Shown piece after piece: positions 1 to 64,000 of a DNA stretch of 64,000 nucleotides (the stretch's first letter is position 1; every line of letters begins with the position of its first letter). Under the pieces are notes generated by a model. The model saw only the letters and a program-made list of their open reading frames with translations. It had not been told where the DNA came from and searched no databases. The position numbers and the translations under genes were made by a program. Where the stretch lies: the NCBI GenBank assembly GCA_049280815.1, contig JBAPQW010000087.1:2522-66521 (forward strand). The letters are read 5' to 3'. This DNA is from Verrucomicrobiia bacterium (GTDB lineage Bacteria > Verrucomicrobiota > Verrucomicrobiia > Limisphaerales > UBA11358).

Positions 1-1648
1 ACACGGACGGCTTTACGGCGTCTTCGAGCGGTTTTTTGATGAGGTGCGCAATAAATATGACCGCACCTTGCAGATCGCCATGCGGCACCGCCGCGCCACC
101 GTCATCCTGTCGCTGGGGATTTTTATTGCGACGCTGTTTTTGTTTGTGATCATACCGAAAGGATTTTTTCCCGACGAAGACACCGGCCAGATCTTTGCCA
201 TCACCGAGGCATCCCAGGACATTTCTTTCGATGCGATGAAAGCGCATCAGCAGGCCGCGGCGAAAATTGTCGCCGCCGACCCGAACGTGGATGGATTCAT
301 GTCCGCCATCGGCGCGGGCGGTTCGTCCGCCAGCCTGAACAACGGACGCATGTTCATGCGCCTGAAGCCCGCCTCGGAACGCAAATTAAATGCGAATCAG
401 ATCATTCAGGAACTCCGCGTCAAGCTGTCACAAATTCCCGGGTTCAATGTTTACATGCAAAATCCGCCGCTCATCCGGGTCGGCGGCCAGTTGACCAAGG
501 CGTTGTATCAATACAGTTTGCAGGATACTGACACCAAGGAGCTTTTCCATTGGGTGCCCATTCTGATGGCCAAGATGGCGGCGCAGACCAATCTGCTTCA
601 GGACGTGACGAGCGACCTGCAAATTGCCAATCCCCAGGTCAACGTTGAAATTGACCGCGACAAAGCCGCCGCCCTCGGGGTCACGCCGGAGCAAATTGAA
701 AACGGGCTTTATGACGCCTACGGGGAACGCCAGTCGTCCACCATCTATGGCGACGTGGCCGAATACTGGGTGGTTTTTGAGGTCGAACCGCAATTCCAGC
801 TCGATCCGGACGCACTCGCGCAACTTTACATCACCAGTTCATTCACCGGGACGAACGGCGCGCCCAAACTGATTCCGTTGAGCGCCGTCGCCAAGTTGAC
901 CCGCAATATCGGGCCGACCAGCATTTCGCATGTCGGGCAACTGCCGTCCGCGACCATCTCCTTCAACCTCGCCCCCGGCATGTCCCTCGGCACCGCCGTC
1001 GAACAAGTTCAAAAAATAGAAAGCGACCTGCACCTGCCCGCGACCATCTCCGGCAGTTTTCAAGGCTCGGCGGCGGTTTTCCAATCGTCGGTCAAAGGGC
1101 TCGGCCTGTTGCTCATCGCCTCCATCATCGTCATCTATATCATTCTTGGAATTCTTTACGAAAGTTTCATTCATCCGCTGACCATTCTGTCCGGCCTGCC
1201 GTCGGCGGGTTTCGGCGCACTGCTGACACTGATGCTTTTTCGCCTCGACCTGAACATCTACGGCTTCGTCGGCCTCATCATGCTCGTCGGCATCGTGAAA
1301 AAAAACGCCATCATGATGATTGACTTCGCCATTGAAGCGCAGCGGAGCGGAAAATCCGCCGCCGAAGCGATTCACGAAGGCTGCCTGCTGCGGTTCCGCC
1401 CGATCATGATGACCACGATGGCCGCGCTCATGGCCACGCTGCCCATTGCGCTGGGCCTCGGCGCGGGCGGTGCCTCCCGAAAATCCCTCGGCCTCACCGT
1501 CGTCGGCGGACTGGTGGTGTCGCAATGCCTGACGCTCTACATCACACCGGTGGTTTATCTTTACCTCGAAGGATTCCACCAATGGTTCTTGCGCCAGCGC
1601 ACCAAGCGCGCGGCTATGCAAACGGGCATCAAGCCGGCAGCGGCGTGA
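1..1648 (+). CDS. RND-family efflux transporter permease (AcrB/MdtB-like), 5'-truncated by window edge
   Basis: Frame 2 is open from nt 2 (HGRLYGVFERFFDEVRNKYDRTL...) to the stop at 1646-1648. The translation shows a periplasmic loop followed by a C-terminal TM bundle, with RND-typical strings GLIMLVGIVKKNAIMMIDFA and RFRPIMMTTMAALMATLPIALG. Confidence 0.9.
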   Translation, partial: HGRLYGVFERFFDEVRNKYDRTLQIAMRHRRATVILSLGIFIATLFLFVIIPKGFFPDEDTGQIFAITEASQDISFDAMKAHQQAAAKIVAADPNVDGFMSAIGAGGSSASLNNGRMFMRLKPASERKLNANQIIQELRVKLSQIPGFNVYMQNPPLIRVGGQLTKALYQYSLQDTDTKELFHWVPILMAKMAAQTNLLQDVTSDLQIANPQVNVEIDRDKAAALGVTPEQIENGLYDAYGERQSSTIYGDVAEYWVVFEVEPQFQLDPDALAQLYITSSFTGTNGAPKLIPLSAVAKLTRNIGPTSISHVGQLPSATISFNLAPGMSLGTAVEQVQKIESDLHLPATISGSFQGSAAVFQSSVKGLGLLLIASIIVIYIILGILYESFIHPLTILSGLPSAGFGALLTLMLFRLDLNIYGFVGLIMLVGIVKKNAIMMIDFAIEAQRSGKSAAEAIHEGCLLRFRPIMMTTMAALMATLPIALGLGAGGASRKSLGLTVVGGLVVSQCLTLYITPVVYLYLEGFHQWFLRQRTKRAAMQTGIKPAAA

Positions 1649-1713
1649 TTTCCAGATTGTGTCACGCAGACCTTCCTGGGATCGCCAGCGCTCCCAGGTT
1701 TGCATTGCGAGTT

Positions 1714-3684
1714 TCAATTCAACGCGGCCGCTTCCACCTCGGTCACCTGGGGAATGTCCGTGACCTTGAGCACGCCCAGGTAATCTGGGCCTTCCATCTG
1801 CGATTGGGGCAGGTCTTCGAGATCCAGTTTGCGCACGCCCGTTTCGAACAGCGCGGCGTAAAGCGCGTTGACGCCCATGGAACCTTCGGCATGGAGTTTG
1901 ATTTTCGCCGCTCCCAGCCCGGGCAAGGCGGAAAGCACCTGCACCGCGCGGCGGATGTCCCACACCCGCATTCCGTCCAGGGTCTGGCCAAGCAGCATGA
2001 AACGGCGCCGGATCTTCGTCAGACGATCGTCCCCGCCCGACCACGCCGTGAGCCCAACGCCGCGCGGGGCCAAAAACCCAAGGGCCACGCGCTGGTCCAG
2101 CAATTCGCGTTGCCAGGCCTCAAACACGGCTGAATGGCTCGCCAACACGTCTCCACTGGCAAGTTCCTCCGTCAGCGCACCGCCGAATTCCGTGTTCATC
2201 GTGGCCAGCCAGTTGGTCCAACCAGTGGGATCAAGCACGCTGATTTCAACCTGCTCCGCCGGTTTCACCGCCGCGCTTTCGAGGAGGTAGAGCCGCAGGG
2301 AAACGTCGTGCTGGCTGGTGAAATCCCACGCGCTGAAACGGAGGCCGGCCCGCTCGACCGCAAAGGCGCGTATCGGTTCCAGCGGCGCCCCCTCGTCCGG
2401 CCAGCCCGCAAAGACTTTTTCCCGCAGCGCGGCGCGGAGTTCGGCGGCGGACTTCTTTTCCGGTTTGGCCAGCGGCACAAAGGTGTCCGCAATGTTGGTG
2501 TTGATCGAGTTGGTCGGCAGGGTATCAAACACCCTGAGTGATTCGGGCGGAAAGAACTTTTTGGCGGCGGTCTCCACGGGCCTTTCCGCACCCTTGAGCT
2601 GGCGGTTGAACCAGCGCAGGGTGGCTAGTTGCAATTCCGGGGTTTCGCTGTGCAGTCCGGGCGCCACCGCGAGGCCGAGTTGGTTGGAGGCGCCGTAAAG
2701 CCCATAAATACGCCGGACCTGCTCATAAATGCGCAGCGTGCTGGACAGCGGAAAAAGAGGGTCCTGGTCGGTGCCGCCAATCAGGAGCGGCCGCGGCGCC
2801 GCCAGGGCGGCGACCTGGGGAAAATCCCAGCGGTAGATGTTGATGAAGAAATTGCAATCACAGTGGCCGTCGATGACGCCGTCGAGCAGGTGGCTTTGCA
2901 CATCGGCCATGCCGGCCAGCGGCGCGGCCGCCTTGATGCGGTCGTCAAGGGCAGTGATGGTCCAGCTGTATGCGCCGCCGCCGGAATGTCCGGTGATGCC
3001 GAACCGGTTGGTGTCCACCTCCGGCCGCGTGCAGAGATAATCCAGCGCGCGAATGCCGAACCACGCCTCGACCCCTCCCGGCGTGTAACCGCGCGAGTTC
3101 CACCACCACAGGCCGTGGTTGCGCGTGCCGGTATGGATGCCCTCAATTTCGCCCGCCAGTAGCGTGTCCAACACCAGGCAGACGTAACCATTGCGGGCGT
3201 ACCACGCACCGTCGGACTGGTAAATCGCCTTGTTACCCAGACTCATGCCATTCGTCACAGCCCGGACGTGGCCGCATTCGTAAAGAATGGCCGGCGCGCG
3301 ATTGGTCAGGTTTTTGGGCAGGTACAAACTGGCCGTGCAGTAAAGGTCCGGAGACGCCTGAAAATAAATTTTCTCGACCGTGAAGCCGTCATTCGTAAGA
3401 CGCCCGGTGACCACCGGTTGGAGATCCGTCAGTTCCGGCATCGGCCACAACCCGAGCATCTCCTGCAATTGCCGGCGGTATTCGCCGCGCTTGGCCTTCC
3501 ATTCGTCCAGCGTGCGGATGTCCGCCAAACAACGCTGCGACAGCGCGGCTGTTTCGAAGCGAAAATAATCGGCGAGCCTGGCATCCCCGGGCGTGGGTTT
3601 GCCGGCGAGCCTGGGAATCTGTGCCTCGCCGGACAGAAATGTCCCCAATAGCAACGTCATCAGCAGAAGGGTCGCGCGCTGCAT
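1714..3684 (-). CDS. Secreted alpha/beta-hydrolase (acetyl-xylan-esterase / dienelactone-hydrolase-like)
   Basis: Long ORF. The likely start is M13 (MQRATLLLMTLLLGTFLSGEAQ), which gives a signal peptide. Nucleophile elbow GHSGGG (GxSxG). The N-terminal region resembles AXE1-type esterases. The family call is from motif recognition only. Confidence 0.75.
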   Translation of the reverse strand: MQRATLLLMTLLLGTFLSGEAQIPRLAGKPTPGDARLADYFRFETAALSQRCLADIRTLDEWKAKRGEYRRQLQEMLGLWPMPELTDLQPVVTGRLTNDGFTVEKIYFQASPDLYCTASLYLPKNLTNRAPAILYECGHVRAVTNGMSLGNKAIYQSDGAWYARNGYVCLVLDTLLAGEIEGIHTGTRNHGLWWWNSRGYTPGGVEAWFGIRALDYLCTRPEVDTNRFGITGHSGGGAYSWTITALDDRIKAAAPLAGMADVQSHLLDGVIDGHCDCNFFINIYRWDFPQVAALAAPRPLLIGGTDQDPLFPLSSTLRIYEQVRRIYGLYGASNQLGLAVAPGLHSETPELQLATLRWFNRQLKGAERPVETAAKKFFPPESLRVFDTLPTNSINTNIADTFVPLAKPEKKSAAELRAALREKVFAGWPDEGAPLEPIRAFAVERAGLRFSAWDFTSQHDVSLRLYLLESAAVKPAEQVEISVLDPTGWTNWLATMNTEFGGALTEELASGDVLASHSAVFEAWQRELLDQRVALGFLAPRGVGLTAWSGGDDRLTKIRRRFMLLGQTLDGMRVWDIRRAVQVLSALPGLGAAKIKLHAEGSMGVNALYAALFETGVRKLDLEDLPQSQMEGPDYLGVLKVTDIPQVTEVEAAALN

Positions 3685-3804
3685 AGGAACATCATGTTTC
3701 GAACGAGGACGGCGGGGCAAGACATTTGGCAGGTGCGCAAAAGCATGGTCGCGACCCGGTGACAGCGCCCCTCATGTGATCCCTCTACCCATATCGCGAC
3801 ACCA

Positions 3805-5892
3805 TCAGGGAGTGACCGTGACCGCCGAACTTGTGGCGTCAGGAATGGTCCCGCCAGCCGCTACACCATGAATGATGTCCGTAGCCGTGACCGTCTGTGG
3901 TCCGGCAGTTTTAAATTGCAGCGGCGCAAACGTCACCGTTCCATTCGCCATCGCGGTGTTAAGCGGGGTAATGGCGGCGCCGTCCGAGGTGGTCAGATTC
4001 ACATAGTCATATATGTCATTGATCACGTGCCAGGTGGCGTCACACGCATTGACGGTGACGTTCACGAGGCCGCCAGCGCCCAGACTGATGGGAGCGGGCG
4101 TTCCGGTCTTGCCGGCGGGTGTTCCCGGAGCGGCGGTCTCACCTGGAAGCAGGATCTGCAATTGGGTGTAAACCCGCTTGATCAGGTTGAAGAACGCAGT
4201 AGGCCCGGCAGGCAGCTCACTGCTGTCAACGAGCTGTTGCTTTTCTGCAATAATATTGATCCCTGAATACATCGTCGGTGATGTCCAAACAGACAGATTT
4301 GTCAGCTGATTGCCGCACTCCAAATAGAAGCCGCCAGCGGGAACCGTCCAGGCAACCCAATAGGCCGCACTGGCTGGCACGACGAGCACCCCGGCAGGAC
4401 CAATCGCCTGCGAGTTAGACCAAAGGTTGGTGTTCAGGGTGGCATCGGTCAGGAAGTTGTCATCCATGGCCGTGGGCGTGCCCGAAAGGGTGAAGTGTGA
4501 ATAAACCACCGCTTGATTCAACGCGTTGGCATTATTCGCCTGCCCGCCCAGATACATCCTGAGCCCGCCAGCGGCCGGGTCAAGATAACTGGCGTAGTAA
4601 GGCGTGATCACAAAGCTGGCGGTATCGCCACCCGGCGCAACCAGCATCACATTGGTGTTGGACGTGAACCGGATGGTCCAGGTTCCGGCGGCGGTCGCCG
4701 GGTTGGTGACACTGCCCAAATTACCGGTTTCGTTGGTGATGTTGTTGATCCCGGGAGCGATGGGAACCGTGATTGGCCCGCCAGGCTGGCTGCCCACAGC
4801 ACCGGTGTAATACACATAATTGGTGTAGGTGGCATTATCCGTCAGGGTCTGGCTGCCGCCATTATACATCGCCTGTTGATTAGGTCCGTTGACCTTGTAC
4901 TGGAGGTGCAACGTGGCGTTGCCGTTGGTATCTTGTTGGACTAACGCAATGACCATGTTGGGTTCATTCAAATCCGGAGAGTTATTCGCCGCATTCGGAT
5001 TCGGGCTCAGGAACAGATAAGCTTCGCAGCCGGCGGTGGCGCTTGCCGGTGCGGGCATGCTGGCGATGGTAAAGGAATAGGTGACGGGGTTGCCCGCGTT
5101 AGCCACGCCATACCAGGACGTGCCGGCATTGCTGATGCTATAGACCTCCTGGCGGTCATAGAAGGAATTGCCCCAGGTGCTGTTGAACACGTTCAAACCT
5201 GGAATCGCTTTGGCCACCCTTTCAATCACAGGGGGAGGAAAGCATATACACCTGAACCCTGGTTCTATAACGACATCGTCAATCCAAAAGGCAACGTCAC
5301 CGCTCCACGGAGTGGGCTTGTTGTCGTAGTAATCCAAGCCCAAAACTTGATTGATTTGGGGAATGGTATTGATCAACTGGTAGTTCAACTGCACCCAGCC
5401 ATTGGACGCCGTGTTCGGGACCAGCGAGAAAATTCTGTATTGATCCCAGCCGTTGACGGTTTGGAGGCTGATGCCCATCCCGGAAAAACCTGGTCCAGAA
5501 TTGAAGGCGGACAAGGGCATGGTGCTGACGTTCGTATCCCATTTGAACCAAAGGGAAACATTGGTGTACAACGTGAGATCAACCGGGGCGCCCCCATTCC
5601 AGATGCCACTGCCAGGGGCAAAGGTTTCCGGCACCATGATGGTGTCGGTTGAGTTGGTGGCAATCTTCGAGATGTAAAGCGCCCCGCCGCCGTTGCCGGT
5701 GTGGTCCTGGGTGCTGTCCCAGGCGAAGGTGGCGCCGCCGTACCAATTCCACATGTGGGTGGTGGAGGTGGTGGCATTGTCGAAGGTGTCCACGGTGATC
5801 ACCTGAATGCTGAATCCGACCGAGGTGGATAAGGCCAGCCCGAGAAGGACTGAAAGCAACCTGCTTTGGGTTTTCGGTTTCATGTTTTTCAT
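3805..5892 (-). CDS. Large secreted protein of unknown function (N-terminal jelly-roll/CBM-like region, C-terminal Ig-like region)
   Basis: 2.1 kb ORF. The internal start MKNMKPKTQSRLLSVLLGLALSTSVG gives a signal peptide. The composition is rich in N/T/G/A, typical of beta-rich extracellular proteins. No catalytic motif was recognised. Confidence 0.7.
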   Translation of the reverse strand: MKNMKPKTQSRLLSVLLGLALSTSVGFSIQVITVDTFDNATTSTTHMWNWYGGATFAWDSTQDHTGNGGGALYISKIATNSTDTIMVPETFAPGSGIWNGGAPVDLTLYTNVSLWFKWDTNVSTMPLSAFNSGPGFSGMGISLQTVNGWDQYRIFSLVPNTASNGWVQLNYQLINTIPQINQVLGLDYYDNKPTPWSGDVAFWIDDVVIEPGFRCICFPPPVIERVAKAIPGLNVFNSTWGNSFYDRQEVYSISNAGTSWYGVANAGNPVTYSFTIASMPAPASATAGCEAYLFLSPNPNAANNSPDLNEPNMVIALVQQDTNGNATLHLQYKVNGPNQQAMYNGGSQTLTDNATYTNYVYYTGAVGSQPGGPITVPIAPGINNITNETGNLGSVTNPATAAGTWTIRFTSNTNVMLVAPGGDTASFVITPYYASYLDPAAGGLRMYLGGQANNANALNQAVVYSHFTLSGTPTAMDDNFLTDATLNTNLWSNSQAIGPAGVLVVPASAAYWVAWTVPAGGFYLECGNQLTNLSVWTSPTMYSGINIIAEKQQLVDSSELPAGPTAFFNLIKRVYTQLQILLPGETAAPGTPAGKTGTPAPISLGAGGLVNVTVNACDATWHVINDIYDYVNLTTSDGAAITPLNTAMANGTVTFAPLQFKTAGPQTVTATDIIHGVAAGGTIPDATSSAVTVTP

Positions 5893-6209
5893 GGTCTGTT
5901 TTCCGGTGTGGTTACCATGCAAAATCCAGGCTGAACAACGCCCAAGAAAGCCAGTGCGTCCACTGCCTCAGGCCTTGATTCTTAAGGTTATATTAACACA
6001 ACCGCCCGGTGCTGCAGAAATAATTTTTATAAAAACTTATCCTCAAAATTACTAAACTGTTTTCCCACAGGAAGATACCGGCCATGGCAATTCATCCCCA
6101 ACCGGTTCGCATCCGTTCCCGCAGTGCCCAGCAAATGTGCCGTCCGAATGGGGCGGGGATGAAGAACGACATCTTTCGCTGCCTTGAAGCGATCCGCCGG
6201 CTCCGGCCA

Positions 6210-8060
6210 TCACGCGGGCGGGGTCGTCTCGCTTTGCAAGACCACGTAGAAGGTGCAGCCCTGGCCAGGTGGGCTTCTCACTCCGATGCGGCCGCCATGG
6301 GACACGGTGATTTCCCGGGCGATGGACAGCCCCAGCCCGGCACCGGTCTTGGTCTGGCCGGGCACCCGGAAAAAGCGGTCAAAAATCCGGGTATGATATT
6401 CCGCCGGAATGCCCGGACCCTGGTCAGTGACCCGGAATTCGATCCCATGGTCCGCGACCGGCGTGGCGCTCAGAACAATTCGGCCATTGAGGGACGAATA
6501 CTTGACGGCATTGGAGATGAGGTTGGTGAAAACATGGTTGATGCGCTGCCGGTCCACGGAAACGGCGGGCAGATCCGGCCGCACCTTGAAATCCACCTGG
6601 AGATTCTTGGTTGAAATCTTATCGGCCAGTTCCTTCGCCGCCCCGGCCAGCAATTCGGACGGAGAAACGGGTTCGCGGCGCAATTCGGCATTGCCTTCCT
6701 CCAACCGGGCGAGGTCGAGCAGGTCGTTCAAAATTCGCAACAGCCGTTCGGTGTCGCTCCGGGCCGCCGAGAGCAGTTCGGCCTGTTTGGGGGTGAGCGT
6801 CCCGACGGTTTTTTCGAGCAGGATATGCAGACCCATCCGGACACTGGTCAGGGGGCTCTTCAATTCGTGGCTGACCGTCGCGACGAGGTTGGTCTTGGTG
6901 GCATCCAGCAGGCGGAAGCGGGTGACGTCATACAAAACCACCGCCACCCCCAGCAGGGCGTCCTCCTTGCTCCGCATGGCCAGGATGCGCGGCAGGAAAA
7001 ACTTGTCCTCGCCGCGAATGCGATAGGTGATCGCTTCCTTGAAACTGTGGGGGAGGAAATTTTCCCCGCTGGCGAGGGTGTTCCGGGCGATGGCCTGCAA
7101 CCGGTCGGGCAACTGGACCTCCAATTGCAGGCTGGACATCAGACCATCCGCCGCCGGGTTCTTCAATTCGATGCGTCCCTCCTGGTCCAGGACGAAAATG
7201 GGGTCCGGAAACGATGCGAGCGTCGTTTCCATCGTGCGATGCAGGCGGACGATTTTTTCCGTGGTGCTCTGGCGATATTCCTGGAGTTGGGCCGCCATTT
7301 TGTTGAAGGCCAGGGCCAGTTCCCCCAGCTCGTCCCGGGTGGTGACCGGCACGGGCTGGTCGAGTTTGCCTTCGCCCAATTCCCGGGTCGCCCGGGTCAG
7401 CAGTTGAATCGGCTGCAGGATCGAGCGGCTGAGCTGATAACCGGCATAGGCGGAAATCAACAGCGCGACGACCGTGCCGAAAATCATGAGCCGCGTCATC
7501 TCCCGCGTGATGGTCCGGATGTTCTGGCTGGTGGCCAGGATGGCCTTGTGGTTCAGGTCATGGACCTTCTCCAGCAGCAGGTTGATCATCTGTCCGTTGG
7601 CGACCAGATCCCGTTCATAAACCAGCCGCTGGTTTTCCGGGGAATCCAGGGTGCTGATGGTGTCGACCGCCTTCAGGAAAGCCTGGTAATTGGTCGCCAC
7701 CTGCTGGCTCAGGTCCGTTTCACCGGGCAGCGTGCTGGCGTTGAGCAGCAAATCCAGGTTTTCATCGAAGCGCCGCTTGTTTTGATTGAAGGCTTTTTGG
7801 TCAATTTTGCGCTTGGGGTATACCAGCAGGTTGTTTTTATCGCCGGCACCCGATCCGGCCACCACCCAGGACACCTCCCGATCCATTCCCGCCAGGGCCA
7901 GACTCATCGCCGAGGCCGCCGTAAAACTCTGGTAATTGTTCGTCACCGTGGCGTCGACGGTGTTGGCCAGGCGCTCAAAGAGCACGATGGCATAAGCGCC
8001 CCCCGCCAGCAGAATGACGACGAATGGCGTCAGGTAAAGAAACAACCGGGTGCGTAACAT
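6210..8060 (-). CDS. Sensor histidine kinase (TM-sensor, HAMP, PAS-like, HisKA, HATPase_c)
   Basis: N-terminal TM helix. HAMP segment LGELALAFNKMAAQL. H-box VATVSHELKSPLTSV. G-boxes TDQGPGIP and GAGLGLSIAREI. It lies 14 nt downstream of an NtrC-type regulator on the same strand. Confidence 0.9.
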   Translation of the reverse strand: MLRTRLFLYLTPFVVILLAGGAYAIVLFERLANTVDATVTNNYQSFTAASAMSLALAGMDREVSWVVAGSGAGDKNNLLVYPKRKIDQKAFNQNKRRFDENLDLLLNASTLPGETDLSQQVATNYQAFLKAVDTISTLDSPENQRLVYERDLVANGQMINLLLEKVHDLNHKAILATSQNIRTITREMTRLMIFGTVVALLISAYAGYQLSRSILQPIQLLTRATRELGEGKLDQPVPVTTRDELGELALAFNKMAAQLQEYRQSTTEKIVRLHRTMETTLASFPDPIFVLDQEGRIELKNPAADGLMSSLQLEVQLPDRLQAIARNTLASGENFLPHSFKEAITYRIRGEDKFFLPRILAMRSKEDALLGVAVVLYDVTRFRLLDATKTNLVATVSHELKSPLTSVRMGLHILLEKTVGTLTPKQAELLSAARSDTERLLRILNDLLDLARLEEGNAELRREPVSPSELLAGAAKELADKISTKNLQVDFKVRPDLPAVSVDRQRINHVFTNLISNAVKYSSLNGRIVLSATPVADHGIEFRVTDQGPGIPAEYHTRIFDRFFRVPGQTKTGAGLGLSIAREITVSHGGRIGVRSPPGQGCTFYVVLQSETTPPA

Positions 8061-8074
8061 GACGTTCGGAAACG

Positions 8075-9439
8075 TTATTTGCCCGGGGCTTCCGGTTCAC
8101 CGGACATTTCCTTCTTCTTGCGATGCAACGTGTCGCGGGTGATGCCCAAAATCCGCGCCGCTTCACTCATCGTGGACGCCTGTTTCATCACCCGGGCGAT
8201 ATGTTCGGTTTCAATTTCCTTCAACGACACCCGGGCGCCAATTTGGACTCCCGGTGTCGGCGTCAGGGGCGAACCCTCGGACAGCTTGTCCGGCAGATCG
8301 AGCCGGCTGATTTCACCGGTATCGGTCAAAATGACGGTCCGTTCGATGACATTCCGCAATTCGCGCAGGTTGCCCGGCCAGGCATATTGCTGGAGGAGCG
8401 CCCCCGCCTCCCGGGAAAAACCGTTGAGCTGTTTGCCGCATTGTTTGGAGAAAAATTGCAGGTAATTTTCCGCGATTTTCAGCAGGTCGCCGGGACGTTC
8501 CCGCAAGGGCGGAATTTGCACGGCAATCACGTGGAGCCGGTAATATAAATCCTCCCGGAAACGCCCCTCCTGAACGGCCTTTTCGAGTTTTCGGTTCGTG
8601 GCGGAAATCACCCGCACATGGGCATGGCGCGCCCGGGCTTCGCCAACGCGTTCGTATTCCTTCTCCTGCAGGAGGCGCAGCAGCTTGGGCTGGATCTCCA
8701 GCGGCAACTCCCCGATTTCATCCAGAAACAGCGTGCCGCCATTCGCCAGCGCGACCTTGCCCAGCTTGTCGCTCACCGCGCCGGTGAAGGCGCCCTTGAC
8801 ATGACCGAACAACTCGCTCTCCAGCAGCTCCCGCGACAGGCTCGGACAACTGACCGTCACAAAGGCGTTTTCCTTTTGCGGACTTTTTTCGTGCAGCGCA
8901 CGCGCCACCACCGATTTCCCGGTGCCGCTTTCCCCCAGCAGCAGGATGGTGGCCGGGGTCGCCGCGGCCTTGAACGCCAGGTCCAGCGCCTTCTGCATCG
9001 CCGGCTCGGACGTGGTCAGGTCAATCGTCAGGGCTTCGGTCGAAAGCCGGGATTCCAGTTCCGCCACGCGGCCCCGGAGCTTGCGGGCCTGGATCAGCCG
9101 GCCCAGCGCCTGCCGGATTTGTTCGGGAGTGAATGGTTTGGGAATGTAATCCACCGCGCCTCGCCGCATCGCCTCCACCGCCGTTTCAATCGAGGCGTAG
9201 GCGGTGAACACGATGATCTCCAACTGCGGATGAATCTCCAGCAGCTTGGGCAACAGATCCAGCCCGCTATCCCCGCCCAGTTTCAAGTCCAGAAACGCGA
9301 CGTCGAATGCCCCGCCTTCCGCCTGCTTCAACGCGGCGGCGGCATTTTCCACGCACACCGTTTCGTGCCCGATCGCCTCCAGCACGACCACCGTGGCCCG
9401 GCGGATGTTTTCCTCATCATCAATAATCAGTATGCGCAT
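8075..9439 (-). CDS. Sigma-54-dependent response regulator (NtrC/AtoC family)
   Basis: REC domain (MRILIIDDEE...FLDLKLGG). AAA+ Walker A GESGTGKS. GAFTGA sigma-54 contact motif. C-terminal Fis-type HTH (AARILGITRDTLHRK). Start taken at ATG 9439 (MRILII). Confidence 0.92.
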   Translation of the reverse strand: MRILIIDDEENIRRATVVVLEAIGHETVCVENAAAALKQAEGGAFDVAFLDLKLGGDSGLDLLPKLLEIHPQLEIIVFTAYASIETAVEAMRRGAVDYIPKPFTPEQIRQALGRLIQARKLRGRVAELESRLSTEALTIDLTTSEPAMQKALDLAFKAAATPATILLLGESGTGKSVVARALHEKSPQKENAFVTVSCPSLSRELLESELFGHVKGAFTGAVSDKLGKVALANGGTLFLDEIGELPLEIQPKLLRLLQEKEYERVGEARARHAHVRVISATNRKLEKAVQEGRFREDLYYRLHVIAVQIPPLRERPGDLLKIAENYLQFFSKQCGKQLNGFSREAGALLQQYAWPGNLRELRNVIERTVILTDTGEISRLDLPDKLSEGSPLTPTPGVQIGARVSLKEIETEHIARVMKQASTMSEAARILGITRDTLHRKKKEMSGEPEAPGK

Positions 9440-9524
9440 GGGATATCCTTCTTCCGACATTCATGGCAGTCAGAATAATGAACCGGCGCGAAAAAGCGAA
9501 ACGGTTTCTTCCGCCCGGCATCTT

Positions 9525-9565
9525 AAAAATCCGTGTGCATCCGTGTGCATCTGTGGTAAAAATTC
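9525..9565 (+). repeat. ATCCGTG-type short repeat (tandem 10-11 nt units ending in GTGGTAAAAA)
   Basis: aaaaATCCGTGTGCATCCGTGTGCATCTGTGGTAAAAAtt lies 12 nt upstream of the gatB ATG. Near-identical copies are at 38575-38612 (inverted) and 38695-38722. Confidence 0.5.
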
Positions 9566-9576
9566 TCCGGCAATAT

Positions 9577-11073
9577 ATGGAATACGAAGCGGTCATCGGC
9601 TTGGAAACCCACGTCCAGCTCAAGACGAAATCGAAGATGTGGTGCGGATGCACCAACACATTCGGCTCGCCGCCCAATACCAACGTCTGCCCCGTCTGCC
9701 TCGGCCTGCCCGGCGTGCTGCCCGTGCCCAACGACGAGGCATTGCGCCTGACGGTGCTCACCGGCTTCCTGCTGAACTGCGAGATCCCCCGCTTCGCCAA
9801 GTTCGACCGGAAAAGTTATTTCTACCCGGACATGCCGAAGAATTACCAGATCACGCAGTACGACAAGCCGTCCACCGCCAATGGCCACGTCGAGTTTGAA
9901 TTCAACGGCGGTCTGGCGCGCGTGCGCATCACCCGCGCGCACCTGGAGGAGGACGTCGGCAAGAGCACGCACTTCGAGCGCAGCAGCGGCGTGGATTTCA
10001 ACCGCGCCGGCGTGCCGCTCATGGAAATCGTTTCCGAGCCGGACCTCACCAGCGCCGACATGGCCTGCGACTATCTCAACGCGCTCAAGGACATCCTGAT
10101 TTACGGCGGCGTGAGCGATTGCGACATGGAAAAGGGCATGGTGCGCTGCGACGTGAACGTGAGCGTGCGGCCCAAGGGCACGAAGGAACTCGGCGCGAAG
10201 ATCGAAATTAAAAACATGAACAGCTTCTCCGGCGTGCGCCGCGCGCTGGAATACGAAATCCCGCGCCAGATCGAGGTCGTGTCCAAAGGCGGCAAGCTGG
10301 TCCAATCCACGCGCCGCTGGGATGATGTGGCGGGCATCACCGAGGAGATGCGCACCAAGGAGGATGCGCACGATTACCGGTATTTTCCCGACCCCGACCT
10401 GATGCCGCAGGCGCCGACGGATGCCTGGCTGGCGGAGGTAAAAGCCCGCGTGGTGGAGCTGCCGCGGGCGCGCAAACAGCGGTTCATGAAAGAATACGGT
10501 CTGCCCGCCTCTGATGCCCAAACGTTTGTATGGGACGTGCCTCTGGGAAATTATTTTGAATGCGTCGCGAAGCAGTCAAAAAATCCAAAGGCAATCGCCA
10601 ATTGGGTCATCAACAACCTCCGCGCGAAACTCGCTGAAAGTAGCAGCCGACGTGAGTCGGCTCCATCTGAAGAATCCGAGATTAGTCAGAGCGGACTCAC
10701 GTCCGCTGCGACGGGGACGACGCTCGCCGACCTCAAGTTTGCGCCCGCCACCTTGCTGGAGCTCATTGCCCTCGTCGAAGCCAAGACCATCAGCAGTTCC
10801 GCCGCCCAGCAGGTGTTCGCCGAGATGTTCGAGACCGGCAAATCCCCTGCAGCGATTGTCCAGGAAAAGGGGCTGGCGCAGGTGAGCGACACCGGTGCGA
10901 TTGAAAAATTCTGCGATGAAGCCATTGCCGCGAATCCCGGCCCCGCCGCCGATTTCCAGGCCGGCAAGGCCGCCGCGCTGAACTTCCTCAAGGGCCAGGT
11001 GATGAAACTGAGCAAGGGCAAGGCGAACCCGGCGCTTGCCGGGGAAATTCTGGAGCGGAAGCTGAAGGGTTGA
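9577..11073 (+). CDS. gatB: Aspartyl/glutamyl-tRNA(Asn/Gln) amidotransferase subunit B
   Basis: MEYEAVIGLETHVQLKTKSKMWCGC... is the canonical GatB N-terminus. The ORF-track start at 9463 only adds residues read through an intergenic repeat. The YqeY-like C-terminal domain is present. The gene carries an in-frame repeat insertion at 10640-10712. Confidence 0.95.
   Translation: MEYEAVIGLETHVQLKTKSKMWCGCTNTFGSPPNTNVCPVCLGLPGVLPVPNDEALRLTVLTGFLLNCEIPRFAKFDRKSYFYPDMPKNYQITQYDKPSTANGHVEFEFNGGLARVRITRAHLEEDVGKSTHFERSSGVDFNRAGVPLMEIVSEPDLTSADMACDYLNALKDILIYGGVSDCDMEKGMVRCDVNVSVRPKGTKELGAKIEIKNMNSFSGVRRALEYEIPRQIEVVSKGGKLVQSTRRWDDVAGITEEMRTKEDAHDYRYFPDPDLMPQAPTDAWLAEVKARVVELPRARKQRFMKEYGLPASDAQTFVWDVPLGNYFECVAKQSKNPKAIANWVINNLRAKLAESSSRRESAPSEESEISQSGLTSAATGTTLADLKFAPATLLELIALVEAKTISSSAAQQVFAEMFETGKSPAAIVQEKGLAQVSDTGAIEKFCDEAIAANPGPAADFQAGKAAALNFLKGQVMKLSKGKANPALAGEILERKLKG
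10640..10712. repeat. Double-hairpin palindromic element, subtype 1, inserted in frame in gatB
   Basis: Left arm GTAGCAGCCGACGTGAGTCGGCTC, 25-nt spacer, right arm GAGCGGACTCACGTCCGCTGCGAC. Each arm is a 6-bp-stem hairpin, and the arms are inverted copies of each other. It encodes roughly SSSRRESAPSEESEISQSGLTSAAT. Confidence 0.8.
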
Positions 11074-11115
11074 CTCAAACCATCGCCGGCAGTCACCACC
11101 CGGCGCGGGAAAGTT

Positions 11116-11134
11116 GGAATTAATTATTAATTCC
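11116..11134. promoter_or_regulatory. Perfect 9+1+9 AT-rich palindrome, candidate operator upstream of vapBC
   Basis: GGAATTAAT-T-ATTAATTCC, located 12 nt upstream of a -35-like hexamer. Confidence 0.4.
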
Positions 11135-11146
11135 TACAATTATCTA

Positions 11147-11175
11147 TTGACGGACTATTTGCACCATGCAATACT
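11147..11175 (+). promoter_or_regulatory. Sigma-70-like promoter candidate for vapBC
   Basis: TTGACG (11147-11152), a 17-nt spacer, then AATACT (11170-11175). The ATG at 11182 follows closely, so the transcript would be leaderless or short-leader. Confidence 0.35.
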
Positions 11176-11181
11176 CTGCCA

Positions 11182-11448
11182 ATGAATACGACTGAAACCG
11201 CAAACGCCGTCTGGTTCACCACCAAGGGCCAGGTGGTGATTCCCCTGCGGCTGCGCAAACAATTTCACATCGAGGACGGCACCAAGGCCATCGTGGAGGC
11301 TACCCCCGACGGCATTCTCCTGAAACCCGTCACCCGCTGGGCGATTGAGCGGGGCTATGGCCTGCTTAAACGGAAGCCCGGCAGCAAGCCGTTTGCCGAG
11401 GAATGGGCGGAGCACAAACGCGAGGAACGGGAACTGGAGGACAAGTAA
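11182..11448 (+). CDS. AbrB/SpoVT-family antitoxin (VapB-like)
   Basis: 88 aa. Swapped-hairpin motif KGQVVIPLRLRKQFHIEDGTK. The C-terminus is acidic. Its stop abuts the next start (TAAATG). Confidence 0.8.
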   Translation: MNTTETANAVWFTTKGQVVIPLRLRKQFHIEDGTKAIVEATPDGILLKPVTRWAIERGYGLLKRKPGSKPFAEEWAEHKREERELEDK

Positions 11449-11850
11449 ATGTCCGCCGCCGTTCTCGACTCGCACGCGCTGCTGGCTTTTTTCCGGGGCG
11501 AGGCGGGTGCCGCCCTCGTCAAGGATTTGCTGCACAGGGCCGCCAGCGCCGACCGGCCGCTGCAAATGACCGAGGTGAACTACGCGGAGGTGAAATACAC
11601 GCTGCTCAAAAAAGACGGCCCGGATGAATGGAACCGGGCCGCCGACATCCTGACAAGTCTACCCGTCGAATTTCATCCCGCGACCCGCCGGCTGGCCGAA
11701 CTGGCCGCTGAATTTAAAGCCCGCCACAAAATCAGCCTGGCCGACGCCTTTGCCGCCGCGCTGGCGAAGGAAAAGAAAACCGACCTCGTCACCGGCGACC
11801 CGGAATTCAAGGCGCTGGAAAAGGAAATCAAAATCATCTGGCTAAAATGA
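11449..11850 (+). CDS. PIN-domain ribonuclease toxin (VapC-like)
   Basis: 133 aa. N-terminal VLDSHALLAFF (first acidic residue), LADAFAAALA, and C-terminal VTGDPEFKALE. Size and pairing with an AbrB-type partner are typical of type II TA modules. Confidence 0.85.
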   Translation: MSAAVLDSHALLAFFRGEAGAALVKDLLHRAASADRPLQMTEVNYAEVKYTLLKKDGPDEWNRAADILTSLPVEFHPATRRLAELAAEFKARHKISLADAFAAALAKEKKTDLVTGDPEFKALEKEIKIIWLK

Positions 11851-12029
11851 TTTCGCCAAAAGCCAAAGCACTCTCGAATCACGAGATCGTTACGCTCGCG
11901 GTGTATTTGCTGGGCGGTGATTCGAAACGAATTGATACCGAAGATATTGCGGTGAAAGCTAACGAGCTTGCGCCGGGACGATTTAATTGGAGGAAATATC
12001 GTGACCAGACAGCAGCACAATTGGCGTAA
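11847..12029 (+). pseudogene. Short ORF overlapping the vapC stop (ATGA), possibly a truncated remnant of a longer gene
   Basis: 60 aa (MISPKAKALSNHEIVTLAVYLLGGDSKRIDTEDIAVKANELAPGRFNWRKY...). The N-terminal part looks globular and conserved. It then ends abruptly, followed by 125 nt of non-coding sequence. The truncation is my inference. Confidence 0.3.
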
Positions 12030-12154
12030 CCGTCCGATGGCCTGTCCGTTTGGGTAGGATGGTTCATCCACTCGACTCACAAACTCGTTTTACCATCCCG
12101 CACTGAATTCAAAAAACTTTGTTTCTTCGTTCCTTGGTGGTTTAATGATCGGGC

Positions 12155-13552
12155 ATGTTTTCATCGGGAATCAAATCCGTCCACTTTACCGGCATTGGCG
12201 GCACGGCCATGGCGTCCGCCGCCGCGGCCATGAAGGACAAGGGCTATGCCGTCACCGGCGCGGACCAGAATGTTTATCCGCCCATGTCCACGTTCCTCGC
12301 CGCCAAACAAATCGAGGTGATGAACGGTTACGCGGAGCGGAACCTTGCCCACAAACCCGATCTGGTGGTGGTTGGCAACGCCATTTCGCGCGGCAACCCG
12401 GAAGCCGAGTTCGTGCTCGACCACAAACTCCGTTATTGCTCGCTGCCCGCCCTGCTGGCGGAATTCTTCATCCGCGGCAAACGCTCCATCGTCGTCGCCG
12501 GCACCCATGGCAAGACCACCACCACCTCGCTGCTGACCTGGGTGTTTGAGCACAACAGGCTGAACCCGAGCTATCTCATCGGCGGCATCCCGAACAATCT
12601 CAGCCAGGGCGCGCGGTTCACCGACTCCGAATGGTTCATCATCGAGGGGGACGAATACGACACCGCATTTTTCGACAAGCGCAGCAAGTTCATCCATTAC
12701 CAGCCGGAAATCGCCGTCGTCAACAACCTCGAGTTTGACCACGCGGACATTTTTGAAAACCTGGACGCCATCAAGAAAACGTTCTCGCATTTCATCCGGC
12801 TCGTGCCGCGCAACGGCCTGCTGCTCGGCAACGGCGACGACCCGAATCTCGCATCCCTGCTGGAGGTGACGCATTGTCCGGTCAAACGTTTCGGCCTCGG
12901 CGAAGGCAACGCCGTTCAGGCCTTCAATCTCCGCTTCGGCCCGACGGCGACGGAATTTGAAATTCCGAGCTTCAAATTTCACCTGAACCTGGTCGGCGAG
13001 CTGAATGTGCGCAACGCCCTGGCGGTGGTCGCGTGCGCCAAGCACTGCGGATTGAAGAACCAGCAGATTCAGGCCGCGTTTGACACCTTCACCGGCATCA
13101 AGCGCCGGATGGAAGTGCGCGGCATCGCCGGAGGCGTGACGGTGGTGGACGATTTTGGCCATCATCCGACGGCCATCCGCGAAACGCTGAAGGCGGTGCG
13201 CCTGAAATATCCGCGAGAGAAAATCTGGGCCGTCTTCGAGCCGCGGAGCAACACCACGCGGCGAAACGTGTTTCAGGCCGAGCTGGCCAGTGCGTTTGCC
13301 GACGCCGATGCCGTCGTGGTTTCCGAAGTGGCGCGGCTGGAACAAATCTCCGCCGGGGAACGGCTCAACCCGGAAAAGCTGATGCAGGATTTAAAGGCGG
13401 CGGGCAAAAATGCGGCCTACCTGCCGGACGTGGATTCCATCGTTACGCACGTTGCGAAGAACGCCCAGGGCGGCGACATCGTCGTGGTTTTCAGCAACGG
13501 CGGCTTCGGCGGCATCCACGGCAAGCTGCTGGAGCGGCTGGGGCGGCGATAG
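12155..13552 (+). CDS. mpl: UDP-N-acetylmuramate:L-alanyl-gamma-D-glutamyl-meso-DAP ligase (murein peptide ligase)
   Basis: N-terminal HFTGIGGTAMASAAAAM, Mur-ligase P-loop GTHGKTTTTS, and about 460 aa length with an Mpl-type N-terminus (not MurC). Confidence 0.88.
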   Translation: MFSSGIKSVHFTGIGGTAMASAAAAMKDKGYAVTGADQNVYPPMSTFLAAKQIEVMNGYAERNLAHKPDLVVVGNAISRGNPEAEFVLDHKLRYCSLPALLAEFFIRGKRSIVVAGTHGKTTTTSLLTWVFEHNRLNPSYLIGGIPNNLSQGARFTDSEWFIIEGDEYDTAFFDKRSKFIHYQPEIAVVNNLEFDHADIFENLDAIKKTFSHFIRLVPRNGLLLGNGDDPNLASLLEVTHCPVKRFGLGEGNAVQAFNLRFGPTATEFEIPSFKFHLNLVGELNVRNALAVVACAKHCGLKNQQIQAAFDTFTGIKRRMEVRGIAGGVTVVDDFGHHPTAIRETLKAVRLKYPREKIWAVFEPRSNTTRRNVFQAELASAFADADAVVVSEVARLEQISAGERLNPEKLMQDLKAAGKNAAYLPDVDSIVTHVAKNAQGGDIVVVFSNGGFGGIHGKLLERLGRR

Positions 13553-13700
13553 TTCGGGAACATCGGGAGATTTCGGTCCGGCGAATCCGAGCCCGCATCA
13601 AGGTGCATTTTCAATTGGGGCTGGAAACCATGGCACGCTAATTGCGAAGAAAGCGTAAAAACATGGCCTTGCGCAATAGCCTGCGCCCAGGCCCGGACAG

Positions 13701-15539
13701 ATGACAAGCATCTCAAACAATCCAAGACCTTGGCGCGAGTGGGCCTGGCTTTACCTCGGAAACTGCATTTTAACGGTGGTTCTCCAGCTGGGTTACGTCC
13801 TGGGCATTTCCCTGGAACTTCACGGCACTGCCCGTCTGGCCTTCGCGATGGCCATCGTAAGTCAGGCCGGTTTTCTAAATCTGATTCCCGCCTTGTTGAC
13901 CGTCTGGCCGTTGCTCTGCTGGCGGCACCGAACATTGGCCCGACTCTTCGCCGGAGCGGTCTTTGCCCTGCTTCAGGTCGCCTTGCTCGTGGATATCATC
14001 ATCTTCCGGCTTTTTCAGCGACATTTCGACAATCTGGTCTGGACTGACCTGACCACCAAGGGCGTCGGTGACAGTGTGCGGATCGACCCGGCCAGCATTG
14101 TGATGGCCACGGCCATTGGGTTCCTGTTCATCGGCGCCAGCATGGCATTTGCCTTGTGGATCGTACCGCGGCTGGCGCACCGGCGGTTCAGGTTTGGGCT
14201 GGCGGCGATTCTCCTCGCCCTCCTTGTGGAGCGAACCACCTTTGCGACGATGGACCTGTGGGACAACTCGGTGGTACAGACCGTACGACACACGCTGCCA
14301 TGGTATCAACCCTTGACCATCCAAAAACTGGCCAAGAAGTTTGGTTACACCTGCAGTGAAATATATGTGCCACCGAACAGCCTCGGGTTGCTCCAACTGC
14401 CCCAGCATCCGCTTGGCCTGGGGCCGGAAGCGCGCGAACCGAACATTTTGTTTATCGCCGTCGAGGGCGGCCGGTTTGATGCGCTCGACGACAAGACGAT
14501 GCCCAATCTGTCCCAACTCAGCCGCGACAGTTTCCGCCTCACCAAGCATTTTTCAACCGGCAACGAAACACGCTTTGGCATATTCGGTTTGCTGTATGGG
14601 ATCCCGGGCACCTACTGGCATCGGGCGTTGAAACAAGGCATAAGCCCTCCGTGGTTCGACCTGCTGGCCAGCCAAGGTTACGAATTCAAACTCCTGAGTT
14701 GCGGAGACCTCAACTTCCCGGGGTTCCGGCAGACTTGCTTTCTCAAGCTGGCGCCCATGCTTACGGACCACTGGAATAATACGCCCCGCGTGGACCGCGA
14801 CCGGGTAATGACTGACAATTTCCTCACCTGGCTTGAGCACCGCGCCGGCCAGCCGACCCCATCGCACCCGTTCTTTGGCTTCATTTTCTTCGACGCGTCG
14901 CATCAGCCGTACGAGCATCCACCGGAGGACAGCATTTATGACGGCGCAAAATCCGGTGAAATCAACTATTTGCAACTGGCGGTGTCCCCCGCCGGGGCCC
15001 AGGCCTTGAAAGGTTCGTATCTCAACTCCCTGCACTATATTGACCGGCAGATTGGCAGGGTTGTGAAGGCGCTACAGGACCGGGGTGAGTACGAACGGAC
15101 CATCATCGTCGTGGTTGGCGACCACGGCGAGGAATTCGGTGAATTGGGACATTGCGGACACGGCAGTTCCTTCAATCATTTTCAGACACAAACCTTCGCC
15201 GTATTGCACCTGCCGGGAGAGGCGCCCCGGGTCATCGAGCACGTAACTTCACACGTCGATTTCATGCCCTCCGTGCTGACCTGGATGGGCATCACGAACA
15301 CCCTTGGAGATTACACCACGGGCGAACCGGTCCAAGGGCAGGAAACCCGGAACAGCACCCTGCTGGCCAGCTGGCAGGACACCGCGTTGTTCAACGGAAA
15401 CAGTGTCACGGTTTTTGAGCAGGATCGAACGCGATATCTGGATCTCAATGACCAGGCCCTGCCAACGCACGACCCGCGCCGTGCGTCCAGCGCCGAAACC
15501 GCCCGGGCTTTGCAGGAAATCCGGGTGTTCTTGAAATAG
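13701..15539 (+). CDS. Inner-membrane sulfatase-superfamily protein (YejM/PbgA- or LTA-synthase-like)
   Basis: About five N-terminal TM helices, then an alkaline-phosphatase/sulfatase fold (ILFIAVEGGRFD, FFDASHQPY, VVVGDHGEEFGE). Confidence 0.85.
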   Translation: MTSISNNPRPWREWAWLYLGNCILTVVLQLGYVLGISLELHGTARLAFAMAIVSQAGFLNLIPALLTVWPLLCWRHRTLARLFAGAVFALLQVALLVDIIIFRLFQRHFDNLVWTDLTTKGVGDSVRIDPASIVMATAIGFLFIGASMAFALWIVPRLAHRRFRFGLAAILLALLVERTTFATMDLWDNSVVQTVRHTLPWYQPLTIQKLAKKFGYTCSEIYVPPNSLGLLQLPQHPLGLGPEAREPNILFIAVEGGRFDALDDKTMPNLSQLSRDSFRLTKHFSTGNETRFGIFGLLYGIPGTYWHRALKQGISPPWFDLLASQGYEFKLLSCGDLNFPGFRQTCFLKLAPMLTDHWNNTPRVDRDRVMTDNFLTWLEHRAGQPTPSHPFFGFIFFDASHQPYEHPPEDSIYDGAKSGEINYLQLAVSPAGAQALKGSYLNSLHYIDRQIGRVVKALQDRGEYERTIIVVVGDHGEEFGELGHCGHGSSFNHFQTQTFAVLHLPGEAPRVIEHVTSHVDFMPSVLTWMGITNTLGDYTTGEPVQGQETRNSTLLASWQDTALFNGNSVTVFEQDRTRYLDLNDQALPTHDPRRASSAETARALQEIRVFLK

Positions 15540-15770
15540 GGCCGGGCGCTGTTCCCCAACACGCCTTTCGACCCGCCAAGGTGGTTGCCTTGATTGCGGC
15601 CAGCGTCAATTCGAAGGTCAAACCCCTTACCCAGCCAAGTAACCGGTCTTATTTTTTCCGACGGGATGCGCTGTTTCCTTGAAAATCACAACCTCCACGT
15701 CCATGCTGAGGCTTGTGAATTGTGCCGTGGCGGTCCCGGTTAAGATGCCGTGCCGCGCGGCACAGGAAAG

Positions 15771-17123
15771 ATGACGATGCCATACCGAGCCTGGTTTCAA
15801 TGTATCAACCCGGAGTGCGGAGAAACGTATCCGCTGAACTCCATCGTGTACCAATGCCGGCGCTGCGAGTCGCTGCTGGAGGTGCAACACGATCTGGCGG
15901 CGTTGAAACGCCGCAGTGCCGCAAGCTGGAAACAACTTTTCGAAAAGCGCTACAAAAGCAACGAGTGGCCCTACGGCTCCGGCGTGTGGGGCAAGAAGGA
16001 ATGGATCCTGCCGCAGATCAAAAACGACGACGTGGTTTCACTTTATGAAGGCGGCACCAATCTTTTCTGGGCCGAACGTTTCGGAAAGCTCATCGGGGTC
16101 AATGAACTCTGGATCAAGCTCTGCGGCAACACCCACAGCGGCTCGTTCAAGGATCTCGGCATGACCGTGCTGGTTTCGCAGGTCCGGCAGATGATTTCCG
16201 AGGGCGCCCCCATCAAGGCCGTCGCGTGCGCCTCCACCGGCGACACCTCGGCGGCGCTGGCCACTTATTGCGCCGCGGCCGGCATCCCGTCCATCGTGCT
16301 CCTCCCGCGCGGAAAAATCTCCATTGCGCAACTCGTCCAGCCGATTTCCAACGGCGCGTTGGTGCTGTCGCTGGACACCGACTTCGACGGCTGCATGAAG
16401 GTCGTCCAGGAAATCACCAAGGATGAATCGATTTACCTGGCCAACTCGATGAATTCACTGCGCGTGGAAGGCCAGAAGACCGTCGGCATCGAAATCGTCC
16501 AGCAGTTCGATTGGAAGGCGCCGGATGTCATCGTCATTCCGGGCGGCAACCTCGGCAACGTCTCCGCGCTCGGCAAAGGCTTGCTGATGATGAAGGATCT
16601 CGGCTTGATCTCGAAGCTGCCGCGCATCGTCGTCGCCCAGGCCGAACGGGCGAACCCGTTGTATCGCTCGTATTTAAAGAACTTCGAAAGCTTTGCGCCG
16701 ATTCAGGCGCAGAAGACGCTGGCCAGCGCGATCCAGATCGGCAATCCGGTCAGCATTGAAAAGGCAATCCGCACCTTGAAGCAATTCAACGGCATTGTCG
16801 AACAGGCCACCGAGGAGGAACTCGCCGACGCCGCGGCGCTGGGCGACCGTACCGGCATGTTCAACTGCCCGCATACCGGCGTGGCCCTGGCGGTTCTCAT
16901 CAAGCTGCTCAAGGCCGGCAAGATCGACAAATCCGAGCGCGTGGTCGTTATTTCGACGGCACACGGCTTGAAATTCGTCGAGATGAAGGTCCAGTATCAC
17001 CAGCGGAAACTGGGTTTCCCGTGCCGTCACGTGAACCAGCCGATTGAACTGCCCGCGCGCCTGGACGCGGTGAAGGCAGCGCTCAAAACAGCCCTCAAGG
17101 AAAGGGGCCGGTTCGATGTATAA
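15771..17123 (+). CDS. thrC: Threonine synthase
   Basis: N-terminal Cys4 ribbon (CINPECG...CRRC). PLP-lysine motif [11 protein letters not shown]. Length and overall pattern match ThrC. Start taken at MTMPYRAWF. Confidence 0.92.
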
Positions 17124-17157
17124 TCTGGCGGAGGGCCGAGTTCCATGAGGCCATGAA

Positions 17158-17212
17158 CTGGCAGGGCGGTGCTGCCGCGCCGCCGGGCTGACCAGCAGGT
17201 CAGCCCTACCAG
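17158..17212. repeat. Intergenic double-hairpin element (variant subtype); possible terminator after thrC
   Basis: ctGGCAGggcggtgCTGCC...GGGCTGACC-agca-GGTCAGCCC-tacc. On the reverse strand it begins GTAGGGCTGACC..., which parallels the GTAGC-hairpin architecture of the other elements. No T-tract follows. Confidence 0.5.
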
Positions 17213-17269
17213 GGACATAAAGACTCCGGGACTCGCAGAGTTCGCTCCTTCGAAAAGCCGATTTGTTGC

Positions 17270-18478
17270 ATGAATTCTAAAATTAAAAAAACCCACGCAT
17301 GGAGCCCGGCGACGCTGGCGATTCACGGTCACGGCAAGCATCGCAAGGCGTACCACGCCGTTTCCACGCCTATCGTCCATACCTCGAACTACAGTTTCGA
17401 TTCCACGTCCGAGGTTTTTGAGTTCATGAAGGCCAAGGGCCAGGGCCGCGTCATTCGCGAGCACGAATACGGCCGGTACGGTAATCCCACCCAGCAGGAA
17501 ACGGAAAGCAAGCTCGCCGCCATTGAGGGCGCCGAACGTGCCATCCTGTTTTCCACCGGCATGAGCGCGGTCATTCTCACGCTCATGGCCTACATGAAAA
17601 AGGACGGCCACATCATTTTCACGAGCGATTGCTACCGGCAGACCCGCGATTTCGCGACGAATGTGCTCGGAAAATTCGGGGTTCAAACCAGCCTGGTCGC
17701 CCCGACGGCGGCCGCCATCGAGGAGGCCGTCCGCCCCAACACCAACATCATTTTCACCGAACTGCCGACCAATCCCTACCTGCGCGTGCCGGACCTGCCA
17801 GCCATCGTGAAAGTGGCCAGGCGGCACAAGGTTTTGACGATGGTGGATTCCACGTTGGCGACTCCGTTCAACATCCGCCCGCTGGAGCTGGGCGTGGACA
17901 TCGTGATCCACTCAGCCACGAAATATCTCGGCGGTCACAACGACCTGCTCGCCGGCGTCACCCTCGGCAACCACGTACAACTGGAAGACCTGATCAAGCT
18001 GCAACGGATGATCGGCTCCATTCCCGGTCCCCTCACCTGCTTCCTGCTGGAACGCGGCTTGAAAACCTTCGGCCTGCGGATGGAACATCACAACCGCGCC
18101 GGACTGGAAATCGCGCGTTTCCTCGAATCGCATCCCAAAATCAAGAAAGTCTGGTATCCTGGCTTGAAATCGCATCCCGATCACCGGCTGGCAAAAAAAC
18201 ACATGCGCGGATTTGGCAGCGTCATCAGTTTCCTGGTGAAAGGCGACGACAAGGCGACACGCCGGTTCATTGACTCGCTGGAGCTCTTTCTCATCACGCC
18301 CAGCCTGGGCGGTTCCGAAAGCCTGGTCACCCAGATGTCCATGATGTCGTACTTCGATTATCCGGCGGCCTACCGCGAATCCATCGGCATGGTGGACAAC
18401 CTCGTCCGCATCGCCCTCGGCCTGGAAGACATGAAAGATTTGATCGCCGACCTGAAGCAGGCGCTGGCAAAGATCTAA
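17270..18478 (+). CDS. Cys/Met-metabolism PLP-dependent enzyme (cystathionine gamma-synthase / beta-lyase family)
   Basis: 402 aa. PLP-lysine motif SATKYLGGHNDL. N-terminal ...AIHGHGK...VSTPIVHTSNY. The exact reaction specificity cannot be resolved by eye. Confidence 0.9.
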   Translation: MNSKIKKTHAWSPATLAIHGHGKHRKAYHAVSTPIVHTSNYSFDSTSEVFEFMKAKGQGRVIREHEYGRYGNPTQQETESKLAAIEGAERAILFSTGMSAVILTLMAYMKKDGHIIFTSDCYRQTRDFATNVLGKFGVQTSLVAPTAAAIEEAVRPNTNIIFTELPTNPYLRVPDLPAIVKVARRHKVLTMVDSTLATPFNIRPLELGVDIVIHSATKYLGGHNDLLAGVTLGNHVQLEDLIKLQRMIGSIPGPLTCFLLERGLKTFGLRMEHHNRAGLEIARFLESHPKIKKVWYPGLKSHPDHRLAKKHMRGFGSVISFLVKGDDKATRRFIDSLELFLITPSLGGSESLVTQMSMMSYFDYPAAYRESIGMVDNLVRIALGLEDMKDLIADLKQALAKI

Positions 18479-18534
18479 CCCAAAAGCTGAAGCAGCCGCC
18501 GACCCGTCCTCCGGAGTCGCGCATAGCGAAACGG

Positions 18535-18592
18535 AGGGCGGACGTGAGTCGGCGCAAACTTTTGAAGATGGGTGCGGACTGACGTCCACGGC
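18535..18592. repeat. Degenerate copy of the subtype-1 palindromic element (intergenic)
   Basis: GGGCGGACGTGAGTCGGCGC, 16 nt, GTGCGGACTGACGTCCACGGC. The arm cores GGACGTGAGTC and GGACTGACGTCC match the family, but the stems are eroded. Confidence 0.35.
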
Positions 18593-18671
18593 GTCGACCC
18601 GATTAATGCCGGGTTACTTGCGGAACCCGTTTGAAAAGTGCCAGGATGATGGCGTACTCCCAAGATTAATT

Positions 18672-19382
18672 TCAAACCGCTGGGCCGGGGGAATCATGGG
18701 CTTCCGGTTTTTGGACATCGCCCGGCTCCGTTTGGGCAGGTTGCAACGCCAGTTGTTCCGGTGGGTTGGTGGCCAGGCCAGGTTCGGCAGTGACCGGGCC
18801 GGGCGGCTTTTCAACCACAATGCGGCGGAGTTCATCCGCGGCAGGCAAATCGCCCAGGCTGCCCAGACCAAAATATTCCAGGAACAGCGCGGTCGTACCG
18901 TAGGTTGGCGGACGGCCCACCACATCGGCCCGGCCCACCGTCTCGACCAAACCGCGTTCCGTAAGCGTCTGCATCGTGCCGTCCACGTTCACGCCGCGAA
19001 TCTGCTCGACCTCGGCACGCGTGATGGGCTGGCGATAAGCGATGATGGCCAGCGTCTCGAGCGCCGGCTGCGAAAGCCGCGTTGGACGCAGCTTTACGCC
19101 AACGAGCGCGCGCAACCACGGTCCATAATCCGGCTGGGTCACGAATTGCCACGAACCGGCAACGCACGCGAGGCGATAGCTGCGCGCAAGGGATTCGTGT
19201 TCGCGCGCCAATTGTTCCAGCGCATCCGTCAGGTCGCTTTCCTTGACTTTGGCAAGTGATTTGGCAGTGGCATCGGCGGCTTCCGCCCCGGCCGCCGCCG
19301 CGAGCACGTCGCGAAGTTCCTTTACGCTCAGCGGTTTTTGCGCCGAGAAAAGCAGTGATTCCAAAATGTTTTTTAATTCCAT
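18672..19382 (-). CDS. scpB: Segregation and condensation protein B
   Basis: MELKNILESLLFSAQKPLSVKELRDVL... and ...AYRQPITRAEVEQIRGV are typical ScpB winged-helix strings. It lies directly downstream of scpA. The C-terminal tail is Pro-rich. Confidence 0.9.
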   Translation of the reverse strand: MELKNILESLLFSAQKPLSVKELRDVLAAAAGAEAADATAKSLAKVKESDLTDALEQLAREHESLARSYRLACVAGSWQFVTQPDYGPWLRALVGVKLRPTRLSQPALETLAIIAYRQPITRAEVEQIRGVNVDGTMQTLTERGLVETVGRADVVGRPPTYGTTALFLEYFGLGSLGDLPAADELRRIVVEKPPGPVTAEPGLATNPPEQLALQPAQTEPGDVQKPEAHDSPGPAV

Positions 19383-19403
19383 TTTTGATTTACGATATGG
19401 GAT

Positions 19404-20288
19404 TTACGATTGACGCGACTCCGTGGCAGCAGATGCCTCGTCTGCCGTAGAGCTCGGCGTCCCGCCAGACGGACTAATCGCCGGACCTTCCGGGCTGGCA
19501 GACAATCCGGGCGCATTTCCGGGCGGCAGGATGCCGCCCTCCACGGCTGGCGGGACGCCTGCCGCTACAGCGCGGGAGATTTCGATTTCGGCAAAAGGCT
19601 CTGCCTGGGCGCAGACGAGCTGGCGCAGGCGGATCAATTCCAGCAGCGCCAGAAACGTGCAGATGACTTCGGTGCGGCTGGCGGCGCCCGCGAACAACTC
19701 GACAAAGCGCACGCTGTCGCGCCCGGCCATCATTTTGAGGATGAAGTCGATTTTCTCGCTGACCGTCCATTTGTCCTCGAAAATGTCGCCCAGGTTCTCG
19801 CGCTTGTTGAAGCGCTGCAGCACGCCGCTGACGGCGTTGAGGAGGTCAAAGATGGAGACATCCGGCTTGGGCGGCGGAGTGGCTGTCTCAAATTCCAATT
19901 TGCCCGGCACCCGCGGGAAGATGTTTTCCTGTTCGGCTTCGAGCGCCTGCAGGCGCGCGGCGGCGTCCTTGAATTTCTTGTATTCCACCAGCTGCCGGAT
20001 CAATTCCCAGCGCGGATCCTCGCCTTCCTCCTCGCCTTCAACCTGCACCTGCTGATCCACCGGCAGCAGTTCGCGGCTTTTGATGTACATGAGCGTCGAG
20101 GCCATGACGAGAAATTCGCCGGCAATCTCCAGGTCGAACTGACGCATGAGGTCGATATACTCGATGAACTGCGTGGCGAGTTTGGTGAGGTTGACTTCGT
20201 AAATGTCCACCTCCTCCTTCTTGATGAGATAAAGGAGCAAATCGAGCGGGCCTTCGAAGACCTCGAACTGGACTTTGTATTCCGCCAT
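19404..20288 (-). CDS. scpA: Segregation and condensation protein A (kleisin)
   Basis: Start taken at ATG 20288: MAEYKVQFEVFEGPLDLLLYLIKKEEVDIYEVNL (canonical ScpA). The ORF-track start at 20474 adds 62 non-homologous residues. The roughly 60-aa low-complexity C-terminal tail overlaps a palindromic element. Confidence 0.9.
   Translation of the reverse strand: MAEYKVQFEVFEGPLDLLLYLIKKEEVDIYEVNLTKLATQFIEYIDLMRQFDLEIAGEFLVMASTLMYIKSRELLPVDQQVQVEGEEEGEDPRWELIRQLVEYKKFKDAAARLQALEAEQENIFPRVPGKLEFETATPPPKPDVSIFDLLNAVSGVLQRFNKRENLGDIFEDKWTVSEKIDFILKMMAGRDSVRFVELFAGAASRTEVICTFLALLELIRLRQLVCAQAEPFAEIEISRAVAAGVPPAVEGGILPPGNAPGLSASPEGPAISPSGGTPSSTADEASAATESRQS
19447..19568. repeat. Long (about 120 bp) variant of the palindromic element forming the scpA C-terminal tail
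   Basis: Read on the minus strand: GTAGCGGCAGGCGTCCCGCC...GGCGGGACGCCGAGCTCTAC. The arms are inverted copies matching over GGCGGGACGCC. It encodes AVAAGVPPAVEGG..., which resembles the AVAAPRQSAAS peptide of the purL copy. Confidence 0.5.
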
Positions 20289-20731
20289 GAACCAAAAAAT
20301 TCTAAAACGGGTGCCAGCGGTTTGCAATGGCGGAACGCAAATGAAAGGCTGGTCATGGCGCCCCGCCTTTTGGTAAACGCCACCTAACGCTGCATTGCGA
20401 GTTGCCCATGGCCCACGACGCCATAACCATCGATTACCCCAAAAATCACGAGCCCGCCATTCCCCTGCTGGCAACTCCTTTGTATCAAAAGTGGAGACCG
20501 GTCCATGACCGGGCGCAAACGCCCCTTGCTGACGTAGTCAGATCCTATGCACAAAGGGTCAAAAAACTCGATCATGCAAAGGGAGTTGCATCGTTGATAT
20601 TAATGCAATTCTGCAAATGTCCAAATAATGGACACAGCCGTGAGACAAAGCTTCTTGACTTATGGCCGGAATAATTGCAAAACAGTGGAAAATCCAGAAC
20701 GATGGGTGAAGAAATTGGGAGTTAGGAGTTT

Positions 20732-20917
20732 ATGAGTCGAATAACTGGTCAGGTTTGTAATGTTTCCGGAGTATACCGTGCGGTTGGTAACTGTGGTCAT
20801 TCCGTTGAGCGGGCTATTCCCGAAGGACAAGTGTTTCCACCCTGTGAATATTGCCGGGAACGGGGTGATCGCAAAGACATCACCTGGGTCTTGGTGGTGG
20901 AAACTCAAGCCATGTAG
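20732..20917 (+). CDS. Small Cys-rich (zinc-ribbon-like) protein
   Basis: 61 aa with C-x12-C...C-x2-C (CNVSGVYRAVGNCGH...FPPCEYC). GGAG-type RBS (gggagttaggagtttATG). Low-GC surroundings. Confidence 0.45.
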   Translation: MSRITGQVCNVSGVYRAVGNCGHSVERAIPEGQVFPPCEYCRERGDRKDITWVLVVETQAM

Positions 20918-21186
20918 TCGCCCACCCAGATTTCCGACCAACCCGCCCAGGGCGTTGGCCGGTCTTCAACAAAGCGCCGCTGACGTTCGGCCATCTTCAC
21001 CAATCGGGTTGCGTTCATGGCCAGGCAGAGAGTCTGAAATCGTTGTCCTGTTTTGAGTCGCTGCCGGAACATTTGCCATTCAACTCCGAGAGCGAAGGCC
21101 ACTTCTGAGCTGACTCCATTTAACGAACTTCCGTCCGTATTAAACGGTTCAACCAAGTCAAAATCACCTTCGTCCATTTCCTTCAT
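20905..21186 (-). CDS. Hypothetical protein
   Basis: 93-aa ORF convergent with the zinc-ribbon ORF. Balanced amino-acid composition. No recognisable motif. Confidence 0.35.
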   Translation of the reverse strand: MKEMDEGDFDLVEPFNTDGSSLNGVSSEVAFALGVEWQMFRQRLKTGQRFQTLCLAMNATRLVKMAERQRRFVEDRPTPWAGWSEIWVGDYMA

Positions 21187-21397
21187 TCGCCCGGCTAAAA
21201 AGCAAGAACCGTGCTAAGGCTGGCTGGAACGGTCTTTTATTAGGTGACTTTTCAAATCATGCCCATTATGGGATATTGCCTGATTTTAACCTGGTGCGCG
21301 CAAGGCCGCTCCAAATCGGGGACTACTCACACAACGCGGTAATTTCCTGATCCGAGCAGGTGGAAAGCGGAGCCATGCTCAGTGCTCTGGCAAATTA

Positions 21398-21422
21398 GGG
21401 GGATTATATACTTGACTCACCA
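21398..21422. repeat. Left terminal inverted repeat of the IS1595-type element
   Basis: GGGGGATTATATACTTGACTCACCA, the reverse complement of 23492-23516 with one mismatch. Confidence 0.8.
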
Positions 21423-21446
21423 TAGGCTTTATGCGATATTTGGGGC

Positions 21447-22415
21447 ATGAAGAACGACAACGAGTTTCCCGAGACGCTGGCAAGCGCGATTAAATACTTC
21501 TCTGACGCCGACAAGGCGTTGCAGTTCATGGTTTCGATTCGCTGGCCTGACGGCAATGTGGTTTGCCCTTGCTGCCAGAAGTCCAACGTCGCCTTCCTTG
21601 AGACGCGCAAAATTTGGAAGTGCCGGGACACCAAGAAACAATTCTCCGTCAAGGTCGGCACCATTTTCGAGGACAGTCCCCTTGGTCTGGACAAATGGCT
21701 TCCCGCTTTCTGGATGATTGTAAACGCCAAAAATGGAATCAGTTCGTGTGAACTTGGCCGCGCCTTGGGTGTCACCCAAAAGACCGCATGGTTCATGCTT
21801 CACCGTATCCGGCTGGCGATGCAGAACGGCAGCATGGACAAACTTTCCGGCGAAGTGGAAGCGGACGAAACCTATATCGGCGGCAAGGCTCGCAGCATGA
21901 ACAATGCACAGCGCAGCAAGCGCGGTCGCGGAACTGGCGGTACTGGCAAAGAAATTGTCATGGGACTTTTGCAGCGGGGCGGAAAAATCAAATTGAAGCA
22001 CGTTGCAAAAGCTCGTCGCAATATCCTTCAAGCCGAAATTCGCCAGCAAGTTGAAACTGGCTCGCAGGTGTTCACCGATGCGCTTCCCTCGTACAATGGT
22101 TTGAGTCAGGATTACGTCCATGCAGCGATTGACCACGCGAAGGAATATGTTCGCGGCAATGTCCACACCAACGGGCTTGAAAACTTCTGGAGCCTGCTCA
22201 AGCGCGGGATTCGCGGGACATATATCAGCGTTGAACCTTTTCATTTGTTTCGTTACCTCGACGAACAGGCTTTCCGTTTCAACGAGCGCGAGAACACTGA
22301 TTCCGGCAGATTCCTGAAAGGCATCATCGGCATCATCGGTCGTAGGCTCCAGTACGCCAAACTCATTGGCGAACAAAGCAGATTTGCGACGTCAGGGGCG
22401 TGGCAAGCGGCGTAA
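21447..22415 (+). CDS. IS1595-family DDE transposase
   Basis: N-terminal transposase zinc-ribbon (RWPDGNVVCPCC...WKC). HTH (SSCELGRALGVTQKTAWFMLHRIR). DDE region strings EADETYIGG, VFTDALPSYNGL and HTNGLENFWSLLKRG. Confidence 0.92.
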   Translation: MKNDNEFPETLASAIKYFSDADKALQFMVSIRWPDGNVVCPCCQKSNVAFLETRKIWKCRDTKKQFSVKVGTIFEDSPLGLDKWLPAFWMIVNAKNGISSCELGRALGVTQKTAWFMLHRIRLAMQNGSMDKLSGEVEADETYIGGKARSMNNAQRSKRGRGTGGTGKEIVMGLLQRGGKIKLKHVAKARRNILQAEIRQQVETGSQVFTDALPSYNGLSQDYVHAAIDHAKEYVRGNVHTNGLENFWSLLKRGIRGTYISVEPFHLFRYLDEQAFRFNERENTDSGRFLKGIIGIIGRRLQYAKLIGEQSRFATSGAWQAA

Positions 22416-22416
22416 A

Positions 22417-22566
22417 TCATAGGCTGCGGCGCTTTGCTTTTCTGGCCTTTTGGTATTGTTGTTCCCGCCGATCAATTTCGGCTTTCGGGACTGATACTAT
22501 TTCCTTCGTGAATTGATGGAATTTTTCAAATGGAGTTGCTCTTTCTGGACTCGACTCTTTTTTCAT
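22417..22566 (-). CDS. Small basic protein (49 aa), passenger ORF inside the IS
   Basis: MKKESSPERATPFEKFHQFTKEIVSVPKAEIDRREQQYQKARKAKRRSL. It starts 13 nt after the stop of the upstream Rx4H-protein ORF, and its stop abuts the transposase stop. The upstream part of the 120-aa ORF-track frame overlaps the preceding gene and is discounted. Confidence 0.4.
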   Translation of the reverse strand: MKKESSPERATPFEKFHQFTKEIVSVPKAEIDRREQQYQKARKAKRRSL

Positions 22567-22579
22567 CGTATGGTGATTT

Positions 22580-23428
22580 CTAAGGTTTCTTGGCGACTTG
22601 GGCCAGAGCAGCAGATAAACCGGGCTGTGCGGGTTGTGAGGGATTGGCCTGTGACATAGCCAACACCATTTGGACAATTGCACTGCAAGCAGCACCCAGC
22701 AAAACCACAGCATCATCGGATGAAAGCATTTCCTCTGGGTGAAGAATTGGATTGCGATATTCTTCTCGAATATGTTCAAGAAATGCGGTTATTTTTTTAT
22801 CAGCACCCGCCGTGTTCAGATTTAAGATATAGCTACCCCAGTTCCGCAGCTTGGCCTTCGGCGGGTGGCCGATGACAAACGTATAGTAAGCACGGATTAC
22901 CGATTCTGTGCCCCTAAGGATGTGAAATGCGGCCGCAGTCGGAATATCAAAGGCGATGCATTTCCCAGCTTGTCGGATGTCAGCAATACATTGCCTCGGG
23001 AGGGCCTTCCGAACCATTTCCGGGAAAAGATTTTCCGGGCGCTCAATTAAGTCTGTTGTCGAGTAAATCAATTTTTGAGACACAAAATAACTTGCGAGGG
23101 TCTGAAGTTCGGCGGAAAACACCGTCTCAAATTCAGTTAGGCTATTCGTAATATTATAAGCCTCCAAAAAGCTTATGGTTTTATTGAAATCTAACTCTTT
23201 CCCTTCGGACGGTTCTGTAACTGCATTTATGGCATTGAGAAGTTTCCAGGCGGTGGGCCTGCAAACAATCATTGGAATTAACCCGTCGTTACAAACTGTC
23301 TCTAGCCAATCTTTGGCCATAAAAAGTTTGTAATACACGTTTTTTAGAACGTCCTTTTCTTGAACGCTCTGGAGCGGATGAAGCACCGTCCCCAAACTGT
23401 AAAATTGATAAAGATTTACTGTTTTCAT
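22580..23428 (-). CDS. HEPN-like (Rx4H motif) protein, passenger gene inside the IS
   Basis: Start taken at ATG 23428 (MKTVNLYQF...), because the ORF-track start at 23518 lies beyond the right terminal inverted repeat (IRR). The C-terminal helical region contains EHIREEYRNPILHPEE, that is R-N-x3-H, the HEPN RNase signature also seen in Abi_2/AbiD-F-type proteins. GC is low (23 G+C in the 60 nt at 23101-23160). Confidence 0.6.
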   Translation of the reverse strand: MKTVNLYQFYSLGTVLHPLQSVQEKDVLKNVYYKLFMAKDWLETVCNDGLIPMIVCRPTAWKLLNAINAVTEPSEGKELDFNKTISFLEAYNITNSLTEFETVFSAELQTLASYFVSQKLIYSTTDLIERPENLFPEMVRKALPRQCIADIRQAGKCIAFDIPTAAAFHILRGTESVIRAYYTFVIGHPPKAKLRNWGSYILNLNTAGADKKITAFLEHIREEYRNPILHPEEMLSSDDAVVLLGAACSAIVQMVLAMSQANPSQPAQPGLSAALAQVAKKP

Positions 23429-23491
23429 ATCCGTTTCCCCCACACTGACAAATAATGCCTTGGGGGGAATACATGGATAATCCACCGCCCT

Positions 23492-23516
23492 TGGTGAGTC
23501 AAGTGTATAATCCCCC
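23492..23516. repeat. Right terminal inverted repeat of the IS1595-type element
   Basis: TGGTGAGTCAAGTGTATAATCCCCC. Confidence 0.8.
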
Positions 23517-23588
23517 AAATTAGGGCACTACCCGCCACGCGGCGAACTTGACGGATGCGCGCAATCGACATAGCCTGTTTACCCGGCT

Positions 23589-23664
23589 GGTGGTCGTAGC
23601 TCAACGGTAGAGTCCAAGCTTGTGGAGCTTGTTGTTGCGGGTTCGAATCCCGTCGGCCACCCCA
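23589..23664 (+). tRNA. tRNA-His (anticodon GTG) with encoded G-1 and CCA
   Basis: Manual fold. G-1 is present. Acceptor GTGGTCG pairs with CGGCCAC. D-arm GCTC-AACGGTA-GAGT. Anticodon stem CAAGC/GCTTG with loop TTGTGGA (GTG). Variable loop TTGTT. T-arm GCGGG-TTCGAAT-CCCGT. Discriminator C, then CCA. Confidence 0.93.
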
Positions 23665-23906
23665 CCCTTCGCTTGCTGCGTCGCGAACGTGGGATTGAAC
23701 CCGTGCCTTTGGCCGGGCCCGGTTCCAAGCGGCGTTGCATTCGTTTCGGCCGGATGCATCAATGATAGCGCCGGCGGGATGGAACATTGAACGCTTCCCT
23801 CAACTCGCGTTAGGGTTAGACCCCATGGCGAAAAATCACCCAGCCGGGTAGCTTCCCCCAATTGGCAGTTTAACCGCAGACGAACACGCAACAAAATCAA
23901 AACATT

Positions 23907-24353
23907 ATGAATAATAAAATTTGGGCCATCGCTTTCCTCTTCACCGCCGCCTTTGCGGCGGGATGTGACAAGCCGCCGACCGCGTCGCAGCAGCTGGATA
24001 CGGTCAAGACCGAAACCAAACAAGCCGCGCAGGACATGAAGGACTATACCTTCGCGCAAAAAGCTGAATTTGTCGCAGCCATGCAGATTCAGTTGGACAA
24101 TCTCAATCATGATCTGGACCAGCTCTCTGCCAAGATCGACGGCTCCAGCGACGCGGTCAAGGCCGAGGCCAAACCCAAGCTTCAAGCGTTGCGCGACCAG
24201 GCGGCCCAGTTGAACAGGCAGTTGGATGGGGCCAGGAACGCCACCGATTCCACCTGGGATAATGTCAAGGGCGGCTTCCAGAAGGCTTACGAATCGACGA
24301 AGGACGGGTTCAACTCAGCGCGTCAGTGGGTAAGCGACAAAATCGCACCTTGA
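23907..24353 (+). CDS. Lipoprotein of unknown function (coiled-coil-like)
   Basis: Signal peptide with lipobox (IAFLFTAAFAAGC). The mature part is Q/A/K/D-rich and helical. Confidence 0.7.
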   Translation: MNNKIWAIAFLFTAAFAAGCDKPPTASQQLDTVKTETKQAAQDMKDYTFAQKAEFVAAMQIQLDNLNHDLDQLSAKIDGSSDAVKAEAKPKLQALRDQAAQLNRQLDGARNATDSTWDNVKGGFQKAYESTKDGFNSARQWVSDKIAP

Positions 24354-24387
24354 GACGAAAGTCATTCACATCAGATCAGTCAAATTT

Positions 24388-24410
24388 TAAAAAGACCGAA
24401 CGGTCTATTT
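24388..24410. terminator. Candidate bidirectional terminator hairpin between convergent genes
   Basis: aaaaAGACC-gaac-GGTCTattt: a short 5-bp stem flanked by an A-run and a T-run. It overlaps the ACP stop codon. The stem is weak. Confidence 0.3.
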
Positions 24411-24677
24411 GGGCAGGGATTGGTGTTTTTGAACTGCCGCGGCAATCGTGTTGACGTCCTGCAATATACCTTTGGCGGCCTCGGGATCGGAAATCTTCAG
24501 CCCATAATTTTTGTCCAGGGCCACCACCAGTTGCAGGGCGTCAACGGAATCCAACCCCAGTCCGCCCGGACCAAACAACGGCAGATTGTCCGCAATTTCT
24601 TCCGCGGAAGTTTGGAGCATGAGGTTTTCCACCAGCAAGTGTTTAATTTGCGTTTTAAGGGCCGGGGTATTGTTCAT
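24405..24677 (-). CDS. Acyl carrier protein
   Basis: 90 aa. Phosphopantetheine attachment motif GLGLDSVDALQLV. Last gene of the coupled operon. Confidence 0.9.
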   Translation of the reverse strand: MNNTPALKTQIKHLLVENLMLQTSAEEIADNLPLFGPGGLGLDSVDALQLVVALDKNYGLKISDPEAAKGILQDVNTIAAAVQKHQSLPK

Positions 24678-25405
24678 TAGAATATGCCACCGTCAATTTT
24701 GAGGGTTGAACCTGTGATGTAGCTGGCTTCGGCGCAAGCCAAAAATCGGACGGCGGCAGCGACTTCGTCAGGTCGGCCGAACCGTCGCATGGGAATCCGC
24801 TCCAGGGCTCTATTGCGTTCCGTCTCATCCATCGCCTGCGACCCGGTCTCCACATATCCCGGACATATGGCATTGACCGTGATGCCAATCCGGGCAACTT
24901 CCTTGGCCAGAGATTGGGACAGCGCCACCACCCCGGCTTTGGCGGCGGCATAGTTTGCCTGACCGGCAGGCGCCAGCAACGCGCTCAGCGAGGCGATATT
25001 GATGATGCGGCCGTTACGCTGGCCAATCATCGTGGGAAGAACCGCCTGACAACCGTGAAAGACCCCATCCAAATTAAGGGCCAGAATTCTTTGCCACGAG
25101 TCCAAAGCCATGGTGGCCAGCAGGGCATCCTCGTGACACCCGGCATTGTTCACGAGCACATCCAACCGCTGGTGGTGGACCAGAATCTCGGCCACGGCCG
25201 CCTTCCATGAGTCAGGCCGGGTGACATCCATGGCAATTGTGCGGCAGCGGTCCGGACTTTCCGCAACAAGTTTTTCGGCCTGATCAAGGCGCTCGTGGAT
25301 ACCCAACCAGATTTTATTTTCCGCGGATTCATGGAGAAATGACCGGGCAATGGCCTGCCCCAAACCGCCGTTGGCGCCCGTGATCAAGATAACGCGCGGA
25401 TTCAT
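24677..25405 (-). CDS. 3-oxoacyl-ACP reductase (SDR, FabG-like)
   Basis: TGANGGLGQAI (TGxxxGxG), VLVNNAG, and the Ser...YAAAK catalytic pattern. Its start overlaps the upstream stop by 4 nt. Confidence 0.9.
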   Translation of the reverse strand: MNPRVILITGANGGLGQAIARSFLHESAENKIWLGIHERLDQAEKLVAESPDRCRTIAMDVTRPDSWKAAVAEILVHHQRLDVLVNNAGCHEDALLATMALDSWQRILALNLDGVFHGCQAVLPTMIGQRNGRIINIASLSALLAPAGQANYAAAKAGVVALSQSLAKEVARIGITVNAICPGYVETGSQAMDETERNRALERIPMRRFGRPDEVAAAVRFLACAEASYITGSTLKIDGGIF

Positions 25406-26478
25406 CGCGCAAGCCTGCCCGCCGTTGTCGGCAATGACAAATCTGAAATGGCCCGGTCGCCATGGTTAAATCGAACCCCAATGGCCTGTTGGTTTGCCCC
25501 CACCAGGCTGACATTGGCGGCACTGAATCTTCGGCTGGCGATCCCATCGCACGCGGCCACGCATTGCCAGGCTGCCGCAGCCATCAAGCCTTCGCCCAAT
25601 ACCAGCTTAGGACTGAGGCGTGGCCCGCTCCAATCAGCCCAGGCATTGGATTCAGCCGCATCGGCACGCGGACTATCATTCCGACCATCACACAAGATTT
25701 CTGTCTGGTCTTGCGCCGGCATCTGTGCCCGCATTTTCTGCGCGGCCAGCTTTCGACTCGTCTGTGCGGTGTAAGCGTGTGCGTCGGTGATCAATTCGAG
25801 CCCGGCTCCCAACGACCATTCCGGATTCAGGCTCAAGCAGAGCGCGGCGGCGCCGCTGCTGAGGACGGTGCGGCGGTCAAAATGCCGGAGGGCGTCGGCA
25901 GACAACCAGTGAACTTCCTCCGCGCCGATCGCGAGGCAGGCATCCACCCGCCCCTCGTGCAACCAGTCAATTCCGAGGGCCAGTCCTTGCGCATAGGCGG
26001 ACGCGTCTCCGGTCAGGGTGCAGACCAGCGGGGTATTATCCAACAGGGCGGCCACATGGCAGGCCGGCGCGGCAAAAACGGTCTCGGGAAACAGCAGTGG
26101 ACTGGCGGTGGCGGCGTTCTTTAACGTCTCCTCGAAAAATCGGGAGGAAAATTGCACGCAGCCGGTTTGCAGACAGACAATAATTCCAATTCGGGGATGC
26201 GCTCCACCGCCGGGCCGGACCTTGCTTGCGGCCTCCAGCGCTGCCGCGGCCGCATGCTGTGTCAATGGACTGGTGCGCCGCATATGGGGATGGGTCAGAA
26301 AGGGTGGCCGGACTGACGGGTTGGGCACGGGTCGCAGGTTCAATGGTTTTTGCCAGCCCGGACGCATCAGCGGCTGGATCGGCAGAGCCGCTTTTTTTTC
26401 CAAGGCAGCGCGAAGAGCTTCCACACCCCAACCCGCCGGGCTGACGCTGCCCAGGCCGCAGACGAATACCCGACTCAT
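25402..26478 (-). CDS. Beta-ketoacyl-synthase-like protein lacking the active-site Cys (CLF-like partner)
   Basis: Thiolase-fold-like N-terminus (MSRVFVCGLGSVSPAGWG). The position of the KS 'ACxSG' motif reads TLTGDASAYA (Cys replaced). No HGTGT or GH His motifs. It overlaps the upstream KS by 4 nt. Confidence 0.8.
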   Translation of the reverse strand: MSRVFVCGLGSVSPAGWGVEALRAALEKKAALPIQPLMRPGWQKPLNLRPVPNPSVRPPFLTHPHMRRTSPLTQHAAAAALEAASKVRPGGGAHPRIGIIVCLQTGCVQFSSRFFEETLKNAATASPLLFPETVFAAPACHVAALLDNTPLVCTLTGDASAYAQGLALGIDWLHEGRVDACLAIGAEEVHWLSADALRHFDRRTVLSSGAAALCLSLNPEWSLGAGLELITDAHAYTAQTSRKLAAQKMRAQMPAQDQTEILCDGRNDSPRADAAESNAWADWSGPRLSPKLVLGEGLMAAAAWQCVAACDGIASRRFSAANVSLVGANQQAIGVRFNHGDRAISDLSLPTTAGRLAR

Positions 26479-27716
26479 GACCCCCTCCGCATGATCAGGG
26501 TGGCATTGACGCCACCAAACCCAAACGAATTTGAAAGCGCCACCTTGACGGATGCCTCTTCCGGCCGGGCGACAATGCGAAAAGCGCAGGCCGGGTCGGG
26601 GGTCTCAAAGGCCAGTTCCGGTGGCAGCCATTGCTCGCGCAAACACATGAGGCAAACCACGGCCTCCACCGAACCAGCCCCGCCCAGAAGATGTCCGATG
26701 CCAGCTTTCGTTGAACTGACCGGCAGAGTGCCTGCACGGCTGCCTGCCCAGCGGCTGATGGCTTTTGCCTCGGCTTGGTCATTCAACGGGGTTCCGGTGC
26801 CGTGGGCGTTGATGTAATCAACATCTTCAGCCGTGACCTGCGCGCCCGTGCAGGCCGATTGCATCGCCTGGTATGCCGCGTCTCCTTCCGGATGCGGTTG
26901 AGTAAGATGGTGGCGGTCCATGCTGGTGCCATAGCCAATGATTTCCCCCAAAATGTCGGCGCCCCGATTCCGTGCTGATTCAAAGGTTTCGAGGGTCAAC
27001 ACCGCCGCGCCTTCGCCCATGGCCAAGCCATCGCGATGCGCGTCAAACGGCCGGCAACTCGTGGGCGACAACGTTTGCAGCGAATCAAAGCCGGAAAACA
27101 CCATCTGGCTGAGGGCGTCATAACCGCCGGTCAAAACCCGGTCGGCTTGTCCGCGCCGGATCATTTCCCAGGCCTCACCGATGGCGCTGGTCCCGGAGGC
27201 ACAGGCGTTGGAGAGGATCGTGATCGGCCCGGCGAAACCCAGGGCGTCCAACAGCATCCGTGCCTGGAAGTGCGACTGATAATGCAAAACCCGCGTGGGC
27301 TGTCCTTTGTGGTGATGGGGCAAACTGACGGCCTGGCGAAAGTAATCCTCCCCAACCGTCATGCCGCCGGCCGTGGTGCCCAAAACAACCGGCAAATGAT
27401 TGGACGTTTCCCAACCGGACTGCTGCCAGGCTTCGTGGGCCGCCAGCAACAACATGATGCTGGCCCGGTCCAACCGTTTGTTTTGGCGCTCCGTCAATCG
27501 CGTTGCCGGCAGCATGGCGGGCAACTCCACCACCGCCGCGGTTTTGACCCGTTGCTGGCTGACATCGAAGTGGGTGACGGGACGGAAACCTGTCTTCCCC
27601 GCGCGAAACGCTGCGGCGTTCTGTTTCCATCCCTGCCCCAGCGACGTCACGATCCCGGCGCCGGTGACCACCACGCGCGGTTTGGTCGAAGGGAAGGAGT
27701 TTTTGGGAAAAAGCAT
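26475..27716 (-). CDS. Beta-ketoacyl-ACP synthase (FabF/KAS II-like)
   Basis: Catalytic triad motifs SNACASGTSAIGEA (Cys), INAHGTGTPLND (His) and SSTKAGIGHLLGGAG (His). Confidence 0.92.
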   Translation of the reverse strand: MLFPKNSFPSTKPRVVVTGAGIVTSLGQGWKQNAAAFRAGKTGFRPVTHFDVSQQRVKTAAVVELPAMLPATRLTERQNKRLDRASIMLLLAAHEAWQQSGWETSNHLPVVLGTTAGGMTVGEDYFRQAVSLPHHHKGQPTRVLHYQSHFQARMLLDALGFAGPITILSNACASGTSAIGEAWEMIRRGQADRVLTGGYDALSQMVFSGFDSLQTLSPTSCRPFDAHRDGLAMGEGAAVLTLETFESARNRGADILGEIIGYGTSMDRHHLTQPHPEGDAAYQAMQSACTGAQVTAEDVDYINAHGTGTPLNDQAEAKAISRWAGSRAGTLPVSSTKAGIGHLLGGAGSVEAVVCLMCLREQWLPPELAFETPDPACAFRIVARPEEASVKVALSNSFGFGGVNATLIMRRGS

Positions 27717-27731
27717 GTGGCGGCTTTTGAA

Positions 27732-29051
27732 TCATGCGGGCACGGTCTGCGCGAGCCGGTAAACGCTTTGCCGGAAACCGAAGTTCATCGGGTAAAACAA
27801 GTTCTTCCAGGCGGTTGTTCCCCACAGGCGTTTGAAAATGGAGGGAATCGAATACACCTCCTTGAACACGCGGTAATAACCTTTCAGCAACTGGTCGGCG
27901 GTCAGGCTCTTGGGTTTGAAGACCACGTGGTTGGCGTCGTACAGCGACCAGTCCTGGGTCAGAATCCGATCTTCCCGGGCCAGCCGTTGATGCAGCCGGG
28001 TGCCGGGATACGGCGTGAGGATGGAAAAATAGGTCACTTCAATTTTCGCCTTCAAAACAAATTCCAGCGTGCGGTCGAAAACCCCCTCGTCATCGTTGTC
28101 AAAACCAAACACGAATGAGCCGTCGATGCCGATGCCGTGGTCGTGAATTTTTTGCACGATATCGAAATACTGGTCCGGGTGATTCACGCGCTTGCCCATC
28201 GCGGCGATGGTTTCGGGCGAGAGCGATTCGAAGCCCATGAAGAGTCCCTTGCAGCCGCTTTGCTGGCAAAGCTTCAGGATTTCCGGATCGCTGGCAATGT
28301 TGACCGAGGCCTGGCCAAACCAGTTCAGCTTCAAATCGGCGATGCGGGGCAAAAACTCCCGGGCATAGGCGCGGTTGCTGATGATGTTGTCATCCGTAAA
28401 AAACACGCAGTTCTTCAACGAGAACGTTCCCCGATCGAAAGGGGTCAGTCCCCGCAGTTCCGCCAGCACCTCCTCCTGCGGACGGTTGCGATATTTCCCG
28501 CCAAAGGCGCTCGTCACGGCGCAAAATTCGCAGTCAATCGGGCAGCCCCGGGTCGTTTCGACAAAATGAACCGGCAGATATTTTTTATTTTCGTAAAGAT
28601 TCCAATCCGGCGGCGGCAGCCCGGCCAGCGATGGCAGACTGTCTTGATGGCGGTAGACGGGCTTGAGCTGGTGGAGTTCGAAATCGCGCAACAAAGCAGG
28701 CCACAGCGCCTCGGCTTCTCCCATCACCAGACTGTCGCAGTGCGGTTGAGCCTCATCCGGCAGGCAGGAAACGTGCATCCCGCCCAGCACCACCTTGATG
28801 CCGCGCTGGCGGAAATGATCAGCAATTTCATAAGCCCGCTGGACGGTGGTGGTCATGGCGGTGATGCCCACCAGATCAGCCTCCTGGTTCAAATCCAACG
28901 GTTCGCTTTTCTCATCCACAATCGTGACCTGCCAGTCGGACGGCGTCAGCGCCGCCACTTTGAGGAGGCCGAGACCGGGCATGCGGAAAAAGAATTTATC
29001 ACCCATCAGGCTTTTCCTGGAGAGCGGGGAGATGAGCAATAATTTTTTCAT
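27732..29051 (-). CDS. B12-binding-domain radical SAM enzyme (class B)
   Basis: N-terminal cobalamin-binding-like Rossmann segment (MKKLLLISPL...ADLVGITAMT). Radical SAM cluster motif TTRGCPIDCEFCAV (CxxxCxxC). About 440 aa. Confidence 0.88.
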   Translation of the reverse strand: MKKLLLISPLSRKSLMGDKFFFRMPGLGLLKVAALTPSDWQVTIVDEKSEPLDLNQEADLVGITAMTTTVQRAYEIADHFRQRGIKVVLGGMHVSCLPDEAQPHCDSLVMGEAEALWPALLRDFELHQLKPVYRHQDSLPSLAGLPPPDWNLYENKKYLPVHFVETTRGCPIDCEFCAVTSAFGGKYRNRPQEEVLAELRGLTPFDRGTFSLKNCVFFTDDNIISNRAYAREFLPRIADLKLNWFGQASVNIASDPEILKLCQQSGCKGLFMGFESLSPETIAAMGKRVNHPDQYFDIVQKIHDHGIGIDGSFVFGFDNDDEGVFDRTLEFVLKAKIEVTYFSILTPYPGTRLHQRLAREDRILTQDWSLYDANHVVFKPKSLTADQLLKGYYRVFKEVYSIPSIFKRLWGTTAWKNLFYPMNFGFRQSVYRLAQTVPA

Positions 29052-29055
29052 CGGT

Positions 29056-30459
29056 TCATTTTCCATTTACGCCATGCGGCCACAGGCGTTGAATGGTTGA
29101 AAAGTAGCTCCACAACGGCCCGACGGCACCTTTTTTACGCAACCGTTCGACCAGGCGGGTGTAGGCCGGCCCCGGATCACCGATAATCCAGCTGGGCGCG
29201 AGGCGGGCAAAGGCCTGGAGCCGGGCAAAGACCTCATCCGCCATCAGACCGGGCGCGAGATAATAAGCGGGGGCAAGCAAATCGGTCTCCTGGTCAATGC
29301 AGCCTTCGGCGACCGCCTGCTGAAACAGGCGCGTGCCCGGATAAATCCGCATCCCCACCACCGCAATGATGACGGCGTTCTTGATCCGCAACGATGCCTC
29401 AAATCCGCACCGCAAGGTTTCCCTGGTTTCACCCGGGCCGCCGCTGATGAGAAAATGGCAGAAATCGATGTTCTCCTGGTTGGCCAGTTCGCTCGCATGC
29501 AGGATGTCGTCGAAAGTCAGCCCTTTTTGGTAAGCCGCCAGAACCTCGTCACAGAAACTGTCCGAACCAAACTCAATGTGCGCCAGCCCGGCCCGCTTCA
29601 TCAGCTTCATCAATTCCGGCGTCAATCCTTGAGGTCGCAGAAAACAACCCCAGGCCAGCTTCACATTGCGGCGCAGAATGGCCTCGCAGATTTCCGCGAC
29701 ATGACGCGGGGAAGAATTGAAGACCGAATCCACGATGAACACATAGCGGGCCCCCAGCCTTTGCACCTGCTCGAATTCATCGCCCACGGCGTCAGCGGAG
29801 CGACTCCGGTGATGCCGGCCTTCAATGATCGGATACGTGCAATAACAACATTGGCTGGCACAACCGCGCTGGGTCTGGATGTTCAGCATGCCGCTGGTGC
29901 GCAGGTAATAGTCCGAGACGGTGGCCGGACGGTCGCCCTCGGCCAGAATTTGTCCGTCCGGACTGCCGGCGGGCGGATTGATGAGGATATTCCCGTTTTC
30001 GCGGTAAACCAGGCCGGGAATACCGGAGAAATCGCAGCCGTTGTTCAAGGCGGCCAGCAGGGAAACAAAACCGGCTTCGCCTTCGCCGCAGATGCCATAT
30101 TCTGCGCCGGTCAATTGCAGCAACTGCCGGGGAAAAATGCTGAAGCCGCTGCCGCCCAGCACCACCGGACATTTGACTGTCTGCCGGATCGTTTCACCCA
30201 GCGCGGAGAGGTGGTCAAAAAAAGTTTCCCGTTTGCGGATGATCACATCGTCAATGTTACGGACGGAAATACCAACGACATCCGGTGGATAACCGTCCAA
30301 AACATCCTCGATTCGTTCGGCACCAGCCAGGCTGTCGACCCAATGGGTGTCGTGGCCAGCCCGGCGCAACGCAGAATTCAGGTAGGCCAGCCCCAGCGGA
30401 AAGACCGGGTCGGGCAGGGTGCAGCGGTTGTCGCTGATCAGTAGAACTTTGTTACCCAT
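29056..30459 (-). CDS. B12-binding-domain radical SAM enzyme (class B), second paralogue-type
   Basis: MGNKVLLISDN...PDVVGISVRN (B12-like domain). QRGCASQCCYCTYP supplies CxxxCxxC. About 467 aa. The longest possible ORF of the downstream rSAM (start 29066) would overlap this gene's stop at 29056; with the chosen start at 29051 the two genes are separated by about 4 nt. Confidence 0.88.
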   Translation of the reverse strand: MGNKVLLISDNRCTLPDPVFPLGLAYLNSALRRAGHDTHWVDSLAGAERIEDVLDGYPPDVVGISVRNIDDVIIRKRETFFDHLSALGETIRQTVKCPVVLGGSGFSIFPRQLLQLTGAEYGICGEGEAGFVSLLAALNNGCDFSGIPGLVYRENGNILINPPAGSPDGQILAEGDRPATVSDYYLRTSGMLNIQTQRGCASQCCYCTYPIIEGRHHRSRSADAVGDEFEQVQRLGARYVFIVDSVFNSSPRHVAEICEAILRRNVKLAWGCFLRPQGLTPELMKLMKRAGLAHIEFGSDSFCDEVLAAYQKGLTFDDILHASELANQENIDFCHFLISGGPGETRETLRCGFEASLRIKNAVIIAVVGMRIYPGTRLFQQAVAEGCIDQETDLLAPAYYLAPGLMADEVFARLQAFARLAPSWIIGDPGPAYTRLVERLRKKGAVGPLWSYFSTIQRLWPHGVNGK

Positions 30460-30590
30460 GCAATGGCGGGTTTGTGATTCCGGCAACTGGACCAGTGACC
30501 GTGGTCACTCCAAGGCTGCGGCAGAACCCCTCAAGACGTTGGCATGAGGACACAGGTTGTTCAGCGATGACAGCTTTAAGCACGTGCGCC

Positions 30591-31697
30591 TTACGATTGA
30601 ACTCTGCGGGCGATCTCCTTTCCTGCGGCGTCCGCTCCCTGGCCCTGATAAAAATCGGCCAGCCCGGTTTTCGAAGGCGCGAGTCCTTCCGCGGAAAGCG
30701 CGTTGAGCACATGTTCTTCCGTCATGATGAACCGGCCGCGTTTGTAAATGACGTAATCACCGCGCAAATCACCGGGGGTCATGTTGATCGTCACGAGATT
30801 CGCCCCCGCGCGCAAGCCGCGACGATAGCCATCCGGCGCGGCAAGGTTGAACGCGCTGACGGCGGGGATCACCCAGTCCGGCCGCATCAACCGCATGGCG
30901 CTCACACAATTGAAGGTCCAGTCGGCCTGGGCCGTCGAGCCCCCGGCGAACGGCGTGTTTTCACCGGGAATGAACGGGCTGACGCTGCAACCGTGCAGCG
31001 GGAGCGTGCGGGCGAGTTCCAGGTTTTTCCACAAATCCCGCGGCTGTTGTCCGGGCAATCCAACGATGAATCCGGAGCTGACAAACCATCCATTTTCCGC
31101 GAGCAGGCGGATGTGCCGCAGCCGTTCGGCCAGGGTGCCGGGCGCTTCCAGTTGTTCATAGTGCGCGGCATTGCCGGTTTCGAACTTCATGATAAAAATA
31201 CCCGCGCCCGCGGCCTGCAGCTCGGAATAAACTTCCGGCGACAAGGTCCCCAGGCAAACGCTGATCCCGAGCGGTGTTTCGCGCCGCAGGGTTTCGATGA
31301 GCGGCAGCACGACCTCGCGCACCGCCACCGGGTCTTCGCCCGACTGGATGTTGACGTCCGTCACGCTGTCCGGGCGATGCTCGACAAGCAGTTCGGCGAT
31401 TTTTTCATGCTGCGCGCGGTAGCGGGCGAGGCTGCGATTATCGCGGCGCATGCCACAGTAGCCGCAATTTTCGCGGCAGAAATTCGAAACTTCGACCACG
31501 GCGCGCACGAAAACTTTCTTGCCAAATCGAGTTCGCGTGGCGGCCGCGGCGCGTTCGTGCAAGCCCGCTTGGGCCGCGCCGTTCAAGGCGAGTTCCGACT
31601 CGGTGGGAAAATGGCCGTTACTTGACACCAGGTGATGATAGTACGCCCGCCATCCTGGCGCAACCAGCGGGGTGAAGATCCCATATCCATCAGCCAA
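30591..31697 (-). CDS. Radical SAM enzyme of the BioB/ThiH/HydE-like subgroup
   Basis: VSNFCRENCGYCGM (CxxxCxxC) follows an N-terminal extension. TIM-barrel-length body of about 368 aa. Confidence 0.85.
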   Translation of the reverse strand: MADGYGIFTPLVAPGWRAYYHHLVSSNGHFPTESELALNGAAQAGLHERAAAATRTRFGKKVFVRAVVEVSNFCRENCGYCGMRRDNRSLARYRAQHEKIAELLVEHRPDSVTDVNIQSGEDPVAVREVVLPLIETLRRETPLGISVCLGTLSPEVYSELQAAGAGIFIMKFETGNAAHYEQLEAPGTLAERLRHIRLLAENGWFVSSGFIVGLPGQQPRDLWKNLELARTLPLHGCSVSPFIPGENTPFAGGSTAQADWTFNCVSAMRLMRPDWVIPAVSAFNLAAPDGYRRGLRAGANLVTINMTPGDLRGDYVIYKRGRFIMTEEHVLNALSAEGLAPSKTGLADFYQGQGADAAGKEIARRVQS

Positions 31698-31876
31698 CGG
31701 CCGGCTTAAGTCAGGCCCCCAATGACGACACGAACATTGGAGTTACGGAGGTCTCCGCCGCTGAAGGCCCGGTCGTCAAAACCGGCCTGCCTTCCAACCG
31801 CCTGGATCGATGGCGCATCGCACGCCCAGTTTTCCCAAGGTTATGGATTGGAAACGCCAAAGTGCCGGCGGCGGGT

Positions 31877-32566
31877 TCAAGGCAACGATTTCCGCGCCTG
31901 CAGCACGATCCGGGTGCCGAAATACAGCCATATTTTGGCATTGGGAATTTCGGCCCGGTCCGCCAGTTTGCGCCATTCACCCAGACGAAAACCGCGCCGC
32001 ACCGAAATCAATCCATCACTGCGCAAGGTTCGACTGACCCGCAGGAAATGCATGCCGAGCCAGACCAGGGCATAAAGCCCGGCGTTGCGGTGGAGGTCGC
32101 AAAAGAACACCGCTCCGCGCGTCACCCGCCAGGCCTCGCGCCAGTGCGTGACGATTTGTTCGTCGGTCAAGTGATGGGTCATTTGCGAGGTGACCACCAG
32201 GTCGAAGCTGCCGTCGGCGAACGGCAGTTGCAATGCCGAACCGACCACGCTGTCCGGGCGGTTGCCAATTTTTAGCGCGACCGGGTTGGTGTCCAGATCA
32301 GTGAAATGCCAGTGCCAGCCGCGGCGGCACGCCCAGTCGGTTAATCGTTCCCCGAGCAGACCGGTGCCCGCGCCCACGTCGAGAATGTTTAACCGCTCGC
32401 AATTCACCCGCCCCAGCCATCGGGGCAGCCCCGCGGCAAATGGATGCGAAAACTGAAAGACCGAGTTGACGCGGTTGAGATCACGAAACGAAGCGACGGT
32501 CTCCGCCTCGGTGCGGCCGGGCAAATCAAAAAATTCTGTTTGCGTGGAGCGATGCCGCAAAAACAT
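31877..32566 (-). CDS. Class I SAM-dependent methyltransferase
   Basis: Motif I ILDVGAGTGLLGERL and an acidic motif II region (HFTDLD). 229 aa. Confidence 0.8.
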   Translation of the reverse strand: MFLRHRSTQTEFFDLPGRTEAETVASFRDLNRVNSVFQFSHPFAAGLPRWLGRVNCERLNILDVGAGTGLLGERLTDWACRRGWHWHFTDLDTNPVALKIGNRPDSVVGSALQLPFADGSFDLVVTSQMTHHLTDEQIVTHWREAWRVTRGAVFFCDLHRNAGLYALVWLGMHFLRVSRTLRSDGLISVRRGFRLGEWRKLADRAEIPNAKIWLYFGTRIVLQARKSLP

Positions 32567-32658
32567 GATTTCAATTAGAAGAAACCCGGACTTTATTCAA
32601 GCTCCGGTCGCAAAACTGCTTCGAATCCAGGCCGTCGCGCATGCGCACCAGGCCGCCT

Positions 32659-34311
32659 TCAGAGAAAATCCGCTTCCTCCGGCACGGTGAAAACATAGCC
32701 TTCCGCCGCCAGCCGGGTAAGCACGGTTTCGGCCAGAATCACATTAATCGGTCGTCCGTGTCGATCGCGCCGGCCTTCATGCAACAATATGATCGCGCCG
32801 GGTTGGACGGAGCGGTGGATCCGATCCGCCATGGCTTCAGGATCCTGAAACAGTCCATCAAATCCGCGCGCCGACCAGCCGATGAGCTTCAGGTTCCGGT
32901 CGCACAGTAGAATGTGCAGAAACAGATTGGCCATGCCCGCCGGCGCCCGAAACCATCGGGGTGGTTCGCCGGTGGCTTCGCGCAAGGCCTGGCTGCATTG
33001 ATCAATTTCCCGCGTCAACCAAGTTTCGAGAAAACTCCAGAAAAACAATACCGGATGGGTCTGCGTGTGATTGGCCAGCGAGTGACCGTCGCGCAAAATC
33101 GCCCGGGCCAGTTCCGGATATTCTTGAACCCGCCGGCCAATCACAAAAAAGGTCGCCCGCGCGTTGTATTTTTTTAGCAGCTTGAGCAGCTGCGGCGTGT
33201 CCTCGGGATGCGGGCCGTCATCAATGGTCAGCCAGACGGCCTTTTTCTGCGTGCGAAAGCGGGTGACGACCCGGCCAAACCAGCCACAATTGGCGCGAAT
33301 CGCCGGAAAAATAATCAAAGTTTTTGTGGCCAGATCCAGGCTTAAAAAAAACAGCTTGTGATTCCAGTTAAGGGCCAGCAGCACGGGTGTGGTCAAACAT
33401 ACGGCGAAGACCAGAATTAAGGCAAACCGGCGGCGCGTGAAAAACCAGAGGCCCACCCTGGTCAGCACGGTTTCCGGTGCAATGGCAATGCTTTTTGCCT
33501 GCGACAGGCCGATGGGCTGCGGAGTCCTCCCCCCGTGTTTTGCCCGCTGCCGCAATCTCCAGATCCGCCGCATTTGCGGCAACAGTTCCAGCACCAAAAG
33601 CGTGTGCCGCTGAATGAGCAGCAGATTATCCCGCCAATAATGGAAGTGGGAAATTCCGCCGTCCGCCGGATTGAAATACCTGACCGGTGCGGAAAGATTG
33701 ATCGGTGGCACCCCGGCCCAAAATAGCCGCACGGCCAGTTCCGTGTCGAAATCAAACCGCCGCGCGCCGGGCGTACTTTGCAGGATGCGCACCGATTCCT
33801 GGAGGGGATAAACCCGGAAACCGAAAAGCGAATCTTCAATCCCGCCCCAGAACGTCTCCAGATTGGCCCACCAGTTCCCCACGCGCCGGCCGTGACGGCG
33901 CAATGCCGGCGCATCCATGGCAAATTGGGGCACACCCAAAATCATGGCGGCGGGATTTTTCTGCGACGCCTGCATGAAACGGGAAATATCGGCCGCCGAA
34001 TGCTGGCCATCCGCGTCCAGCACCAGCGCATGGGTGAAGCCCGCCTGACCGGCAGCCAGCATCGCGTGCAGCACGGCGGCGCCCTTGCCCGAGTTGCAAT
34101 CGAGGGATAAAACCCGCAGGCCACTTCCCGGCCGGTTCATTTCCGCCAACGCCGCCGCGCTGCCATCCGTGCTGCCATCCAGCACGACCCACACGGGCTG
34201 CCAGCAAACCAGGGCTTCCTTCACCGTTTCGGCGAGCCGGCTTCCCGTGTTGTAACTCGGGATGATGACCAGATGCGACTGGCTTGGCGCCGGCTGGTTC
34301 GGGTCGCTCAT
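32659..34311 (-). CDS. Fusion protein: family-2 glycosyltransferase + TM segment + NodB-type polysaccharide deacetylase
   Basis: N-terminal GT2 strings (LVIIPSYNTGSRL, VLDGSTDGS, VLDADGQH). Central hydrophobic helices. C-terminal NodB motifs (WLTIDDGPHPEDT, GHSLANHTQTH, LLHEG). Confidence 0.85.
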   Translation of the reverse strand: MSDPNQPAPSQSHLVIIPSYNTGSRLAETVKEALVCWQPVWVVLDGSTDGSAAALAEMNRPGSGLRVLSLDCNSGKGAAVLHAMLAAGQAGFTHALVLDADGQHSAADISRFMQASQKNPAAMILGVPQFAMDAPALRRHGRRVGNWWANLETFWGGIEDSLFGFRVYPLQESVRILQSTPGARRFDFDTELAVRLFWAGVPPINLSAPVRYFNPADGGISHFHYWRDNLLLIQRHTLLVLELLPQMRRIWRLRQRAKHGGRTPQPIGLSQAKSIAIAPETVLTRVGLWFFTRRRFALILVFAVCLTTPVLLALNWNHKLFFLSLDLATKTLIIFPAIRANCGWFGRVVTRFRTQKKAVWLTIDDGPHPEDTPQLLKLLKKYNARATFFVIGRRVQEYPELARAILRDGHSLANHTQTHPVLFFWSFLETWLTREIDQCSQALREATGEPPRWFRAPAGMANLFLHILLCDRNLKLIGWSARGFDGLFQDPEAMADRIHRSVQPGAIILLHEGRRDRHGRPINVILAETVLTRLAAEGYVFTVPEEADFL

Positions 34312-35093
34312 GAATTTGTTTCCCGGGTTGGTGCCAGGGTTTCCCTGAAATAATTTTCCACCGCGAGGCCAAATGGTTTTGCTTCCTGTGCCGGCTCCGG
34401 CTGAAACCGCCTGCCCAGGCGCAGGGAATAGCGCACCGGAAAGGCCGGCCTTTTGAAAAACGGCCGGCCTTTGCCCAGGCAGTTGCCCTCCGCACGGATA
34501 ATGACGGTCTGCACCGGCGACCGGGTCAAAACCGCGGCCAGGGCGAACCCCATCTTGAAGGGCAGCAATTCCCCCCCCACGGTCCGCGTGCCCTCGGGAA
34601 ACACCAGCAGATTGGACCCCTCTTTCAGCCGCTCCTCACATTTTTTAACGAGGCCCAAACCGGATTGATTATGGATGTACCCGGCCAGCCGCGCCGTGCC
34701 CGACAACACAATGTTGCGCGCCAGACTTCCCTTCATCAGGCAGACGGCTCGCGGCACCAGGGAAACCAGCAACACCGCGTCCAGCAGACCGGGATGATTC
34801 GCCACCACGATCAATCCGCTGGCAGGGCGCAGTGCGGACAACCCGCCAGCGTCCAGTTCGAGCAGCCCAAACGCGCGCAAATACCCTACAAAAAAGACGA
34901 ACAACGTATGAATCAGCTTTTGGCCAAAAAAACGCGCGCCGACCCCTCGAAATAAAATTGCCGGAACCGCACAAGCCACGCTGACCACCGATCCGACGAC
35001 CGCAAAAATAAAAAACGCCCCAAAAAAGGCCGCAGTTTGCAAAACGTCTTGGAACCAGTTTTTGGTTGGTGTCGAAATCAGTTCGAAAGGCAT
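34308..35093 (-). CDS. Lysophospholipid/glycerol-3-phosphate-type acyltransferase (PlsC/LPLAT family)
   Basis: N-terminal TM helix. HX4D motif VANHPGLLDAV. VFPEGTRT motif. First gene of the operon. 4-nt overlap with the next gene. Confidence 0.85.
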   Translation of the reverse strand: MPFELISTPTKNWFQDVLQTAAFFGAFFIFAVVGSVVSVACAVPAILFRGVGARFFGQKLIHTLFVFFVGYLRAFGLLELDAGGLSALRPASGLIVVANHPGLLDAVLLVSLVPRAVCLMKGSLARNIVLSGTARLAGYIHNQSGLGLVKKCEERLKEGSNLLVFPEGTRTVGGELLPFKMGFALAAVLTRSPVQTVIIRAEGNCLGKGRPFFKRPAFPVRYSLRLGRRFQPEPAQEAKPFGLAVENYFRETLAPTRETNS

Positions 35094-35400
35094 AACCTCA
35101 ATCCGCCGAGGTCAGCCTGCGTTTCCGGGATGCCCTTTTCAAGGGTGAAGTTTGCGGGCCTTCCCACAGGCGCATCCGAGCACTGCCCCGCCCCGACCGC
35201 AACAAGCTTGCAGCGCCACTGGGTGCGAAGCACCAGCCGCAGCGCCTGGAAAAGCTCGCGGCATCAGGTGTATTCCAGCAGGCCACGGATGCGAAGCTGC
35301 GGCGGCTGGTCTGCGACCCAGCCGCGCTCCGGGGCAGTATGCGGATGCATCCCCCAAGGTGCGTCTTCATTTCTTTAAATTCTGCTTGCGTGCAACCGCC

Positions 35401-35793
35401 ATGGAAAATCATGCTGTGATTGAAATGCTGCCAATATCAGATCCTGCACGAACCCTCCCCGCGCGCCGGAAGTTCTGGTTCACCAAAATCGCCACCTTTT
35501 TAACCGCCTCCGCGCTGTTGGGCTGGTCCTATGGCTGGTCGTCAGCCCGGGCATTTCCCAAAGGTAAAACCTTTGGATTTGGTTACGGCATGTTGCACGG
35601 CGCGTTGATGCCGCTCGCGCTGCCAAGCCTGCTCCTCGGCCGGGACGTGGAAATTTTTGCAGCGGACAATTCGGGGCGCCTCTACAAAATCGGCTACATT
35701 TGCGGCATCAACGCCTGCGGCCTGGCCTTCTTCGGGCCTTTGTTCTGGCGTCCGAAACGGGGCGCGGCGGATCATAAAAACCAATTTCGATAA
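35401..35793 (+). CDS. Small integral membrane protein of unknown function
   Basis: Start taken at ATG 35401 (MENHAVIEML...). Three or four hydrophobic segments. Divergent from the lipid operon. The 5' extension in the ORF track is Ala/Pro-rich shadow sequence. Confidence 0.45.
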   Translation: MENHAVIEMLPISDPARTLPARRKFWFTKIATFLTASALLGWSYGWSSARAFPKGKTFGFGYGMLHGALMPLALPSLLLGRDVEIFAADNSGRLYKIGYICGINACGLAFFGPLFWRPKRGAADHKNQFR

Positions 35794-36518
35794 ATCTCGA
35801 TGAGGTTCAGGCTGCCGCCCACCCAGTAAAGATTCCCCGGCAGAAAGAACGTTTGCGACGCCCGGTCAAACGTCAATTGCGAAGGTCGGATCGGGTCGTT
35901 CGGGTCGTAGGCTTGAAATTCAAAACCGCGCCCGGTTTCCACCCCGTCGAAAACCACCATGCTGTGATTGATGGACAGGGAAGGGAAATTCACCAGATGG
36001 ATGATGGGCGAAATATTTTGTTTGAGGGTGACGAACAATTGCGCGGCTGTGCGCGCCTGGTGGGCGCGCGTAATCGGAAACACCATCCGCCAATGGCTCC
36101 GCAAAAAGTACGAACGCCATGCGCCGCCGCACTCGACCTTGAACAGTTGTTCGCGCGCCCGGCTGAATTCGTGCAAACTGGCATATCCGGGGATGACAAT
36201 CTGCCTCCCGCCCGGGCACGGCGTCCGCGGGTCGCGCGAAAGGACTTCGCGAATCAAATGCCGGCAGGTTTCGTCATCAGCGGTGGGTTGGCCGGCGTCG
36301 AACTGCGCATGACCATGGAATTGCCGCACCGCGCGGGTCAGGACAAAACAGCGATGCGTGTAGTCCGGCTTCGGCTTGCGCCGGCGGATGATGGTTTTGC
36401 CGGTCGCTGGATCGAATTGATAGGTCCACACCAATTCATTGGCAAAGGCGAAGGTGTCGCGGGCAAATTCAAAGCGCCGCCCGACAGCCTCGCCTGGATC
36501 TATTTTGGTCGATATCAT
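35772..36518 (-). CDS. Hypothetical protein (possible Cys/His hydrolase- or transferase-like fold)
   Basis: Start taken at ATG 36518 (MISTKIDPGE...). 248 aa with a globular composition. Conserved-looking Cys (YTHRCFVLTRA) and His (SINHSMVVFD) in the order seen in papain-like folds. The fold assignment is speculative. Confidence 0.55.
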   Translation of the reverse strand: MISTKIDPGEAVGRRFEFARDTFAFANELVWTYQFDPATGKTIIRRRKPKPDYTHRCFVLTRAVRQFHGHAQFDAGQPTADDETCRHLIREVLSRDPRTPCPGGRQIVIPGYASLHEFSRAREQLFKVECGGAWRSYFLRSHWRMVFPITRAHQARTAAQLFVTLKQNISPIIHLVNFPSLSINHSMVVFDGVETGRGFEFQAYDPNDPIRPSQLTFDRASQTFFLPGNLYWVGGSLNLIEIYRNWFL

Positions 36519-36563
36519 CAATTCGCTTGCGGAGGAAGTTAGTCGTGCATTAACAAGCTGACA

Positions 36564-37829
36564 ATGCTTTACGACCGGTGGCGGAAAATTGCGGGAGAAC
36601 AGCGCAACGAACTGGCGCTGCGCGATACCGCTTCGGGGCGTCGCTGGACGTTCGCCGGACTGTTCGCTGCGGGTGAAAGCTGGAATGGAGCGCCGGTCTC
36701 CGACCCGGCCCGCACCTCCGACGTTATCTGCCCCCAGGGCCATTCGCCGGAATTCATCCTCGATTTGCTCGCCGCGTGGCGCGAAAATAAAATGGTTTGT
36801 CCGCTTGAACCGGGACAATCGCCGCCGGAAATCTCCCGGCCGTCAAAAAATTGTGTTCACTTCAAATTCACCTCGGCCACCGCCGGTGCGCCGCGCCTCG
36901 TCGCCCTCACGGCGGAACAGCTCATGGCCGATGCGGATAATATCGCCGTCACGATGGGCTTGCGCGCGGATTGGCCGAACTTGGGCGTCGTTTCCATGGC
37001 GCATTCGTATGGATTTTCCAATCTGGTGCTGCCGTTGCTGCTGCATGGCCTTCCCCTGATACTCGCGCCTGCGCCCTTGCCCGAAATCATCCGGCGCGCC
37101 GCTGAAAACGAACCGGCCATCACCCTCGCCGCGGTGCCGGCGCTGTGGCGCGCGTGGCATGAGGCGAAGGCGATTCCCGCCAGCGTGCGACTCGCCATTT
37201 CCGCCGGCGCGCCCCTGTCGGTGGATCTGGAACAGGTAATTTTCAAGTCCCGCGCGCTCAAAATCCACAATTTTTACGGCGCGTCCGAATGCGGCGGCAT
37301 CGCCTTTGACGCCGGTAAAACGCCGCGCACGGACGCCGAGCTGGTCGGAACGCCGATGCAAAATGTCAATTTGTCGCTCAACGAGCAGGGCTGTCTGGTG
37401 GTGCGCAGCCGCGCGGTGGCCGAAACGTATTGGCCGGGTGAATTGAATTCGCTCGGCGGCGGCGTTTTCCAGTCGGGCGACCTCGCGGAGTTGAAACAGG
37501 GCGCTGTTTTCTTGCAGGGACGGTTGGGGGATCAGATCAACATCGCCGGACGCAAACTATCGCCGGAAACCGTCGAGCGCGCGTTGCTCGCGCATCCGCA
37601 GGTCCGCGAGTGCCTGGTTTTAGGCGTGCCGAGCCATGACGAGGAACGGACGGAAACCATCGTCGCGGTCATCGTGGGGAGGGCGGCGGAGAAGGAATTG
37701 AAACACTTTCTGCTGCAAACGTTGCCCGCCTGGCAGGTCCCGCGCGAATGGCGTTTTGTCGAATCACTTTCGGCCAATGCCCGCGGGAAGCTTTCCCGCG
37801 CGGAATGGCGGCGGATTTTAATGACTTAA
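36564..37829 (+). CDS. AMP-dependent synthetase/ligase (adenylate-forming enzyme, short form)
   Basis: FKFTSATAGAPRLV (variant AMP-binding core). GDLAEL...QINIAGRKLSPETVE. C-terminal NARGKLSRAEW (catalytic Lys). 421 aa. Confidence 0.88.
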   Translation: MLYDRWRKIAGEQRNELALRDTASGRRWTFAGLFAAGESWNGAPVSDPARTSDVICPQGHSPEFILDLLAAWRENKMVCPLEPGQSPPEISRPSKNCVHFKFTSATAGAPRLVALTAEQLMADADNIAVTMGLRADWPNLGVVSMAHSYGFSNLVLPLLLHGLPLILAPAPLPEIIRRAAENEPAITLAAVPALWRAWHEAKAIPASVRLAISAGAPLSVDLEQVIFKSRALKIHNFYGASECGGIAFDAGKTPRTDAELVGTPMQNVNLSLNEQGCLVVRSRAVAETYWPGELNSLGGGVFQSGDLAELKQGAVFLQGRLGDQINIAGRKLSPETVERALLAHPQVRECLVLGVPSHDEERTETIVAVIVGRAAEKELKHFLLQTLPAWQVPREWRFVESLSANARGKLSRAEWRRILMT

Positions 37830-37883
37830 CACCGCCTCGGCTTTTTGTTTCCGGATCGCGCCGCTTGCTGCACTCTTGGATGC

Positions 37884-38600
37884 ATGGATTCGCCGCACAC
37901 GCGCGCACCCGGGGCTGGCTGGCTAAATCAGGCCTGGGTCCGTGGGCTCAAGTGGTGGCCGGCCAAGTTGATTGGCGCGACCCTCGGCATGGCGTTGTTT
38001 TTTGCCGCCTATTTCTGGGTGCTGCATCACCCGCTGTTCCCCGTCACCACCATGCCGCTCACCGCGGTTGACCGGCTGATCGGTTTCCGACCGGAAGCCC
38101 TGCCGCTCTATTTGTCGTTGTGGATTTATGTGACCCTCGTGCCCGCACTGCTGGTTGATCGCCGCGAGCTCGTGTCCTATGCCCTGGCCGCCGTCGGGAT
38201 CAGTGTCATCGGTCTGGGGATATTTCTCCTGTGGCCGACGACCGTGTTTTGGCCTGACGCTGACTGGTCGCAGCATCCGGCATTTGCGTTTCTCCAGTCG
38301 GTGGATGCCTCGGGCAACGCCTGTCCTTCCCTGCATGTGGCGTTTGCCATGTTCACCTCCATCTGGCTCAACCGCCTGCTAAGGCAGATCGGCGCCGGGC
38401 GCGGCCTGCGGGCGTTCAACTGGCTGTGGTGTCTGGGCATTCTGTATTCCACGGTCGCCATCCGCCAGCATGTCGCGCTCGATGTCCTCGCCGGAGCCGG
38501 ACTGGGGGCGGCTGTCGGCGTGATGCATCTGCGCTGGCTGCGCTTTTCAGCCGTATCCATGCAGCAGAAAAACCTTTTTACCACGGATGAACACCGATGA
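37884..38600 (+). CDS. PAP2-superfamily membrane protein (phosphatase / phosphotransferase-like)
   Basis: Multi-TM protein. Motifs CPSLHVAFAM and IRQHVALDVLAG (PAP2 C2/C3-like). An alternative start is at 37845. The last codons and the stop (FTTDEHR*) lie inside an ATCCGTG-type repeat. Confidence 0.75.
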   Translation: MDSPHTRAPGAGWLNQAWVRGLKWWPAKLIGATLGMALFFAAYFWVLHHPLFPVTTMPLTAVDRLIGFRPEALPLYLSLWIYVTLVPALLVDRRELVSYALAAVGISVIGLGIFLLWPTTVFWPDADWSQHPAFAFLQSVDASGNACPSLHVAFAMFTSIWLNRLLRQIGAGRGLRAFNWLWCLGILYSTVAIRQHVALDVLAGAGLGAAVGVMHLRWLRFSAVSMQQKNLFTTDEHR

Positions 38601-38612
38601 ACACGGATAGGA
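38575..38612 (-). repeat. ATCCGTG-type short repeat (inverted orientation), overlapping the 3' end of the PAP2 gene
   Basis: The reverse complement reads cctATCCGTGTTCATCGGTGTTCATCCGTGGTAAAAAg, nearly identical to 9525-9565. Confidence 0.55.
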
Positions 38613-38694
38613 AAAGGATTTTAGGCATGCTAAGGAATTCACTGATCAGTGAGGTTCTCCAAGGCTGCGTGAAGGTTTCTTTTTCTTGTCTAAA

Positions 38695-38722
38695 TCCGTG
38701 TTCATCCGTGGTTTAAATGAAT
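38695..38722 (+). repeat. ATCCGTG-type short repeat (single unit)
   Basis: ATCCGTGTTCATCCGTGGTTTAAATG. It is inverted relative to 38575-38612, so the two copies bracket about 82 bp. Confidence 0.5.
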
Positions 38723-38807
38723 GGTTACGGCTTCTTGCTGAAGGCCGCAGACTTTGAAACTGACATCCAAACGCGTTTGACTTCCCGGCATCTGTTGCCA
38801 AGTTAAG

Positions 38808-39575
38808 TTGATGGACGAACAACTGCGAACCGATTTGCCGGTGGCACCCTTGTCGCCGCATCGTCCGCTCTCCGAGTTCTACCGGGCATCGGCGGAACGA
38901 CAGCATTTTGTCAACGATCTGTTCGACGAGGCGGCGCCGGACTACGACTGGGTGAGCAGCCTGATGTCGTTTTGGAGCGACCGGTTCTATCGCCGGGCTG
39001 CTTTGCGGCGAGCCGGGTTACAGAGCGGCATGCAGGTGCTGGACGTGGCGAGTGGCACGGGATTGATGATCAAGGCCGCGCTGGAACTCGGAGTGGACCC
39101 CGCGCAGGTGACCGGCGTTGATCCCAGCCGGGGCATGCTGGCAAAGAATCGGGAACGCAACCCGGTCACGTTGCTGGAAGGCACGGGAGAAGCCCTCCCT
39201 TGTGCGGATGCTTCGTTCGATTTCGTGTGCATGGGTTACGCCCTGCGCCACGTTGAGGATTTGCGCAAGCTCTTCGGCGAATTCCATCGCGTGTTGCGGC
39301 CGGAGGGGCGGGTGTTGATCCTGGAGATCACCCGGCCAACCAGTGCGGTGGCGTTAAACTTGATGCGTTTCTACATGCAAAAGCTGGTGCCACGCCTGGG
39401 CTGGCTGCGCCGGCGGAACCGGTCCACGGCCAAGTTGATGCAATATTACTGGGCCACGATTGAAGAGTGTGTTCCACCCCCGGTCATCCTCTCGGCGCTG
39501 GAAGCCAGCGGCTTCAGGCAGGTCAAGCGCACCACCACCGGCGCGGTCTTGAGCGAATATGTAGCCAGGCGTTGA
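38808..39575 (+). CDS. UbiE/MenG-family SAM-dependent methyltransferase
   Basis: VLDVASGTGLMIKAA (motif I). LRPEGRVLILE. N-terminal YDWVSSLMSFW region typical of UbiE/COQ5-type enzymes. Confidence 0.85.
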   Translation: MMDEQLRTDLPVAPLSPHRPLSEFYRASAERQHFVNDLFDEAAPDYDWVSSLMSFWSDRFYRRAALRRAGLQSGMQVLDVASGTGLMIKAALELGVDPAQVTGVDPSRGMLAKNRERNPVTLLEGTGEALPCADASFDFVCMGYALRHVEDLRKLFGEFHRVLRPEGRVLILEITRPTSAVALNLMRFYMQKLVPRLGWLRRRNRSTAKLMQYYWATIEECVPPPVILSALEASGFRQVKRTTTGAVLSEYVARR

Positions 39576-39620
39576 CCGAACGCCGCCGAACGGAAGTGAA
39601 AGCGTTGCTGCGCCAGTGAC

Positions 39621-39689
39621 GTAGCGGCGACTCGGTAGAGCGCCGCCATTTTGAATTCAGTCAGCGGCGGTCTGCCGACCCGCCGCTAC
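39621..39689. repeat. Double-hairpin palindromic element, subtype 2 (intergenic)
   Basis: Left arm GTAGCGGCGACTCGGTAGAGCGCCGCC, spacer, right arm GCGGCGGTCTGCCGACCCGCCGCTAC. GCGGCG/CGCCGC stems. Confidence 0.75.
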
Positions 39690-39720
39690 GGAGCAGAAGT
39701 TCTCGTCCTCGCTTATCGAT

Positions 39721-39789
39721 GTAGCAGCGGACATGCGTCCGCTCATTCTCATCCTGCGAAAGTTAGAGCCGACTCATGTCGGCTGCTAC
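39721..39789. repeat. Double-hairpin palindromic element, subtype 1 (intergenic, tandem to the subtype-2 copy)
   Basis: GTAGCAGCGGACATGCGTCCGCTC, 21 nt, GAGCCGACTCATGTCGGCTGCTAC. Confidence 0.85.
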
Positions 39790-39806
39790 GGTGAAAGGTG
39801 ACGGCG

Positions 39807-40232
39807 TCAGCTTCCGCTGAGCGTCAATTCCGCCGTCAGAACAGTTTCACCGGCGACGCGGGCCGTTGCCTGCGCCTGAACCAGATTGCCGAGCCGTCCG
39901 GTGATGCGCGCTTCAAGCTGGATGATTTCGCCGGGTCTGGCGGTGCCAAGAATTTTCACATTTCGCAGCGCGGTAAGCTTCAGTCCGGCCAGCGGCGGGA
40001 TTTTCGGATCGCTTTGCGCCACCACGCCCGCCAGCTGCGCCGCCGCCTCGACGAGCAGCACGCCCGGAAAAAACGGCTGGCCGGGAAAATGGCCGCGCAA
40101 AAAAGGCTCGTCGCCGCGAACCTTGTATTCGCCTTCACCGTTTTGCCCCGGATCCAATTTCATCAGCCGGTCAATGAACCGGAACTCGGCACCGTGGGGC
40201 AGAAGACCCAAGGCTGTATCAAGATGTTTCAT
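39807..40232 (-). CDS. 3-hydroxyacyl-ACP dehydratase (FabZ/FabA hot-dog family)
   Basis: LLPHGAEFRFIDRL...RGHFPGQPFFPGVLLVEAAAQLAG (catalytic His and FabZ signature). 141 aa. Confidence 0.88.
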   Translation of the reverse strand: MKHLDTALGLLPHGAEFRFIDRLMKLDPGQNGEGEYKVRGDEPFLRGHFPGQPFFPGVLLVEAAAQLAGVVAQSDPKIPPLAGLKLTALRNVKILGTARPGEIIQLEARITGRLGNLVQAQATARVAGETVLTAELTLSGS

Positions 40233-40450
40233 TGTGTTGTGGCAGCCGATGGCGGGAAAACGATTTCACTGTTCGAACCCTAAACCCCCATTTTCGCCGC
40301 GTCCAGTTTGATTTTCCAATTCACGGCAGGAGGCGAGGTGACGAGTCTCCAATGAAATTCAAATCTTCCTTTCATTTTTGAAATGAGCCCCGTCAATTGT
40401 AAAAGAAAATTCATTCGCCTGCTGCCCGGTTTTTTTGCATATTGCGCCGG

Positions 40451-41332
40451 ATGAAATCCATGACAGGTTACGGTCGCGGCGAGAGCGCCCGGGACGGCTT
40501 CAAGATCACCGTGGAGCTCAGCGCGGTGAACCGCCGGCAGACGGAAATTTCCGTCAACCTGCCGCGCGAGCTGGACATGCTGGAAACGCCGGTGCGCGAC
40601 GCGATCAACCACCACATCGCGCGCGGACGCGTGGCCGCAAGGATATCCATCCACGCCGCCGAGGGCAAGCAATCGGCGCGCGCCCACATCAATCTGCCGC
40701 TGGCCAAGGCCTACATGACCGAACTCAACCGCCTCGCCAAGCAGCTCAAACTCGCCGACCAGGTGACGCTGGATCAACTGGTCCGCGCCCCCGGCGTGTT
40801 TCAATCGGACGAGGAACTGGTCAACGCCGACAATCTCTGGCCGGTCGTGGAAAAAGCGTTGAAACAGGCGCTGGCCGCCCTGGTGAAAATGCGCGAACGC
40901 GAGGGCGCGCATCTGGCACAGGATCTGACCACCCGCACCGGAGTCATGCGGCTCTGCACCGGGCGCATCCAGAAACAGGCGCCCCAGACGGCGGAGCGCT
41001 ACCGCCAGCAGCTCGTCGAGCGCATCCAGAGCGCCGGGCTGGAATCCCCCGCGCCGGACGACGAGCGTTTGTTGAAGGAAATTGTCCTGTTTGCCGATCG
41101 CTCGGATATTTCCGAGGAATTGACCCGGCTGCAAAGCCATTTCCAGCAGTTCGAAGACTGCCGGAAATCGAAGGAGCCGGTGGGCCGGACGCTGGACTTT
41201 CTCGCACAGGAAATGAACCGCGAAATCAACACCATCGGCTCGAAAGCCAATGACGCGCTGATTTCACGCGACGTCGTTACCTTGAAGGCGGAGTTGGAAA
41301 AGTTCCGCGAACAGGCGCAGAACGTGGAATGA
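40451..41332 (+). CDS. yicC: YicC/YloC-family stress-induced protein
   Basis: MKSMTGYGRGE N-terminus. C-terminal DFLAQEMNREINTIGSKAND motif. Confidence 0.9.
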   Translation: MKSMTGYGRGESARDGFKITVELSAVNRRQTEISVNLPRELDMLETPVRDAINHHIARGRVAARISIHAAEGKQSARAHINLPLAKAYMTELNRLAKQLKLADQVTLDQLVRAPGVFQSDEELVNADNLWPVVEKALKQALAALVKMREREGAHLAQDLTTRTGVMRLCTGRIQKQAPQTAERYRQQLVERIQSAGLESPAPDDERLLKEIVLFADRSDISEELTRLQSHFQQFEDCRKSKEPVGRTLDFLAQEMNREINTIGSKANDALISRDVVTLKAELEKFREQAQNVE

Positions 41333-41409
41333 AGAAGGAAGAATGCAGAATGAAGAATGCTTCCGTCAAAACCGGTTGTCTGGTTTCTTCATTCTTCACT
41401 CTTCATTCC
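41327..41409. repeat. Imperfect long inverted repeat (GAATGAAGA-type) spanning the yicC stop; possible terminator
   Basis: Left arm GGAATGAAGAAGGAAGAATGCAGAA. The right arm's reverse complement is GGAATGAAGAGTGAAGAATGAAGAA (22 of 25 matches). The loop is about 33 nt. Confidence 0.5.
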
Positions 41410-41425
41410 GCTTTCGATACAAAGC

Positions 41426-42049
41426 ATGACTGACCGAATTCAATCACCGCTTTTGATTGTCATCTCCGCCCCGTCCGGCGGCGGGAAAACGACCTTGTGC
41501 CAGCAATTGCTCGCGGCCCGGCCGGACATGACACGCGCGGTCACCTGCACCACCCGCGCGCCGCGCCCCGGCGAGAAGGACGGCGTGGATTATTATTTTT
41601 TTGACCCGACGGAATTTCAGGCGCGCGTGCGGGCGGGTGAATTCATCGAGCATGCGACGGTTTTTGGCCGCAGTTACGGCATTTTGCGTTCCGAGCTGCT
41701 GGATAAATTGCGCCGGGGCCGGGATGTGCTGCTGAACATAGACGTGCAAGGCGCCGCAACGATTCGTGACCGGACGCAGGCCGAGCCCGAATTGCGGCAG
41801 GCGCTGGTGACGGTCTTTTTGACCCCGCCCTCCATCCGGGTGCTGGAAGAGCGTTTGAAAAAGCGCGCGGCGGACGCGCCGGAGGAAATCCAAAAACGGC
41901 TCGGGGTCGCCCGGAAGGAAATCGCGCAGTGGAATCATTTTGATTACCTGCTGATCAGCTCGACCATCCCGGAGGATTTGCGGCGGATGCTGGCGATTGT
42001 CGACGCGGAGAAAATGCGCGCCGCGCGGGCGCAACCGCCGGAATTTTGA
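41426..42049 (+). CDS. gmk: Guanylate kinase
   Basis: Start at MTDRIQSPLLIVISAPSGGGKTTL (P-loop). ...TTRAPRPGEKDGVDYYF. The usual yicC-gmk synteny is present. Confidence 0.93.
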   Translation: MTDRIQSPLLIVISAPSGGGKTTLCQQLLAARPDMTRAVTCTTRAPRPGEKDGVDYYFFDPTEFQARVRAGEFIEHATVFGRSYGILRSELLDKLRRGRDVLLNIDVQGAATIRDRTQAEPELRQALVTVFLTPPSIRVLEERLKKRAADAPEEIQKRLGVARKEIAQWNHFDYLLISSTIPEDLRRMLAIVDAEKMRAARAQPPEF

Positions 42050-42135
42050 GCCGGCCGCTTTCGCATTCCGGGTTGCATCCAGCGTTATTCGCAGCCATTA
42101 CTTGACGCCGCACGCAACCCGCAACACGGTTATAT

Positions 42136-42678
42136 ATGAACAAAAACATCATTCTGGGCGTGACCGGCTCCATCGCCGCGCACAAGGCGGCCGACCTGGC
42201 CAGCCTGCTGACCAAACAAAAATGCAGCGTGCGGGTGGTGATGACCGCCGATGCGCAGCGGTTCATCACGCCGCTGCCTTTCAAGGTGCTCTCGCGCCAT
42301 CCGGTTGTCACCGACCTGTATGACGAGGAGGAAGGCTGGAAGCCGACGCACATTGAATGCGCCGACCAGGCCGGTCTTTTGCTGATCGCGCCGGCGACGG
42401 CGAATGTGCTGGCGAAGCTGGCCCAGGGGCTGGCGGACGATGCGTTGACGTGCATCGCGCTGGCGCTGAATCCGAAGGCAAAAATTTTAATCGCGCCGGC
42501 CATGAACGGCAAAATGTGGCTGCACCCGGCCACCCGGCAGAATGTAAAGACTCTGAAGGCGCGCGGCGCGGAATTCATTGGTCCGGACGAAGGAATGCTT
42601 TCGTGTGGCTACGAAGGTGTTGGCCGGATGTGGCCAGTGGAGCAGGTGGCGGCGCGAGCCCTGAAGCTCCTGGCTTAA
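42136..42678 (+). CDS. coaC: Phosphopantothenoylcysteine decarboxylase (stand-alone CoaC flavoprotein domain)
   Basis: GVTGSIAAHKA, APATANVLAKLA, APAMNGKMW and MLSCGYEGVGRM. Only 180 aa. No CoaB half follows. Confidence 0.82.
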   Translation: MNKNIILGVTGSIAAHKAADLASLLTKQKCSVRVVMTADAQRFITPLPFKVLSRHPVVTDLYDEEEGWKPTHIECADQAGLLLIAPATANVLAKLAQGLADDALTCIALALNPKAKILIAPAMNGKMWLHPATRQNVKTLKARGAEFIGPDEGMLSCGYEGVGRMWPVEQVAARALKLLA

Positions 42679-42702
42679 GGTGCCGCCCTTGCAAGTGCGG
42701 TC

Positions 42703-44202
42703 TTGCCCATGAAACCCTTGGATTGGCAAACGTTTAGAGGCCTGCCCAAGTTGCTGGCGACATCCCCGGCGGAGCCGCCGCAACAGGCTGAACGCATCGT
42801 GGCGGTGCAGCTCCACATCGTTTTGCCGGTCAAGGTGGGGGTGATCGCAGTTGTGCTCTATTACCTGTTTTATGCCGGCTGGTTTTCCGAAGAGCTGACC
42901 ACCCGCTGGGTGGTGCAGCAAACGCTGCAGAGATTCTTTCTGCTTTACGTTTTCTGCAACGCCGTGGCCGGCCTCGTGCTGTGGTTCTGGCGCCGGTTCC
43001 CGCCGGGCATTTTTCAATGGCTCGTATTTTCGCTGGGGCTGCTGGACGGCCTTTTTGTGGCGGAACTGACCATCCTGACCGGCGGCTTTGGCAGCACCAC
43101 CTACTGGCTTTTTCCCGGCTTGATTGTATTGAACGCCGTCAGCATTCCCCTGGCGACGCCGCAGATTACGCTCAATCTCCTGTTGAGCCTCTTCTACCTG
43201 AGCGCGGGAACCTTGTATGCCAACGTGCCTGATCCGACCTCCGGGAATCTGCCCCCCATTGCCTTCCATCCCGCCAACACCAACCTGATCGGATGGCTGC
43301 CGGGCACCAACGAGATTTCCCGGCCGATCCGGCCGATCCGGCCGATCCGGGTCAGCGACCTGCCTTACAGTTCGATGCCACCGGAAAATGCCGAAGGACC
43401 GGACCTGCCGCGGCTTTTCATGTTATGGCTCCTGACGGCGTGTTGTTATGGCGTGCAAGTACTGGCCGAACGACAGCGCCAGGCGGTGGAGGAAGCCCGT
43501 GAATTTGCCCTGCGCGAAGGACAACTGCATTCCGCCGGCCGGCTCGCCGCCGAATTTGCGCATCAAATCAAAAATCCGCTGGCCATCATCAACAACACCG
43601 CTTTTTCGCTCCAACGCGCCCTGCCGGGCGCCAAAACGGAACTGGCAGAGCAAATCGAGATCATCCAGGAGGAAGTCGCGCGGGCCGACCAGGTCATCAC
43701 GCAAATCATGGGCTATGCCCAATTAAGCGAAGGTCATGTCGAAAAACTCAATGTCATCGAGGAGATTGAACGGGCTCTGGCGCAGGTGTTTCCCGCCGCC
43801 GTCCCGACGGGCATACGGGTTCATCGCAATTTCGGCCAAGATTTGCCGCCGTTGCTGATGCAGCGCGGCCATTTGTCCGAAGCGTTCTCAAACCTTTTGC
43901 TGAATGCGCGGGAAGCGCTTGGGGCCCGGGGAAACGTGAGGGTCGCCGCCGACCGTCACCGCGATCATTCGGTGGAGATTTCCGTGCGGGACGACGGCCC
44001 TGGAATCGCCTCCGACAAGATCGGGCGGATCTTCGAGGCCTATTATACGACCAAGGAACGCGGGACGGGCCTGGGGCTGGCGATTGTGAAGCATAACGTT
44101 GAACTTTATGGCGGTTCGGTGCGCGTTGAATCCGAGCTTGGAAAAGGGGCGAAATTCACGTTAATCTTTCCGGCGAAAGCACTGATGAAACCAGCCAGAT
44201 GA
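42703..44202 (+). CDS. Sensor histidine kinase with polytopic N-terminal membrane domain
   Basis: About 6 TM helices. H-box EFAHQIKNPLAIINN. HATPase boxes NLLLNAREA, DDGPGI and GTGLGLAIV. Confidence 0.88.
   Translation: MPMKPLDWQTFRGLPKLLATSPAEPPQQAERIVAVQLHIVLPVKVGVIAVVLYYLFYAGWFSEELTTRWVVQQTLQRFFLLYVFCNAVAGLVLWFWRRFPPGIFQWLVFSLGLLDGLFVAELTILTGGFGSTTYWLFPGLIVLNAVSIPLATPQITLNLLLSLFYLSAGTLYANVPDPTSGNLPPIAFHPANTNLIGWLPGTNEISRPIRPIRPIRVSDLPYSSMPPENAEGPDLPRLFMLWLLTACCYGVQVLAERQRQAVEEAREFALREGQLHSAGRLAAEFAHQIKNPLAIINNTAFSLQRALPGAKTELAEQIEIIQEEVARADQVITQIMGYAQLSEGHVEKLNVIEEIERALAQVFPAAVPTGIRVHRNFGQDLPPLLMQRGHLSEAFSNLLLNAREALGARGNVRVAADRHRDHSVEISVRDDGPGIASDKIGRIFEAYYTTKERGTGLGLAIVKHNVELYGGSVRVESELGKGAKFTLIFPAKALMKPAR
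43321..43350 (+). repeat. Perfect 9-bp tandem repeat x3 inside the kinase gene
   Basis: (CGGCCGATC)x3 followed by CGG. It encodes RPIRPIRPIR in the linker between the membrane and kinase domains. Confidence 0.8.
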
Positions 44203-45602
44203 GTGTGTTGTTGCCACCCGTGCTCGTCGTGGACGACGAGAAGAACATGCGCCTGTCCCTCCAGACGGTGCTGAAGGGCGAAAACTACGCCACCCGCATG
44301 GCTGAATCCGCCGAGGAGGCGCTGCAGATCCTGGCGCACGAGGAATTTTTCATGGTCATCACCGATGCCCGGCTCGGCGGCATGAGCGGCTATGAATTCC
44401 TCGCCAAAATCCACCACCAATGGCCCGACCTGCCGGCGCTCATGCTGACCGCCTACGCCACCCCCAAGCTGGCCGTGGAAGCCATCAAGGCCGGGGCGAT
44501 GGACTACCTGTCCAAACCGTTCGCGCCGGAGGAATTGTTGCATGCCGTCGCCCGCTGCGCCGAGCGCTGCCGGCTCCTGCAGGAAAACGCCGCGCTGCGC
44601 TCGCGCGCCAACGAAACTTTCAGCCTCGAGCAAATCGTGGGTGAATCGCAATCCATCCGCGAGTTGCGGAAATTGATCCAGACCGTCGCCCCCACGGACG
44701 CGCGGGTGCTCATTCTGGGCGAAAGCGGCACGGGCAAGGAACTGGTCGCCGGCGCGCTGCATGCATTGAGCCTGCGGCATGCAGCAAATTACGTCCGCAT
44801 CAATTGCGCGGCCATTCCAGAAACCCTGCTCGAAAGCGAGTTGTTCGGACACGAAAAGGGCGCGTTCACCGGCGCGTTGAAACAAAAACCCGGCCGGGTC
44901 GAAGAAGCCGACAATGGCACGATTTTTCTCGATGAAATCGCGGACATGAGCAAGTCGCTGCAAGCCAAGCTGCTGCGGTTTTTGGAAGACGGCACGTTCA
45001 CCCGCGTCGGCGGCACGCGGGAACTCCGGGTCAACGTCCGCCTGATCGCCGCAACCAACCGAAACATTGTGCAAGCCATCGCCGCCGATCAGTTTCGCGA
45101 GGACTTGTTTCATCGCCTGAACGTGGTGCAATTCCGCCTCCCGCCGCTGCGCGAACGGGAGGGTGACGTCTTGCTGCTGGCCGGACATTTTTTGAAATTG
45201 TTCCGCACCACGCTGAACAAGAATGTGAAGGGTATTTTGCCCGGCGCATGCCAAAAATTGCAGTCGCACTCCTGGCCGGGCAACGTCCGCGAATTGCGCA
45301 ATGTCATCGAACGCGCGTTGATTCTGGAAACGACCCCCGAAGTCCAGCCGTCCAGCCTGCCGGATTTCCAGGTTGAAACCCGGCTGCAAAAGGCCACGGC
45401 CCCGCAAATCGCGCCCGACGAATCGCTCGACGACGCGATGGCGCGTTTGGAACGTGAATTGATTGCCCGGGCGATGGAACAAAACGAATTCAACCTGACG
45501 CGCGCCTCCGAACAGCTTAAACTGACCCGGCATTCGCTCCGTTATCGGATGCAACGGCTGAAGATGGACTTCCGCGACAACGGCCCGGAGGAAAGCCTGT
45601 GA
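44199..45602 (+). CDS. Sigma-54-dependent response regulator (NtrC family)
   Basis: REC (VLVVDDEKNMR...ITDARLGGMSG), GESGTGKE, GAFTGA, and a C-terminal HTH (ASEQLKLTRHSLRYRM). ATGA overlap with the kinase gene. Confidence 0.92.
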   Translation: MSVLLPPVLVVDDEKNMRLSLQTVLKGENYATRMAESAEEALQILAHEEFFMVITDARLGGMSGYEFLAKIHHQWPDLPALMLTAYATPKLAVEAIKAGAMDYLSKPFAPEELLHAVARCAERCRLLQENAALRSRANETFSLEQIVGESQSIRELRKLIQTVAPTDARVLILGESGTGKELVAGALHALSLRHAANYVRINCAAIPETLLESELFGHEKGAFTGALKQKPGRVEEADNGTIFLDEIADMSKSLQAKLLRFLEDGTFTRVGGTRELRVNVRLIAATNRNIVQAIAADQFREDLFHRLNVVQFRLPPLREREGDVLLLAGHFLKLFRTTLNKNVKGILPGACQKLQSHSWPGNVRELRNVIERALILETTPEVQPSSLPDFQVETRLQKATAPQIAPDESLDDAMARLERELIARAMEQNEFNLTRASEQLKLTRHSLRYRMQRLKMDFRDNGPEESL

Positions 45603-45644
45603 CGTTCAAACGGCAAACTGAGACCCGATGTTATTGTTGATGCC

Positions 45645-45908
45645 ATGGGAAGCGTAATACCAGTAACCGTCCGGATGGCGCCGGAATGGGTGGACGTTTT
45701 GGTCATGACCGGCTCTTTCCTGCTGGTGGCAGCGGGTGCGCTGATCTGGATATTGTTCTTTCACAAGACCCGGCGGCGGCGGCGCAAACACCGCCGTCAC
45801 CATTCCTCCAGTCCGCCCGATGGAGCTCTCGTCCAAGAAGGCGGATTGCCGCCGGATCGCCGGGGAGAGAAATCCTCCGGCCCGCAGCCGCCAACGCCCC
45901 GACCGTGA
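45645..45908 (+). CDS. Small single-pass membrane protein with Arg/His-rich tail
   Basis: 87 aa. TM helix VLVMTGSFLLVAAGALIWILFF followed by KTRRRRRKHRRHH. Its stop overlaps the next ATG (gTGATGc), which suggests translational coupling. Confidence 0.4.
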   Translation: MGSVIPVTVRMAPEWVDVLVMTGSFLLVAAGALIWILFFHKTRRRRRKHRRHHSSSPPDGALVQEGGLPPDRRGEKSSGPQPPTPRP

Positions 45909-46777
45909 TGCAACACAGCCGCGCGATCACCCGCAAAAGCGCCTCCAATCTGGCGCTGGCCTTCGTCATTCTGCCCCGCGCCAAACGCGACGCCATGTCT
46001 GCGCTTTACGCCTTTTGCCGGGAAGTGGACGATGTGGCGGATGAGGAATCGGTTCCGGTTGAAAAACGCCGCGCGCAGCTCGCCGCCTGGCGCGCCGACA
46101 TTCGCCGCGCCTGCGCCAATGATGTTCCACAATTTGACGTCAATCGGGAGTTGCAGCCGGTCATTCGCCAATACCAGCTGCCGTTCGCACTCTTCGACGA
46201 ATTGATCAAAGGCTGCGAGATGGATTTGGAGAACCAGCGCTACGAAACCTTCGCGCAACTCGAACTTTACTGCCATCGCGTGGCTTCGGTGGTCGGCCTT
46301 TTGAGCATCGAGATTTTCGGCTATCAAAACCCCGCGTGCCGGGTTTATGCCGTTCACCTCGGCAAGGCGCTGCAACTCACCAACATCCTGCGCGATGTCC
46401 ACACCGACGCCAAACGCGGCCGGATTTATCTGCCACTCGCCGATTTGCGAAAATTTGGCGTCACGCCCGACCAGATTTTTCAATCCGAATATTCCGACAG
46501 CTACCGCAAACTCGCCGGACACCTTGCTGCCCGCGCCAGGGATTTCTACCGCCTCGCCCGCGAAACACTGCCCGCCGAGGATCGCCGCGCCATGGTCGCC
46601 GCCGAATTGATGGGCGCGGTGTACTGGCGGCTGCTGCTTAAATTGGAATCGCAACAGTTCAACGTTTTTGGACCGCAACCGGCCCGGCTCAGCCGCGGAT
46701 ATAAAATCTTTCTGATTCTTCAAAGCAGGTTGCGTTTTGCGGTTGGAGCGACCGCCTCCCATTATGGACCGCCCTGA
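45908..46777 (+). CDS. Squalene/phytoene synthase family protein (HpnD/CrtB-like)
   Basis: Start MQHSRAITRKSASNLALAFVILPRAKRDAMSALYAFCREVDDVADE (first Asp-rich motif). Second motif NILRDVHTDAKRGRIYLP. 289 aa. Confidence 0.85.
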   Translation: MQHSRAITRKSASNLALAFVILPRAKRDAMSALYAFCREVDDVADEESVPVEKRRAQLAAWRADIRRACANDVPQFDVNRELQPVIRQYQLPFALFDELIKGCEMDLENQRYETFAQLELYCHRVASVVGLLSIEIFGYQNPACRVYAVHLGKALQLTNILRDVHTDAKRGRIYLPLADLRKFGVTPDQIFQSEYSDSYRKLAGHLAARARDFYRLARETLPAEDRRAMVAAELMGAVYWRLLLKLESQQFNVFGPQPARLSRGYKIFLILQSRLRFAVGATASHYGPP

Positions 46778-47612
46778 CACCGCACCTCCGATGGCGGGAC
46801 GGCGGCTGATTGTCAACGCGGATGATTTCGGACGTTCCCGTTCCATCAACGCCGCCGTCATCCGGGCGCATCGCGAAGGCATTTTGACCAGCGCAAGCCT
46901 GATGGTGAACGAGCCGGATTTCGACGAAGCCGCAACCCTGGCCAAGGAAAATCCAAGACTTGGCGTTGGCTTGCACCTCACGCTGCTGATGGGGCATTCA
47001 ACCCTGCCACCGGAAAAAATTCCCGGCCTGGTCAACCGCCATGGCGAATTCAGCAATGCTCCGGTCGCCGTCGGCATGAAATACTATTTTAATCGCGGCC
47101 TGCGCGAACAATTGCGAATGGAAATCCACGCTCAATTCGACCGCTTCCGCGCCACCGGCCTGCCCCTGGATCACGTCAACGGCCATCTCCATCTGCACCT
47201 GCATCCCACCGTATTCCACATTCTGATGGAGGACGCGGAGAAACTGGGCATCCGGCACCTGCGGCTCACGCGTGACTGCCTCGCGCGCAGCCGGCGCATG
47301 ACCCACGGCCGCTGGTTTTACCGCGTCTCCCATGCGGCAATTTACGCCTGGCTCTCGCATCGCGCCCGCGAACCGTTGCGGCAACGCGGCATCAAGCACG
47401 CCCAAATCACCTTCGGCCTGCTGCAAAATGCCTGCGTGAACGAGGCCTACGTTTTGCAGCTGCTGCCGGAACTGCCACCCGGCGATTCCGAGCTTTACTC
47501 GCATCCATCACTCGATGAAGCAAACCCTGAATTTGATGCCCTCGTCAGTCCGCGCGTCCAGGAACTGGTACAAAAGCTCGGCGTCGAGTTGATTCGATAC
47601 CAGGATCTGTGA
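46764..47612 (+). CDS. YdjC/ChbG-family carbohydrate deacetylase (HpnK-like)
   Basis: LIVNADDFGRSRSINAAVIRAHREGILTSASLMV and DHVNGHLHLHLHP are YdjC-family strings. The start is ambiguous (46764 or 46791). Confidence 0.8.
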   Translation: MDRPDTAPPMAGRRLIVNADDFGRSRSINAAVIRAHREGILTSASLMVNEPDFDEAATLAKENPRLGVGLHLTLLMGHSTLPPEKIPGLVNRHGEFSNAPVAVGMKYYFNRGLREQLRMEIHAQFDRFRATGLPLDHVNGHLHLHLHPTVFHILMEDAEKLGIRHLRLTRDCLARSRRMTHGRWFYRVSHAAIYAWLSHRAREPLRQRGIKHAQITFGLLQNACVNEAYVLQLLPELPPGDSELYSHPSLDEANPEFDALVSPRVQELVQKLGVELIRYQDL

Positions 47613-47647
47613 TGTGACGACAATTCCAATCATTCTCCTCAACGCCG

Positions 47648-48337
47648 TCAAATAGACACCCGCGCCAAAACTTCTGCCAACCGTTCCGCGGCAAACCGGG
47701 TTTGTTTCTGCAGCTTCAGCAACGCGCCGATTTTTCCCGGTGATTTGAGGACGGCCAGCGCCAGCTTGCCGTAATCCAGATTCTTGTCGGGCCTGGCCAG
47801 CTGGTTGAAATCCAGCGGCAAATCCTCGCCGGCCGTATCCGAAATCACCCGCACCGTTGCGCAGGGAATCCCGCGCTCGCGGCACACGGCATGAATCGCC
47901 GCCGATTCCATCTCCACCGCGTCCGCGCCGGTTTCAGCACGTAATCTCTTCTTTTCGGCGACGGTTGTGGCAATGCGGTCGGCGCAGAAAAACCTTGCCG
48001 GTTTCGCGCCGGCGGCGACAAATTGGTCGTAGCCGCCGACGTGAGTCGGCTCTGATTGACTTCCGATTCCAGTTTGAGCCGACTCACGTCGGCTGCTACT
48101 GGGAAAACGAGTTTCAAAAACAACCTCGCCCAGTTTCAAATCCGGGTTCAGGCCGCCGGCGAAACCACACGTCAGTACGAGTTTTGGTGAACTTGAGGGG
48201 AGCAATTCGCGCACGGCTTTTTCCGCGTTTTTCCGCCCGATACCGGTGACGAGAACGGAAACCTCCGGCCGGCCGGCCGCGATTTTCCGAAACGGCTCGG
48301 CTTCCACTTTTAGCGCGAAACAGATAAGTATAAACAT
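47648..48337 (-). CDS. PNP/UDP-type nucleoside phosphorylase family protein (HpnG-like)
   Basis: Start MFILICFALKVEAEPF. Motifs TGIGRKNAEKA, CGFAGGLNP and AVEMESAAI. It contains an in-frame palindromic element at 48029-48099. Confidence 0.75.
   Translation of the reverse strand: MFILICFALKVEAEPFRKIAAGRPEVSVLVTGIGRKNAEKAVRELLPSSSPKLVLTCGFAGGLNPDLKLGEVVFETRFPSSSRRESAQTGIGSQSEPTHVGGYDQFVAAGAKPARFFCADRIATTVAEKKRLRAETGADAVEMESAAIHAVCRERGIPCATVRVISDTAGEDLPLDFNQLARPDKNLDYGKLALAVLKSPGKIGALLKLQKQTRFAAERLAEVLARVSI
48029..48099. repeat. Double-hairpin palindromic element, subtype 1, inserted in frame in the HpnG-like gene
   Basis: GTAGCCGCCGACGTGAGTCGGCTC, 23 nt, GAGCCGACTCACGTCGGCTGCTAC. It encodes SSSRRESAQTGIGSQSEPTHVGG on the minus strand. 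Confidence 0.85.
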
Positions 48338-48403
48338 TGGGCTGCTTGGCACGGAGCGCGGACGGCTCGTCCGCGTGTTCGCGGGCAAGCTGCCCGCGCT
48401 CCT

Positions 48404-49183
48404 TCATTTGATTCCCGCCAGCCTTTCTTTCCAAATCCGGTAAAGCTCCACCGTGGCGCGGACGTCGCGCAGGCAGTATTCGGCGATTTCCCGGAATTTG
48501 CCCTCGGCCATCAGCGCGTTCACGTCCATGCCGGTGACGCCATGGCTTTTGGGCGATTCGATGCCGAAGGCCTTGCAGTAGAAATCCAGGTTGAACCGGC
48601 GCGCCGCGCCTTCGCGCCCGCTCACGCCATAAAACGTGAATTGTTCCGCCAAATCGCAATGCGGCTCGACGGCGTAACGGTAGCCCAGCCAGTTCTTCTT
48701 CGAGATGGGCACGTTAAGCAACGCGGAGCGGAGATACATGAACGGCACATCGAAGCCGCGCCCGTTGAAGGTCACCACCGAATCGTAATGCTTCGCCACG
48801 TCCCAGAACGCGGTGAGCAGTTCGGCCTCATCTGCGCACGGCACAAATTCAACCGGCCCGCCTTCGCCCGCCTCCTCCTCGAAATCCTCGGCCAGGAACA
48901 GCGACTGGCCGCGGAGCGACTCGGCATTCAGCATGGCGATGCAAACGACCTGGGCAGTGAACGGCCAGAGATTAAACTGCTGCCGGATTTCGGCGCGTTT
49001 GGTTTCGCGGGCCGGTTCCTCGGCAATTTTTTCCGCCTCGCGGAACAGGTATTCCTGCTGCGCCTCGTCAAAAAGGTCGAGCGGCAGGGCGGAAGTCTCG
49101 ATGTCGAAAACGATGGTGGCCACGTGGGAATTAACCGCCAAGATGCCAGGGACGCCAAGAACATTTTCCAGATTTGTTTCCAA
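48404..49183 (-). CDS. RNase H-fold 3'-5' exonuclease (PolB-exonuclease-like)
   Basis: Exo motifs IVFDIETSAL, VTFNGRGFDVPFMY and EYCLRDVRATVELY. Confidence 0.8.
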   Translation of the reverse strand: METNLENVLGVPGILAVNSHVATIVFDIETSALPLDLFDEAQQEYLFREAEKIAEEPARETKRAEIRQQFNLWPFTAQVVCIAMLNAESLRGQSLFLAEDFEEEAGEGGPVEFVPCADEAELLTAFWDVAKHYDSVVTFNGRGFDVPFMYLRSALLNVPISKKNWLGYRYAVEPHCDLAEQFTFYGVSGREGAARRFNLDFYCKAFGIESPKSHGVTGMDVNALMAEGKFREIAEYCLRDVRATVELYRIWKERLAGIK

Positions 49184-49213
49184 GAACCTTGGCGTCCTTG
49201 GGGTCTTGACGGT

Positions 49214-50953
49214 TCAAACCGGCTCGGCAATCAGGTCATAGTCCGTGTGGCCTGCGATTTTGACCCGGGCAAATTCGCCCGGCGACAATTTCCCGCGCAC
49301 GTAAACCCGGCCGTCAATGTCGGGAGCGTCCGCTTCGCCGCGGCCAATCACATAGTTGAGAGTTGAAAGTTGAACGTTGAAGGTTTGTTTGTCGCGCAGG
49401 AGGCCGTGTTCCCAGGAGGATATATTGGCCTGCTGAAGTTGCTTTTCGTTGGCCTTGCCTTCGATCAGGACTTTCAGCGTGCGGCCGACAAAGGATTGCG
49501 AAACCTGCCGGGCGATTTTGTGCTGCGCGGCCATGGCCAGCTTGCGGCGGCGCCGTTTCACCTTGTCGGAGATTTGTCCGCTCATCGCCCCGGCGCGCGT
49601 GCCGTCTTCCCTGGAATACGCGAACACGCCGAGCCGCTCGAATTTGGTTTCGCGGATGAAATGCAGCAGCGTGTTGAAGCTCGCCTCGGTTTCGCCGGGA
49701 AAGCCGACGATGAACGTCGTCCGCAAGGCGATGCCCGGCACGCCGGCGCGGATTTTCGCCAACAAATCCACGATGTATTGCTGGGACGTCTCGCGCCGCA
49801 TCCGTTCGAGCATGTTCCCGTGGATGTGCTGGAGGGGAATGTCCACGTAGCGCGCCACCTTCGGGGATTCGGCAATGGTCGAGATGAGTTCGTCCGTCCA
49901 ATGCGCCGGATGGGTGTACAGCAGGCGGATCCAGAAATCACCTTCGAGCGCATTCAACTCGCGCAACAAGGAGCAAATGGTCGTGGCATCGGCGGAAAGC
50001 GATCTGGCCGCCGCCGAAAATTTTTCCGGCGATGAAATGGCCCGGCTGTGGTTCGGCCGCAAATCGAGTCCGTAATAGGTTGAGTCCTGCGAAATCAGGT
50101 TCAGTTCCTTCACGCCATCGGCGATCAGCGCCTTCGCCTCGGCAACGATGTCCGCCTGTTGCCGGCTGCGATGCGAACCGCGCATCCGCGGGATGATGCA
50201 GAAACTACAGGGATGATTGCAGCCCTCGGCGATTTTGACGTAGGCAAAGTGTTTGGGCGTAAGACGAAATCGCGGTGTGCCGAAATCCGGGATGAAGGTG
50301 GGGCGCTGGCTCACTTCGAGCAATGGTTCATAAAGCGTAGCGGCGTCTCGGGAGAGCGCCGCCGATGTTTCCTTGGCGGACGGAATGGCGGCGCTCTGCT
50401 GAGTCGCCGCTACGACGGTTTTGGTTTTTCCGAATTTCCCCGTGCCACGAAGGGATTCCTCCTTTTCATGTTCGGCGGACGCACGATTCTTCTCCAATTC
50501 AGCCAAGCGGGAAACAACCTTTCCTTTTTGGGTTGTGGGCTTTGGACTTTGGACTTTTTCAGCGCGCCGGGCGACGGCCTGTTTGACGATATCCGACACC
50601 TGGGCGACCTGGTCGATGCCCATGAAGGCGTCCACCTCGGGCAGGAGCTTGGGCAGTTCGTCGCGGAACCGCTGCGAAAGACAGCCGGAAACGATGACGG
50701 CCTGGCCGCGATGATTCGCCTCGCGCAACTCGGCGGATTCGAGAATGGTATCCACGCTCTCCTCCTGCGCGGCATCAATGAAAGAGCAGGTGTTGACGAT
50801 GACGGCGTCAGCGGACGCGGCGTCGTTGGTGATTTCCACGCCGTCCTGGAGCAGTGCGCCGAGCATGATTTCGGCATCCACCAGGTTTTTGGCGCAACCG
50901 AGTGAAATCAGGCCGACCCGCAGCGGACGGTCAGGGGTAATCTTTTTTTTCAC
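49214..50953 (-). CDS. rimO: Ribosomal protein S12 methylthiotransferase, enlarged by internal insertions
   Basis: MTTase N-domain (LGCAKNLVDAE, NTCSFIDAA). Radical SAM AEGCNHPCSFC. C-terminal TRAM domain (...ADAPDIDGRVYV). At 579 aa it is longer than the roughly 440 aa I recall for typical RimO. Confidence 0.9.
   Translation of the reverse strand: MKKKITPDRPLRVGLISLGCAKNLVDAEIMLGALLQDGVEITNDAASADAVIVNTCSFIDAAQEESVDTILESAELREANHRGQAVIVSGCLSQRFRDELPKLLPEVDAFMGIDQVAQVSDIVKQAVARRAEKVQSPKPTTQKGKVVSRLAELEKNRASAEHEKEESLRGTGKFGKTKTVVAATQQSAAIPSAKETSAALSRDAATLYEPLLEVSQRPTFIPDFGTPRFRLTPKHFAYVKIAEGCNHPCSFCIIPRMRGSHRSRQQADIVAEAKALIADGVKELNLISQDSTYYGLDLRPNHSRAISSPEKFSAAARSLSADATTICSLLRELNALEGDFWIRLLYTHPAHWTDELISTIAESPKVARYVDIPLQHIHGNMLERMRRETSQQYIVDLLAKIRAGVPGIALRTTFIVGFPGETEASFNTLLHFIRETKFERLGVFAYSREDGTRAGAMSGQISDKVKRRRRKLAMAAQHKIARQVSQSFVGRTLKVLIEGKANEKQLQQANISSWEHGLLRDKQTFNVQLSTLNYVIGRGEADAPDIDGRVYVRGKLSPGEFARVKIAGHTDYDLIAEPV
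50337..50413. repeat. Double-hairpin palindromic element, subtype 2, inserted in frame in rimO
   Basis: GTAGCGGCGTCTCGGGAGAGCGCCGCC, 23 nt, GGCGGCGCTCTGCTGAGTCGCCGCTAC. It encodes VAATQQSAAIPSAKETSAALSRDAAT on the minus strand. Confidence 0.85.
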
Positions 50954-50994
50954 AGGCCAGTCAAGCTACGCGAGGCGGCGGGTGGAGTCGAAAA

Positions 50995-52545
50995 TTAATT
51001 GCCAGCTGGACTGGTGGCGGGCGCGTTCGTGGGCGCCTGTGCGGCTGGAACCGGCGCGGGGGTGACAATGGTAGCCGGCGGCGCGTTGGTTTCACCGGGC
51101 ATTCCCAGTTGCGAGCGGATGATGGCCCGCGCGGCGAAAGGCGCCCCTTGTTGCGGGTCGAGCAACTGGTTAAGCACGGCTTGATTCAAGTCGGCAAAAG
51201 GCGGCAGGCTGATGCGGTCCAGATTGGATTTCCGGCCTTCAATTTCCTTTTGGTAATGCTCATAAACCTTGGCGGCGAGCAGCTTGAAGCCGGCGTAGCG
51301 ATCATCCTCCCCGAGGGCCAGGGCGCGATAAGCCTGACCGAGCAGGCCTTCCACCGCCGACGTGGTGCGTTCCTGCGAGGTGTCGCCAATGTCCTCCTGC
51401 ACCCGCGCGACGGCATATTGGTCGAGGGTGAGGTTCCGCGGCAGGGAATTGGTGTCCCCATCAATGATTTGCTTGTCGGGATATCGCTCACCGAGGTACT
51501 GCAGCCAGTGGGCCGCCTCGGCCGTGCGATTGTGTTCATACAAAAAATAAACCGCGTTCCGCAGAAAATTCCGGTGCGCGTTGGCGACGTTGTTGGTGTA
51601 TTTGGGGTCCTCCCACATCATCGTTTCATAGGCCGCATTGACCTTCGGAGCCAGGTCCAGGTTGGGCCCCAGCTCATAGGTCTTGTTGAAGGGATTGGCG
51701 ATGAACCGCCCGTGATAAAATGCCTGGAGCATGGACTGGTAAATGTTGCGGCGCACTGTGATCAAGTCGTCCGTCTTCACCTTGTCGGGATGTTCCCTCG
51801 CCTTTTCCAGGCCCAAGGCGCCCCAGTAAATCGCATGGGCCTCGGGCAGCCGCCAGTCGAGCGGTCCGTAGAGCGCATTCACCTTTTCCGCGAAGGCCGG
51901 GTCGAGCTTGTATTTGTTGGTGAACAATTGCATCCGCGTCACCGCCTCGGCCGTTTGCGGCTGGAGCAACTCGCTGAAATTCGTCCCGTTGGCGCCAAAG
52001 AACGGCATCATCTCCCGCGCCCATTCCTGTTTGTAATACAGATTGGCGTCGTCGAGGTTCTGCCCCATTTTATGCTGAAAGAACCAGGCCAGCTCGCGGT
52101 ACAGGAGAATCTCGTTGGGATTGTAGCGCAGGCCTTCGTCCCGCAGCAGTTCAATGCCCCGCTCCACCCAGCGCCAGCGGTCCGGGGCATCCTTGAACTT
52201 CACCGAAATGTTGTAGGCCATGTTCCACGCCTGAAACAGCCAGACCTGGGTGAAATGCGGCTCCAGGGCCGTGATCCAGTCCGCCAGCTGGGCCGCCTCA
52301 AAAAACTTGTCGTCTATCTGCAAATCGTTGGCGCGAATCCAGAGATAATTTGAAATCAAACCGCGGAAACCGCCCAGCGCGACCGTGGTGAACGCCAGCA
52401 CGGGCGGCGCGCCTGCCAAGGCCGACACGCGCGTCAACCCCAGCTGGTCGCGGTCGCGGTTCAAGGACTGCTGCACCCGGCCGGCACCGAAGAGCAAGGC
52501 GGCCGCCAGCAGCAGCAAAAGGAATTTCCTGGCCCGCGCGTTCAT
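50995..52545 (-). CDS. Membrane-anchored helical-repeat protein of unknown function
   Basis: Start MNARARKFLLLLLAAALLF (ATGA overlap with the upstream permease stop). Long W/Y/F-rich helical body. Pro/Ala-rich tail. Confidence 0.7.
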   Translation of the reverse strand: MNARARKFLLLLLAAALLFGAGRVQQSLNRDRDQLGLTRVSALAGAPPVLAFTTVALGGFRGLISNYLWIRANDLQIDDKFFEAAQLADWITALEPHFTQVWLFQAWNMAYNISVKFKDAPDRWRWVERGIELLRDEGLRYNPNEILLYRELAWFFQHKMGQNLDDANLYYKQEWAREMMPFFGANGTNFSELLQPQTAEAVTRMQLFTNKYKLDPAFAEKVNALYGPLDWRLPEAHAIYWGALGLEKAREHPDKVKTDDLITVRRNIYQSMLQAFYHGRFIANPFNKTYELGPNLDLAPKVNAAYETMMWEDPKYTNNVANAHRNFLRNAVYFLYEHNRTAEAAHWLQYLGERYPDKQIIDGDTNSLPRNLTLDQYAVARVQEDIGDTSQERTTSAVEGLLGQAYRALALGEDDRYAGFKLLAAKVYEHYQKEIEGRKSNLDRISLPPFADLNQAVLNQLLDPQQGAPFAARAIIRSQLGMPGETNAPPATIVTPAPVPAAQAPTNAPATSPAGN

Positions 52546-53927
52546 TGGTTTCCCTGCGCCGTGGCCAGTTCGCGCCGGTTGAACAAGACGACGCCCAAGA
52601 GGCCGAGGAAGCCGCCCAACAACAAAACCACCTGCCCGAAGGCCAGGCCGAGGGTCGTCCACGGGATGCTGCGACCGCTGCTTAACGAATCAATCGGTGA
52701 GAAATTTTTCACCAGGTTTATGACCGCCAAAAAGCCCTTGAACAACGGGATCAATACCAGATCCAGCGACGAATGACCCATGACGCCGGTCTCCCCGTTG
52801 CCGCCGGCGACCGTGCCCGAAGCCACCGCCTCGGCCAGCGTGCCGCTGGATAACACCATCACCACCACTGCCAGGGAAAAAAACGCCGCGACCGGAAACG
52901 TCAAAAAACTCGCCGCCATGAGCCCCAACGCCGCCAGCGCCGCCATCCAGCAGAAAATGATTCCCAGACCGCGCACAAAATTCAGGGTGAAGCCGCCTTC
53001 GGGGTACAGCACCTCCATCCCGTCATCGAGCGGGAACAGCAGCGACGTCTCATTGGGATTTACAAACAAAATGGTCAACACGCCGTGATCGTCGAAGAGG
53101 TTCGGTGGAATCTGAAACTCGTGGAACGTGTCCGGGGCCAGGCTCATCGGCTCGCTGCGCCAGATTTTGGCGGTATCCGGCACCCCGACCTGCCATAACG
53201 CGACGAACGTGCCCGAGGCATTTTTTTGCGCCGAGTTGAATTTCACCCGCAATTGTAGCGGTTTGTCCCGCAGGAAATTTTTCGCGACACCCAGGTCAAT
53301 CCGCCACTGTCGCGAATATCCCGGCGGCACCAGCTGGAAATCCGCCTTGACCTGTTCCTTGATTTGCCCGCGCACTTCCGGCACGTCCACCTTTTCCACC
53401 GGGTTGCTCTTCAGACGTCCCTGCAAAATGCGTTCGGTTTCGGCCTCAATGGCCGCCGTGTTGACGGGTTCCCTGGCCGAACCGCGCGCCACGAGCACCT
53501 CCTCGCGCAACACGGTTTGTTCCGCCACCGGCAATCTGGCCGCGCGCCATTGCAGCAGGCCGTAAACACAGGCGCCCGACAACCCCAGCAACGCGGCATT
53601 CAACGACATGATGCCGATCCATTTGCCGAGCCAGATTTGCCAGCGGGCAATGGGTTTCGTCGCCACGATTTGGATGTGGCATTCCTCGATGTCCCGCGCC
53701 AGCGTGCCGCAGGCCAGCCAGAGCGTGGACAGGCCGAGCAACGCGGTGATGACACTCAACGTGTAGGTCAGCAGGATTTGAGTGAACCCTCGCGCCGTGC
53801 CGTCATCCTTGATCAAAATGGGCAGGCCCACCACCGCCGCCAGCAACAACCCCGCAATGACCAGGAACAGCCGGAATCGAAAAGCGGCCTTCCAGGTCAG
53901 CCAGGCAATGGCAAGCAGTCTTTGCAT
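52542..53927 (-). CDS. ABC-2-type transporter permease with large extracytoplasmic insert
   Basis: Start MQRLLAIAWLTWKAAF. Motif ARDIEECHIQIVATKPIARWQ parallels REIRTGTALAVLSKPVGRAQ of the 61094-62056 protein. Multiple TM helices flank a soluble insert of about 150 aa. Confidence 0.75.
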   Translation of the reverse strand: MQRLLAIAWLTWKAAFRFRLFLVIAGLLLAAVVGLPILIKDDGTARGFTQILLTYTLSVITALLGLSTLWLACGTLARDIEECHIQIVATKPIARWQIWLGKWIGIMSLNAALLGLSGACVYGLLQWRAARLPVAEQTVLREEVLVARGSAREPVNTAAIEAETERILQGRLKSNPVEKVDVPEVRGQIKEQVKADFQLVPPGYSRQWRIDLGVAKNFLRDKPLQLRVKFNSAQKNASGTFVALWQVGVPDTAKIWRSEPMSLAPDTFHEFQIPPNLFDDHGVLTILFVNPNETSLLFPLDDGMEVLYPEGGFTLNFVRGLGIIFCWMAALAALGLMAASFLTFPVAAFFSLAVVVMVLSSGTLAEAVASGTVAGGNGETGVMGHSSLDLVLIPLFKGFLAVINLVKNFSPIDSLSSGRSIPWTTLGLAFGQVVLLLGGFLGLLGVVLFNRRELATAQGNQ

Positions 53928-53946
53928 CGGCTTTATCGTCCTCGAA

Positions 53947-55161
53947 TTATGGCTTCTTTCCCAACAACGACGACAATTTCTCGTCCGCCTTCGCCAGATC
54001 AACCGGTTTTTCACCGGTGGTGGATTTGGCCGGTGTCCCGACGGGTTCCGTGACTCTCGTCAAGGCTTCGAGCTTGCTATCATCCACCTTCGGGGATGCG
54101 GCCATCGGTGTCACGGGTTTGGGTTGGGCTTCAGGCAGATCGGTTCGCGGCAGAGTCAGTCGTTCCAGTATTTTCTCCGCTGGCGGTCTCTCCTCAACAC
54201 CGCCGCGGAGGTAGGCCGCCACACGCGCGCCCGAAGTCGCGCCCGAAGTTTCCGCCGCTGCCTGACGCGCCTTTTGCACCACCGCGAGAAAGTAGCTCTC
54301 CAGGTTCTGCGTGGGCGTATCAATCCGGACCTTGTCCGCCGCCACGTCCTTGCGGATGATTTCCAGCACCCGCTCCAAGGTTGCCCGCGGCAACGCGGGC
54401 GTGGTGATGCGGATCGCATCCGGCGTGGCCAATAAATCCTTGAGCGTGCCCATCGCCTGGATTTTACCGCCGTAATAAATCACGACCCGGTCGCAAACGT
54501 CCTCCACGTCCGACAACAAATGGCTGCTCAAAATCACCGTCTTGCCCCGGCGCGCCAGCGCCAGAATCAAATCCTTCACCTCCCGGCAGCCAATCGGATC
54601 GAGTCCGGAGGTCGGCTCGTCGAGAATCACCAGGTCCGGGTCGTTGATCAGCGCCTGCGCCAGACCGATGCGGCGCTGCATGCCCTTGGAAAATTCGCCG
54701 ACGGAGCGCAAATGGACCTGGCTCAGGCCGACCATTTCGAGCAGTTGTTCGACCCGGCTGTCGCGTTCGGCCTTGCCCAGATGGAAAAGGTTGCCAAAAA
54801 AGTCGAGCGTTTCGCGCGAGTTGAGGTAGCGGTACAGGTAGGATTCCTCCGGCAGATAACCGATGCGCGACTTGGTCTGCACATGCCGCGGCGAATGGCC
54901 GAACACCTCGATGTGGCCTTTCGTCGGGTAAAGCAAACCCAGCAGCAATTTCACGGTGGTGGACTTGCCGGAGCCGTTCGGACCCAGCAGGCCGAACACC
55001 TCGCCACGTCGCACATCAAAATCCACGTTGTCCACCGCGCGCGCCTTGGGCCGGTTCCAGAAATCCTTGAAGATCTTCGTCAAGCCGCGAACGGACACGA
55101 CGACCTCCCCGGATTTCCGATTTTCGATTTTTGATTGCGGAGTTGGTTCGGCAACGGGCAT
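53947..55161 (-). CDS. ABC transporter ATP-binding protein with about 100-aa C-terminal extension
   Basis: Start MPVAEPTPQ.... Walker A GLLGPNGSGKST. Signature FSKGMQRR. Walker B LVILDEPTSGLD. Low-complexity Pro/Lys/Glu tail. Confidence 0.92.
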   Translation of the reverse strand: MPVAEPTPQSKIENRKSGEVVVSVRGLTKIFKDFWNRPKARAVDNVDFDVRRGEVFGLLGPNGSGKSTTVKLLLGLLYPTKGHIEVFGHSPRHVQTKSRIGYLPEESYLYRYLNSRETLDFFGNLFHLGKAERDSRVEQLLEMVGLSQVHLRSVGEFSKGMQRRIGLAQALINDPDLVILDEPTSGLDPIGCREVKDLILALARRGKTVILSSHLLSDVEDVCDRVVIYYGGKIQAMGTLKDLLATPDAIRITTPALPRATLERVLEIIRKDVAADKVRIDTPTQNLESYFLAVVQKARQAAAETSGATSGARVAAYLRGGVEERPPAEKILERLTLPRTDLPEAQPKPVTPMAASPKVDDSKLEALTRVTEPVGTPAKSTTGEKPVDLAKADEKLSSLLGKKP

Positions 55162-55181
55162 AGGGCAGAAGGTTGGGGCCG

Positions 55182-57191
55182 TTACGCCATTTTGGGCGTC
55201 AGTTGACCGGACGCTTCGGGATGTGAACTGGAGCCGGGTATCGGTGCAACCTGTTCGGGATGGAAATGTTCCAGTTCCTCGCCCTTGCGCACCAGCCGCG
55301 CGCTGTTGAAAATCACAATGAGGCTCCCGGTAACGTGCAAGATGGAGGCGGTTATCGGGCCGATGTAGCCAGTCGCTGTTGTCGTCCAACCAACCAGGAT
55401 GAAAACAACGCCAAATATAAAATTCTGGTTGATGACGGTGCGCGTGCTGCGGGAGAGATTCACCAGGAACGGCAGCCGGCGCAGGTCGTTGTTCATCAGC
55501 GCAATCGTCGCGCTGTGGATGGCCACTTCGCTGCCCGCCGCGCCCATCGCAATGCCAATGTCGCCGGCCGCGAGCGCCGGCGCGTCATTTACGCCGTCGC
55601 CGATGACGGCCACGCGATAACCTTTCGCCTTGATTCCGCGGACAAACTCAACCTTGTTCTGCGGCAGGCAATCACCCTTCGCCTCTTCACAGCCGATTTC
55701 CGCCGCCACCCGGGTCACCACCGCCTGACGGTCGCCGGAAACCATCGCGATCCGGCGGACCCCCGCGGCTTTCAACTCGGCGAGCGATTCCCGGGCCTCG
55801 GCGCGGGTCTGGTCCTGCAAGCCGACCCAGCCGATGCATTTGCCGTTGGACGCCACAAAAATCAAACTCCAGCCCTCCGTCTCGTTCAGATCCACGGATT
55901 TCACAAAATCCTCGGTCACGCCATTGTCCTTGAGCCATTGCGCCCGGCCCACCAGAACCTTGGCTCCGCCCACGTCGGCCTTCACGCCGCGACCGGCCGT
56001 CTCGGTAAAATTCTGCGGCTCGGCCAGCGGCACGCCGGCTTCCCCGGCAATCAGGGCAAGCGCCCGGGCCGTCGGATGGTTGCTGTATTTTTCCGCCGAC
56101 GCCGCGACCCGCAACAATTCCGCCGGCTTGGTTTCCCCGAGCGGCGTCAGCCGGCTGACCGCCAGCTGGCCGGTGGTCAGCGTGCCGGTTTTGTCGAACA
56201 CGAAGGCGTTGATTTTGGCCGCCGCTTCAATGTCTGCGACATTTTTGATCAAAATGCCGAGACGGGCGGCGGCGGAAAGCGCAGCCACCATTGCCGTGGG
56301 CGTCGCCAGAATGAAAGCGCATGGACAGGAAACGACGAACACGGCAATAACCCGGTCCAGATCGTGCGTGAAGGCCCAGACGAGGGCGCCAATGACCAGG
56401 ACGAGCGGGGTGTAGAAACCCATGTATTGGTCCACGATCTTCATGATCGGGAGCTTCGTTTTTTCCGCGGCCAGAATCAGTTCCCGCACCCGGCCCAGCG
56501 TCGTGTCCTCGCCCGCCCGGCTGACCTTGATTTCCAGAACCCCGGTAAGATTTTGGGTTCCGGCAAAAACCTCGTCGCCGGACTTTTTATCCACTGGCAA
56601 TGATTCGCCGGTGATGGTCGCCTGATTGAACGAGCCCTGGCCATTGACGATGAGGCCGTCCGCCGCGACGTTGTCGCCGGGACGAATGCGAATCACGTCG
56701 CCGATGGTGAGTTCGCTGGCCGCCACCTCCTCCTCGCTGCCATCCTTTTTTATCCGTCGCGCCTTGGTGGGCGTGAGCTTGATGAGGGATTCGATGGAGG
56801 CGCGGGCGCCTTCGGCGGTGCGCGTCTCGATGATTTCGCCGGTGAGCATGAAGAACGCGACCACCCCGGCGACCTTGTAATTGCCGGAAGCGAAGGCGGC
56901 GAGCACGGCAATGGCCACGAGCTCGTTGATGCTCAGCCGCCCGACGCGTAAATCCTTGACGGCGGTGACGACAATGGGATAGCCCAAAATGATGGCCCCG
57001 ATGAACGCGCTGGCGCTGGCGACGGTGGCGCTCTGCGCGAACAGCCAGTCCACAATGAAGGCGTTGAAAACGAAGACGATGCCCAGGACAACCTGCCACA
57101 GATGCACGACGGAATGTTCGTGGTCGTGACCGCATCCGCACTCCGGGCCGTGCTCGTGTTCGTAATGACTCAACAGCGACGTGACTTGCAT
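55182..57191 (-). CDS. Heavy-metal-translocating P1B-type ATPase (CPC motif; Zn/Cd/Pb-type likely)
   Basis: His/Cys-rich N-terminus (HYEHEHGPECGCGHDHEHS). TM6 SCPCAF. Phosphorylation site DKTGTLT. Hinge GDGVNDAPAL. Confidence 0.93.
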   Translation of the reverse strand: MQVTSLLSHYEHEHGPECGCGHDHEHSVVHLWQVVLGIVFVFNAFIVDWLFAQSATVASASAFIGAIILGYPIVVTAVKDLRVGRLSINELVAIAVLAAFASGNYKVAGVVAFFMLTGEIIETRTAEGARASIESLIKLTPTKARRIKKDGSEEEVAASELTIGDVIRIRPGDNVAADGLIVNGQGSFNQATITGESLPVDKKSGDEVFAGTQNLTGVLEIKVSRAGEDTTLGRVRELILAAEKTKLPIMKIVDQYMGFYTPLVLVIGALVWAFTHDLDRVIAVFVVSCPCAFILATPTAMVAALSAAARLGILIKNVADIEAAAKINAFVFDKTGTLTTGQLAVSRLTPLGETKPAELLRVAASAEKYSNHPTARALALIAGEAGVPLAEPQNFTETAGRGVKADVGGAKVLVGRAQWLKDNGVTEDFVKSVDLNETEGWSLIFVASNGKCIGWVGLQDQTRAEARESLAELKAAGVRRIAMVSGDRQAVVTRVAAEIGCEEAKGDCLPQNKVEFVRGIKAKGYRVAVIGDGVNDAPALAAGDIGIAMGAAGSEVAIHSATIALMNNDLRRLPFLVNLSRSTRTVINQNFIFGVVFILVGWTTTATGYIGPITASILHVTGSLIVIFNSARLVRKGEELEHFHPEQVAPIPGSSSHPEASGQLTPKMA

Positions 57192-57196
57192 ACGAT

Positions 57197-58291
57197 TTAT
57201 GGATTCGCCGGCGCCGGTTTCGGCGCTGCCGGCTCACGATTCAACATTAGCCGAAGTTCGCGCGGTTTGCCATCGGCGCGCGTGGAAAAAAAGATTTTAT
57301 CCTGCACGTTCGTCAACGCCTGGCTCATGGCCTCAACCAGCCGCTGTTGGACAAACAGGTTCGGATTGCTCTCGTATTTCGGCAGGAGATCGGTGAAGGC
57401 GCCGGCATCGGCCTTGACATACTTGACGTAGTTGGCGCTCGCCGCGGCGGCTTCGTTGGTGATGGCGCTGGCCTGCCCGGTGGCCGCCAGCAACGTCTTG
57501 TCCTTGTAGGTGTTTGCGTTGTTGATCTGTTTGCTTTGATTTTGACGCGCGATGGTGACCTGCGCAAAGACGTCCTTCAATTGCCGCGGCGCAATGCTTT
57601 GCACCAGACAGCTGTCAATGACCACGCCCAGTTGTTCCTGCTCGACCAGGTCGCTGACCCGCTGGCGCACGGCGTCCTGAAATCCGGCCACGTCGCGCGT
57701 GAGAATGTCGTCCACGTTGAATTTGGCGGCGGTGAACAGCAGCGCGTTATCCAAGGCGTTCTGAATTGAATTGGAGGCGGAGGCGAAGTCGAAAATATAT
57801 TTGATGGGCTCGACAATGTGGTAATTGAGGGTCGCGCGGGTGTGAATGATGTTGCGGTCCGCCGTGAAGGCGTAGCCATCCACCGCCGGATTCAGCGACG
57901 GGCCGGCCGGCAATTCCTCGCCGCTCAATTCCTGTTCCGGCGTGGTCGCATACCAGCCGGTCGTGGAGGTGACCTTCTGGATTTCCGAGATGGGAATTTT
58001 CACCACTTCGTCGATAGGATACGGAAATGACCAGTGCAGGCCCGCGCCCAGCAAAACCTTCTGGCCTCCGCCGACCGGGCTGCCAAAACGGAGGATGACC
58101 GCTTTTTCCGAGGGCCCGACCGTAAAAAATCCAGAGCTGAAAAAGGCCACCACCATGAGCACCATCGCGACCTTGACAATCGCAAAGCTGCTGCGCAGCG
58201 CCTCGGCCAGCGCCTGCGAACCGGCATCGTCAGGCCCCACGGGCGCGGGCGCCGGATGCTCGTGCACCTGAGGATCGTGTTCGTGGCTCAT
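57197..58291 (-). CDS. SPFH/Band-7 domain protein (HflK-like)
   Basis: His-rich N-terminus (SHEHDPQVHEHP). One TM helix. SPFH core (FTVGPSEKAVILRFGSP...GLHWSFPYPIDEV). It ends 5 nt before the ATPase start. Confidence 0.85.
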   Translation of the reverse strand: MSHEHDPQVHEHPAPAPVGPDDAGSQALAEALRSSFAIVKVAMVLMVVAFFSSGFFTVGPSEKAVILRFGSPVGGGQKVLLGAGLHWSFPYPIDEVVKIPISEIQKVTSTTGWYATTPEQELSGEELPAGPSLNPAVDGYAFTADRNIIHTRATLNYHIVEPIKYIFDFASASNSIQNALDNALLFTAAKFNVDDILTRDVAGFQDAVRQRVSDLVEQEQLGVVIDSCLVQSIAPRQLKDVFAQVTIARQNQSKQINNANTYKDKTLLAATGQASAITNEAAAASANYVKYVKADAGAFTDLLPKYESNPNLFVQQRLVEAMSQALTNVQDKIFFSTRADGKPRELRLMLNREPAAPKPAPANP

Positions 58292-59208
58292 GGCTGTCGG
58301 CCTGTGGTGTTCGTGGGCAGATTGCGGAACAAATCGAAGGGCGGGTAGCGTTCGTCAAAAATCAAAGTCGAGCGCTGGTTGAGCGATTGCTCCCAGGCGT
58401 TGATGCGCAGGAGGAAAACCGCCAGATCGGGATTTTGCTGGAACGTGGACAGCGTTTTGGCCGCTTCGGCTTCGCCCTCGGCGCGAATGCTCGTGGCGGT
58501 GGCCTGGGCGTTGGCGATGGTCCGGACGGCCTCGCTGTCCGCCGTGGACTGGATAATCTGGGCATCTTTTTTGCCTTCGTTTTCCGCCCGGCTAATGAGC
58601 TTTTGCCGGTCCGCTTTCATGCGGTCGAAAACCGCCTGGGTGACGTTTTCCGGCAGGCCGATTTTCTTGAAGCCGAGGAATTCCAGGCTGATGCCATAGT
58701 TGTTCGTGCTCAACTGGGACTGGACCGACTGTTCAATCTCATTTTCGATCGCGGCGAATTTAGAGTCCCGGGGATCCGCATTCACAAAATCGGACAGCGG
58801 ATGCTTGCCGATGACCGCGCTCTTGGCGGTGCGCAAGATGCCTTCCAGTTTTCCCTGAGCGTTCGGCAGCGAAACCGCGGGATCCCCCGGAAAAGTCGAA
58901 AGAAAAACGGAGGCGTCGGAAATCCGCCAGCCGACATAAACACTGGTCAGCAGCATGGTGCTGTCCGCCGTGAGGCTTTCGCTGTTGAGGTCGTTAAAGT
59001 TCTGGATGCGCTGGTCGTATTTATAGACGGTTTGAATCGGCTTCGGCCACTTGAGGTAGGGTCCGGCGTTGGTGATGGCTTGTCCCGGCCGGCCGAAGGT
59101 TGTGACCACCGCCACCTCGGACTTACGCACTTGAAAAACAAACAACAACAGCGCGGTGATGACCACCAGCACTGTCCCGATGAGAACAATCAATGTATTC
59201 CGTTTCAT
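58288..59208 (-). CDS. SPFH/Band-7 domain protein (HflC-like)
   Basis: N-terminal TM helix. VRKSEVAVVTTFGRP...YLKWPKPIQTV. 4-nt overlaps with both neighbours. Confidence 0.85.
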   Translation of the reverse strand: MKRNTLIVLIGTVLVVITALLLFVFQVRKSEVAVVTTFGRPGQAITNAGPYLKWPKPIQTVYKYDQRIQNFNDLNSESLTADSTMLLTSVYVGWRISDASVFLSTFPGDPAVSLPNAQGKLEGILRTAKSAVIGKHPLSDFVNADPRDSKFAAIENEIEQSVQSQLSTNNYGISLEFLGFKKIGLPENVTQAVFDRMKADRQKLISRAENEGKKDAQIIQSTADSEAVRTIANAQATATSIRAEGEAEAAKTLSTFQQNPDLAVFLLRINAWEQSLNQRSTLIFDERYPPFDLFRNLPTNTTGRQP

Positions 59209-61091
59209 GGCGATGAACTGTTGGGGGATGAGGGCACGTTCAAATTTAAAAGGTCCTCGCGAATCTTGTCTTCCAGGTCAAATATCACCACGTCCGAGGT
59301 GTTGGTCACCAGCAGGACATATTTCCGGGCATTGGCCGTCGCGCTGGCGAAGGTCTGGAAATAGGTGCGCTGTTTGTAGACGCCCGGGGCGGCCTCAAAT
59401 GCCGGAATTTGATTGGTAAACAACGCCGCCTCGGCGAATTTCGCGGTCACGAGCCGCACCCGCTCCGCGTCGGCGAGGTTGGTGGTCGTGAACGCCCGCG
59501 CGATGGACAGCGCATTGGTGCGGATGGCCTCCGCCTCGGCGCCCAGGATCGCGGCCAGCTTCGTCTGCTCCGCGCCGACCACCTTTTCATAATCGCCGGC
59601 CACGGGCGTCGGCGGATGGATGTCCTGCAACCCGACAAAGATGATTTTCGCGCCAAGCTGATGTTCATTCGCGGCGGATTGAATTTGCATCTGCAACTCC
59701 TGCGCCGCCTCCAGCCGCGCGGACGACATGACCTCATTCAAGTCCACGCCGGCGAGAAAATGCACCACTTCGCGCGTGGCCAGATCCTCCAGCAAGCCGG
59801 CCGGGTCCGTGTTATGGTAAGCCCAGGCCAGCACATTGGTGATTTGAAATTGCACCGGAATGCTGACCGTGATGAGGCTGACGGGCGGAGCCTTGAGCGT
59901 ATTGTTCGTGTCGGTGTTGGCATCCTGGATGGTGACCGGCGCCCGGTTGGCCACGAGGAAATTCTCCTCCTTGGCGTGAGGCAGGCTCCACAGGATGGTC
60001 TTCTGCTGCTCACTTTGGGCGTCCGGGGTGTAGCCGACTTCGAACGTCTGGATTTGTTCCGTGCGATAGCGGTAAATCCGGTCCGCCGGCCACGGTAATT
60101 TGAAATGAGCCCCGGGGGCCAGCACCCCGGCCGGCCGGCCAAACCGCTCCAGCACCGCCTGTTCACCGGCATCAATGAACACCACGCCCGTGGACAGGAA
60201 CAACACCGCCAGCTGGGCCAGCAGCAGCAGGAGCAGGTTTTTCTGGAGCAGTTGAAAAAACCAGGTTTCCGAAACCTTGAAGCCGAACTGATAATCGAGC
60301 GTCTGCGCCGCCGTCGTAAACAGGCTTTCCGGCTGGGCCAGCAGTCCGACCACCCGGCTGTCGTAAAGCGGCCGGGCGATTTTGCCTTTGACGCGGGGCC
60401 GGTAAATTTCCAGCAGCAGGGTGACCAGCATTTCCACCGCCATCAGACCCAGCAGGACGCACAAACCACGGGCAATGTAAAAATCCAGCTTCGGCAGTTC
60501 CATCGAGACCCCGGCGAGGCCGAGGGCGGTGACGAAGCAGACATAGGCGCCGGCCAGCAAAAAGCTGGCGCTGGGGCGCAACAGCCGCTGGTTTTCCAGG
60601 CGCGCGATGGTCACGGAGAAACGGCCGAGCAGGAACAGCAGCAGCGCAAAAATGGCGAACAGCGAGAGTGACGGCAGGGCGCGCTCGGGCACCACGCCAC
60701 CGGTATTCTTGGCCAACCAGCGCCAGAGCAGATAAGCCCCGCCCGCTTCGAGCAAAAACAGCAGCACGCCGAAACCCGGAACAAAAAAACGCTCGAATTG
60801 CGCCCGCGCGTGCCGGGCCGGAAAATTCTCCGTGTCCCTCGTTTCAAACAGCGCGGATTCGCCCCGCGCCCGGGCGAGTTCCTCGACTTCAAGCCTTTCC
60901 AGCCGCTCGTTTTCGGCGAGCCGCATCTGGAACCAGCCGGTGAAGGCCACCAGCACGGCGAGGCCCAGAAAAATCGAGCCGGCCTGCCCGGCCAGCGAAT
61001 TCACAAAAGTGGTCACGACAAAGGCGGCGATGAAAATCACCACTGCCGCGACCAGATTCACCAGTCCGTTTTTTTGACCGTTGTGTTCCAT
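59205..61091 (-). CDS. Polytopic membrane domain fused to an SPFH domain
   Basis: About 300 aa with 7-8 hydrophobic helices, then QAVLERFGRPAGVLAPGAHFKLPWPADRIY (SPFH core) and a coiled C-terminal region. Confidence 0.8.
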   Translation of the reverse strand: MEHNGQKNGLVNLVAAVVIFIAAFVVTTFVNSLAGQAGSIFLGLAVLVAFTGWFQMRLAENERLERLEVEELARARGESALFETRDTENFPARHARAQFERFFVPGFGVLLFLLEAGGAYLLWRWLAKNTGGVVPERALPSLSLFAIFALLLFLLGRFSVTIARLENQRLLRPSASFLLAGAYVCFVTALGLAGVSMELPKLDFYIARGLCVLLGLMAVEMLVTLLLEIYRPRVKGKIARPLYDSRVVGLLAQPESLFTTAAQTLDYQFGFKVSETWFFQLLQKNLLLLLLAQLAVLFLSTGVVFIDAGEQAVLERFGRPAGVLAPGAHFKLPWPADRIYRYRTEQIQTFEVGYTPDAQSEQQKTILWSLPHAKEENFLVANRAPVTIQDANTDTNNTLKAPPVSLITVSIPVQFQITNVLAWAYHNTDPAGLLEDLATREVVHFLAGVDLNEVMSSARLEAAQELQMQIQSAANEHQLGAKIIFVGLQDIHPPTPVAGDYEKVVGAEQTKLAAILGAEAEAIRTNALSIARAFTTTNLADAERVRLVTAKFAEAALFTNQIPAFEAAPGVYKQRTYFQTFASATANARKYVLLVTNTSDVVIFDLEDKIREDLLNLNVPSSPNSSSP

Positions 61092-61093
61092 GC

Positions 61094-62056
61094 TTAACTT
61101 AGTTCCCGTTCCTCAAACAGGGCCGTGCCGACGGCCAGCGCCGCTCCCGTGTAGGCAACCACATAGGCAAAGGCCTTGCCGACGTAGCCCCAGTGGAAGG
61201 TGCTTTTGCCCATGTCCAGGGCGTCTGCGAGCCAGAAAAGCTGCCAGTTTGGCACGATGGTGTAAAGCGTCGAAGCCCACCATTTGCCCGCTTCCGCGCG
61301 CGTGCCAAAGAAATAATCCGAGACCAGGCCGATCAAAAAGAATGCCGAGCAGATCGCCAGCGTGGCAATCGTGTCCAGCCGCGTCGAGCACGCCAGCGCC
61401 AGCGCCGCCAGAATCCACAGCGCAAACAGGATCAGGATTCCGGCCGGCACCAGCCGCCAGTCCACGTGCGCCTCCACGCCCATGGTCTGCATTTGCCGGA
61501 CGAAGTGGAAAACCAAAAAGGCCGCGAGGGTGGCGGTCACCACCAGCGCCAGGACCGCGTCACTCGCAAACGGCCGCCGCAGGAAAAAATTGCTGAAGCC
61601 CGCCAGCGCGTAAGCCACCAGCACCCCCGCCGCAAAAATGCCGAGCGCGGGCAGATTGGTCTTGCCATAGGCATCGAACGACATCCAACTGGCGAGCAGC
61701 ACCCCGATGAGGTTGACATAGGCCAGCAGCGTCAGGGCGGCGGCAAGTCCCGCATATTTGGCCAGAAAAAACTGCGCCCGACCGACCGGCTTCGACAGCA
61801 CCGCCAGCGCCGTGCCGGTGCGGATTTCACGCGCCAGCGACGCCGACGCGCTCAACACCGCGCCGAGCAGTCCTGACAGCAACATCACCGCCAACGCACT
61901 GGTGGCGACCAGTTTTGGTTCGTCCCCCAGCGCAAAATAATAGGGCACGGCCAGAAAAATCTCAAACAGCACGGACACCGTCATCAGCAGCAGGAAAACC
62001 GGCTGCCGGATGAGTTCCATGAAGGCATTGGTGGCGATGGTTAAAAATTGTCGCAT
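61094..62056 (-). CDS. ABC-2-type permease-like membrane protein
   Basis: Six to eight TM helices. Motif LAREIRTGTALAVLSKPVGRAQFF, shared with the 52542-53927 permease. Confidence 0.7.
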   Translation of the reverse strand: MRQFLTIATNAFMELIRQPVFLLLMTVSVLFEIFLAVPYYFALGDEPKLVATSALAVMLLSGLLGAVLSASASLAREIRTGTALAVLSKPVGRAQFFLAKYAGLAAALTLLAYVNLIGVLLASWMSFDAYGKTNLPALGIFAAGVLVAYALAGFSNFFLRRPFASDAVLALVVTATLAAFLVFHFVRQMQTMGVEAHVDWRLVPAGILILFALWILAALALACSTRLDTIATLAICSAFFLIGLVSDYFFGTRAEAGKWWASTLYTIVPNWQLFWLADALDMGKSTFHWGYVGKAFAYVVAYTGAALAVGTALFEERELS

Positions 62057-62186
62057 GTCGAATGTCAGCCGAAAGATTAGTTATCCTGCGGCTGATTGCC
62101 AACGGTTAAACCATCTGAAACGCGGGTCATACTCGAGTTTTCAGGGAAATGGAGCGTCCGGCAGGTGATTTTGTTCAAAATAACCG

Positions 62187-64000
62187 TCACGCCATCGCCC
62201 GCGCGATGCTGTTCCACCAGGCGTCGTGCAATCCCGTAAGCGGCGCACTGAATTCGCCGGCGGCGGTTTTAATGGTCAATTGGTCGCCGCCAACCCTGCC
62301 AATCAGCCCGGCTGGAACCCCCATCAACCTGGCCCGCTCAACCACTTTCACCGCGTCGAGCGCCTGACAGCTGATGACCACGCGGCTTTGCGTCTCGCCA
62401 AAAAGCAAGGCATCCAACCGCACCGTGGCGGCGTCTCGGGAGAGCGCCGCATTCTCTTCTTCGGACTGACTGGCGGCACTCTGCCGAGGCGCCGCTACAG
62501 CAGAAAGATCAATTTGGGCGCCGATCAATCGCGGCGTCTCGCGCGCGATGAGCTGGCTGATGCAGCTTTCGGCCAGGCAAACCGCCAGACCGCCTTCGCT
62601 GCAATCGTGGGCGCTGCGCACCAGGCCGGATTGAATCAGCCCAAGCAAAGTCGTGTGCAGCGTGCGCGCCTTTTCCAAATCGCAACGCGGCGGGCTGCCA
62701 TTCTTTTGCCCGTGAATGACCTGCAAATACGCGCTGCCGCCCAAGCCTTGCAACGGATCGCCCGGATCCACCGCGCTGCCCAGCAAAATGACCGCGTCGC
62801 CTTCGTCCTTGAACCATTGCGTCGTCACGTGCTCCAGTTTTTCAACGATACCAACCACCGCGACGGTTGGCGTGGGGTCAATCGGTCCGGCCGGGCTCTG
62901 GTTATAGAGCGAGCAATTGCCGCCGGTGACCGGGGCATTGAACGCCAGGCATGCCTCGGCCAGGCCGCGCACGCTTTCCTTGATCTGCCAGAACAGCTCC
63001 GGTTTAAGCGGGCTGGGCATGTTCAAATTGTCGGTCGTGCCCAGCGGCACCGCGCCGGAACAGGCCAGATTGCGGCACGCCTCCACCATCGCCGCCTTCG
63101 CGCCTTCATAGGGATCGAGATAAACGTAGGTGCCGTTGCAATCGACCGTCAGGGCGATGAGTTTTTCCGGCGTGGCCTGGCCGTTCAGCTCGGGTAATGA
63201 ATCGCCCTTGATGCGCAACACCGCCGCATCGCTGCCCGGACAAACCACCGAACCATCACGCACCATGTGATCATACTGGCGATAAACCCAGTTTTTCGAG
63301 GCAATCGTCGGCCACGCAAGCAGTTTCATGAGATCCGCTTTGGCATCCCGGGTCTCGGGAATGCCGTCCAACCGGAACGCGCGAACAGCCTGCAAATACT
63401 CCGGTTCCTTGGCCTTGCGATGATAAACCGGCGACTCATCCGCAATTTTTTTGGCCGGGATATCGGCGACGACCTGGCCGTGATGCCTCACAACCATGCG
63501 GCCGGTATCAGTGACCACACCGACTTCCGACCACGGCAGATCCCATTTGTCAAAAATGCGCTTCACCTCGGCCTCGCGGCCTTTGTGGACGATGATCAGC
63601 ATCCGCTCCTGCGATTCCGAGAGCATGATTTCGTAGCTGGTCATGTTCGGCGCGCGCTGCGGCACCTTGTCCAATTCGATCTCGATGCCCGTGCCGGCGC
63701 GGGCGGCGGTTTCACAGGTCGAACAGGTCAGGCCGGCCGCTCCCATGTCCTGAATGCCGGCGACCGCGCCCGTGGCCAGCAGTTCGAGGCAGGCTTCGCA
63801 AACCAGTTTTTCCATGAAGGGATCGCCCACCTGCACCGCACCGCGTTGCTGCTCCGCGGATTCCTCGGTCAAATCCTGCGATGCAAAGGCCGCGCCTGCA
63901 AGACCATCACGACCCGTGGCCGGACCGACGTAAAACACCGGATTGCCGAGGCCCTTGGCCGCCCCGCGCGCGATTTGTTCATGCCGGAGAACGCCAAGGC
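62187..64000 (-). CDS. purL: Phosphoribosylformylglycinamidine synthase subunit II, 5' end beyond the window
   Basis: The reading frame stays open upstream of the ORF-track start to nt 64000 (...GLGNPVFYVGPATGRDGLAGAAFAS...). PurL strings VQVGDPFMEKL and DCNGTYVYLDPYEGAK. It carries an in-frame repeat at 62425-62498. Confidence 0.93.
   Translation of the reverse strand, partial: LGVLRHEQIARGAAKGLGNPVFYVGPATGRDGLAGAAFASQDLTEESAEQQRGAVQVGDPFMEKLVCEACLELLATGAVAGIQDMGAAGLTCSTCETAARAGTGIEIELDKVPQRAPNMTSYEIMLSESQERMLIIVHKGREAEVKRIFDKWDLPWSEVGVVTDTGRMVVRHHGQVVADIPAKKIADESPVYHRKAKEPEYLQAVRAFRLDGIPETRDAKADLMKLLAWPTIASKNWVYRQYDHMVRDGSVVCPGSDAAVLRIKGDSLPELNGQATPEKLIALTVDCNGTYVYLDPYEGAKAAMVEACRNLACSGAVPLGTTDNLNMPSPLKPELFWQIKESVRGLAEACLAFNAPVTGGNCSLYNQSPAGPIDPTPTVAVVGIVEKLEHVTTQWFKDEGDAVILLGSAVDPGDPLQGLGGSAYLQVIHGQKNGSPPRCDLEKARTLHTTLLGLIQSGLVRSAHDCSEGGLAVCLAESCISQLIARETPRLIGAQIDLSAVAAPRQSAASQSEEENAALSRDAATVRLDALLFGETQSRVVISCQALDAVKVVERARLMGVPAGLIGRVGGDQLTIKTAAGEFSAPLTGLHDAWWNSIARAMA
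62425..62498. repeat. Double-hairpin palindromic element, subtype 2, inserted in frame in purL
   Basis: GTGGCGGCGTCTCGGGAGAGCGCCGC, 21 nt, GGCGGCACTCTGCCGAGGCGCCGCTAC. It encodes VAAPRQSAASQSEEENAALSRDAAT on the minus strand. Confidence 0.85.

Follow-up and report, generated by a model that had tools for sequence, protein, structure and literature searches.

A verrucomicrobial member of the ladderane-type gene clusters combining FAS-II-like machinery with radical-SAM enzymes

Gene content of the locus

The window analysed here, a 64,000-nucleotide stretch of a Verrucomicrobiia contig, contains a chain of ten minus-strand genes encoding an ACP, a FabG-like KR, a KS partner, a KS, two B12-binding radical-SAM enzymes (B12-rSAMs), a HydE-like rSAM, a methyltransferase (MT), a GT2-NodB fusion and an LPLAT. 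Beside the chain lie genes for a DUF8321/DUF8322 protein, a short AMP-ligase, a PAP2 protein, a UbiE-like MT and a FabZ-like dehydratase. Domains were assigned by Pfam and NCBIfam profile searches of the open reading frames, whose positions agree with the window's own gene calls, and both the positions and the domain reading of the chain given by a first-pass annotation were borne out. Reading frames are intact and catalytic motifs are present. Stop and start codons overlap by 1 nt between the ACP and KR genes, and by 4 nt between KR and partner, partner and KS, and GT2-NodB and LPLAT. The two B12-rSAMs overlap only as longest open reading frames; their called genes are 49 nt apart (taking the start of rSAM B from the window's own gene call).

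The dedicated ACP (24405–24677, minus strand; 90 aa) carries its phosphopantetheine serine in the motif LGLDSVD and matches Pfam PP-binding at 26.5 bits, with NCBIfam ACP models matched below threshold only; an ACP gene is found at the corresponding place in 25 of 80 related loci. The KR (24677–25405, minus) is a FabG-like 3-oxoacyl-ACP reductase (adh_short_C2, 191 bits) that scores 250.6 against TIGR01830, below the cutoff of 297.75; it is a FabG paralogue, not the housekeeping FabG, and was found in 20 of the 80 loci. The FabF-like KS (26475–27716, minus) has both the N- and C-terminal Pfam ketoacyl-synt domains and an intact set of catalytic residues, Cys172-His305-Lys337-His342, conserved in all relatives examined. 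Its score against TIGR03150 is 374.5 (cutoff 493.75), and its best PDB matches are Thermus thermophilus FabF (283.9 bits) and then 9s5h_B (258.3 bits). The KS partner (25402–26478, minus; 358 aa; found in 34 loci) is CLF-like and catalytically dead. It shows weak N-terminal similarity to KS enzymes, has no match in the Pfam search, and has 9s5h_C as its top PDB match (E 2.9e-6); the active-site Cys is replaced by Ala (a position variable in relatives), the first His by Asp and the second by Glu, with the Lys kept.

The short ANL-family AMP-ligase (36564–37829, plus; 421 aa) combines AMP-binding (81 bits) and AMP-binding_C (44.5 bits) domains, with every NCBIfam match far under cutoff. It is transcribed divergently from the DUF8321/DUF8322 gene, is syntenic in 24 of the 80 loci, and is presumed to load the starter acid. 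The 3-hydroxyacyl-ACP dehydratase (39807–40232, minus) is a FabZ-like paralogue (FabA domain, 64 bits; NF000582 (FabZ) 85.9, cutoff 113) that has both the catalytic His (GHFPG) and Glu (LVEAAAQ); it is syntenic in 18 loci and adjoins the ligase in most. Between 24.4 and 40.2 kb we saw no gene for a thioesterase, an exporter, an enoyl reductase or a phytoene-desaturase-like enzyme, and the Pfam and NCBIfam matches of the cluster include no LolA/MMPL export pair. The domains support the earlier reading of a type II FAS/PKS-like ACP system with KS, dead partner, KR and dehydratase.

An open reading frame at 35098–35412, listed previously as a small membrane protein, probably does not represent a gene: it has no Pfam or NCBIfam family match, and tblastn found no counterpart in L001, which of the relatives fetched is the closest (anchor rSAM 85% identical). 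A minus-strand frame at 40280–41140 was rejected as spurious because YicC is encoded on the plus strand at the same place, and an open reading frame at 23601–24185 overlaps a tRNA-His. The 3' end of the cluster is abutted by an IS1595 element and by an island of low GC, and HpnD and HpnK are located 5–7 kb from the cluster.

Radical-SAM and accessory proteins

Three radical-SAM genes do lie in the cluster together with lipid-anchoring and glycosyl genes, as had been claimed. rSAM A (29056–30459, minus; CxxxCxxC in RGCASQCCYC) is a member of TIGR04072 (rSAM_ladder_B12, 'lipid biosynthesis B12-binding/radical SAM protein'), scoring 386.5 against a cutoff of 360, which is the sole equivalog match above cutoff in the cluster. 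The protein has more than 2600 homologues, relatives of it occur in no fewer than 586 species genomes, and its closest solved structure is TsrM (6wte, E 2.8e-35). In TsrM, Arg69 lies below the cobalamin and Glu273 blocks SAM binding (PMC8992657); in the alignment with rSAM A, the Arg is kept and the Glu is replaced by Val. Orthologues of rSAM A (55–64% identity) stand alone amid housekeeping genes in 12 loci, and therefore its substrate need not be a product of the ACP system.

rSAM B (27732–29006, minus) has Pfam B12-binding, Radical_SAM and DUF4070 domains, with CxxxCxxC in RGCPIDCEFC. Its top NCBIfam matches, HpnJ (97 bits) and BchE (94.5 bits), are both far under cutoff, and it stands next to rSAM A in 36 of the 80 loci. 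The third enzyme (30591–31697, minus; Radical_SAM 63 bits, CxxxCxxC in NFCRENCGYC) belongs to the HydE/PylB/BioB clade, scores 192.6 against the HydE model (cutoff 254.6) and 118 against PylB, and was found in 24 loci. Of the 18 full clusters, 6 lack rSAM B and 6 lack the HydE-like enzyme, a third in each case, so the core chemistry does not require either of them.

The DUF8321+DUF8322 protein (35772–36518, minus; named after its Pfam domains) is the one that the first-pass annotation had recognised as a Cys/His protein; its length had to be corrected to 248 aa, on the gene call. It has about 1800 homologues, is syntenic in 24 of the 80 loci, and has invariant residues C57, H70, C130, H142, H153, H174, H185, D205 and N207; its AF2 model, of mediocre quality (pLDDT 66), gave no match in a PDB fold search.

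The remaining genes are rarely found with the others. The class I SAM MT (31877–32566, minus; 229 aa; Methyltransf_11/25; PRK06202 106.5, cutoff 243) is co-located only in L001 and L014. The membrane-anchored GT2-NodB fusion (32659–34311, minus) joins Glycos_transf_2 (66 bits) and Polysacc_deac_1 (110 bits) domains, with two hydrophobic segments between them as read from the sequence; it scores 108 against the NodB model (cutoff 240) and 46.5 against PpgS. The complete fusion occurs in L001 only and is lineage-specific, and a separate GT2, 28–37% identical to its N-terminal domain, lies near the core in about 22 loci. The LPLAT/AGPAT-type acyltransferase (34308–35093, minus; Pfam Acyltransferase 64.5 bits), in which we read the motifs HPGLLD (HX4D) and FPEGTR, accompanies the cluster in L001 alone, apart from a weak match in L072. 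The PAP2/PAP2_3 membrane phosphatase or phosphotransferase (37845–38600, plus; 40 and 30 bits) is likewise co-located only in L001. The UbiE/MenG-like MT (38808–39575, plus; Ubie_methyltran 97.5 bits; NF001244 147, cutoff 216) was not at the cluster position in L001 or any other locus compared, and its membership of the cluster is doubtful.

Conservation and proposed working

In the synteny comparison of the 80 loci, with order counted over those having both flanks available, the conserved core runs FabZ, ligase, DUF protein, (HydE-like), rSAM A, (rSAM B), KS, partner, KR, ACP. In 18 verrucomicrobial genomes or loci, with anchor rSAM identities of 54–85%, this core recurs with its order and orientation unchanged, and thus the arrangement is beyond chance and is a real conserved cluster of soil and peat Verrucomicrobia. 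LPLAT, GT2-NodB and PAP2 accompany the core together in L001 only, and the acceptor module (GT2-NodB, LPLAT and others) is not conserved. The block of about 16 kb that had been proposed as a unit is therefore co-conserved in its core but not in its LPLAT, GT2-NodB, PAP2 and MT genes.

The locus belongs, as a verrucomicrobial representative, to a known but uncharacterised 'ladderane-type' class in which FAS-II-like machinery is combined with radical-SAM enzymes. The first description of such clusters, including some outside anammox bacteria, came from Rattray et al. (2009), and antiSMASH 'ladderane' BGCs are reported to be well represented in Verrucomicrobia (PMC7298704; PMC9902471). With these reports, and with TIGR04072 already in place as an NCBI equivalog model for such a context, the novelty had been overstated; the cluster is a useful lead, yet not unprecedented. 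The earlier view that it fits no characterised pathway is upheld.

We favour, with moderate confidence, a cluster of this type in which KS/CLF chain building would be followed by rSAM changes to the skeleton and lineage-specific glycolipid anchoring, the most likely product being a radical-SAM-modified acyl (glyco)lipid. The short ANL ligase would activate a carboxylic-acid starter and load the dedicated ACP, and the KS and its dead partner, by analogy to the anammox homologues, would form a KS/CLF-type heterodimer that extends the chain with malonyl units, each processed by the KR and the dehydratase. With no enoyl reductase encoded, the chain would keep its unsaturation, barring action by the housekeeping FabI. 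The carbon skeleton would next be changed by up to three radical-SAM enzymes: rSAM A, related to TsrM and BzaD, is most likely a methylcobalamin-dependent radical C-methylase, and rSAM B probably carries out C-C bond or ring chemistry, its nearest named families, HpnJ and BchE, being ring-forming or ring-contracting. The conserved Cys and His residues of the DUF8321/8322 protein suggest that it may release or transfer the chain. In this lineage only, the added module would build an acceptor and attach the chain, with GT2-NodB making and N-deacetylating a membrane-bound amino sugar, LPLAT acylating, and MT and PAP2 tailoring, to yield an unusual acyl (amino)glycolipid in the envelope. It counts against this reading that the anammox homologues, when expressed in E. 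coli, led to no novel product (PMC4790861).

An aryl-polyene (APE)/xanthomonadin-type pigment cluster, whose logic had been seen in the locus before and in which the radical-SAM enzymes would merely methylate the polyene or aryl head, seems unlikely. The set of AMP-ligase, ACP, KS/CLF, KR and dehydratase without an enoyl reductase, plus LPLAT, GT2 and MT, is consistent with it, and the top sub-threshold NCBIfam matches of the ACP (PRK09184), MT (PRK06202), KS (PRK09185) and ligase (PRK08308) are to models that we take to be derived from APE-type loci. However, all these matches are far under cutoff and the likeness holds at the superfamily level only: there is a single ACP and a single KS pair, the thioesterase and the LolA/MMPL pair are missing, the dehydratase matches FabA/FabZ and not the ApeI/ApeP Pfam families (E<=0.001), the KS is nearest to true FabF enzymes, and LPLAT and MT fall outside the conserved core.

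We regard as rather improbable the route that Rattray et al. proposed for syntenic clusters of Desulfotalea and Kuenenia, by which polyunsaturated fatty acids or hydrocarbons would be made anaerobically. Desulfotalea psychrophila has similar clusters and unusual polyunsaturated hydrocarbons (PMC2649909), and the cluster in the window has KS, KR and dehydratase without an enoyl reductase, but the phytoene-dehydrogenase-like enzymes proposed to desaturate are absent here and the two B12-rSAMs would be left unexplained.

It is also quite improbable that the radical-SAM enzymes would act on a sugar or polyprenyl-linked head group and not on the acyl chain. The model for this is the hopanoid set HpnI/HpnK/HpnJ, made up of a GT2 for GlcNAc transfer, a deacetylase that exposes the amine and a B12-type rSAM responsible for ring contraction; HpnJ is the top named match of rSAM B, a GT2 often neighbours rSAM A, including in Fibrobacterota loci without a KS, and the window has the GT2-NodB fusion with HpnD and HpnK close by. 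Against this, the HpnJ score of 97 compares with a cutoff of 577, no GT accompanies the rSAM B homologue of anammox Cluster I, and in the 18 loci the genes for KS, partner and ACP are in tight linkage with the rSAM genes.

Comparison with anammox Cluster I

The product is probably not a ladderane, and a genuine pathway to concatenated cyclobutane lipids outside anammox bacteria is very unlikely. Four or five of the six Cluster I genes have homologues here (ACP, FabZ-like dehydratase, FabF2, dead FabF partner and B12-rSAM), and the name of TIGR04072 points the same way. However, neither the window nor 79 of the 80 related loci contain the phytoene-desaturase-like gene of Cluster I, identities to the anammox proteins are just 30–40%, Cluster I as a whole is said to be exclusive to ladderane producers (PMC10139942), and Desulfotalea has similar clusters yet no ladderanes (PMC2649909). 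Cluster I is itself no more than a candidate for ladderane formation. That unrelated lipid genes came together by chance, or that the cluster is decaying, is hardly credible: the accessory genes are not co-conserved and the 3' end borders an IS1595 element and an island of low GC, but core order is kept in 18 genomes and the frames are intact, with catalytic motifs and overlapping start and stop codons.

The connection to the anammox candidate loci is real at the sequence level. It is rSAM B, not rSAM A, that is the homologue of the Cluster I B12-rSAM (34–40% identity; 40% over 142 aa and 34% over 255 aa with the Scalindua-type protein by reciprocal tblastn), and reciprocal best matches pair the Cluster I rSAM with rSAM B and FabF2 with the window KS, which is 35–39% identical to amxFabF2. 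The FabZ-like dehydratase is 44% identical to anammox FabZ over 57 aa. The KS partner shares a Lys+Glu signature with anammox FabFmut, Kuste3606 and Kuste2805 (Rattray et al. 2009, Table 2), although it is far more degenerate than FabFmut, whose top match in the window is the KS and not the partner. In the anammox system, the KS and its partner form a functional KS/CLF-like heterodimer, as established biochemically (bioRxiv 10.64898/2026.05.19.726425).

Gene content and conserved core of the lipid cluster

The genes that the first-pass annotation had listed for a ~16 kb FAS/PKS-like lipid cluster at 24405-40232 were recovered by an ORF map, by Pfam and NCBIfam scans and by the window's own gene calls from public assemblies, on which our gene map is based. 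A minus-strand chain begins with an LPLAT acyltransferase carrying HX4D and FPEGTR motifs (34308-35093) and a GT2-NodB fusion with two hydrophobic segments between its domains (32659-34311). These are followed by a 229-aa class I methyltransferase (31877-32566) and three radical-SAM enzymes, each with a CxxxCxxC motif: a member of the HydE/PylB/BioB clade, here called the HydE-like rSAM (30591-31697), and two B12-binding proteins, rSAM A (29056-30459; Pfam PF02310 and PF04055) and rSAM B, which has a DUF4070 tail (27732-29006). The chain continues with a FabF-like ketosynthase (KS; 26475-27716), a 358-aa KS-like partner without a Pfam match (25402-26478), a FabG-like ketoreductase (KR; 24677-25405) and an acyl carrier protein whose sequence includes the DS(L/V) serine (ACP; 24405-24677). 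Stop and start codons overlap at four junctions of the chain; several such overlaps had been noted at first reading. Upstream of the chain lie a DUF8321/8322 protein (35772-36518), a divergent 421-aa AMP-ligase of the ANL type (36564-37829), a PAP2 protein (37845-38600), a UbiE-like methyltransferase (38808-39575) and a FabZ-like dehydratase with its catalytic His and Glu present (39807-40232).

Two entries of the earlier list had to be revised. The gene described as encoding a Cys/His protein does exist, as the DUF8321/8322 gene, but is called at 248 aa compared to the 348 aa of the longest ORF. The supposed small membrane protein (35098-35412) has neither a family match nor a match in L001, the closest relative fetched, even though the anchor rSAM is 85% identical there, and it is probably not a gene. 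The same probably applies to ORFs 40280-41140, which is antisense to YicC, and 23601-24185, which overlaps tRNA-His. The ORFs of 24.4-40.2 kb include no thioesterase, exporter or enoyl reductase, in agreement with the first-pass annotation, and no phytoene-desaturase-like gene. In a window-wide Rfam scan tRNA-His was the only match, with no cobalamin or SAM riboswitch; promoter and terminator scans of 23.5-40.5 kb did not clearly exceed shuffled expectation and leave the transcription units undefined.

Homologues of rSAM A are abundant (>2600 at E ≤ 1e-20), and no fewer than 586 species-representative genomes proved to contain a relative. Among named homologues the closest, 80-88% identical, come from verrucomicrobial MAGs and are annotated by NCBI as 'lipid biosynthesis B12-binding/radical SAM protein'. 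The best 80 loci, anchored on rSAM A, come chiefly from Verrucomicrobiota of peat, soil and freshwater, with a minority from Nitrospirota, Acidobacteriota, Chloroflexota, Fibrobacterota and Opitutales. Every window protein was searched against these 80 loci by tblastn, and a locus with both flanks available and at least seven of the nine core genes was counted as a full cluster (n = 18). All 18 had identical gene order and orientation: FabZ(+), ligase(-), DUF protein(+), [HydE-like rSAM], rSAM A, [rSAM B], KS, partner, KR and ACP. Because this order is kept while rSAM A itself is only 54-85% identical, the arrangement is not a matter of chance. The bracketed genes are each missing from 6 of the 18 full clusters, in overlapping sets, so that three radical-SAM genes represent the fullest version of the cluster and not the rule. 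FabZ directly adjoins the ligase in most loci. The interval separating the DUF gene from the rSAM genes is usually occupied by a stand-alone, opposite-strand GT2 gene (~22 loci), whose product shares 28-37% identity with the GT2 domain of the fusion.

The co-conservation of the originally proposed block therefore holds for the core in 18 loci, and not for LPLAT, GT2-NodB, PAP2 or the methyltransferases. LPLAT, the fusion and PAP2 occur together with the core only in L001, the 229-aa methyltransferase is found at L014 besides L001, and the UbiE-like methyltransferase is absent from the cluster even in L001. Furthermore, a fatty-acid-synthesis-like neighbourhood of the rSAM A-type gene is seen in the window and about half of the related loci and fails in 12 with full flanks (L007, L009, L011, L031, L035, L038, L039, L044, L045, L049, L060 and L073; match at ~10001-11400 in each). 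Here rSAM A, 54-64% identical, stands alone, with the other cluster genes absent within 10 kb. In L007 and L031, the two examined, its surroundings are unrelated housekeeping genes: those for UvrD, an HDOD protein and EF-P in the former, and for a hemerythrin/PAS protein, formate-THF ligase and formate dehydrogenase in the latter. In such genomes the partner genes may lie elsewhere, or the substrate may be independent of this ACP system.

Other arrangements were also observed. In the Verrucomicrobiia loci L051 and L063 the cluster is rearranged, with rSAM A followed by KS (43-44%), partner and ACP, and with FabZ, ligase, HydE-like rSAM and DUF protein sited elsewhere within the 20 kb. In the verrucomicrobial cluster L023, a third B12-rSAM gene (15906-17120; 34% identity to rSAM B) is situated directly downstream of KR. 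In nine Fibrobacterota/Chitinispirillaceae loci (L058, L064, L065, L068-L071, L074 and L079) an rSAM A homologue (43-51% identical) adjoins another, distantly related B12-rSAM (23-29% identity to rSAM B), in some cases with a small GT2 just upstream. No KS, partner or ACP gene was found in these loci, which appear to have a different architecture around the same rSAM pair. Four loci labelled 'uncultured Bifidobacteriaceae' (L008, L016, L017 and L028) carry a verrucomicrobial-type cluster at 59-63% identity, and the label probably reflects mis-binning or mislabelled taxonomy.

Enzymes of the core and a proposed pathway

rSAM A is the sole cluster protein to exceed a curated equivalog cutoff, scoring 386.5 bits against the NCBIfam model TIGR04072 'rSAM_ladder_B12' (cutoff 360), a model that we take to correspond to the kuste2803 type of the anammox bacterium Kuenenia. 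rSAM B, at 75.3 bits, lies outside this family. We found no literature under the name 'TIGR04072'. The cysteines C200, C204 and C207 of rSAM A are invariant in 12 homologues, a PDB search places TsrM closest among solved structures (E 2.8e-35), and after TIGR04072 the NCBIfam model it matches best is BzaD (215.7 bits). TsrM, a Trp C2-methyltransferase, and BzaD both methylate sp2 carbons via methylcobalamin, in thiopeptide and cobamide biosynthesis, respectively, whereas the context of rSAM A is lipid-related. TsrM Arg69, which lies under the cobalamin, aligns with a family-invariant Arg in the SxRNxDD motif of rSAM A. TsrM is non-radical because its Glu273 coordinates the unique iron and keeps SAM off the cluster (PMC8992657). 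In one pairwise alignment this position is a Val in rSAM A, which makes canonical radical chemistry plausible. On this basis we infer that rSAM A may be methylcobalamin-dependent and still able to generate a 5'-deoxyadenosyl radical, and would most simply be a C-methylase. The HydE-like rSAM did not qualify as HydE (192.6 bits against a cutoff of 254.6), and no hydrogenase maturation genes were found among the scanned window ORFs.

The KS is closest to true FabF in the PDB search (283.9 bits), followed by the anammox enzyme amxFabF2 (258.3 bits), with highly reducing or aromatic type II PKS ketosynthases at ~195 bits (Iga11, 194.9 bits). We aligned KS and partner sequences from 14 loci. Cys172, His305, Lys337 and His342 are intact in every KS, while every partner has a variable residue (A/P/D/S/Q) in place of the Cys, Asp in place of the first His and Glu in place of the second, with the Lys retained. 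The window partner has Ala at the active-site Cys position, where a chain-length factor (CLF) of an aromatic type II PKS would be expected to have Gln, and that identity was rejected. Housekeeping FabF, FabG and FabZ identities were likewise rejected, with all scores under the curated NCBIfam cutoffs. Among structures, the FabZ-like protein scores better on canonical FabZ than on amxFabZ entries.

Nine Cys, His, Asp or Asn residues are invariant in the DUF8321/8322 protein. An AF2 model built with 25 homologues was mediocre (pLDDT 66, pTM 0.52) and had no Foldseek match in the PDB at E ≤ 0.001, which leaves the guess of a papain-like Cys-His enzyme unsupported. The 229-aa methyltransferase returned generic UbiG-type PDB matches only, and no link to the anammox SAM-methyltransferase structure surfaced. 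The GT2 domain of the fusion resembles polyprenyl-phosphate sugar synthases (PpgS, 46.5 bits).

On balance, we think it probable that the locus belongs to the 'ladderane-type' class and that its product is a radical-SAM-modified acyl lipid, and we have much less confidence in the individual steps. A private ACP loaded by the ligase would carry the chain, the KS/dead-KS heterodimer would extend it, and KR and dehydratase would process it without an enoyl reductase. One to three radical-SAM enzymes would then alter the skeleton by methylation and possibly by C-C bond formation, after which the chain would be released or transferred, perhaps via the DUF protein. In this lineage it might be attached to an amino-sugar or lyso-lipid acceptor. 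Entirely by analogy with ArnC/ArnD and NodC/NodB/NodA, the GT2-NodB fusion would synthesise a membrane-bound amino sugar and N-deacetylate it, in preparation for acylation by the acyltransferase.

In Nod-factor synthesis NodF and NodE provide a special acyl chain, and NodC is a GT2, NodB a deacetylase, NodA the N-acylating enzyme and NodS a methyltransferase. As in the ArnC/ArnD scheme, an amino sugar is deacetylated, and is then acylated with a bespoke chain. In this system and in the window alike, a special ACP and KS are accompanied by acyltransferase, methyltransferase, GT2 and NodB-type deacetylase genes, a likeness that is one of analogy only. The fusion itself does not qualify as NodB (108 against a cutoff of 240), and no counterpart of NodA turned up.

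Genes around the cluster

Directly adjoining the 3' end of the cluster is a low-GC island (20500-24000; 0.50-0.52 compared to ~0.60 elsewhere). It contains an IS1595-family transposase (21447-22415, +) and a 312-aa ORF without a family match (22580-23518, -), ends beside tRNA-His (23590-23664, +), and looks like a small mobile insertion at the tRNA. On the other side, 5-8 kb from the cluster, hopanoid side-chain genes occupy 45686-48388. They encode HpnD, a presqualene diphosphate synthase (294.7, cutoff 278.6), HpnK, a YdjC-type deacetylase (283.8, cutoff 232.6), and an HpnG-like phosphorylase that is under its cutoff (115.6, cutoff 187). HpnI, HpnJ and HpnH were not identified among the scanned window ORFs. 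Between these genes and the lipid cluster sits a histidine kinase with a sigma-54-dependent response regulator (42703-45602), and a second such pair is at 6210-9460.

Further away, a RimO-type methylthiotransferase (49214-50953; TIGR01125, 471 bits) is 579 aa long compared to the 432 positions of the model, the surplus of ~130-150 residues apparently separating the UPF0004 domain (13-112) from the radical-SAM domain (240 onwards). Three consecutive SPFH/Band-7 genes (57197-61091; 364, 306 and 628 aa) adjoin a P-type ATPase (55182-57191) and ABC transporter genes. Neither Pfam nor NCBIfam gave a match for the large ORFs at 3805-5922, 50995-52662 and 52542-54014 (705, 555 and 490 aa).

Comparison with aryl-polyene, ladderane-type and anammox systems

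The aryl-polyene (APE)-type logic suggested by the first-pass annotation is recognizable in outline. Like APE clusters and the highly reducing type II PKS of ishigamide (Iga11/12), the cluster combines a ligase-loaded ACP, a KS with an inactive partner, KR and dehydratase without an enoyl reductase, and LPLAT, GT and methyltransferase genes for lipid anchoring. However, its ORFs (24.4-40.2 kb) lack the thioesterase, second ACP, extra KS genes and LolA-like/MMPL exporter, and all matches to APE-type models fall under the curated cutoffs (PRK09184, 48.7 against 70; PRK06202, 106.5 against 243; PRK08308, 82 against 513; PRK09185, 303.7 against 407). The dehydratase matches the FabA Pfam family only and does not classify as ApeI/ApeP. 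With scores so far under the cutoffs and the defining parts missing, we regard an aryl-polyene variant as unlikely. The cispentacin-type Amc system was tried separately and rejected (AmcF, 227.7 against 325; AmcB, 32.6 against 80; AmcE, 35.8 against 140).

Rattray et al. (2009) described clusters combining FAS-II and radical-SAM genes in Kuenenia, Desulfotalea, Geobacter and Pelobacter (PMC2649909). In Kuenenia, kuste2802-2805 encode an ACP synthase, a B12-rSAM, a FabF and a non-canonical FabB (PMC4790861), and by annotation only, kuste2803-2805 form the same rSAM-KS-partner triad as in the window. The inventory of kuste3335-3352 also matches the window by annotation only, with a GT, a polysaccharide-deacetylase-like protein, SAM methyltransferases, two rSAMs, FabG, FabZ, ACPs and a CoA-ligase-like protein (PMC2649909, PMC4790861). 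The Kuenenia clusters and those of Desulfotalea, Geobacter and Pelobacter contain phytoene-desaturase-like genes, whereas the window does not. Rattray's idea of an anaerobically made polyunsaturated chain seems to us a decidedly unlikely explanation of the window cluster.

The radical-SAM enzymes could instead act on the head group, as in the HpnI/K/J system. Besides the anammox enzyme, the nearest named families of rSAM B are indeed HpnJ (97 bits) and BchE (94.5 bits), whose members contract or form rings. These scores, set against cutoffs of 577.6 and 481.35, place rSAM B with them at the superfamily level only and exclude either identity, and we consider head-group modification improbable.

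The probable assignment of the window to the ladderane-type class is best examined against Cluster I of Kuenenia (kuste3603-3608), which encodes amxACP, amxFabZ, a phytoene-dehydrogenase-like PDH, amxFabF2, the inactive amxFabFmut and a B12-radical SAM, and is at present the foremost, though unproven, candidate locus for ladderane synthesis, a pathway still unsolved (bioRxiv 10.64898/2026.05.19.726425; PMC10139942). The best PDB match of the window partner, though of weak direct similarity (E 2.9e-6), is chain 9s5h_C, and 9s5h_B is the second-best match of the KS; judging from sequence, 9s5h is presumably the amxFabF heterodimer. The aligned part of 9s5h_C, used as a query, retrieved Scalindua-type proteins and two anammox contigs carrying Cluster I, L082 and L083 (ENA ERZ1286166). 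Both contigs are Scalindua-type and riddled with frameshifts, probably long-read errors, that would account for the splitting of their Cluster I genes into many short called genes. In L083 a second FabA/ApeI-like dehydratase (18922-19395) lies ~5 kb downstream of Cluster I.

Reciprocal tblastn of the window against Cluster I bore out the link to anammox loci drawn at first reading, with matches for both rSAM B and the KS. The Scalindua-type Cluster I B12-rSAM and rSAM B are reciprocal best matches (40% over 142 aa and 34% over 255 aa), while rSAM A is only 20% identical to the anammox enzyme. amxFabF2 is 35-39% identical to the KS, in which Cys/His/His are intact, and amxFabZ is 44% identical to the FabZ-like protein over 57 aa. 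The window ACP had no detectable match to amxACP, the sequence of which is fragmentary. amxFabFmut, Kuste3606 and Kuste2805 have a Lys+Glu pattern like that of the window partner (Rattray et al. 2009, PMC2649909); however, the partner is shorter and far more degenerate than amxFabFmut, whose best match in the window is the KS.

The Cluster I PDH (kuste3607) has no tblastn match in the window, no such Pfam family occurs in the scanned ORFs, and PDH is absent by tblastn from 79 of the 80 related loci, the sole match being a weak one in a Fibrobacterota locus. Conversely, the window has the TIGR04072 enzyme rSAM A, the HydE-like rSAM, KR, the ANL ligase, the DUF8321/8322 protein and the glycolipid module in addition to what Cluster I contains. 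The Cluster I hosts are anammox bacteria, whereas the window comes from an uncultured verrucomicrobial MAG, and no ladderanes are known from this host. The missing PDH, the low sequence identities and the precedent of Desulfotalea all make true ladderane synthesis very improbable. Chance juxtaposition of the genes is extremely improbable, with the core order kept in 18 loci.

We see little likelihood that rSAM B performs the putative C-C bond- or ring-forming reaction of its Cluster I homologue on an ACP-bound unsaturated acyl chain. If it did, Verrucomicrobia would make undescribed cyclised or radical-crosslinked fatty-acyl glycolipids, and this widespread PDH-free cluster would offer a non-anammox, potentially expressible model for ladderane-forming chemistry. 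Remodelling of fatty-acyl (non-isoprenoid) chains by radical-SAM enzymes is little understood, and ladderane biosynthesis has been unsolved for more than 20 years, in part owing to the genetic intractability of anammox bacteria and the poor expression of their enzymes (bioRxiv 10.64898/2026.05.19.726425; PMC10139942; PMC4790861).

Neither the class of cluster (Rattray et al. 2009), nor its curated NCBI model, nor its possible ladderane link is new. antiSMASH 'ladderane' BGCs are 'well represented' in Verrucomicrobia (PMC7298704) and have been reported, expressed in situ, from Verrucomicrobiota, Fibrobacterota and Desulfobacterota MAGs (PMC9902471). Phyla with such reports recur among the related loci, and the window cluster would presumably fall in this class, though an antiSMASH 'ladderane' call should not be taken as ladderane production. 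The product is known in none of these cases, and as the class is already known, the cluster is a good lead and not a discovery. In the literature on characterised systems that pair KS/CLF with a cobalamin rSAM, we found the anammox papers only. New here is the dissection of the cluster into core and accessory genes, as are three points drawn from sequence comparison: the Cluster I-type and TIGR04072 rSAMs are two different enzymes, often side by side, the dead KS partners have a Lys/Glu signature in common, and PDH is absent from the verrucomicrobial clusters. The core can be separated from lineage-specific add-ons, which leaves a defined minimal set of genes for reconstitution in a heterologous host. 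A KS with a dead partner and a B12/DUF4070-type rSAM are common to Cluster I and the window, each of which also encodes an ACP and a FabZ-like dehydratase, possibly of corresponding types. Many soil and peat Verrucomicrobia thus conserve, within one compact cluster, clear homologues of the Cluster I-type B12-rSAM and of the KS/dead-KS pair.

Follow-up and report, generated by a model that had tools for sequence, protein, structure and literature searches.

A ladderane-type gene cluster from a peat soil verrucomicrobium with three optional radical SAM genes ahead of a ketosynthase-CLF pair

Ladderane-type gene clusters

Clusters of the ladderane type are found in anammox bacteria and in some Desulfobacterota, the described examples being Kuste3335-3352, Kuste2802-2805, and Kuste3603-3608 (Rattray et al. 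2009), to which we liken the present locus by gene order and description. The NCBIfam family TIGR04072 ("lipid biosynthesis B12-binding/radical SAM protein") has as its basis the candidate ladderane clusters of anammox bacteria (Rattray 2009). antiSMASH labels clusters of this kind "ladderane," and such calls have already been published for Verrucomicrobiota (PMC9902471). Heterologous expression of the anammox homologues either gave no product or left the radical SAM (rSAM) proteins undetected (PMC4790861; PMC10139942). The cluster described here, from a verrucomicrobium from peat soil, is of this catalogued kind, the function of which is unproven. Because one of its rSAM proteins belongs to TIGR04072 and the cluster type is known (Rattray 2009), the finding is less new than first thought.

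Gene content and organization

The window, i.e., the whole 64-kb stretch of DNA analyzed, carries the following genes.

24405..24677, minus strand: acyl carrier protein (ACP), 90 aa, GLDSVD motif in the translation
24677..25405, minus strand: FabG-type 3-oxoacyl-ACP reductase (Pfam adh_short/KR; TIGR01830, 250 bits)
25402..26478, minus strand: CLF-like ketosynthase paralogue without the catalytic Cys and His residues (alignment)
26475..27716, minus strand: FabF-like ketosynthase (KS; Pfam ketoacyl-synt N and C domains)
27732..29051, minus strand: rSAM A, B12-domain radical SAM protein with a C-terminal DUF4070, 439 aa, CPIDCEFC
29056..30459, minus strand: rSAM B, class B (B12-domain) radical SAM protein, TIGR04072 member, 467 aa, CASQCCYC
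30591..31697, minus strand: rSAM C, HydE/PylB-like radical SAM protein without a B12 domain, 368 aa, CRENCGYC (Pfam Radical_SAM)
31877..32566, minus strand: class I SAM-dependent methyltransferase (Pfam Methyltransf_11/25)
32659..34311, minus strand: fusion of a GT2 glycosyltransferase and a NodB-type polysaccharide deacetylase (Pfam Glycos_transf_2 and Polysacc_deac_1)
34308..35093, minus strand: LPLAT/PlsC-type acyltransferase (Pfam Acyltransferase, 64.5 bits)
35401..35793, plus strand: small conserved membrane protein, ~130 aa, with homologues at the same position
35772..36518, minus strand: conserved 248-aa Cys-His protein, family unassigned (alignment of homologues)
36564..37829, plus strand: short, divergently transcribed AMP-forming acyl ligase, 421 aa (Pfam AMP-binding and AMP-binding_C)
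37845..38600, plus strand: PAP2-family lipid phosphatase (Pfam PAP2)
38808..39575, plus strand: UbiE/MenG-like methyltransferase (Pfam Ubie_methyltran; TIGR01934, 138 bits, below the cutoff), of uncertain membership in the cluster

On the minus strand, C, B, and A run head to tail and are followed by KS, CLF, FabG, and ACP; upstream of C lie the methyltransferase, the GT2-deacetylase fusion, and the LPLAT acyltransferase. A sequence-only reading of this DNA had placed three consecutive rSAM genes with intact cysteine motifs, two of the B12 type and one HydE/BioB-like, between KS genes and tailoring genes. We recovered the same arrangement: the minus-strand open reading frames span 27732-29066, 29056-30486, and 30591-31697, the three motifs are present in the translations exactly as claimed, and the Pfam domains give the same division; in NCBIfam and PDB, C matches HydE best, then PylB, and then BioB. 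The overlap of the longest frames of A and B at 29056-29066 is likewise real (that of A runs to 29066 and that of B from 29056), as is the proposed spacing of about 4 nt, with the ATG of A at 29051 (MKKLLLIS..., 439 aa) lying 4 nt past the stop codon of B (29056-58). Alternative starts of A are at 29066 and 29006; in the public gene call of the same DNA, A begins later, which gives 424 aa and a gap of 49 nt, and B begins at 30459, which gives 467 aa and lies inside its longest frame, which extends to 30486. The gaps on either side of A are 4 and 15 nt, and the KS-CLF, CLF-FabG, and FabG-ACP overlaps are 4, 4, and 1 nt. This spacing suggests translational coupling, and we count it in favor of the explanation preferred below; counted against that explanation, searches of the 64-kb window revealed no gene for a dehydratase, an enoyl reductase, a thioesterase, or an exporter.

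We compared the locus with 159 related loci, namely, 79 species-representative genome loci and a set from metagenomes, both anchored on an rSAM gene. The KS retains its active-site Cys (NACASG in the alignment) and scores 374 bits on the FabF model, below the equivalog cutoff. Its CLF partner, which cooccurs with it in 47 genome loci, has no Pfam match and a weak match to FabF; the alignment puts Ala in place of its catalytic Cys and shows no HGTGT motif. The ACP is detected as a weak PP-binding domain in the public gene call. The methyltransferase next to C is restricted to the close lineage of the window and some metagenome loci. The GT2-deacetylase fusion reaches 108 bits on the NodB model, below the cutoff (240), and other lineages instead have a separate GT2 on the opposite strand. 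Homologues of the ~130-aa membrane protein (46 to 80% identical) occupy the same position in 21 loci, and our searches returned no family match for it. The 248-aa protein neighbors the divergently transcribed AMP-ligase in 34 of the 79 genome loci; it has invariant Cys57, His142/153/174/185, Asn184, and Asp205 in the alignment of homologues and no match in Pfam, NCBIfam, or PDB. Fatty-acid-CoA ligase models score the AMP-ligase far under their cutoffs. Conservation of the PAP2 phosphatase is limited to the nearest relatives, L001 and L085, and the UbiE/MenG-like gene is colinear in L085.

A modular rSAM slot

Across the 159 loci, the slot ahead of KS-CLF is variable, holding C-B-A, B-A, C-B, B alone, or C alone. 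The genome loci include 17 with C-B-A-KS, 16 with B-A-KS, 7 with C-B-KS, and 8 with B-KS, and the metagenome loci include 48 with C-KS, 7 with C-B-A-KS, and 5 with C-B-KS, frequencies that are biased because both sets are rSAM anchored. C-B-A-KS recurs in 17 further species-representative genomes and on 7 contigs from metagenomes, so the arrangement is not due to chance. On the tree of B, the different architectures are intermingled. B is found with KS in 48 of the 79 genome loci, CLF in 47, and FabG in 27; adjacency of KS to B or C holds for 48 of the 79 and for the majority of the metagenome loci. The sister contig L085, colinear with the window at 85 to 90% nucleotide identity, has a clean 2,597-bp deletion equivalent to 27929-30525 of the window, by which B and most of A are gone and a 3' remnant of A is kept. 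Judged from these relatives, each of the three rSAMs is an optional add-on.

The dispensability of B and A in the sister strain speaks against synthesis of true ladderane-type (cyclobutane) lipids, the product suggested for the homologous clusters of anammox bacteria and an outcome we consider very improbable here. B does fall in the family that NCBI built on candidate ladderane clusters, and the order rSAM(B12)-FabF-noncanonical KS mirrors kuste2803-2804-2805 (PMC4790861; PMC2649909). However, ladderanes are known from anammox Planctomycetota only, similar Desulfotalea clusters gave none (PMC2649909), and the cluster reported as restricted to ladderane producers has amxFabZ and a phytoene-dehydrogenase homologue (PMC10139942), whereas the window has neither a FabZ-type dehydratase nor a phytoene-dehydrogenase-like oxidase.

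The B12-domain enzymes B and A

B combines B12-binding (52 bits) and Radical_SAM (74 bits) Pfam domains and scores 386.5 bits on TIGR04072 against a cutoff of 360 (NCBIfam); close homologues in Verrucomicrobiota MAGs are annotated with that family name. After TIGR04072 come BzaD (216 bits) and TsrM (149 bits), two C-methylase families whose cutoffs lie far above these scores, and the best solved relative is TsrM 6wte (125 bits across both domains in a PDB sequence search). More generally, the HpnJ, HpnR, BchE, HydE, PylB, BioB, BzaD, and TsrM scores of the three rSAMs are all far below the curated cutoffs (NCBIfam). The starting expectation was that class B enzymes typically methylate unactivated carbons. 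The closest characterized relatives of B, TsrM (tryptophan 2-C-methyltransferase) and BzaD, are cobalamin-dependent rSAM methylases, but of sp2 and not of unactivated sp3 carbons, and their context is thiopeptide or corrinoid, whereas that of B is lipid.

Of the 249 TIGR04072 members, 246 retain the arginine that lies beneath the corrin in TsrM (R69), a feature that argues for an unusual cobalamin environment in B rather than that of a standard sp3 methylase. In contrast, TsrM E273, a ligand of the unique iron that precludes radical chemistry, is Val, Ile, or Leu in TIGR04072, so that the unique-iron site of the cluster would be free for SAM; E236 is replaced by Tyr. B would probably use genuine 5'-deoxyadenosyl radical chemistry. 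Elsewhere in TIGR04072, members are fused to a Lip_A_acyltrans domain, a 4HBT thioesterase, or further rSAM domains. About 25 of the 79 B orthologues have neither a KS gene nor another conserved neighbor within 10 kb, so B may also act on bulk lipids or unlinked partners.

A has B12-binding (49 bits), Radical_SAM (60 bits), and DUF4070 (30 bits) domains, and no NCBIfam model matches it above the cutoff, the best being HpnJ (97 bits) and BchE (94 bits). That A and B are not recent duplicates, as first supposed, is borne out by their 24% identity over 203 residues, which marks them as old paralogues. The best Foldseek matches of A are AprD4 (top), TsrM, and MgmA. To our knowledge, the Rossmann domain of AprD4 binds no cobalamin; with this nonmethylating diol dehydratase as the top fold match, A is best described as a putative cobalamin binder.

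These matches raise the possibility that B, A, or both give the B12-type domain a redox or structural role, like OxsB and AprD4, and catalyze anaerobic desaturation, dehydration, or C-C cyclization of the ACP-bound chain with no carbon added. We regard this as unlikely. It would agree with AprD4 being among the best structural and sequence matches of A, with the top NCBIfam models for A being a ring contraction enzyme (HpnJ) and an oxidative cyclase (BchE) and no methylase, with the lack of a dehydratase or desaturase in the cluster, and with the polar Arg of B, a feature tied to enzymes without radical methylation (PMC12931638). Nevertheless, the HpnJ, BchE, and AprD4 matches all lie far under the family cutoffs, the families closest to B are methylases, and so are the majority of characterized class B rSAMs (PMC12931638).

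The HydE/PylB-like enzyme C

C has a Pfam Radical_SAM domain (63 bits) and no curated NCBIfam family above the cutoff (HydE, 192.6 bits against 254.6; PylB, 118; BioB, 63). Its best PDB sequence match is Thermotoga maritima HydE (155 bits, residues 46-324, 38 to 40% identity), with PylB and BioB weaker. The C-terminal accessory-cluster cysteines of HydE are absent from C, and the alignment of its homologues revealed no covarying extra Cys triad. Since the extra cysteines have been lost independently in different homologues, the BioB-type sulfur insertion initially entertained for C is disfavored. All 71 metagenome loci in which the sequence downstream of C can be read have B or KS after it, and, in contrast to HydE, C is never in a hyd context; hence, C is not a hydrogenase maturase.

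This constancy also bears on whether the rSAMs serve some other product (hopanoid tailoring in the manner of HpnJ, HpnR, or HpnP; [FeFe]-hydrogenase maturation, with C as HydE; or B12 lower-ligand synthesis, with B as BzaD) and lie in the operon by accident. The window has HpnD and HpnK (above the cutoff) and an HpnG-like gene 15 to 18 kb from the cluster, C resembles HydE, B has its BzaD score, and some 25 B orthologues do not adjoin KS. Against this, the Hpn, HydE, and BzaD scores are far under the equivalog cutoffs, no hydA, hydF, or hydG was found within the window, and the hpn genes are set apart from the cluster by genes unrelated to it, which encode guanylate kinase and a sigma-54 two-component system. 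We therefore assign this option a very low probability.

Proposed pathway

The proposal that the rSAMs tailor an ACP- or lipid-bound chain from the adjoining FAS/PKS-type genes is supported, because no close orthologue of known, unrelated function emerged and KS, CLF, and ACP are conserved beside them. We consider it probable that each of the three works independently as a radical tailoring enzyme, on an acyl chain that is carrier bound and meant for an envelope glycolipid, with the following inferred chemistry. The operon would be a type II FAS/PKS-like acyl-chain factory in which the short AMP-forming ligase activates a starter acid, and KS and the Cys-less CLF extend it on the dedicated ACP, together with FabG, where present, or else with housekeeping FAS enzymes. 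The rSAMs, separate and individually dispensable, would act on the pantetheine-tethered chain or its starter; the class B enzymes TokK and CysS, crystallized with pantetheinylated substrates (PDB titles), are a precedent for a carrier-bound substrate. B would most likely methylate a carbon of the growing chain, with methylcobalamin as the methyl donor, A may contribute another C-methylation or else a C-C or redox step, and C, without an obligate auxiliary cluster, may catalyze a radical rearrangement or addition. The LPLAT enzyme, the Cys-His protein, or both could pass the finished chain to an acceptor that bears a sugar and is built by the GT2 and the NodB-like deacetylase, yielding an envelope glycolipid with a strain-dependent acyl decoration, by a Nod factor-like or aryl-polyene-like logic.

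Alternatively, the rSAMs could build a branched or cyclic starter acid that the AMP-ligase loads and KS/CLF extends, the growing chain being left untouched, which strikes us as rather improbable. The ligase is conserved with the cluster at the same divergent position in 36 of 79 loci, and PylB, to which C is related, rearranges the skeleton of an amino acid to give a methyl branch. CysS-type class B rSAMs assemble branched alkyl groups while the starter-like unit is bound to a carrier (PDB 9n1b-d titles). The rSAM genes, however, abut KS, whereas the ligase is divergent and 5 to 8 kb off; moreover, a cluster without an rSAM would have no starter, yet single-rSAM versions of three kinds exist.

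Comparison with known systems

Beyond the shared rSAM-KS order, ladderane-type clusters have in common with the window an accessory set of glycosyltransferase, polysaccharide deacetylase, SAM methyltransferase, and small new membrane protein, as well as a short acyl ligase, named "phenylacetyl-CoA ligase" in the published account (PMC2649909; PMC4790861).

Two further known systems resemble the locus. Nod factor acylation employs the NodC GT2, the NodB deacetylase, the NodE KS, the NodF ACP, and the NodA N-acyltransferase. The window has no NodA homologue but likewise combines a GT2, a NodB-like deacetylase, a dedicated KS and ACP, and acyltransferase candidates, a likeness of logic alone. Aryl-polyene (APE)/flexirubin clusters share with it the KS and Cys-less CLF, dedicated ACP, FabG-type KR, adenylating enzyme, methyltransferase, GT2, and lysophospholipid-type acyltransferase, whereas it lacks the ApeI/ApeP dehydratases, ammonia-lyase, 4HBT thioesterase, and LolA/MMPL export genes of APE clusters. 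We know of no rSAM genes in classical APE clusters.

Distant TIGR04072 members (33 to 37% identity to B) reside in aryl-polyene-like clusters in which the APE gene set is complete and which carry Lyase_aromatic, ApeP/ApeI dehydratase, 4HBT, KS, ACP, GT2, Lip_A_acyltrans, and amine oxidase. The HydE-like rSAM and the 248-aa Cys-His protein of the window set it apart from the distant loci examined, which have neither. A-like proteins (29% identity, CxxxCxxC intact), on the other hand, directly adjoin the TIGR04072 genes in these clusters, and the pairing of B with an A-like partner is thus deeply conserved.

A compact gene series with three radical SAM enzymes

Annotation with Pfam and NCBIfam revealed an unbroken series of genes on the minus strand of the window, running from an LPLAT acyltransferase to an ACP, in which three radical SAM (rSAM) genes (here termed C, B, and A) directly precede a FabF-like ketosynthase (KS) and its Cys-less paralog (CLF):

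34308-35093, minus strand, LPLAT acyltransferase (Pfam/NCBIfam)
32659-34311, minus strand, GT2 fused to a NodB-type polysaccharide deacetylase (Pfam/NCBIfam)
31877-32566, minus strand, SAM methyltransferase (Pfam/NCBIfam)
30591-31697, minus strand, rSAM C (Pfam/NCBIfam)
29056-30486, minus strand, rSAM B (Pfam/NCBIfam)
27732-29066, minus strand, rSAM A (Pfam/NCBIfam)
26475-27716, minus strand, FabF-like KS (Pfam/NCBIfam)
25402-26478, minus strand, KS paralog (CLF), without a Pfam match
24677-25405, minus strand, FabG (Pfam/NCBIfam)
24405-24677, minus strand, ACP

The gene set is compact (~12 kb), with overlaps of 4 nt between KS and CLF, 4 nt between CLF and FabG, and 1 nt between FabG and ACP. 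In the CLF, Ala replaces the catalytic Cys and the His motifs are missing. The sequence-only reading had described three intact rSAM genes, and this observation is upheld in every particular: their translations carry the motifs CRENCGYC (C), CASQCCYC (B), and CPIDCEFC (A), and A and B are indeed clearly different from each other (24% identity over 203 residues). In the public gene call for the same DNA, B begins at 30459 (467 aa) and A at 29006 (424 aa). With the ATG at 29051 as its start, A regains the first β strand of its Rossmann domain (MKKLLLIS, the counterpart of MGNKVLLIS in B) and lies ~4 nt from B, as had been proposed. An 89-aa ORF (31711-31980, minus strand) lies between the methyltransferase and C and overlaps the 3' end of the former; it has tblastn matches only in two related loci (L001 and L004), is absent from the public annotation, and is probably not a gene.

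Family affinities and predicted chemistry

All three proteins belong to the radical SAM superfamily, with PF04055 scores of 60 to 74 bits (gathering score, 29.5) and an intact CxxxCxxC motif. A and B additionally possess a Rossmann-type B12-binding domain (PF02310; 49 and 52 bits, respectively; gathering score, 32.1) ahead of the rSAM barrel, a domain composition that places them among the class B (putatively cobalamin-dependent) rSAM enzymes. A further contains DUF4070, while Pfam detects no B12-binding domain in C, which consists of the rSAM domain alone.

B is a member of TIGR04072 (rSAM_ladder_B12, lipid biosynthesis B12-binding/radical SAM protein), the NCBIfam family defined on candidate "ladderane-type" clusters of anammox bacteria: it scores 386.5 bits against a cutoff of 360 and covers model positions 1 to 438 of 443, followed at a distance by BzaD (216 bits) and TsrM (149 bits). 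Exhaustive searching with B recovered 1,076 cluster representatives at E<1e-30, and each of the 10 that were sampled over this range passes the TIGR04072 cutoff. The lipid/FAS-like neighborhood by which the family is recognized was found in the window, in 48 of 79 related loci, and around distant members (L080 to L082). A scores only 75 bits on TIGR04072 and is rejected as a member; it reaches none of the curated NCBIfam cutoffs, its best matches being HpnJ (97 bits), BchE (94), ApyD (85), and HpnR (78). The hopanoid rSAMs HpnJ and HpnR are likewise rejected for B (101 and 97 bits) as for A, given equivalog cutoffs of 577.6 and 650, respectively, and HpnP is not among the NCBIfam matches of either protein.

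The best solved relative of B is TsrM, with both of whose domains it aligns. In TsrM, R69 is the Arg under the corrin, E236 lies between the cobalamin and the cluster, and E273 occupies the unique iron (PMC12931638). An alignment of 249 TIGR04072 sequences showed that the R69-equivalent Arg is retained in 246 and followed by Asn in 244, that the E236 position is Tyr in 238, as in radical methylases, and that the E273 position is Val, Ile, or Leu. These three features together suggest that TIGR04072 proteins have a cobalamin pocket like that of TsrM, together with an iron left open for SAM binding. A nonradical methylase of the TsrM type appears untenable for B on this alignment, as the Arg is the only one of the three residues kept. 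We instead read B as a putative cobalamin-dependent C-methylase using 5'-dA radical chemistry, with methyl transfer as its specific reaction being a tentative and rather doubtful assignment.

The AlphaFold2 model of A is of moderate quality (pLDDT 70) and retrieved AprD4, TsrM, MgmA, MiaB, CysS, TokK, and OxsB in Foldseek searches; at TM-scores of 0.35 to 0.44, which do not discriminate between functions, these matches confirm a class B architecture and nothing more. The best fold match, AprD4, is a nonmethylating diol dehydratase that possesses the same domain as the B12-type domain of A without bound cobalamin. TokK and CysS were crystallized with pantetheinylated substrates (PDB titles), which offers a precedent for class B rSAMs acting on carrier-tethered molecules.

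C most resembles HydE, then PylB, and then BioB, and aligns with Thermotoga maritima HydE over 279 residues. Its score on the HydE model (TIGR03956; 192.6 bits against a cutoff of 254.6) and the presence of KS or B as its neighbor in 71 of 71 loci lead us to reject C as HydE itself, which would be expected beside hydA/hydF/hydG; the latter association indicates that C is dedicated to the KS-CLF cluster and is not a hydrogenase maturase. PylB and BioB are rejected as well, the scores of C (118 and 63 bits) being far below the equivalog cutoffs of 348 and 225. Membership of BioB additionally entails three Cys and an Arg for the auxiliary [2Fe-2S] cluster. The translation of C has no C-terminal Cys cluster, and its three semiconserved extra Cys do not disappear together but are lost separately in different homologs. 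This pattern rejects a BioB-like auxiliary cluster and makes a sacrificial one of the BioB or LipA kind appear unlikely.

A variable slot ahead of the ketosynthase pair

A scan anchored on B, with one genome per species, yielded 79 loci; the best homologs of B and A come from Verrucomicrobiota metagenome-assembled genomes (MAGs), mostly from peat, bog, and soil. In tblastn searches of these loci with every window protein, the partners of B are KS (48 loci), CLF (47), ACP (37), a divergent AMP-ligase (36), a 248-aa protein (34), FabG (27), and C (25); A is present in 35 of the 79 loci after removal of cross-matches (22 to 27%) to B itself. The LPLAT acyltransferase, GT2-deacetylase, and methyltransferase are found in the closest relative only. 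The AMP-ligase is a short relative of fatty-acid/aryl-CoA ligases that falls under all cutoffs. The 248-aa protein has no homolog by PDB profile search (even at E=10), Pfam, or NCBIfam, and its single-sequence AlphaFold2 model is unusable (pLDDT 35.7); its alignment shows an invariant Cys57, several His, Asn184, and Asp205, residues that could make up a Cys-His-Asp site for acyl transfer or hydrolysis. In most loci, an opposite-strand small membrane protein (21 loci) and a stand-alone GT2 (13 loci) lie between the 248-aa gene and the rSAM genes.

The B-anchored loci display the architectures C-B-A-KS (17), B-A-KS (16), C-B-KS (7), and B-KS (8), and in 27 loci, a few of them on short contigs, B has no detected partner. 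Clustering of the neighbors of these lone B genes recovered no recurrent family. The possibility that they form a separate paralogous clade is rejected, as the architecture states, lone B included, are interspersed on the neighbor-joining tree of B. One MAG (CAYNZC01; loci L059 and L063) encodes two B paralogs, one in a B-A-KS-CLF cluster and the other beside a GT2, a deacetylase, a 525-aa B12-rSAM, and an LPLAT, without KS. A further locus (L084, 9470-13775) has the order membrane protein (minus strand), B, CLF, KS, with CLF ahead of KS and without A, C, FabG, and ACP. Four loci (L011, L019, L021, and L034) carry the label "uncultured Bifidobacteriaceae bacterium"; their cluster is 60 to 64% identical to Verrucomicrobiota B, they fall inside verrucomicrobial clades on the B tree, and the labels of these MAG records are probably wrong.

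A complementary scan of metagenomes with a C profile retrieved 80 loci (66 to 90% identity), 71 of which have readable downstream sequence. KS follows C directly, with neither B nor A, in 48 of the 71, and B is next after C in 22 (7 C-B-A-KS, 5 C-B-KS, and 10 ended by the contig edge). In the remaining locus, L085, a 78-codon 3' remnant of A lies between C and KS. This sister contig from a bog metagenome is colinear with window positions 40135 to 23811 at 85 to 90% nucleotide identity, except for a clean deletion of 2,597 bp at L085 9067-9072, corresponding to window 27929-30525, which removes B entirely, along with about 375 codons of A. The variant architectures and this deletion indicate that a cluster can do without any one of B, A, and C, an argument for tailoring steps that are independent of one another and against an obligate three-enzyme machine.

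Distant TIGR04072 clusters and domain fusions

For a deeper search, we used P0373, the sampled representative scoring highest on TIGR04072 (518 bits), whose relatives include KSB1, Calditrichaceae, Brevinematales, and Sumerlaeota. All three matches on Mb-scale contigs lie in aryl-polyene-like clusters that encode an amine oxidase, KS, ACP, acyltransferase, AMP-binding enzyme, Lyase_aromatic protein, ApeP/ApeI dehydratase, 4HBT, and KS, followed by two or three B12-rSAMs and then by GT2-DUF2062 and Lip_A_acyltrans. The rSAM adjoining the distant TIGR04072 gene resembles A (29% identity over about 400 residues, CxxxCxxC retained), indicating that the pair of B and an A-like enzyme is ancient. 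Neither C nor the 248-aa protein nor the small membrane protein occurs in the distant loci examined. Conversely, tblastn found no homolog in the window of the lyase, dehydratase, thioesterase, or amine oxidase of the distant clusters. KS/CLF, ACP, and KR of aryl-polyene clusters are present in the window; identification as such a cluster is rejected because the dehydratase, aromatic lyase, and 4HBT thioesterase of the distant locus L080 have no counterpart there.

Domain fusions of TIGR04072 proteins point the same way as this context. They include fusions to Lip_A_acyltrans (P0276), 4HBT (P0269), and a SPASM rSAM (P0280), and Pfam detects five Radical_SAM and four B12-binding domains plus SPASM in the single 2,279-aa polypeptide P0349. 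P0378 (2,331 aa) matches B in four stretches and is probably similar in makeup; in both, an entire tailoring set seems to have been joined into one polypeptide.

Genomic surroundings

The window (GC content, ~60%) otherwise encodes housekeeping functions on its flanks, namely, GatB, a Mur ligase, RimO, a P-type ATPase, SPFH proteins, and two sigma-54 two-component systems. Rfam detected no cobalamin riboswitch or other RNA element in the window, only tRNA-His, and the counts from promoter and terminator scans were those expected by chance. Directly 3' of the ACP gene, a patch of lower GC content (20400-24400; about 50 to 52% versus about 60% elsewhere) contains this tRNA-His (23590-23664, plus strand), an IS1595/ISXO2-like transposase (21447-22415, plus strand), and a 312-aa ORF without a family match (22580-23518, minus strand), and it has the appearance of a small insertion at the tRNA; colinearity of L085 with the window ends beyond 23811.

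Hopanoid genes (45686-48388) lie 15 to 18 kb from the rSAM trio, with guanylate kinase and a sigma-54 two-component system between them and the cluster:

45686-46777, plus strand, HpnD (presqualene diphosphate synthase; 294.7 bits, cutoff 278.6)
46737-47612, plus strand, HpnK (283.8 bits, cutoff 232.6)
47648-48388, minus strand, HpnG-like phosphorylase (under cutoff)

The window contains no orthologs of HpnJ, HpnR, or HpnP. A fourth rSAM gene (49214-50953, minus strand) is a RimO ortholog (471 bits, cutoff 357) of 579 aa against a 432-position model, with an insertion of ~100 to 150 residues between the UPF0004 and rSAM domains. Three consecutive SPFH/Band-7 genes (57197-61091, minus strand; 364, 306, and 628 aa) adjoin an ABC-2 permease and lie downstream of a P-type ATPase.

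Functional implications

Radical tailoring of an ACP- or lipid-bound chain made by the neighboring FAS genes, as the sequence-only reading had proposed, emerges as the best-supported interpretation, and we consider the rSAMs likely to act as tailoring enzymes on the KS/CLF product of a lipid pathway. A more speculative proposal, which we put forward tentatively, is that the slot ahead of KS-CLF is a natural combinatorial cassette in which peatland Verrucomicrobia mix and match three mechanistically different radical enzymes, giving strain-specific branched or cyclized acyl chains on an envelope glycolipid. Its members would be a TsrM/BzaD-related cobalamin enzyme (B), a DUF4070 class B enzyme (A), and a HydE paralog recruited from metallocofactor assembly (C). 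C would then be the first member of the HydE family to act on a substrate bound to an acyl carrier, and the natural C-only, B-only, and C-B-A variants would offer a tractable route to the chemistry of TIGR04072, the anammox enzymes included.

The finding by itself reveals no new chemistry. What appears to be new is the variable rSAM slot with its five architectures, the natural deletion of B and A, the dedicated HydE paralog, and, as far as the alignment suggests, the residue pattern separating TIGR04072 from TsrM. Radical SAM tailoring of fatty-acyl (nonisoprenoid) lipids is almost uncharted; a 2026 review names it only for ladderanes (unsolved) and the Jaw5 enzyme of jawsamycin (PMC13459092). 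TIGR04072 clusters have been a recognized puzzle since 2009, and the anammox enzymes have proved refractory to expression. Natural knockouts and single-rSAM versions could let the mass shift of each enzyme be read off through comparative lipidomics or heterologous expression, and the verrucomicrobial variant offers a HydE paralog with a clearly nonhydrogenase role.

Comparison with known systems

The combination of a GT2, a NodB-like deacetylase, a dedicated KS and ACP, and acyltransferases is reminiscent of the logic of Nod factor N-acylation. Both the cluster type and the family of B are already known. In Kuenenia stuttgartiensis, Rattray et al. (2009) reported extended FAS clusters that encode SAM-radical enzymes and noncanonical FabF/FabB paralogs in which the active-site Cys is missing. 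The same clusters also encode a "phenylacetyl-CoA ligase," a new membrane protein, and three further enzymes, namely, a glycosyltransferase, a methyltransferase, and a polysaccharide deacetylase; they show synteny with clusters in Desulfotalea, Geobacter, and Pelobacter, of which Desulfotalea makes no ladderanes (PMC2649909). In Kuenenia, kuste2803 (B12-rSAM), kuste2804 (FabF), and kuste2805 (noncanonical KS) form a triad (PMC4790861) with the same gene order as A/B-KS-CLF in the window. Heterologous expression gave no new lipid, and two rSAM proteins went undetected (PMC4790861); the ladderane pathway was still described as unknown in 2023 (PMC10139942) and 2026 (PMC13459092). The anammox ladderane cluster of the kuste3603-3608 type combines a FabF pair and a B12-rSAM with amxACP, amxFabZ, and a phytoene-dehydrogenase (PDH) homolog (PMC10139942). 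The 64-kb window has no amine-oxidase/PDH or FabZ/FabA-type gene, on which ground this cluster type is rejected, and true ladderane synthesis at the locus is highly improbable. For Verrucomicrobiota and other phyla, "ladderane" calls by antiSMASH are on record in a study that gives their function as unknown (PMC9902471), and we found no characterized product of such clusters in the literature. The locus carries a verrucomicrobial form of a long-known but functionally unsolved cluster type, the "ladderane-type" lipid clusters defined by TIGR04072.
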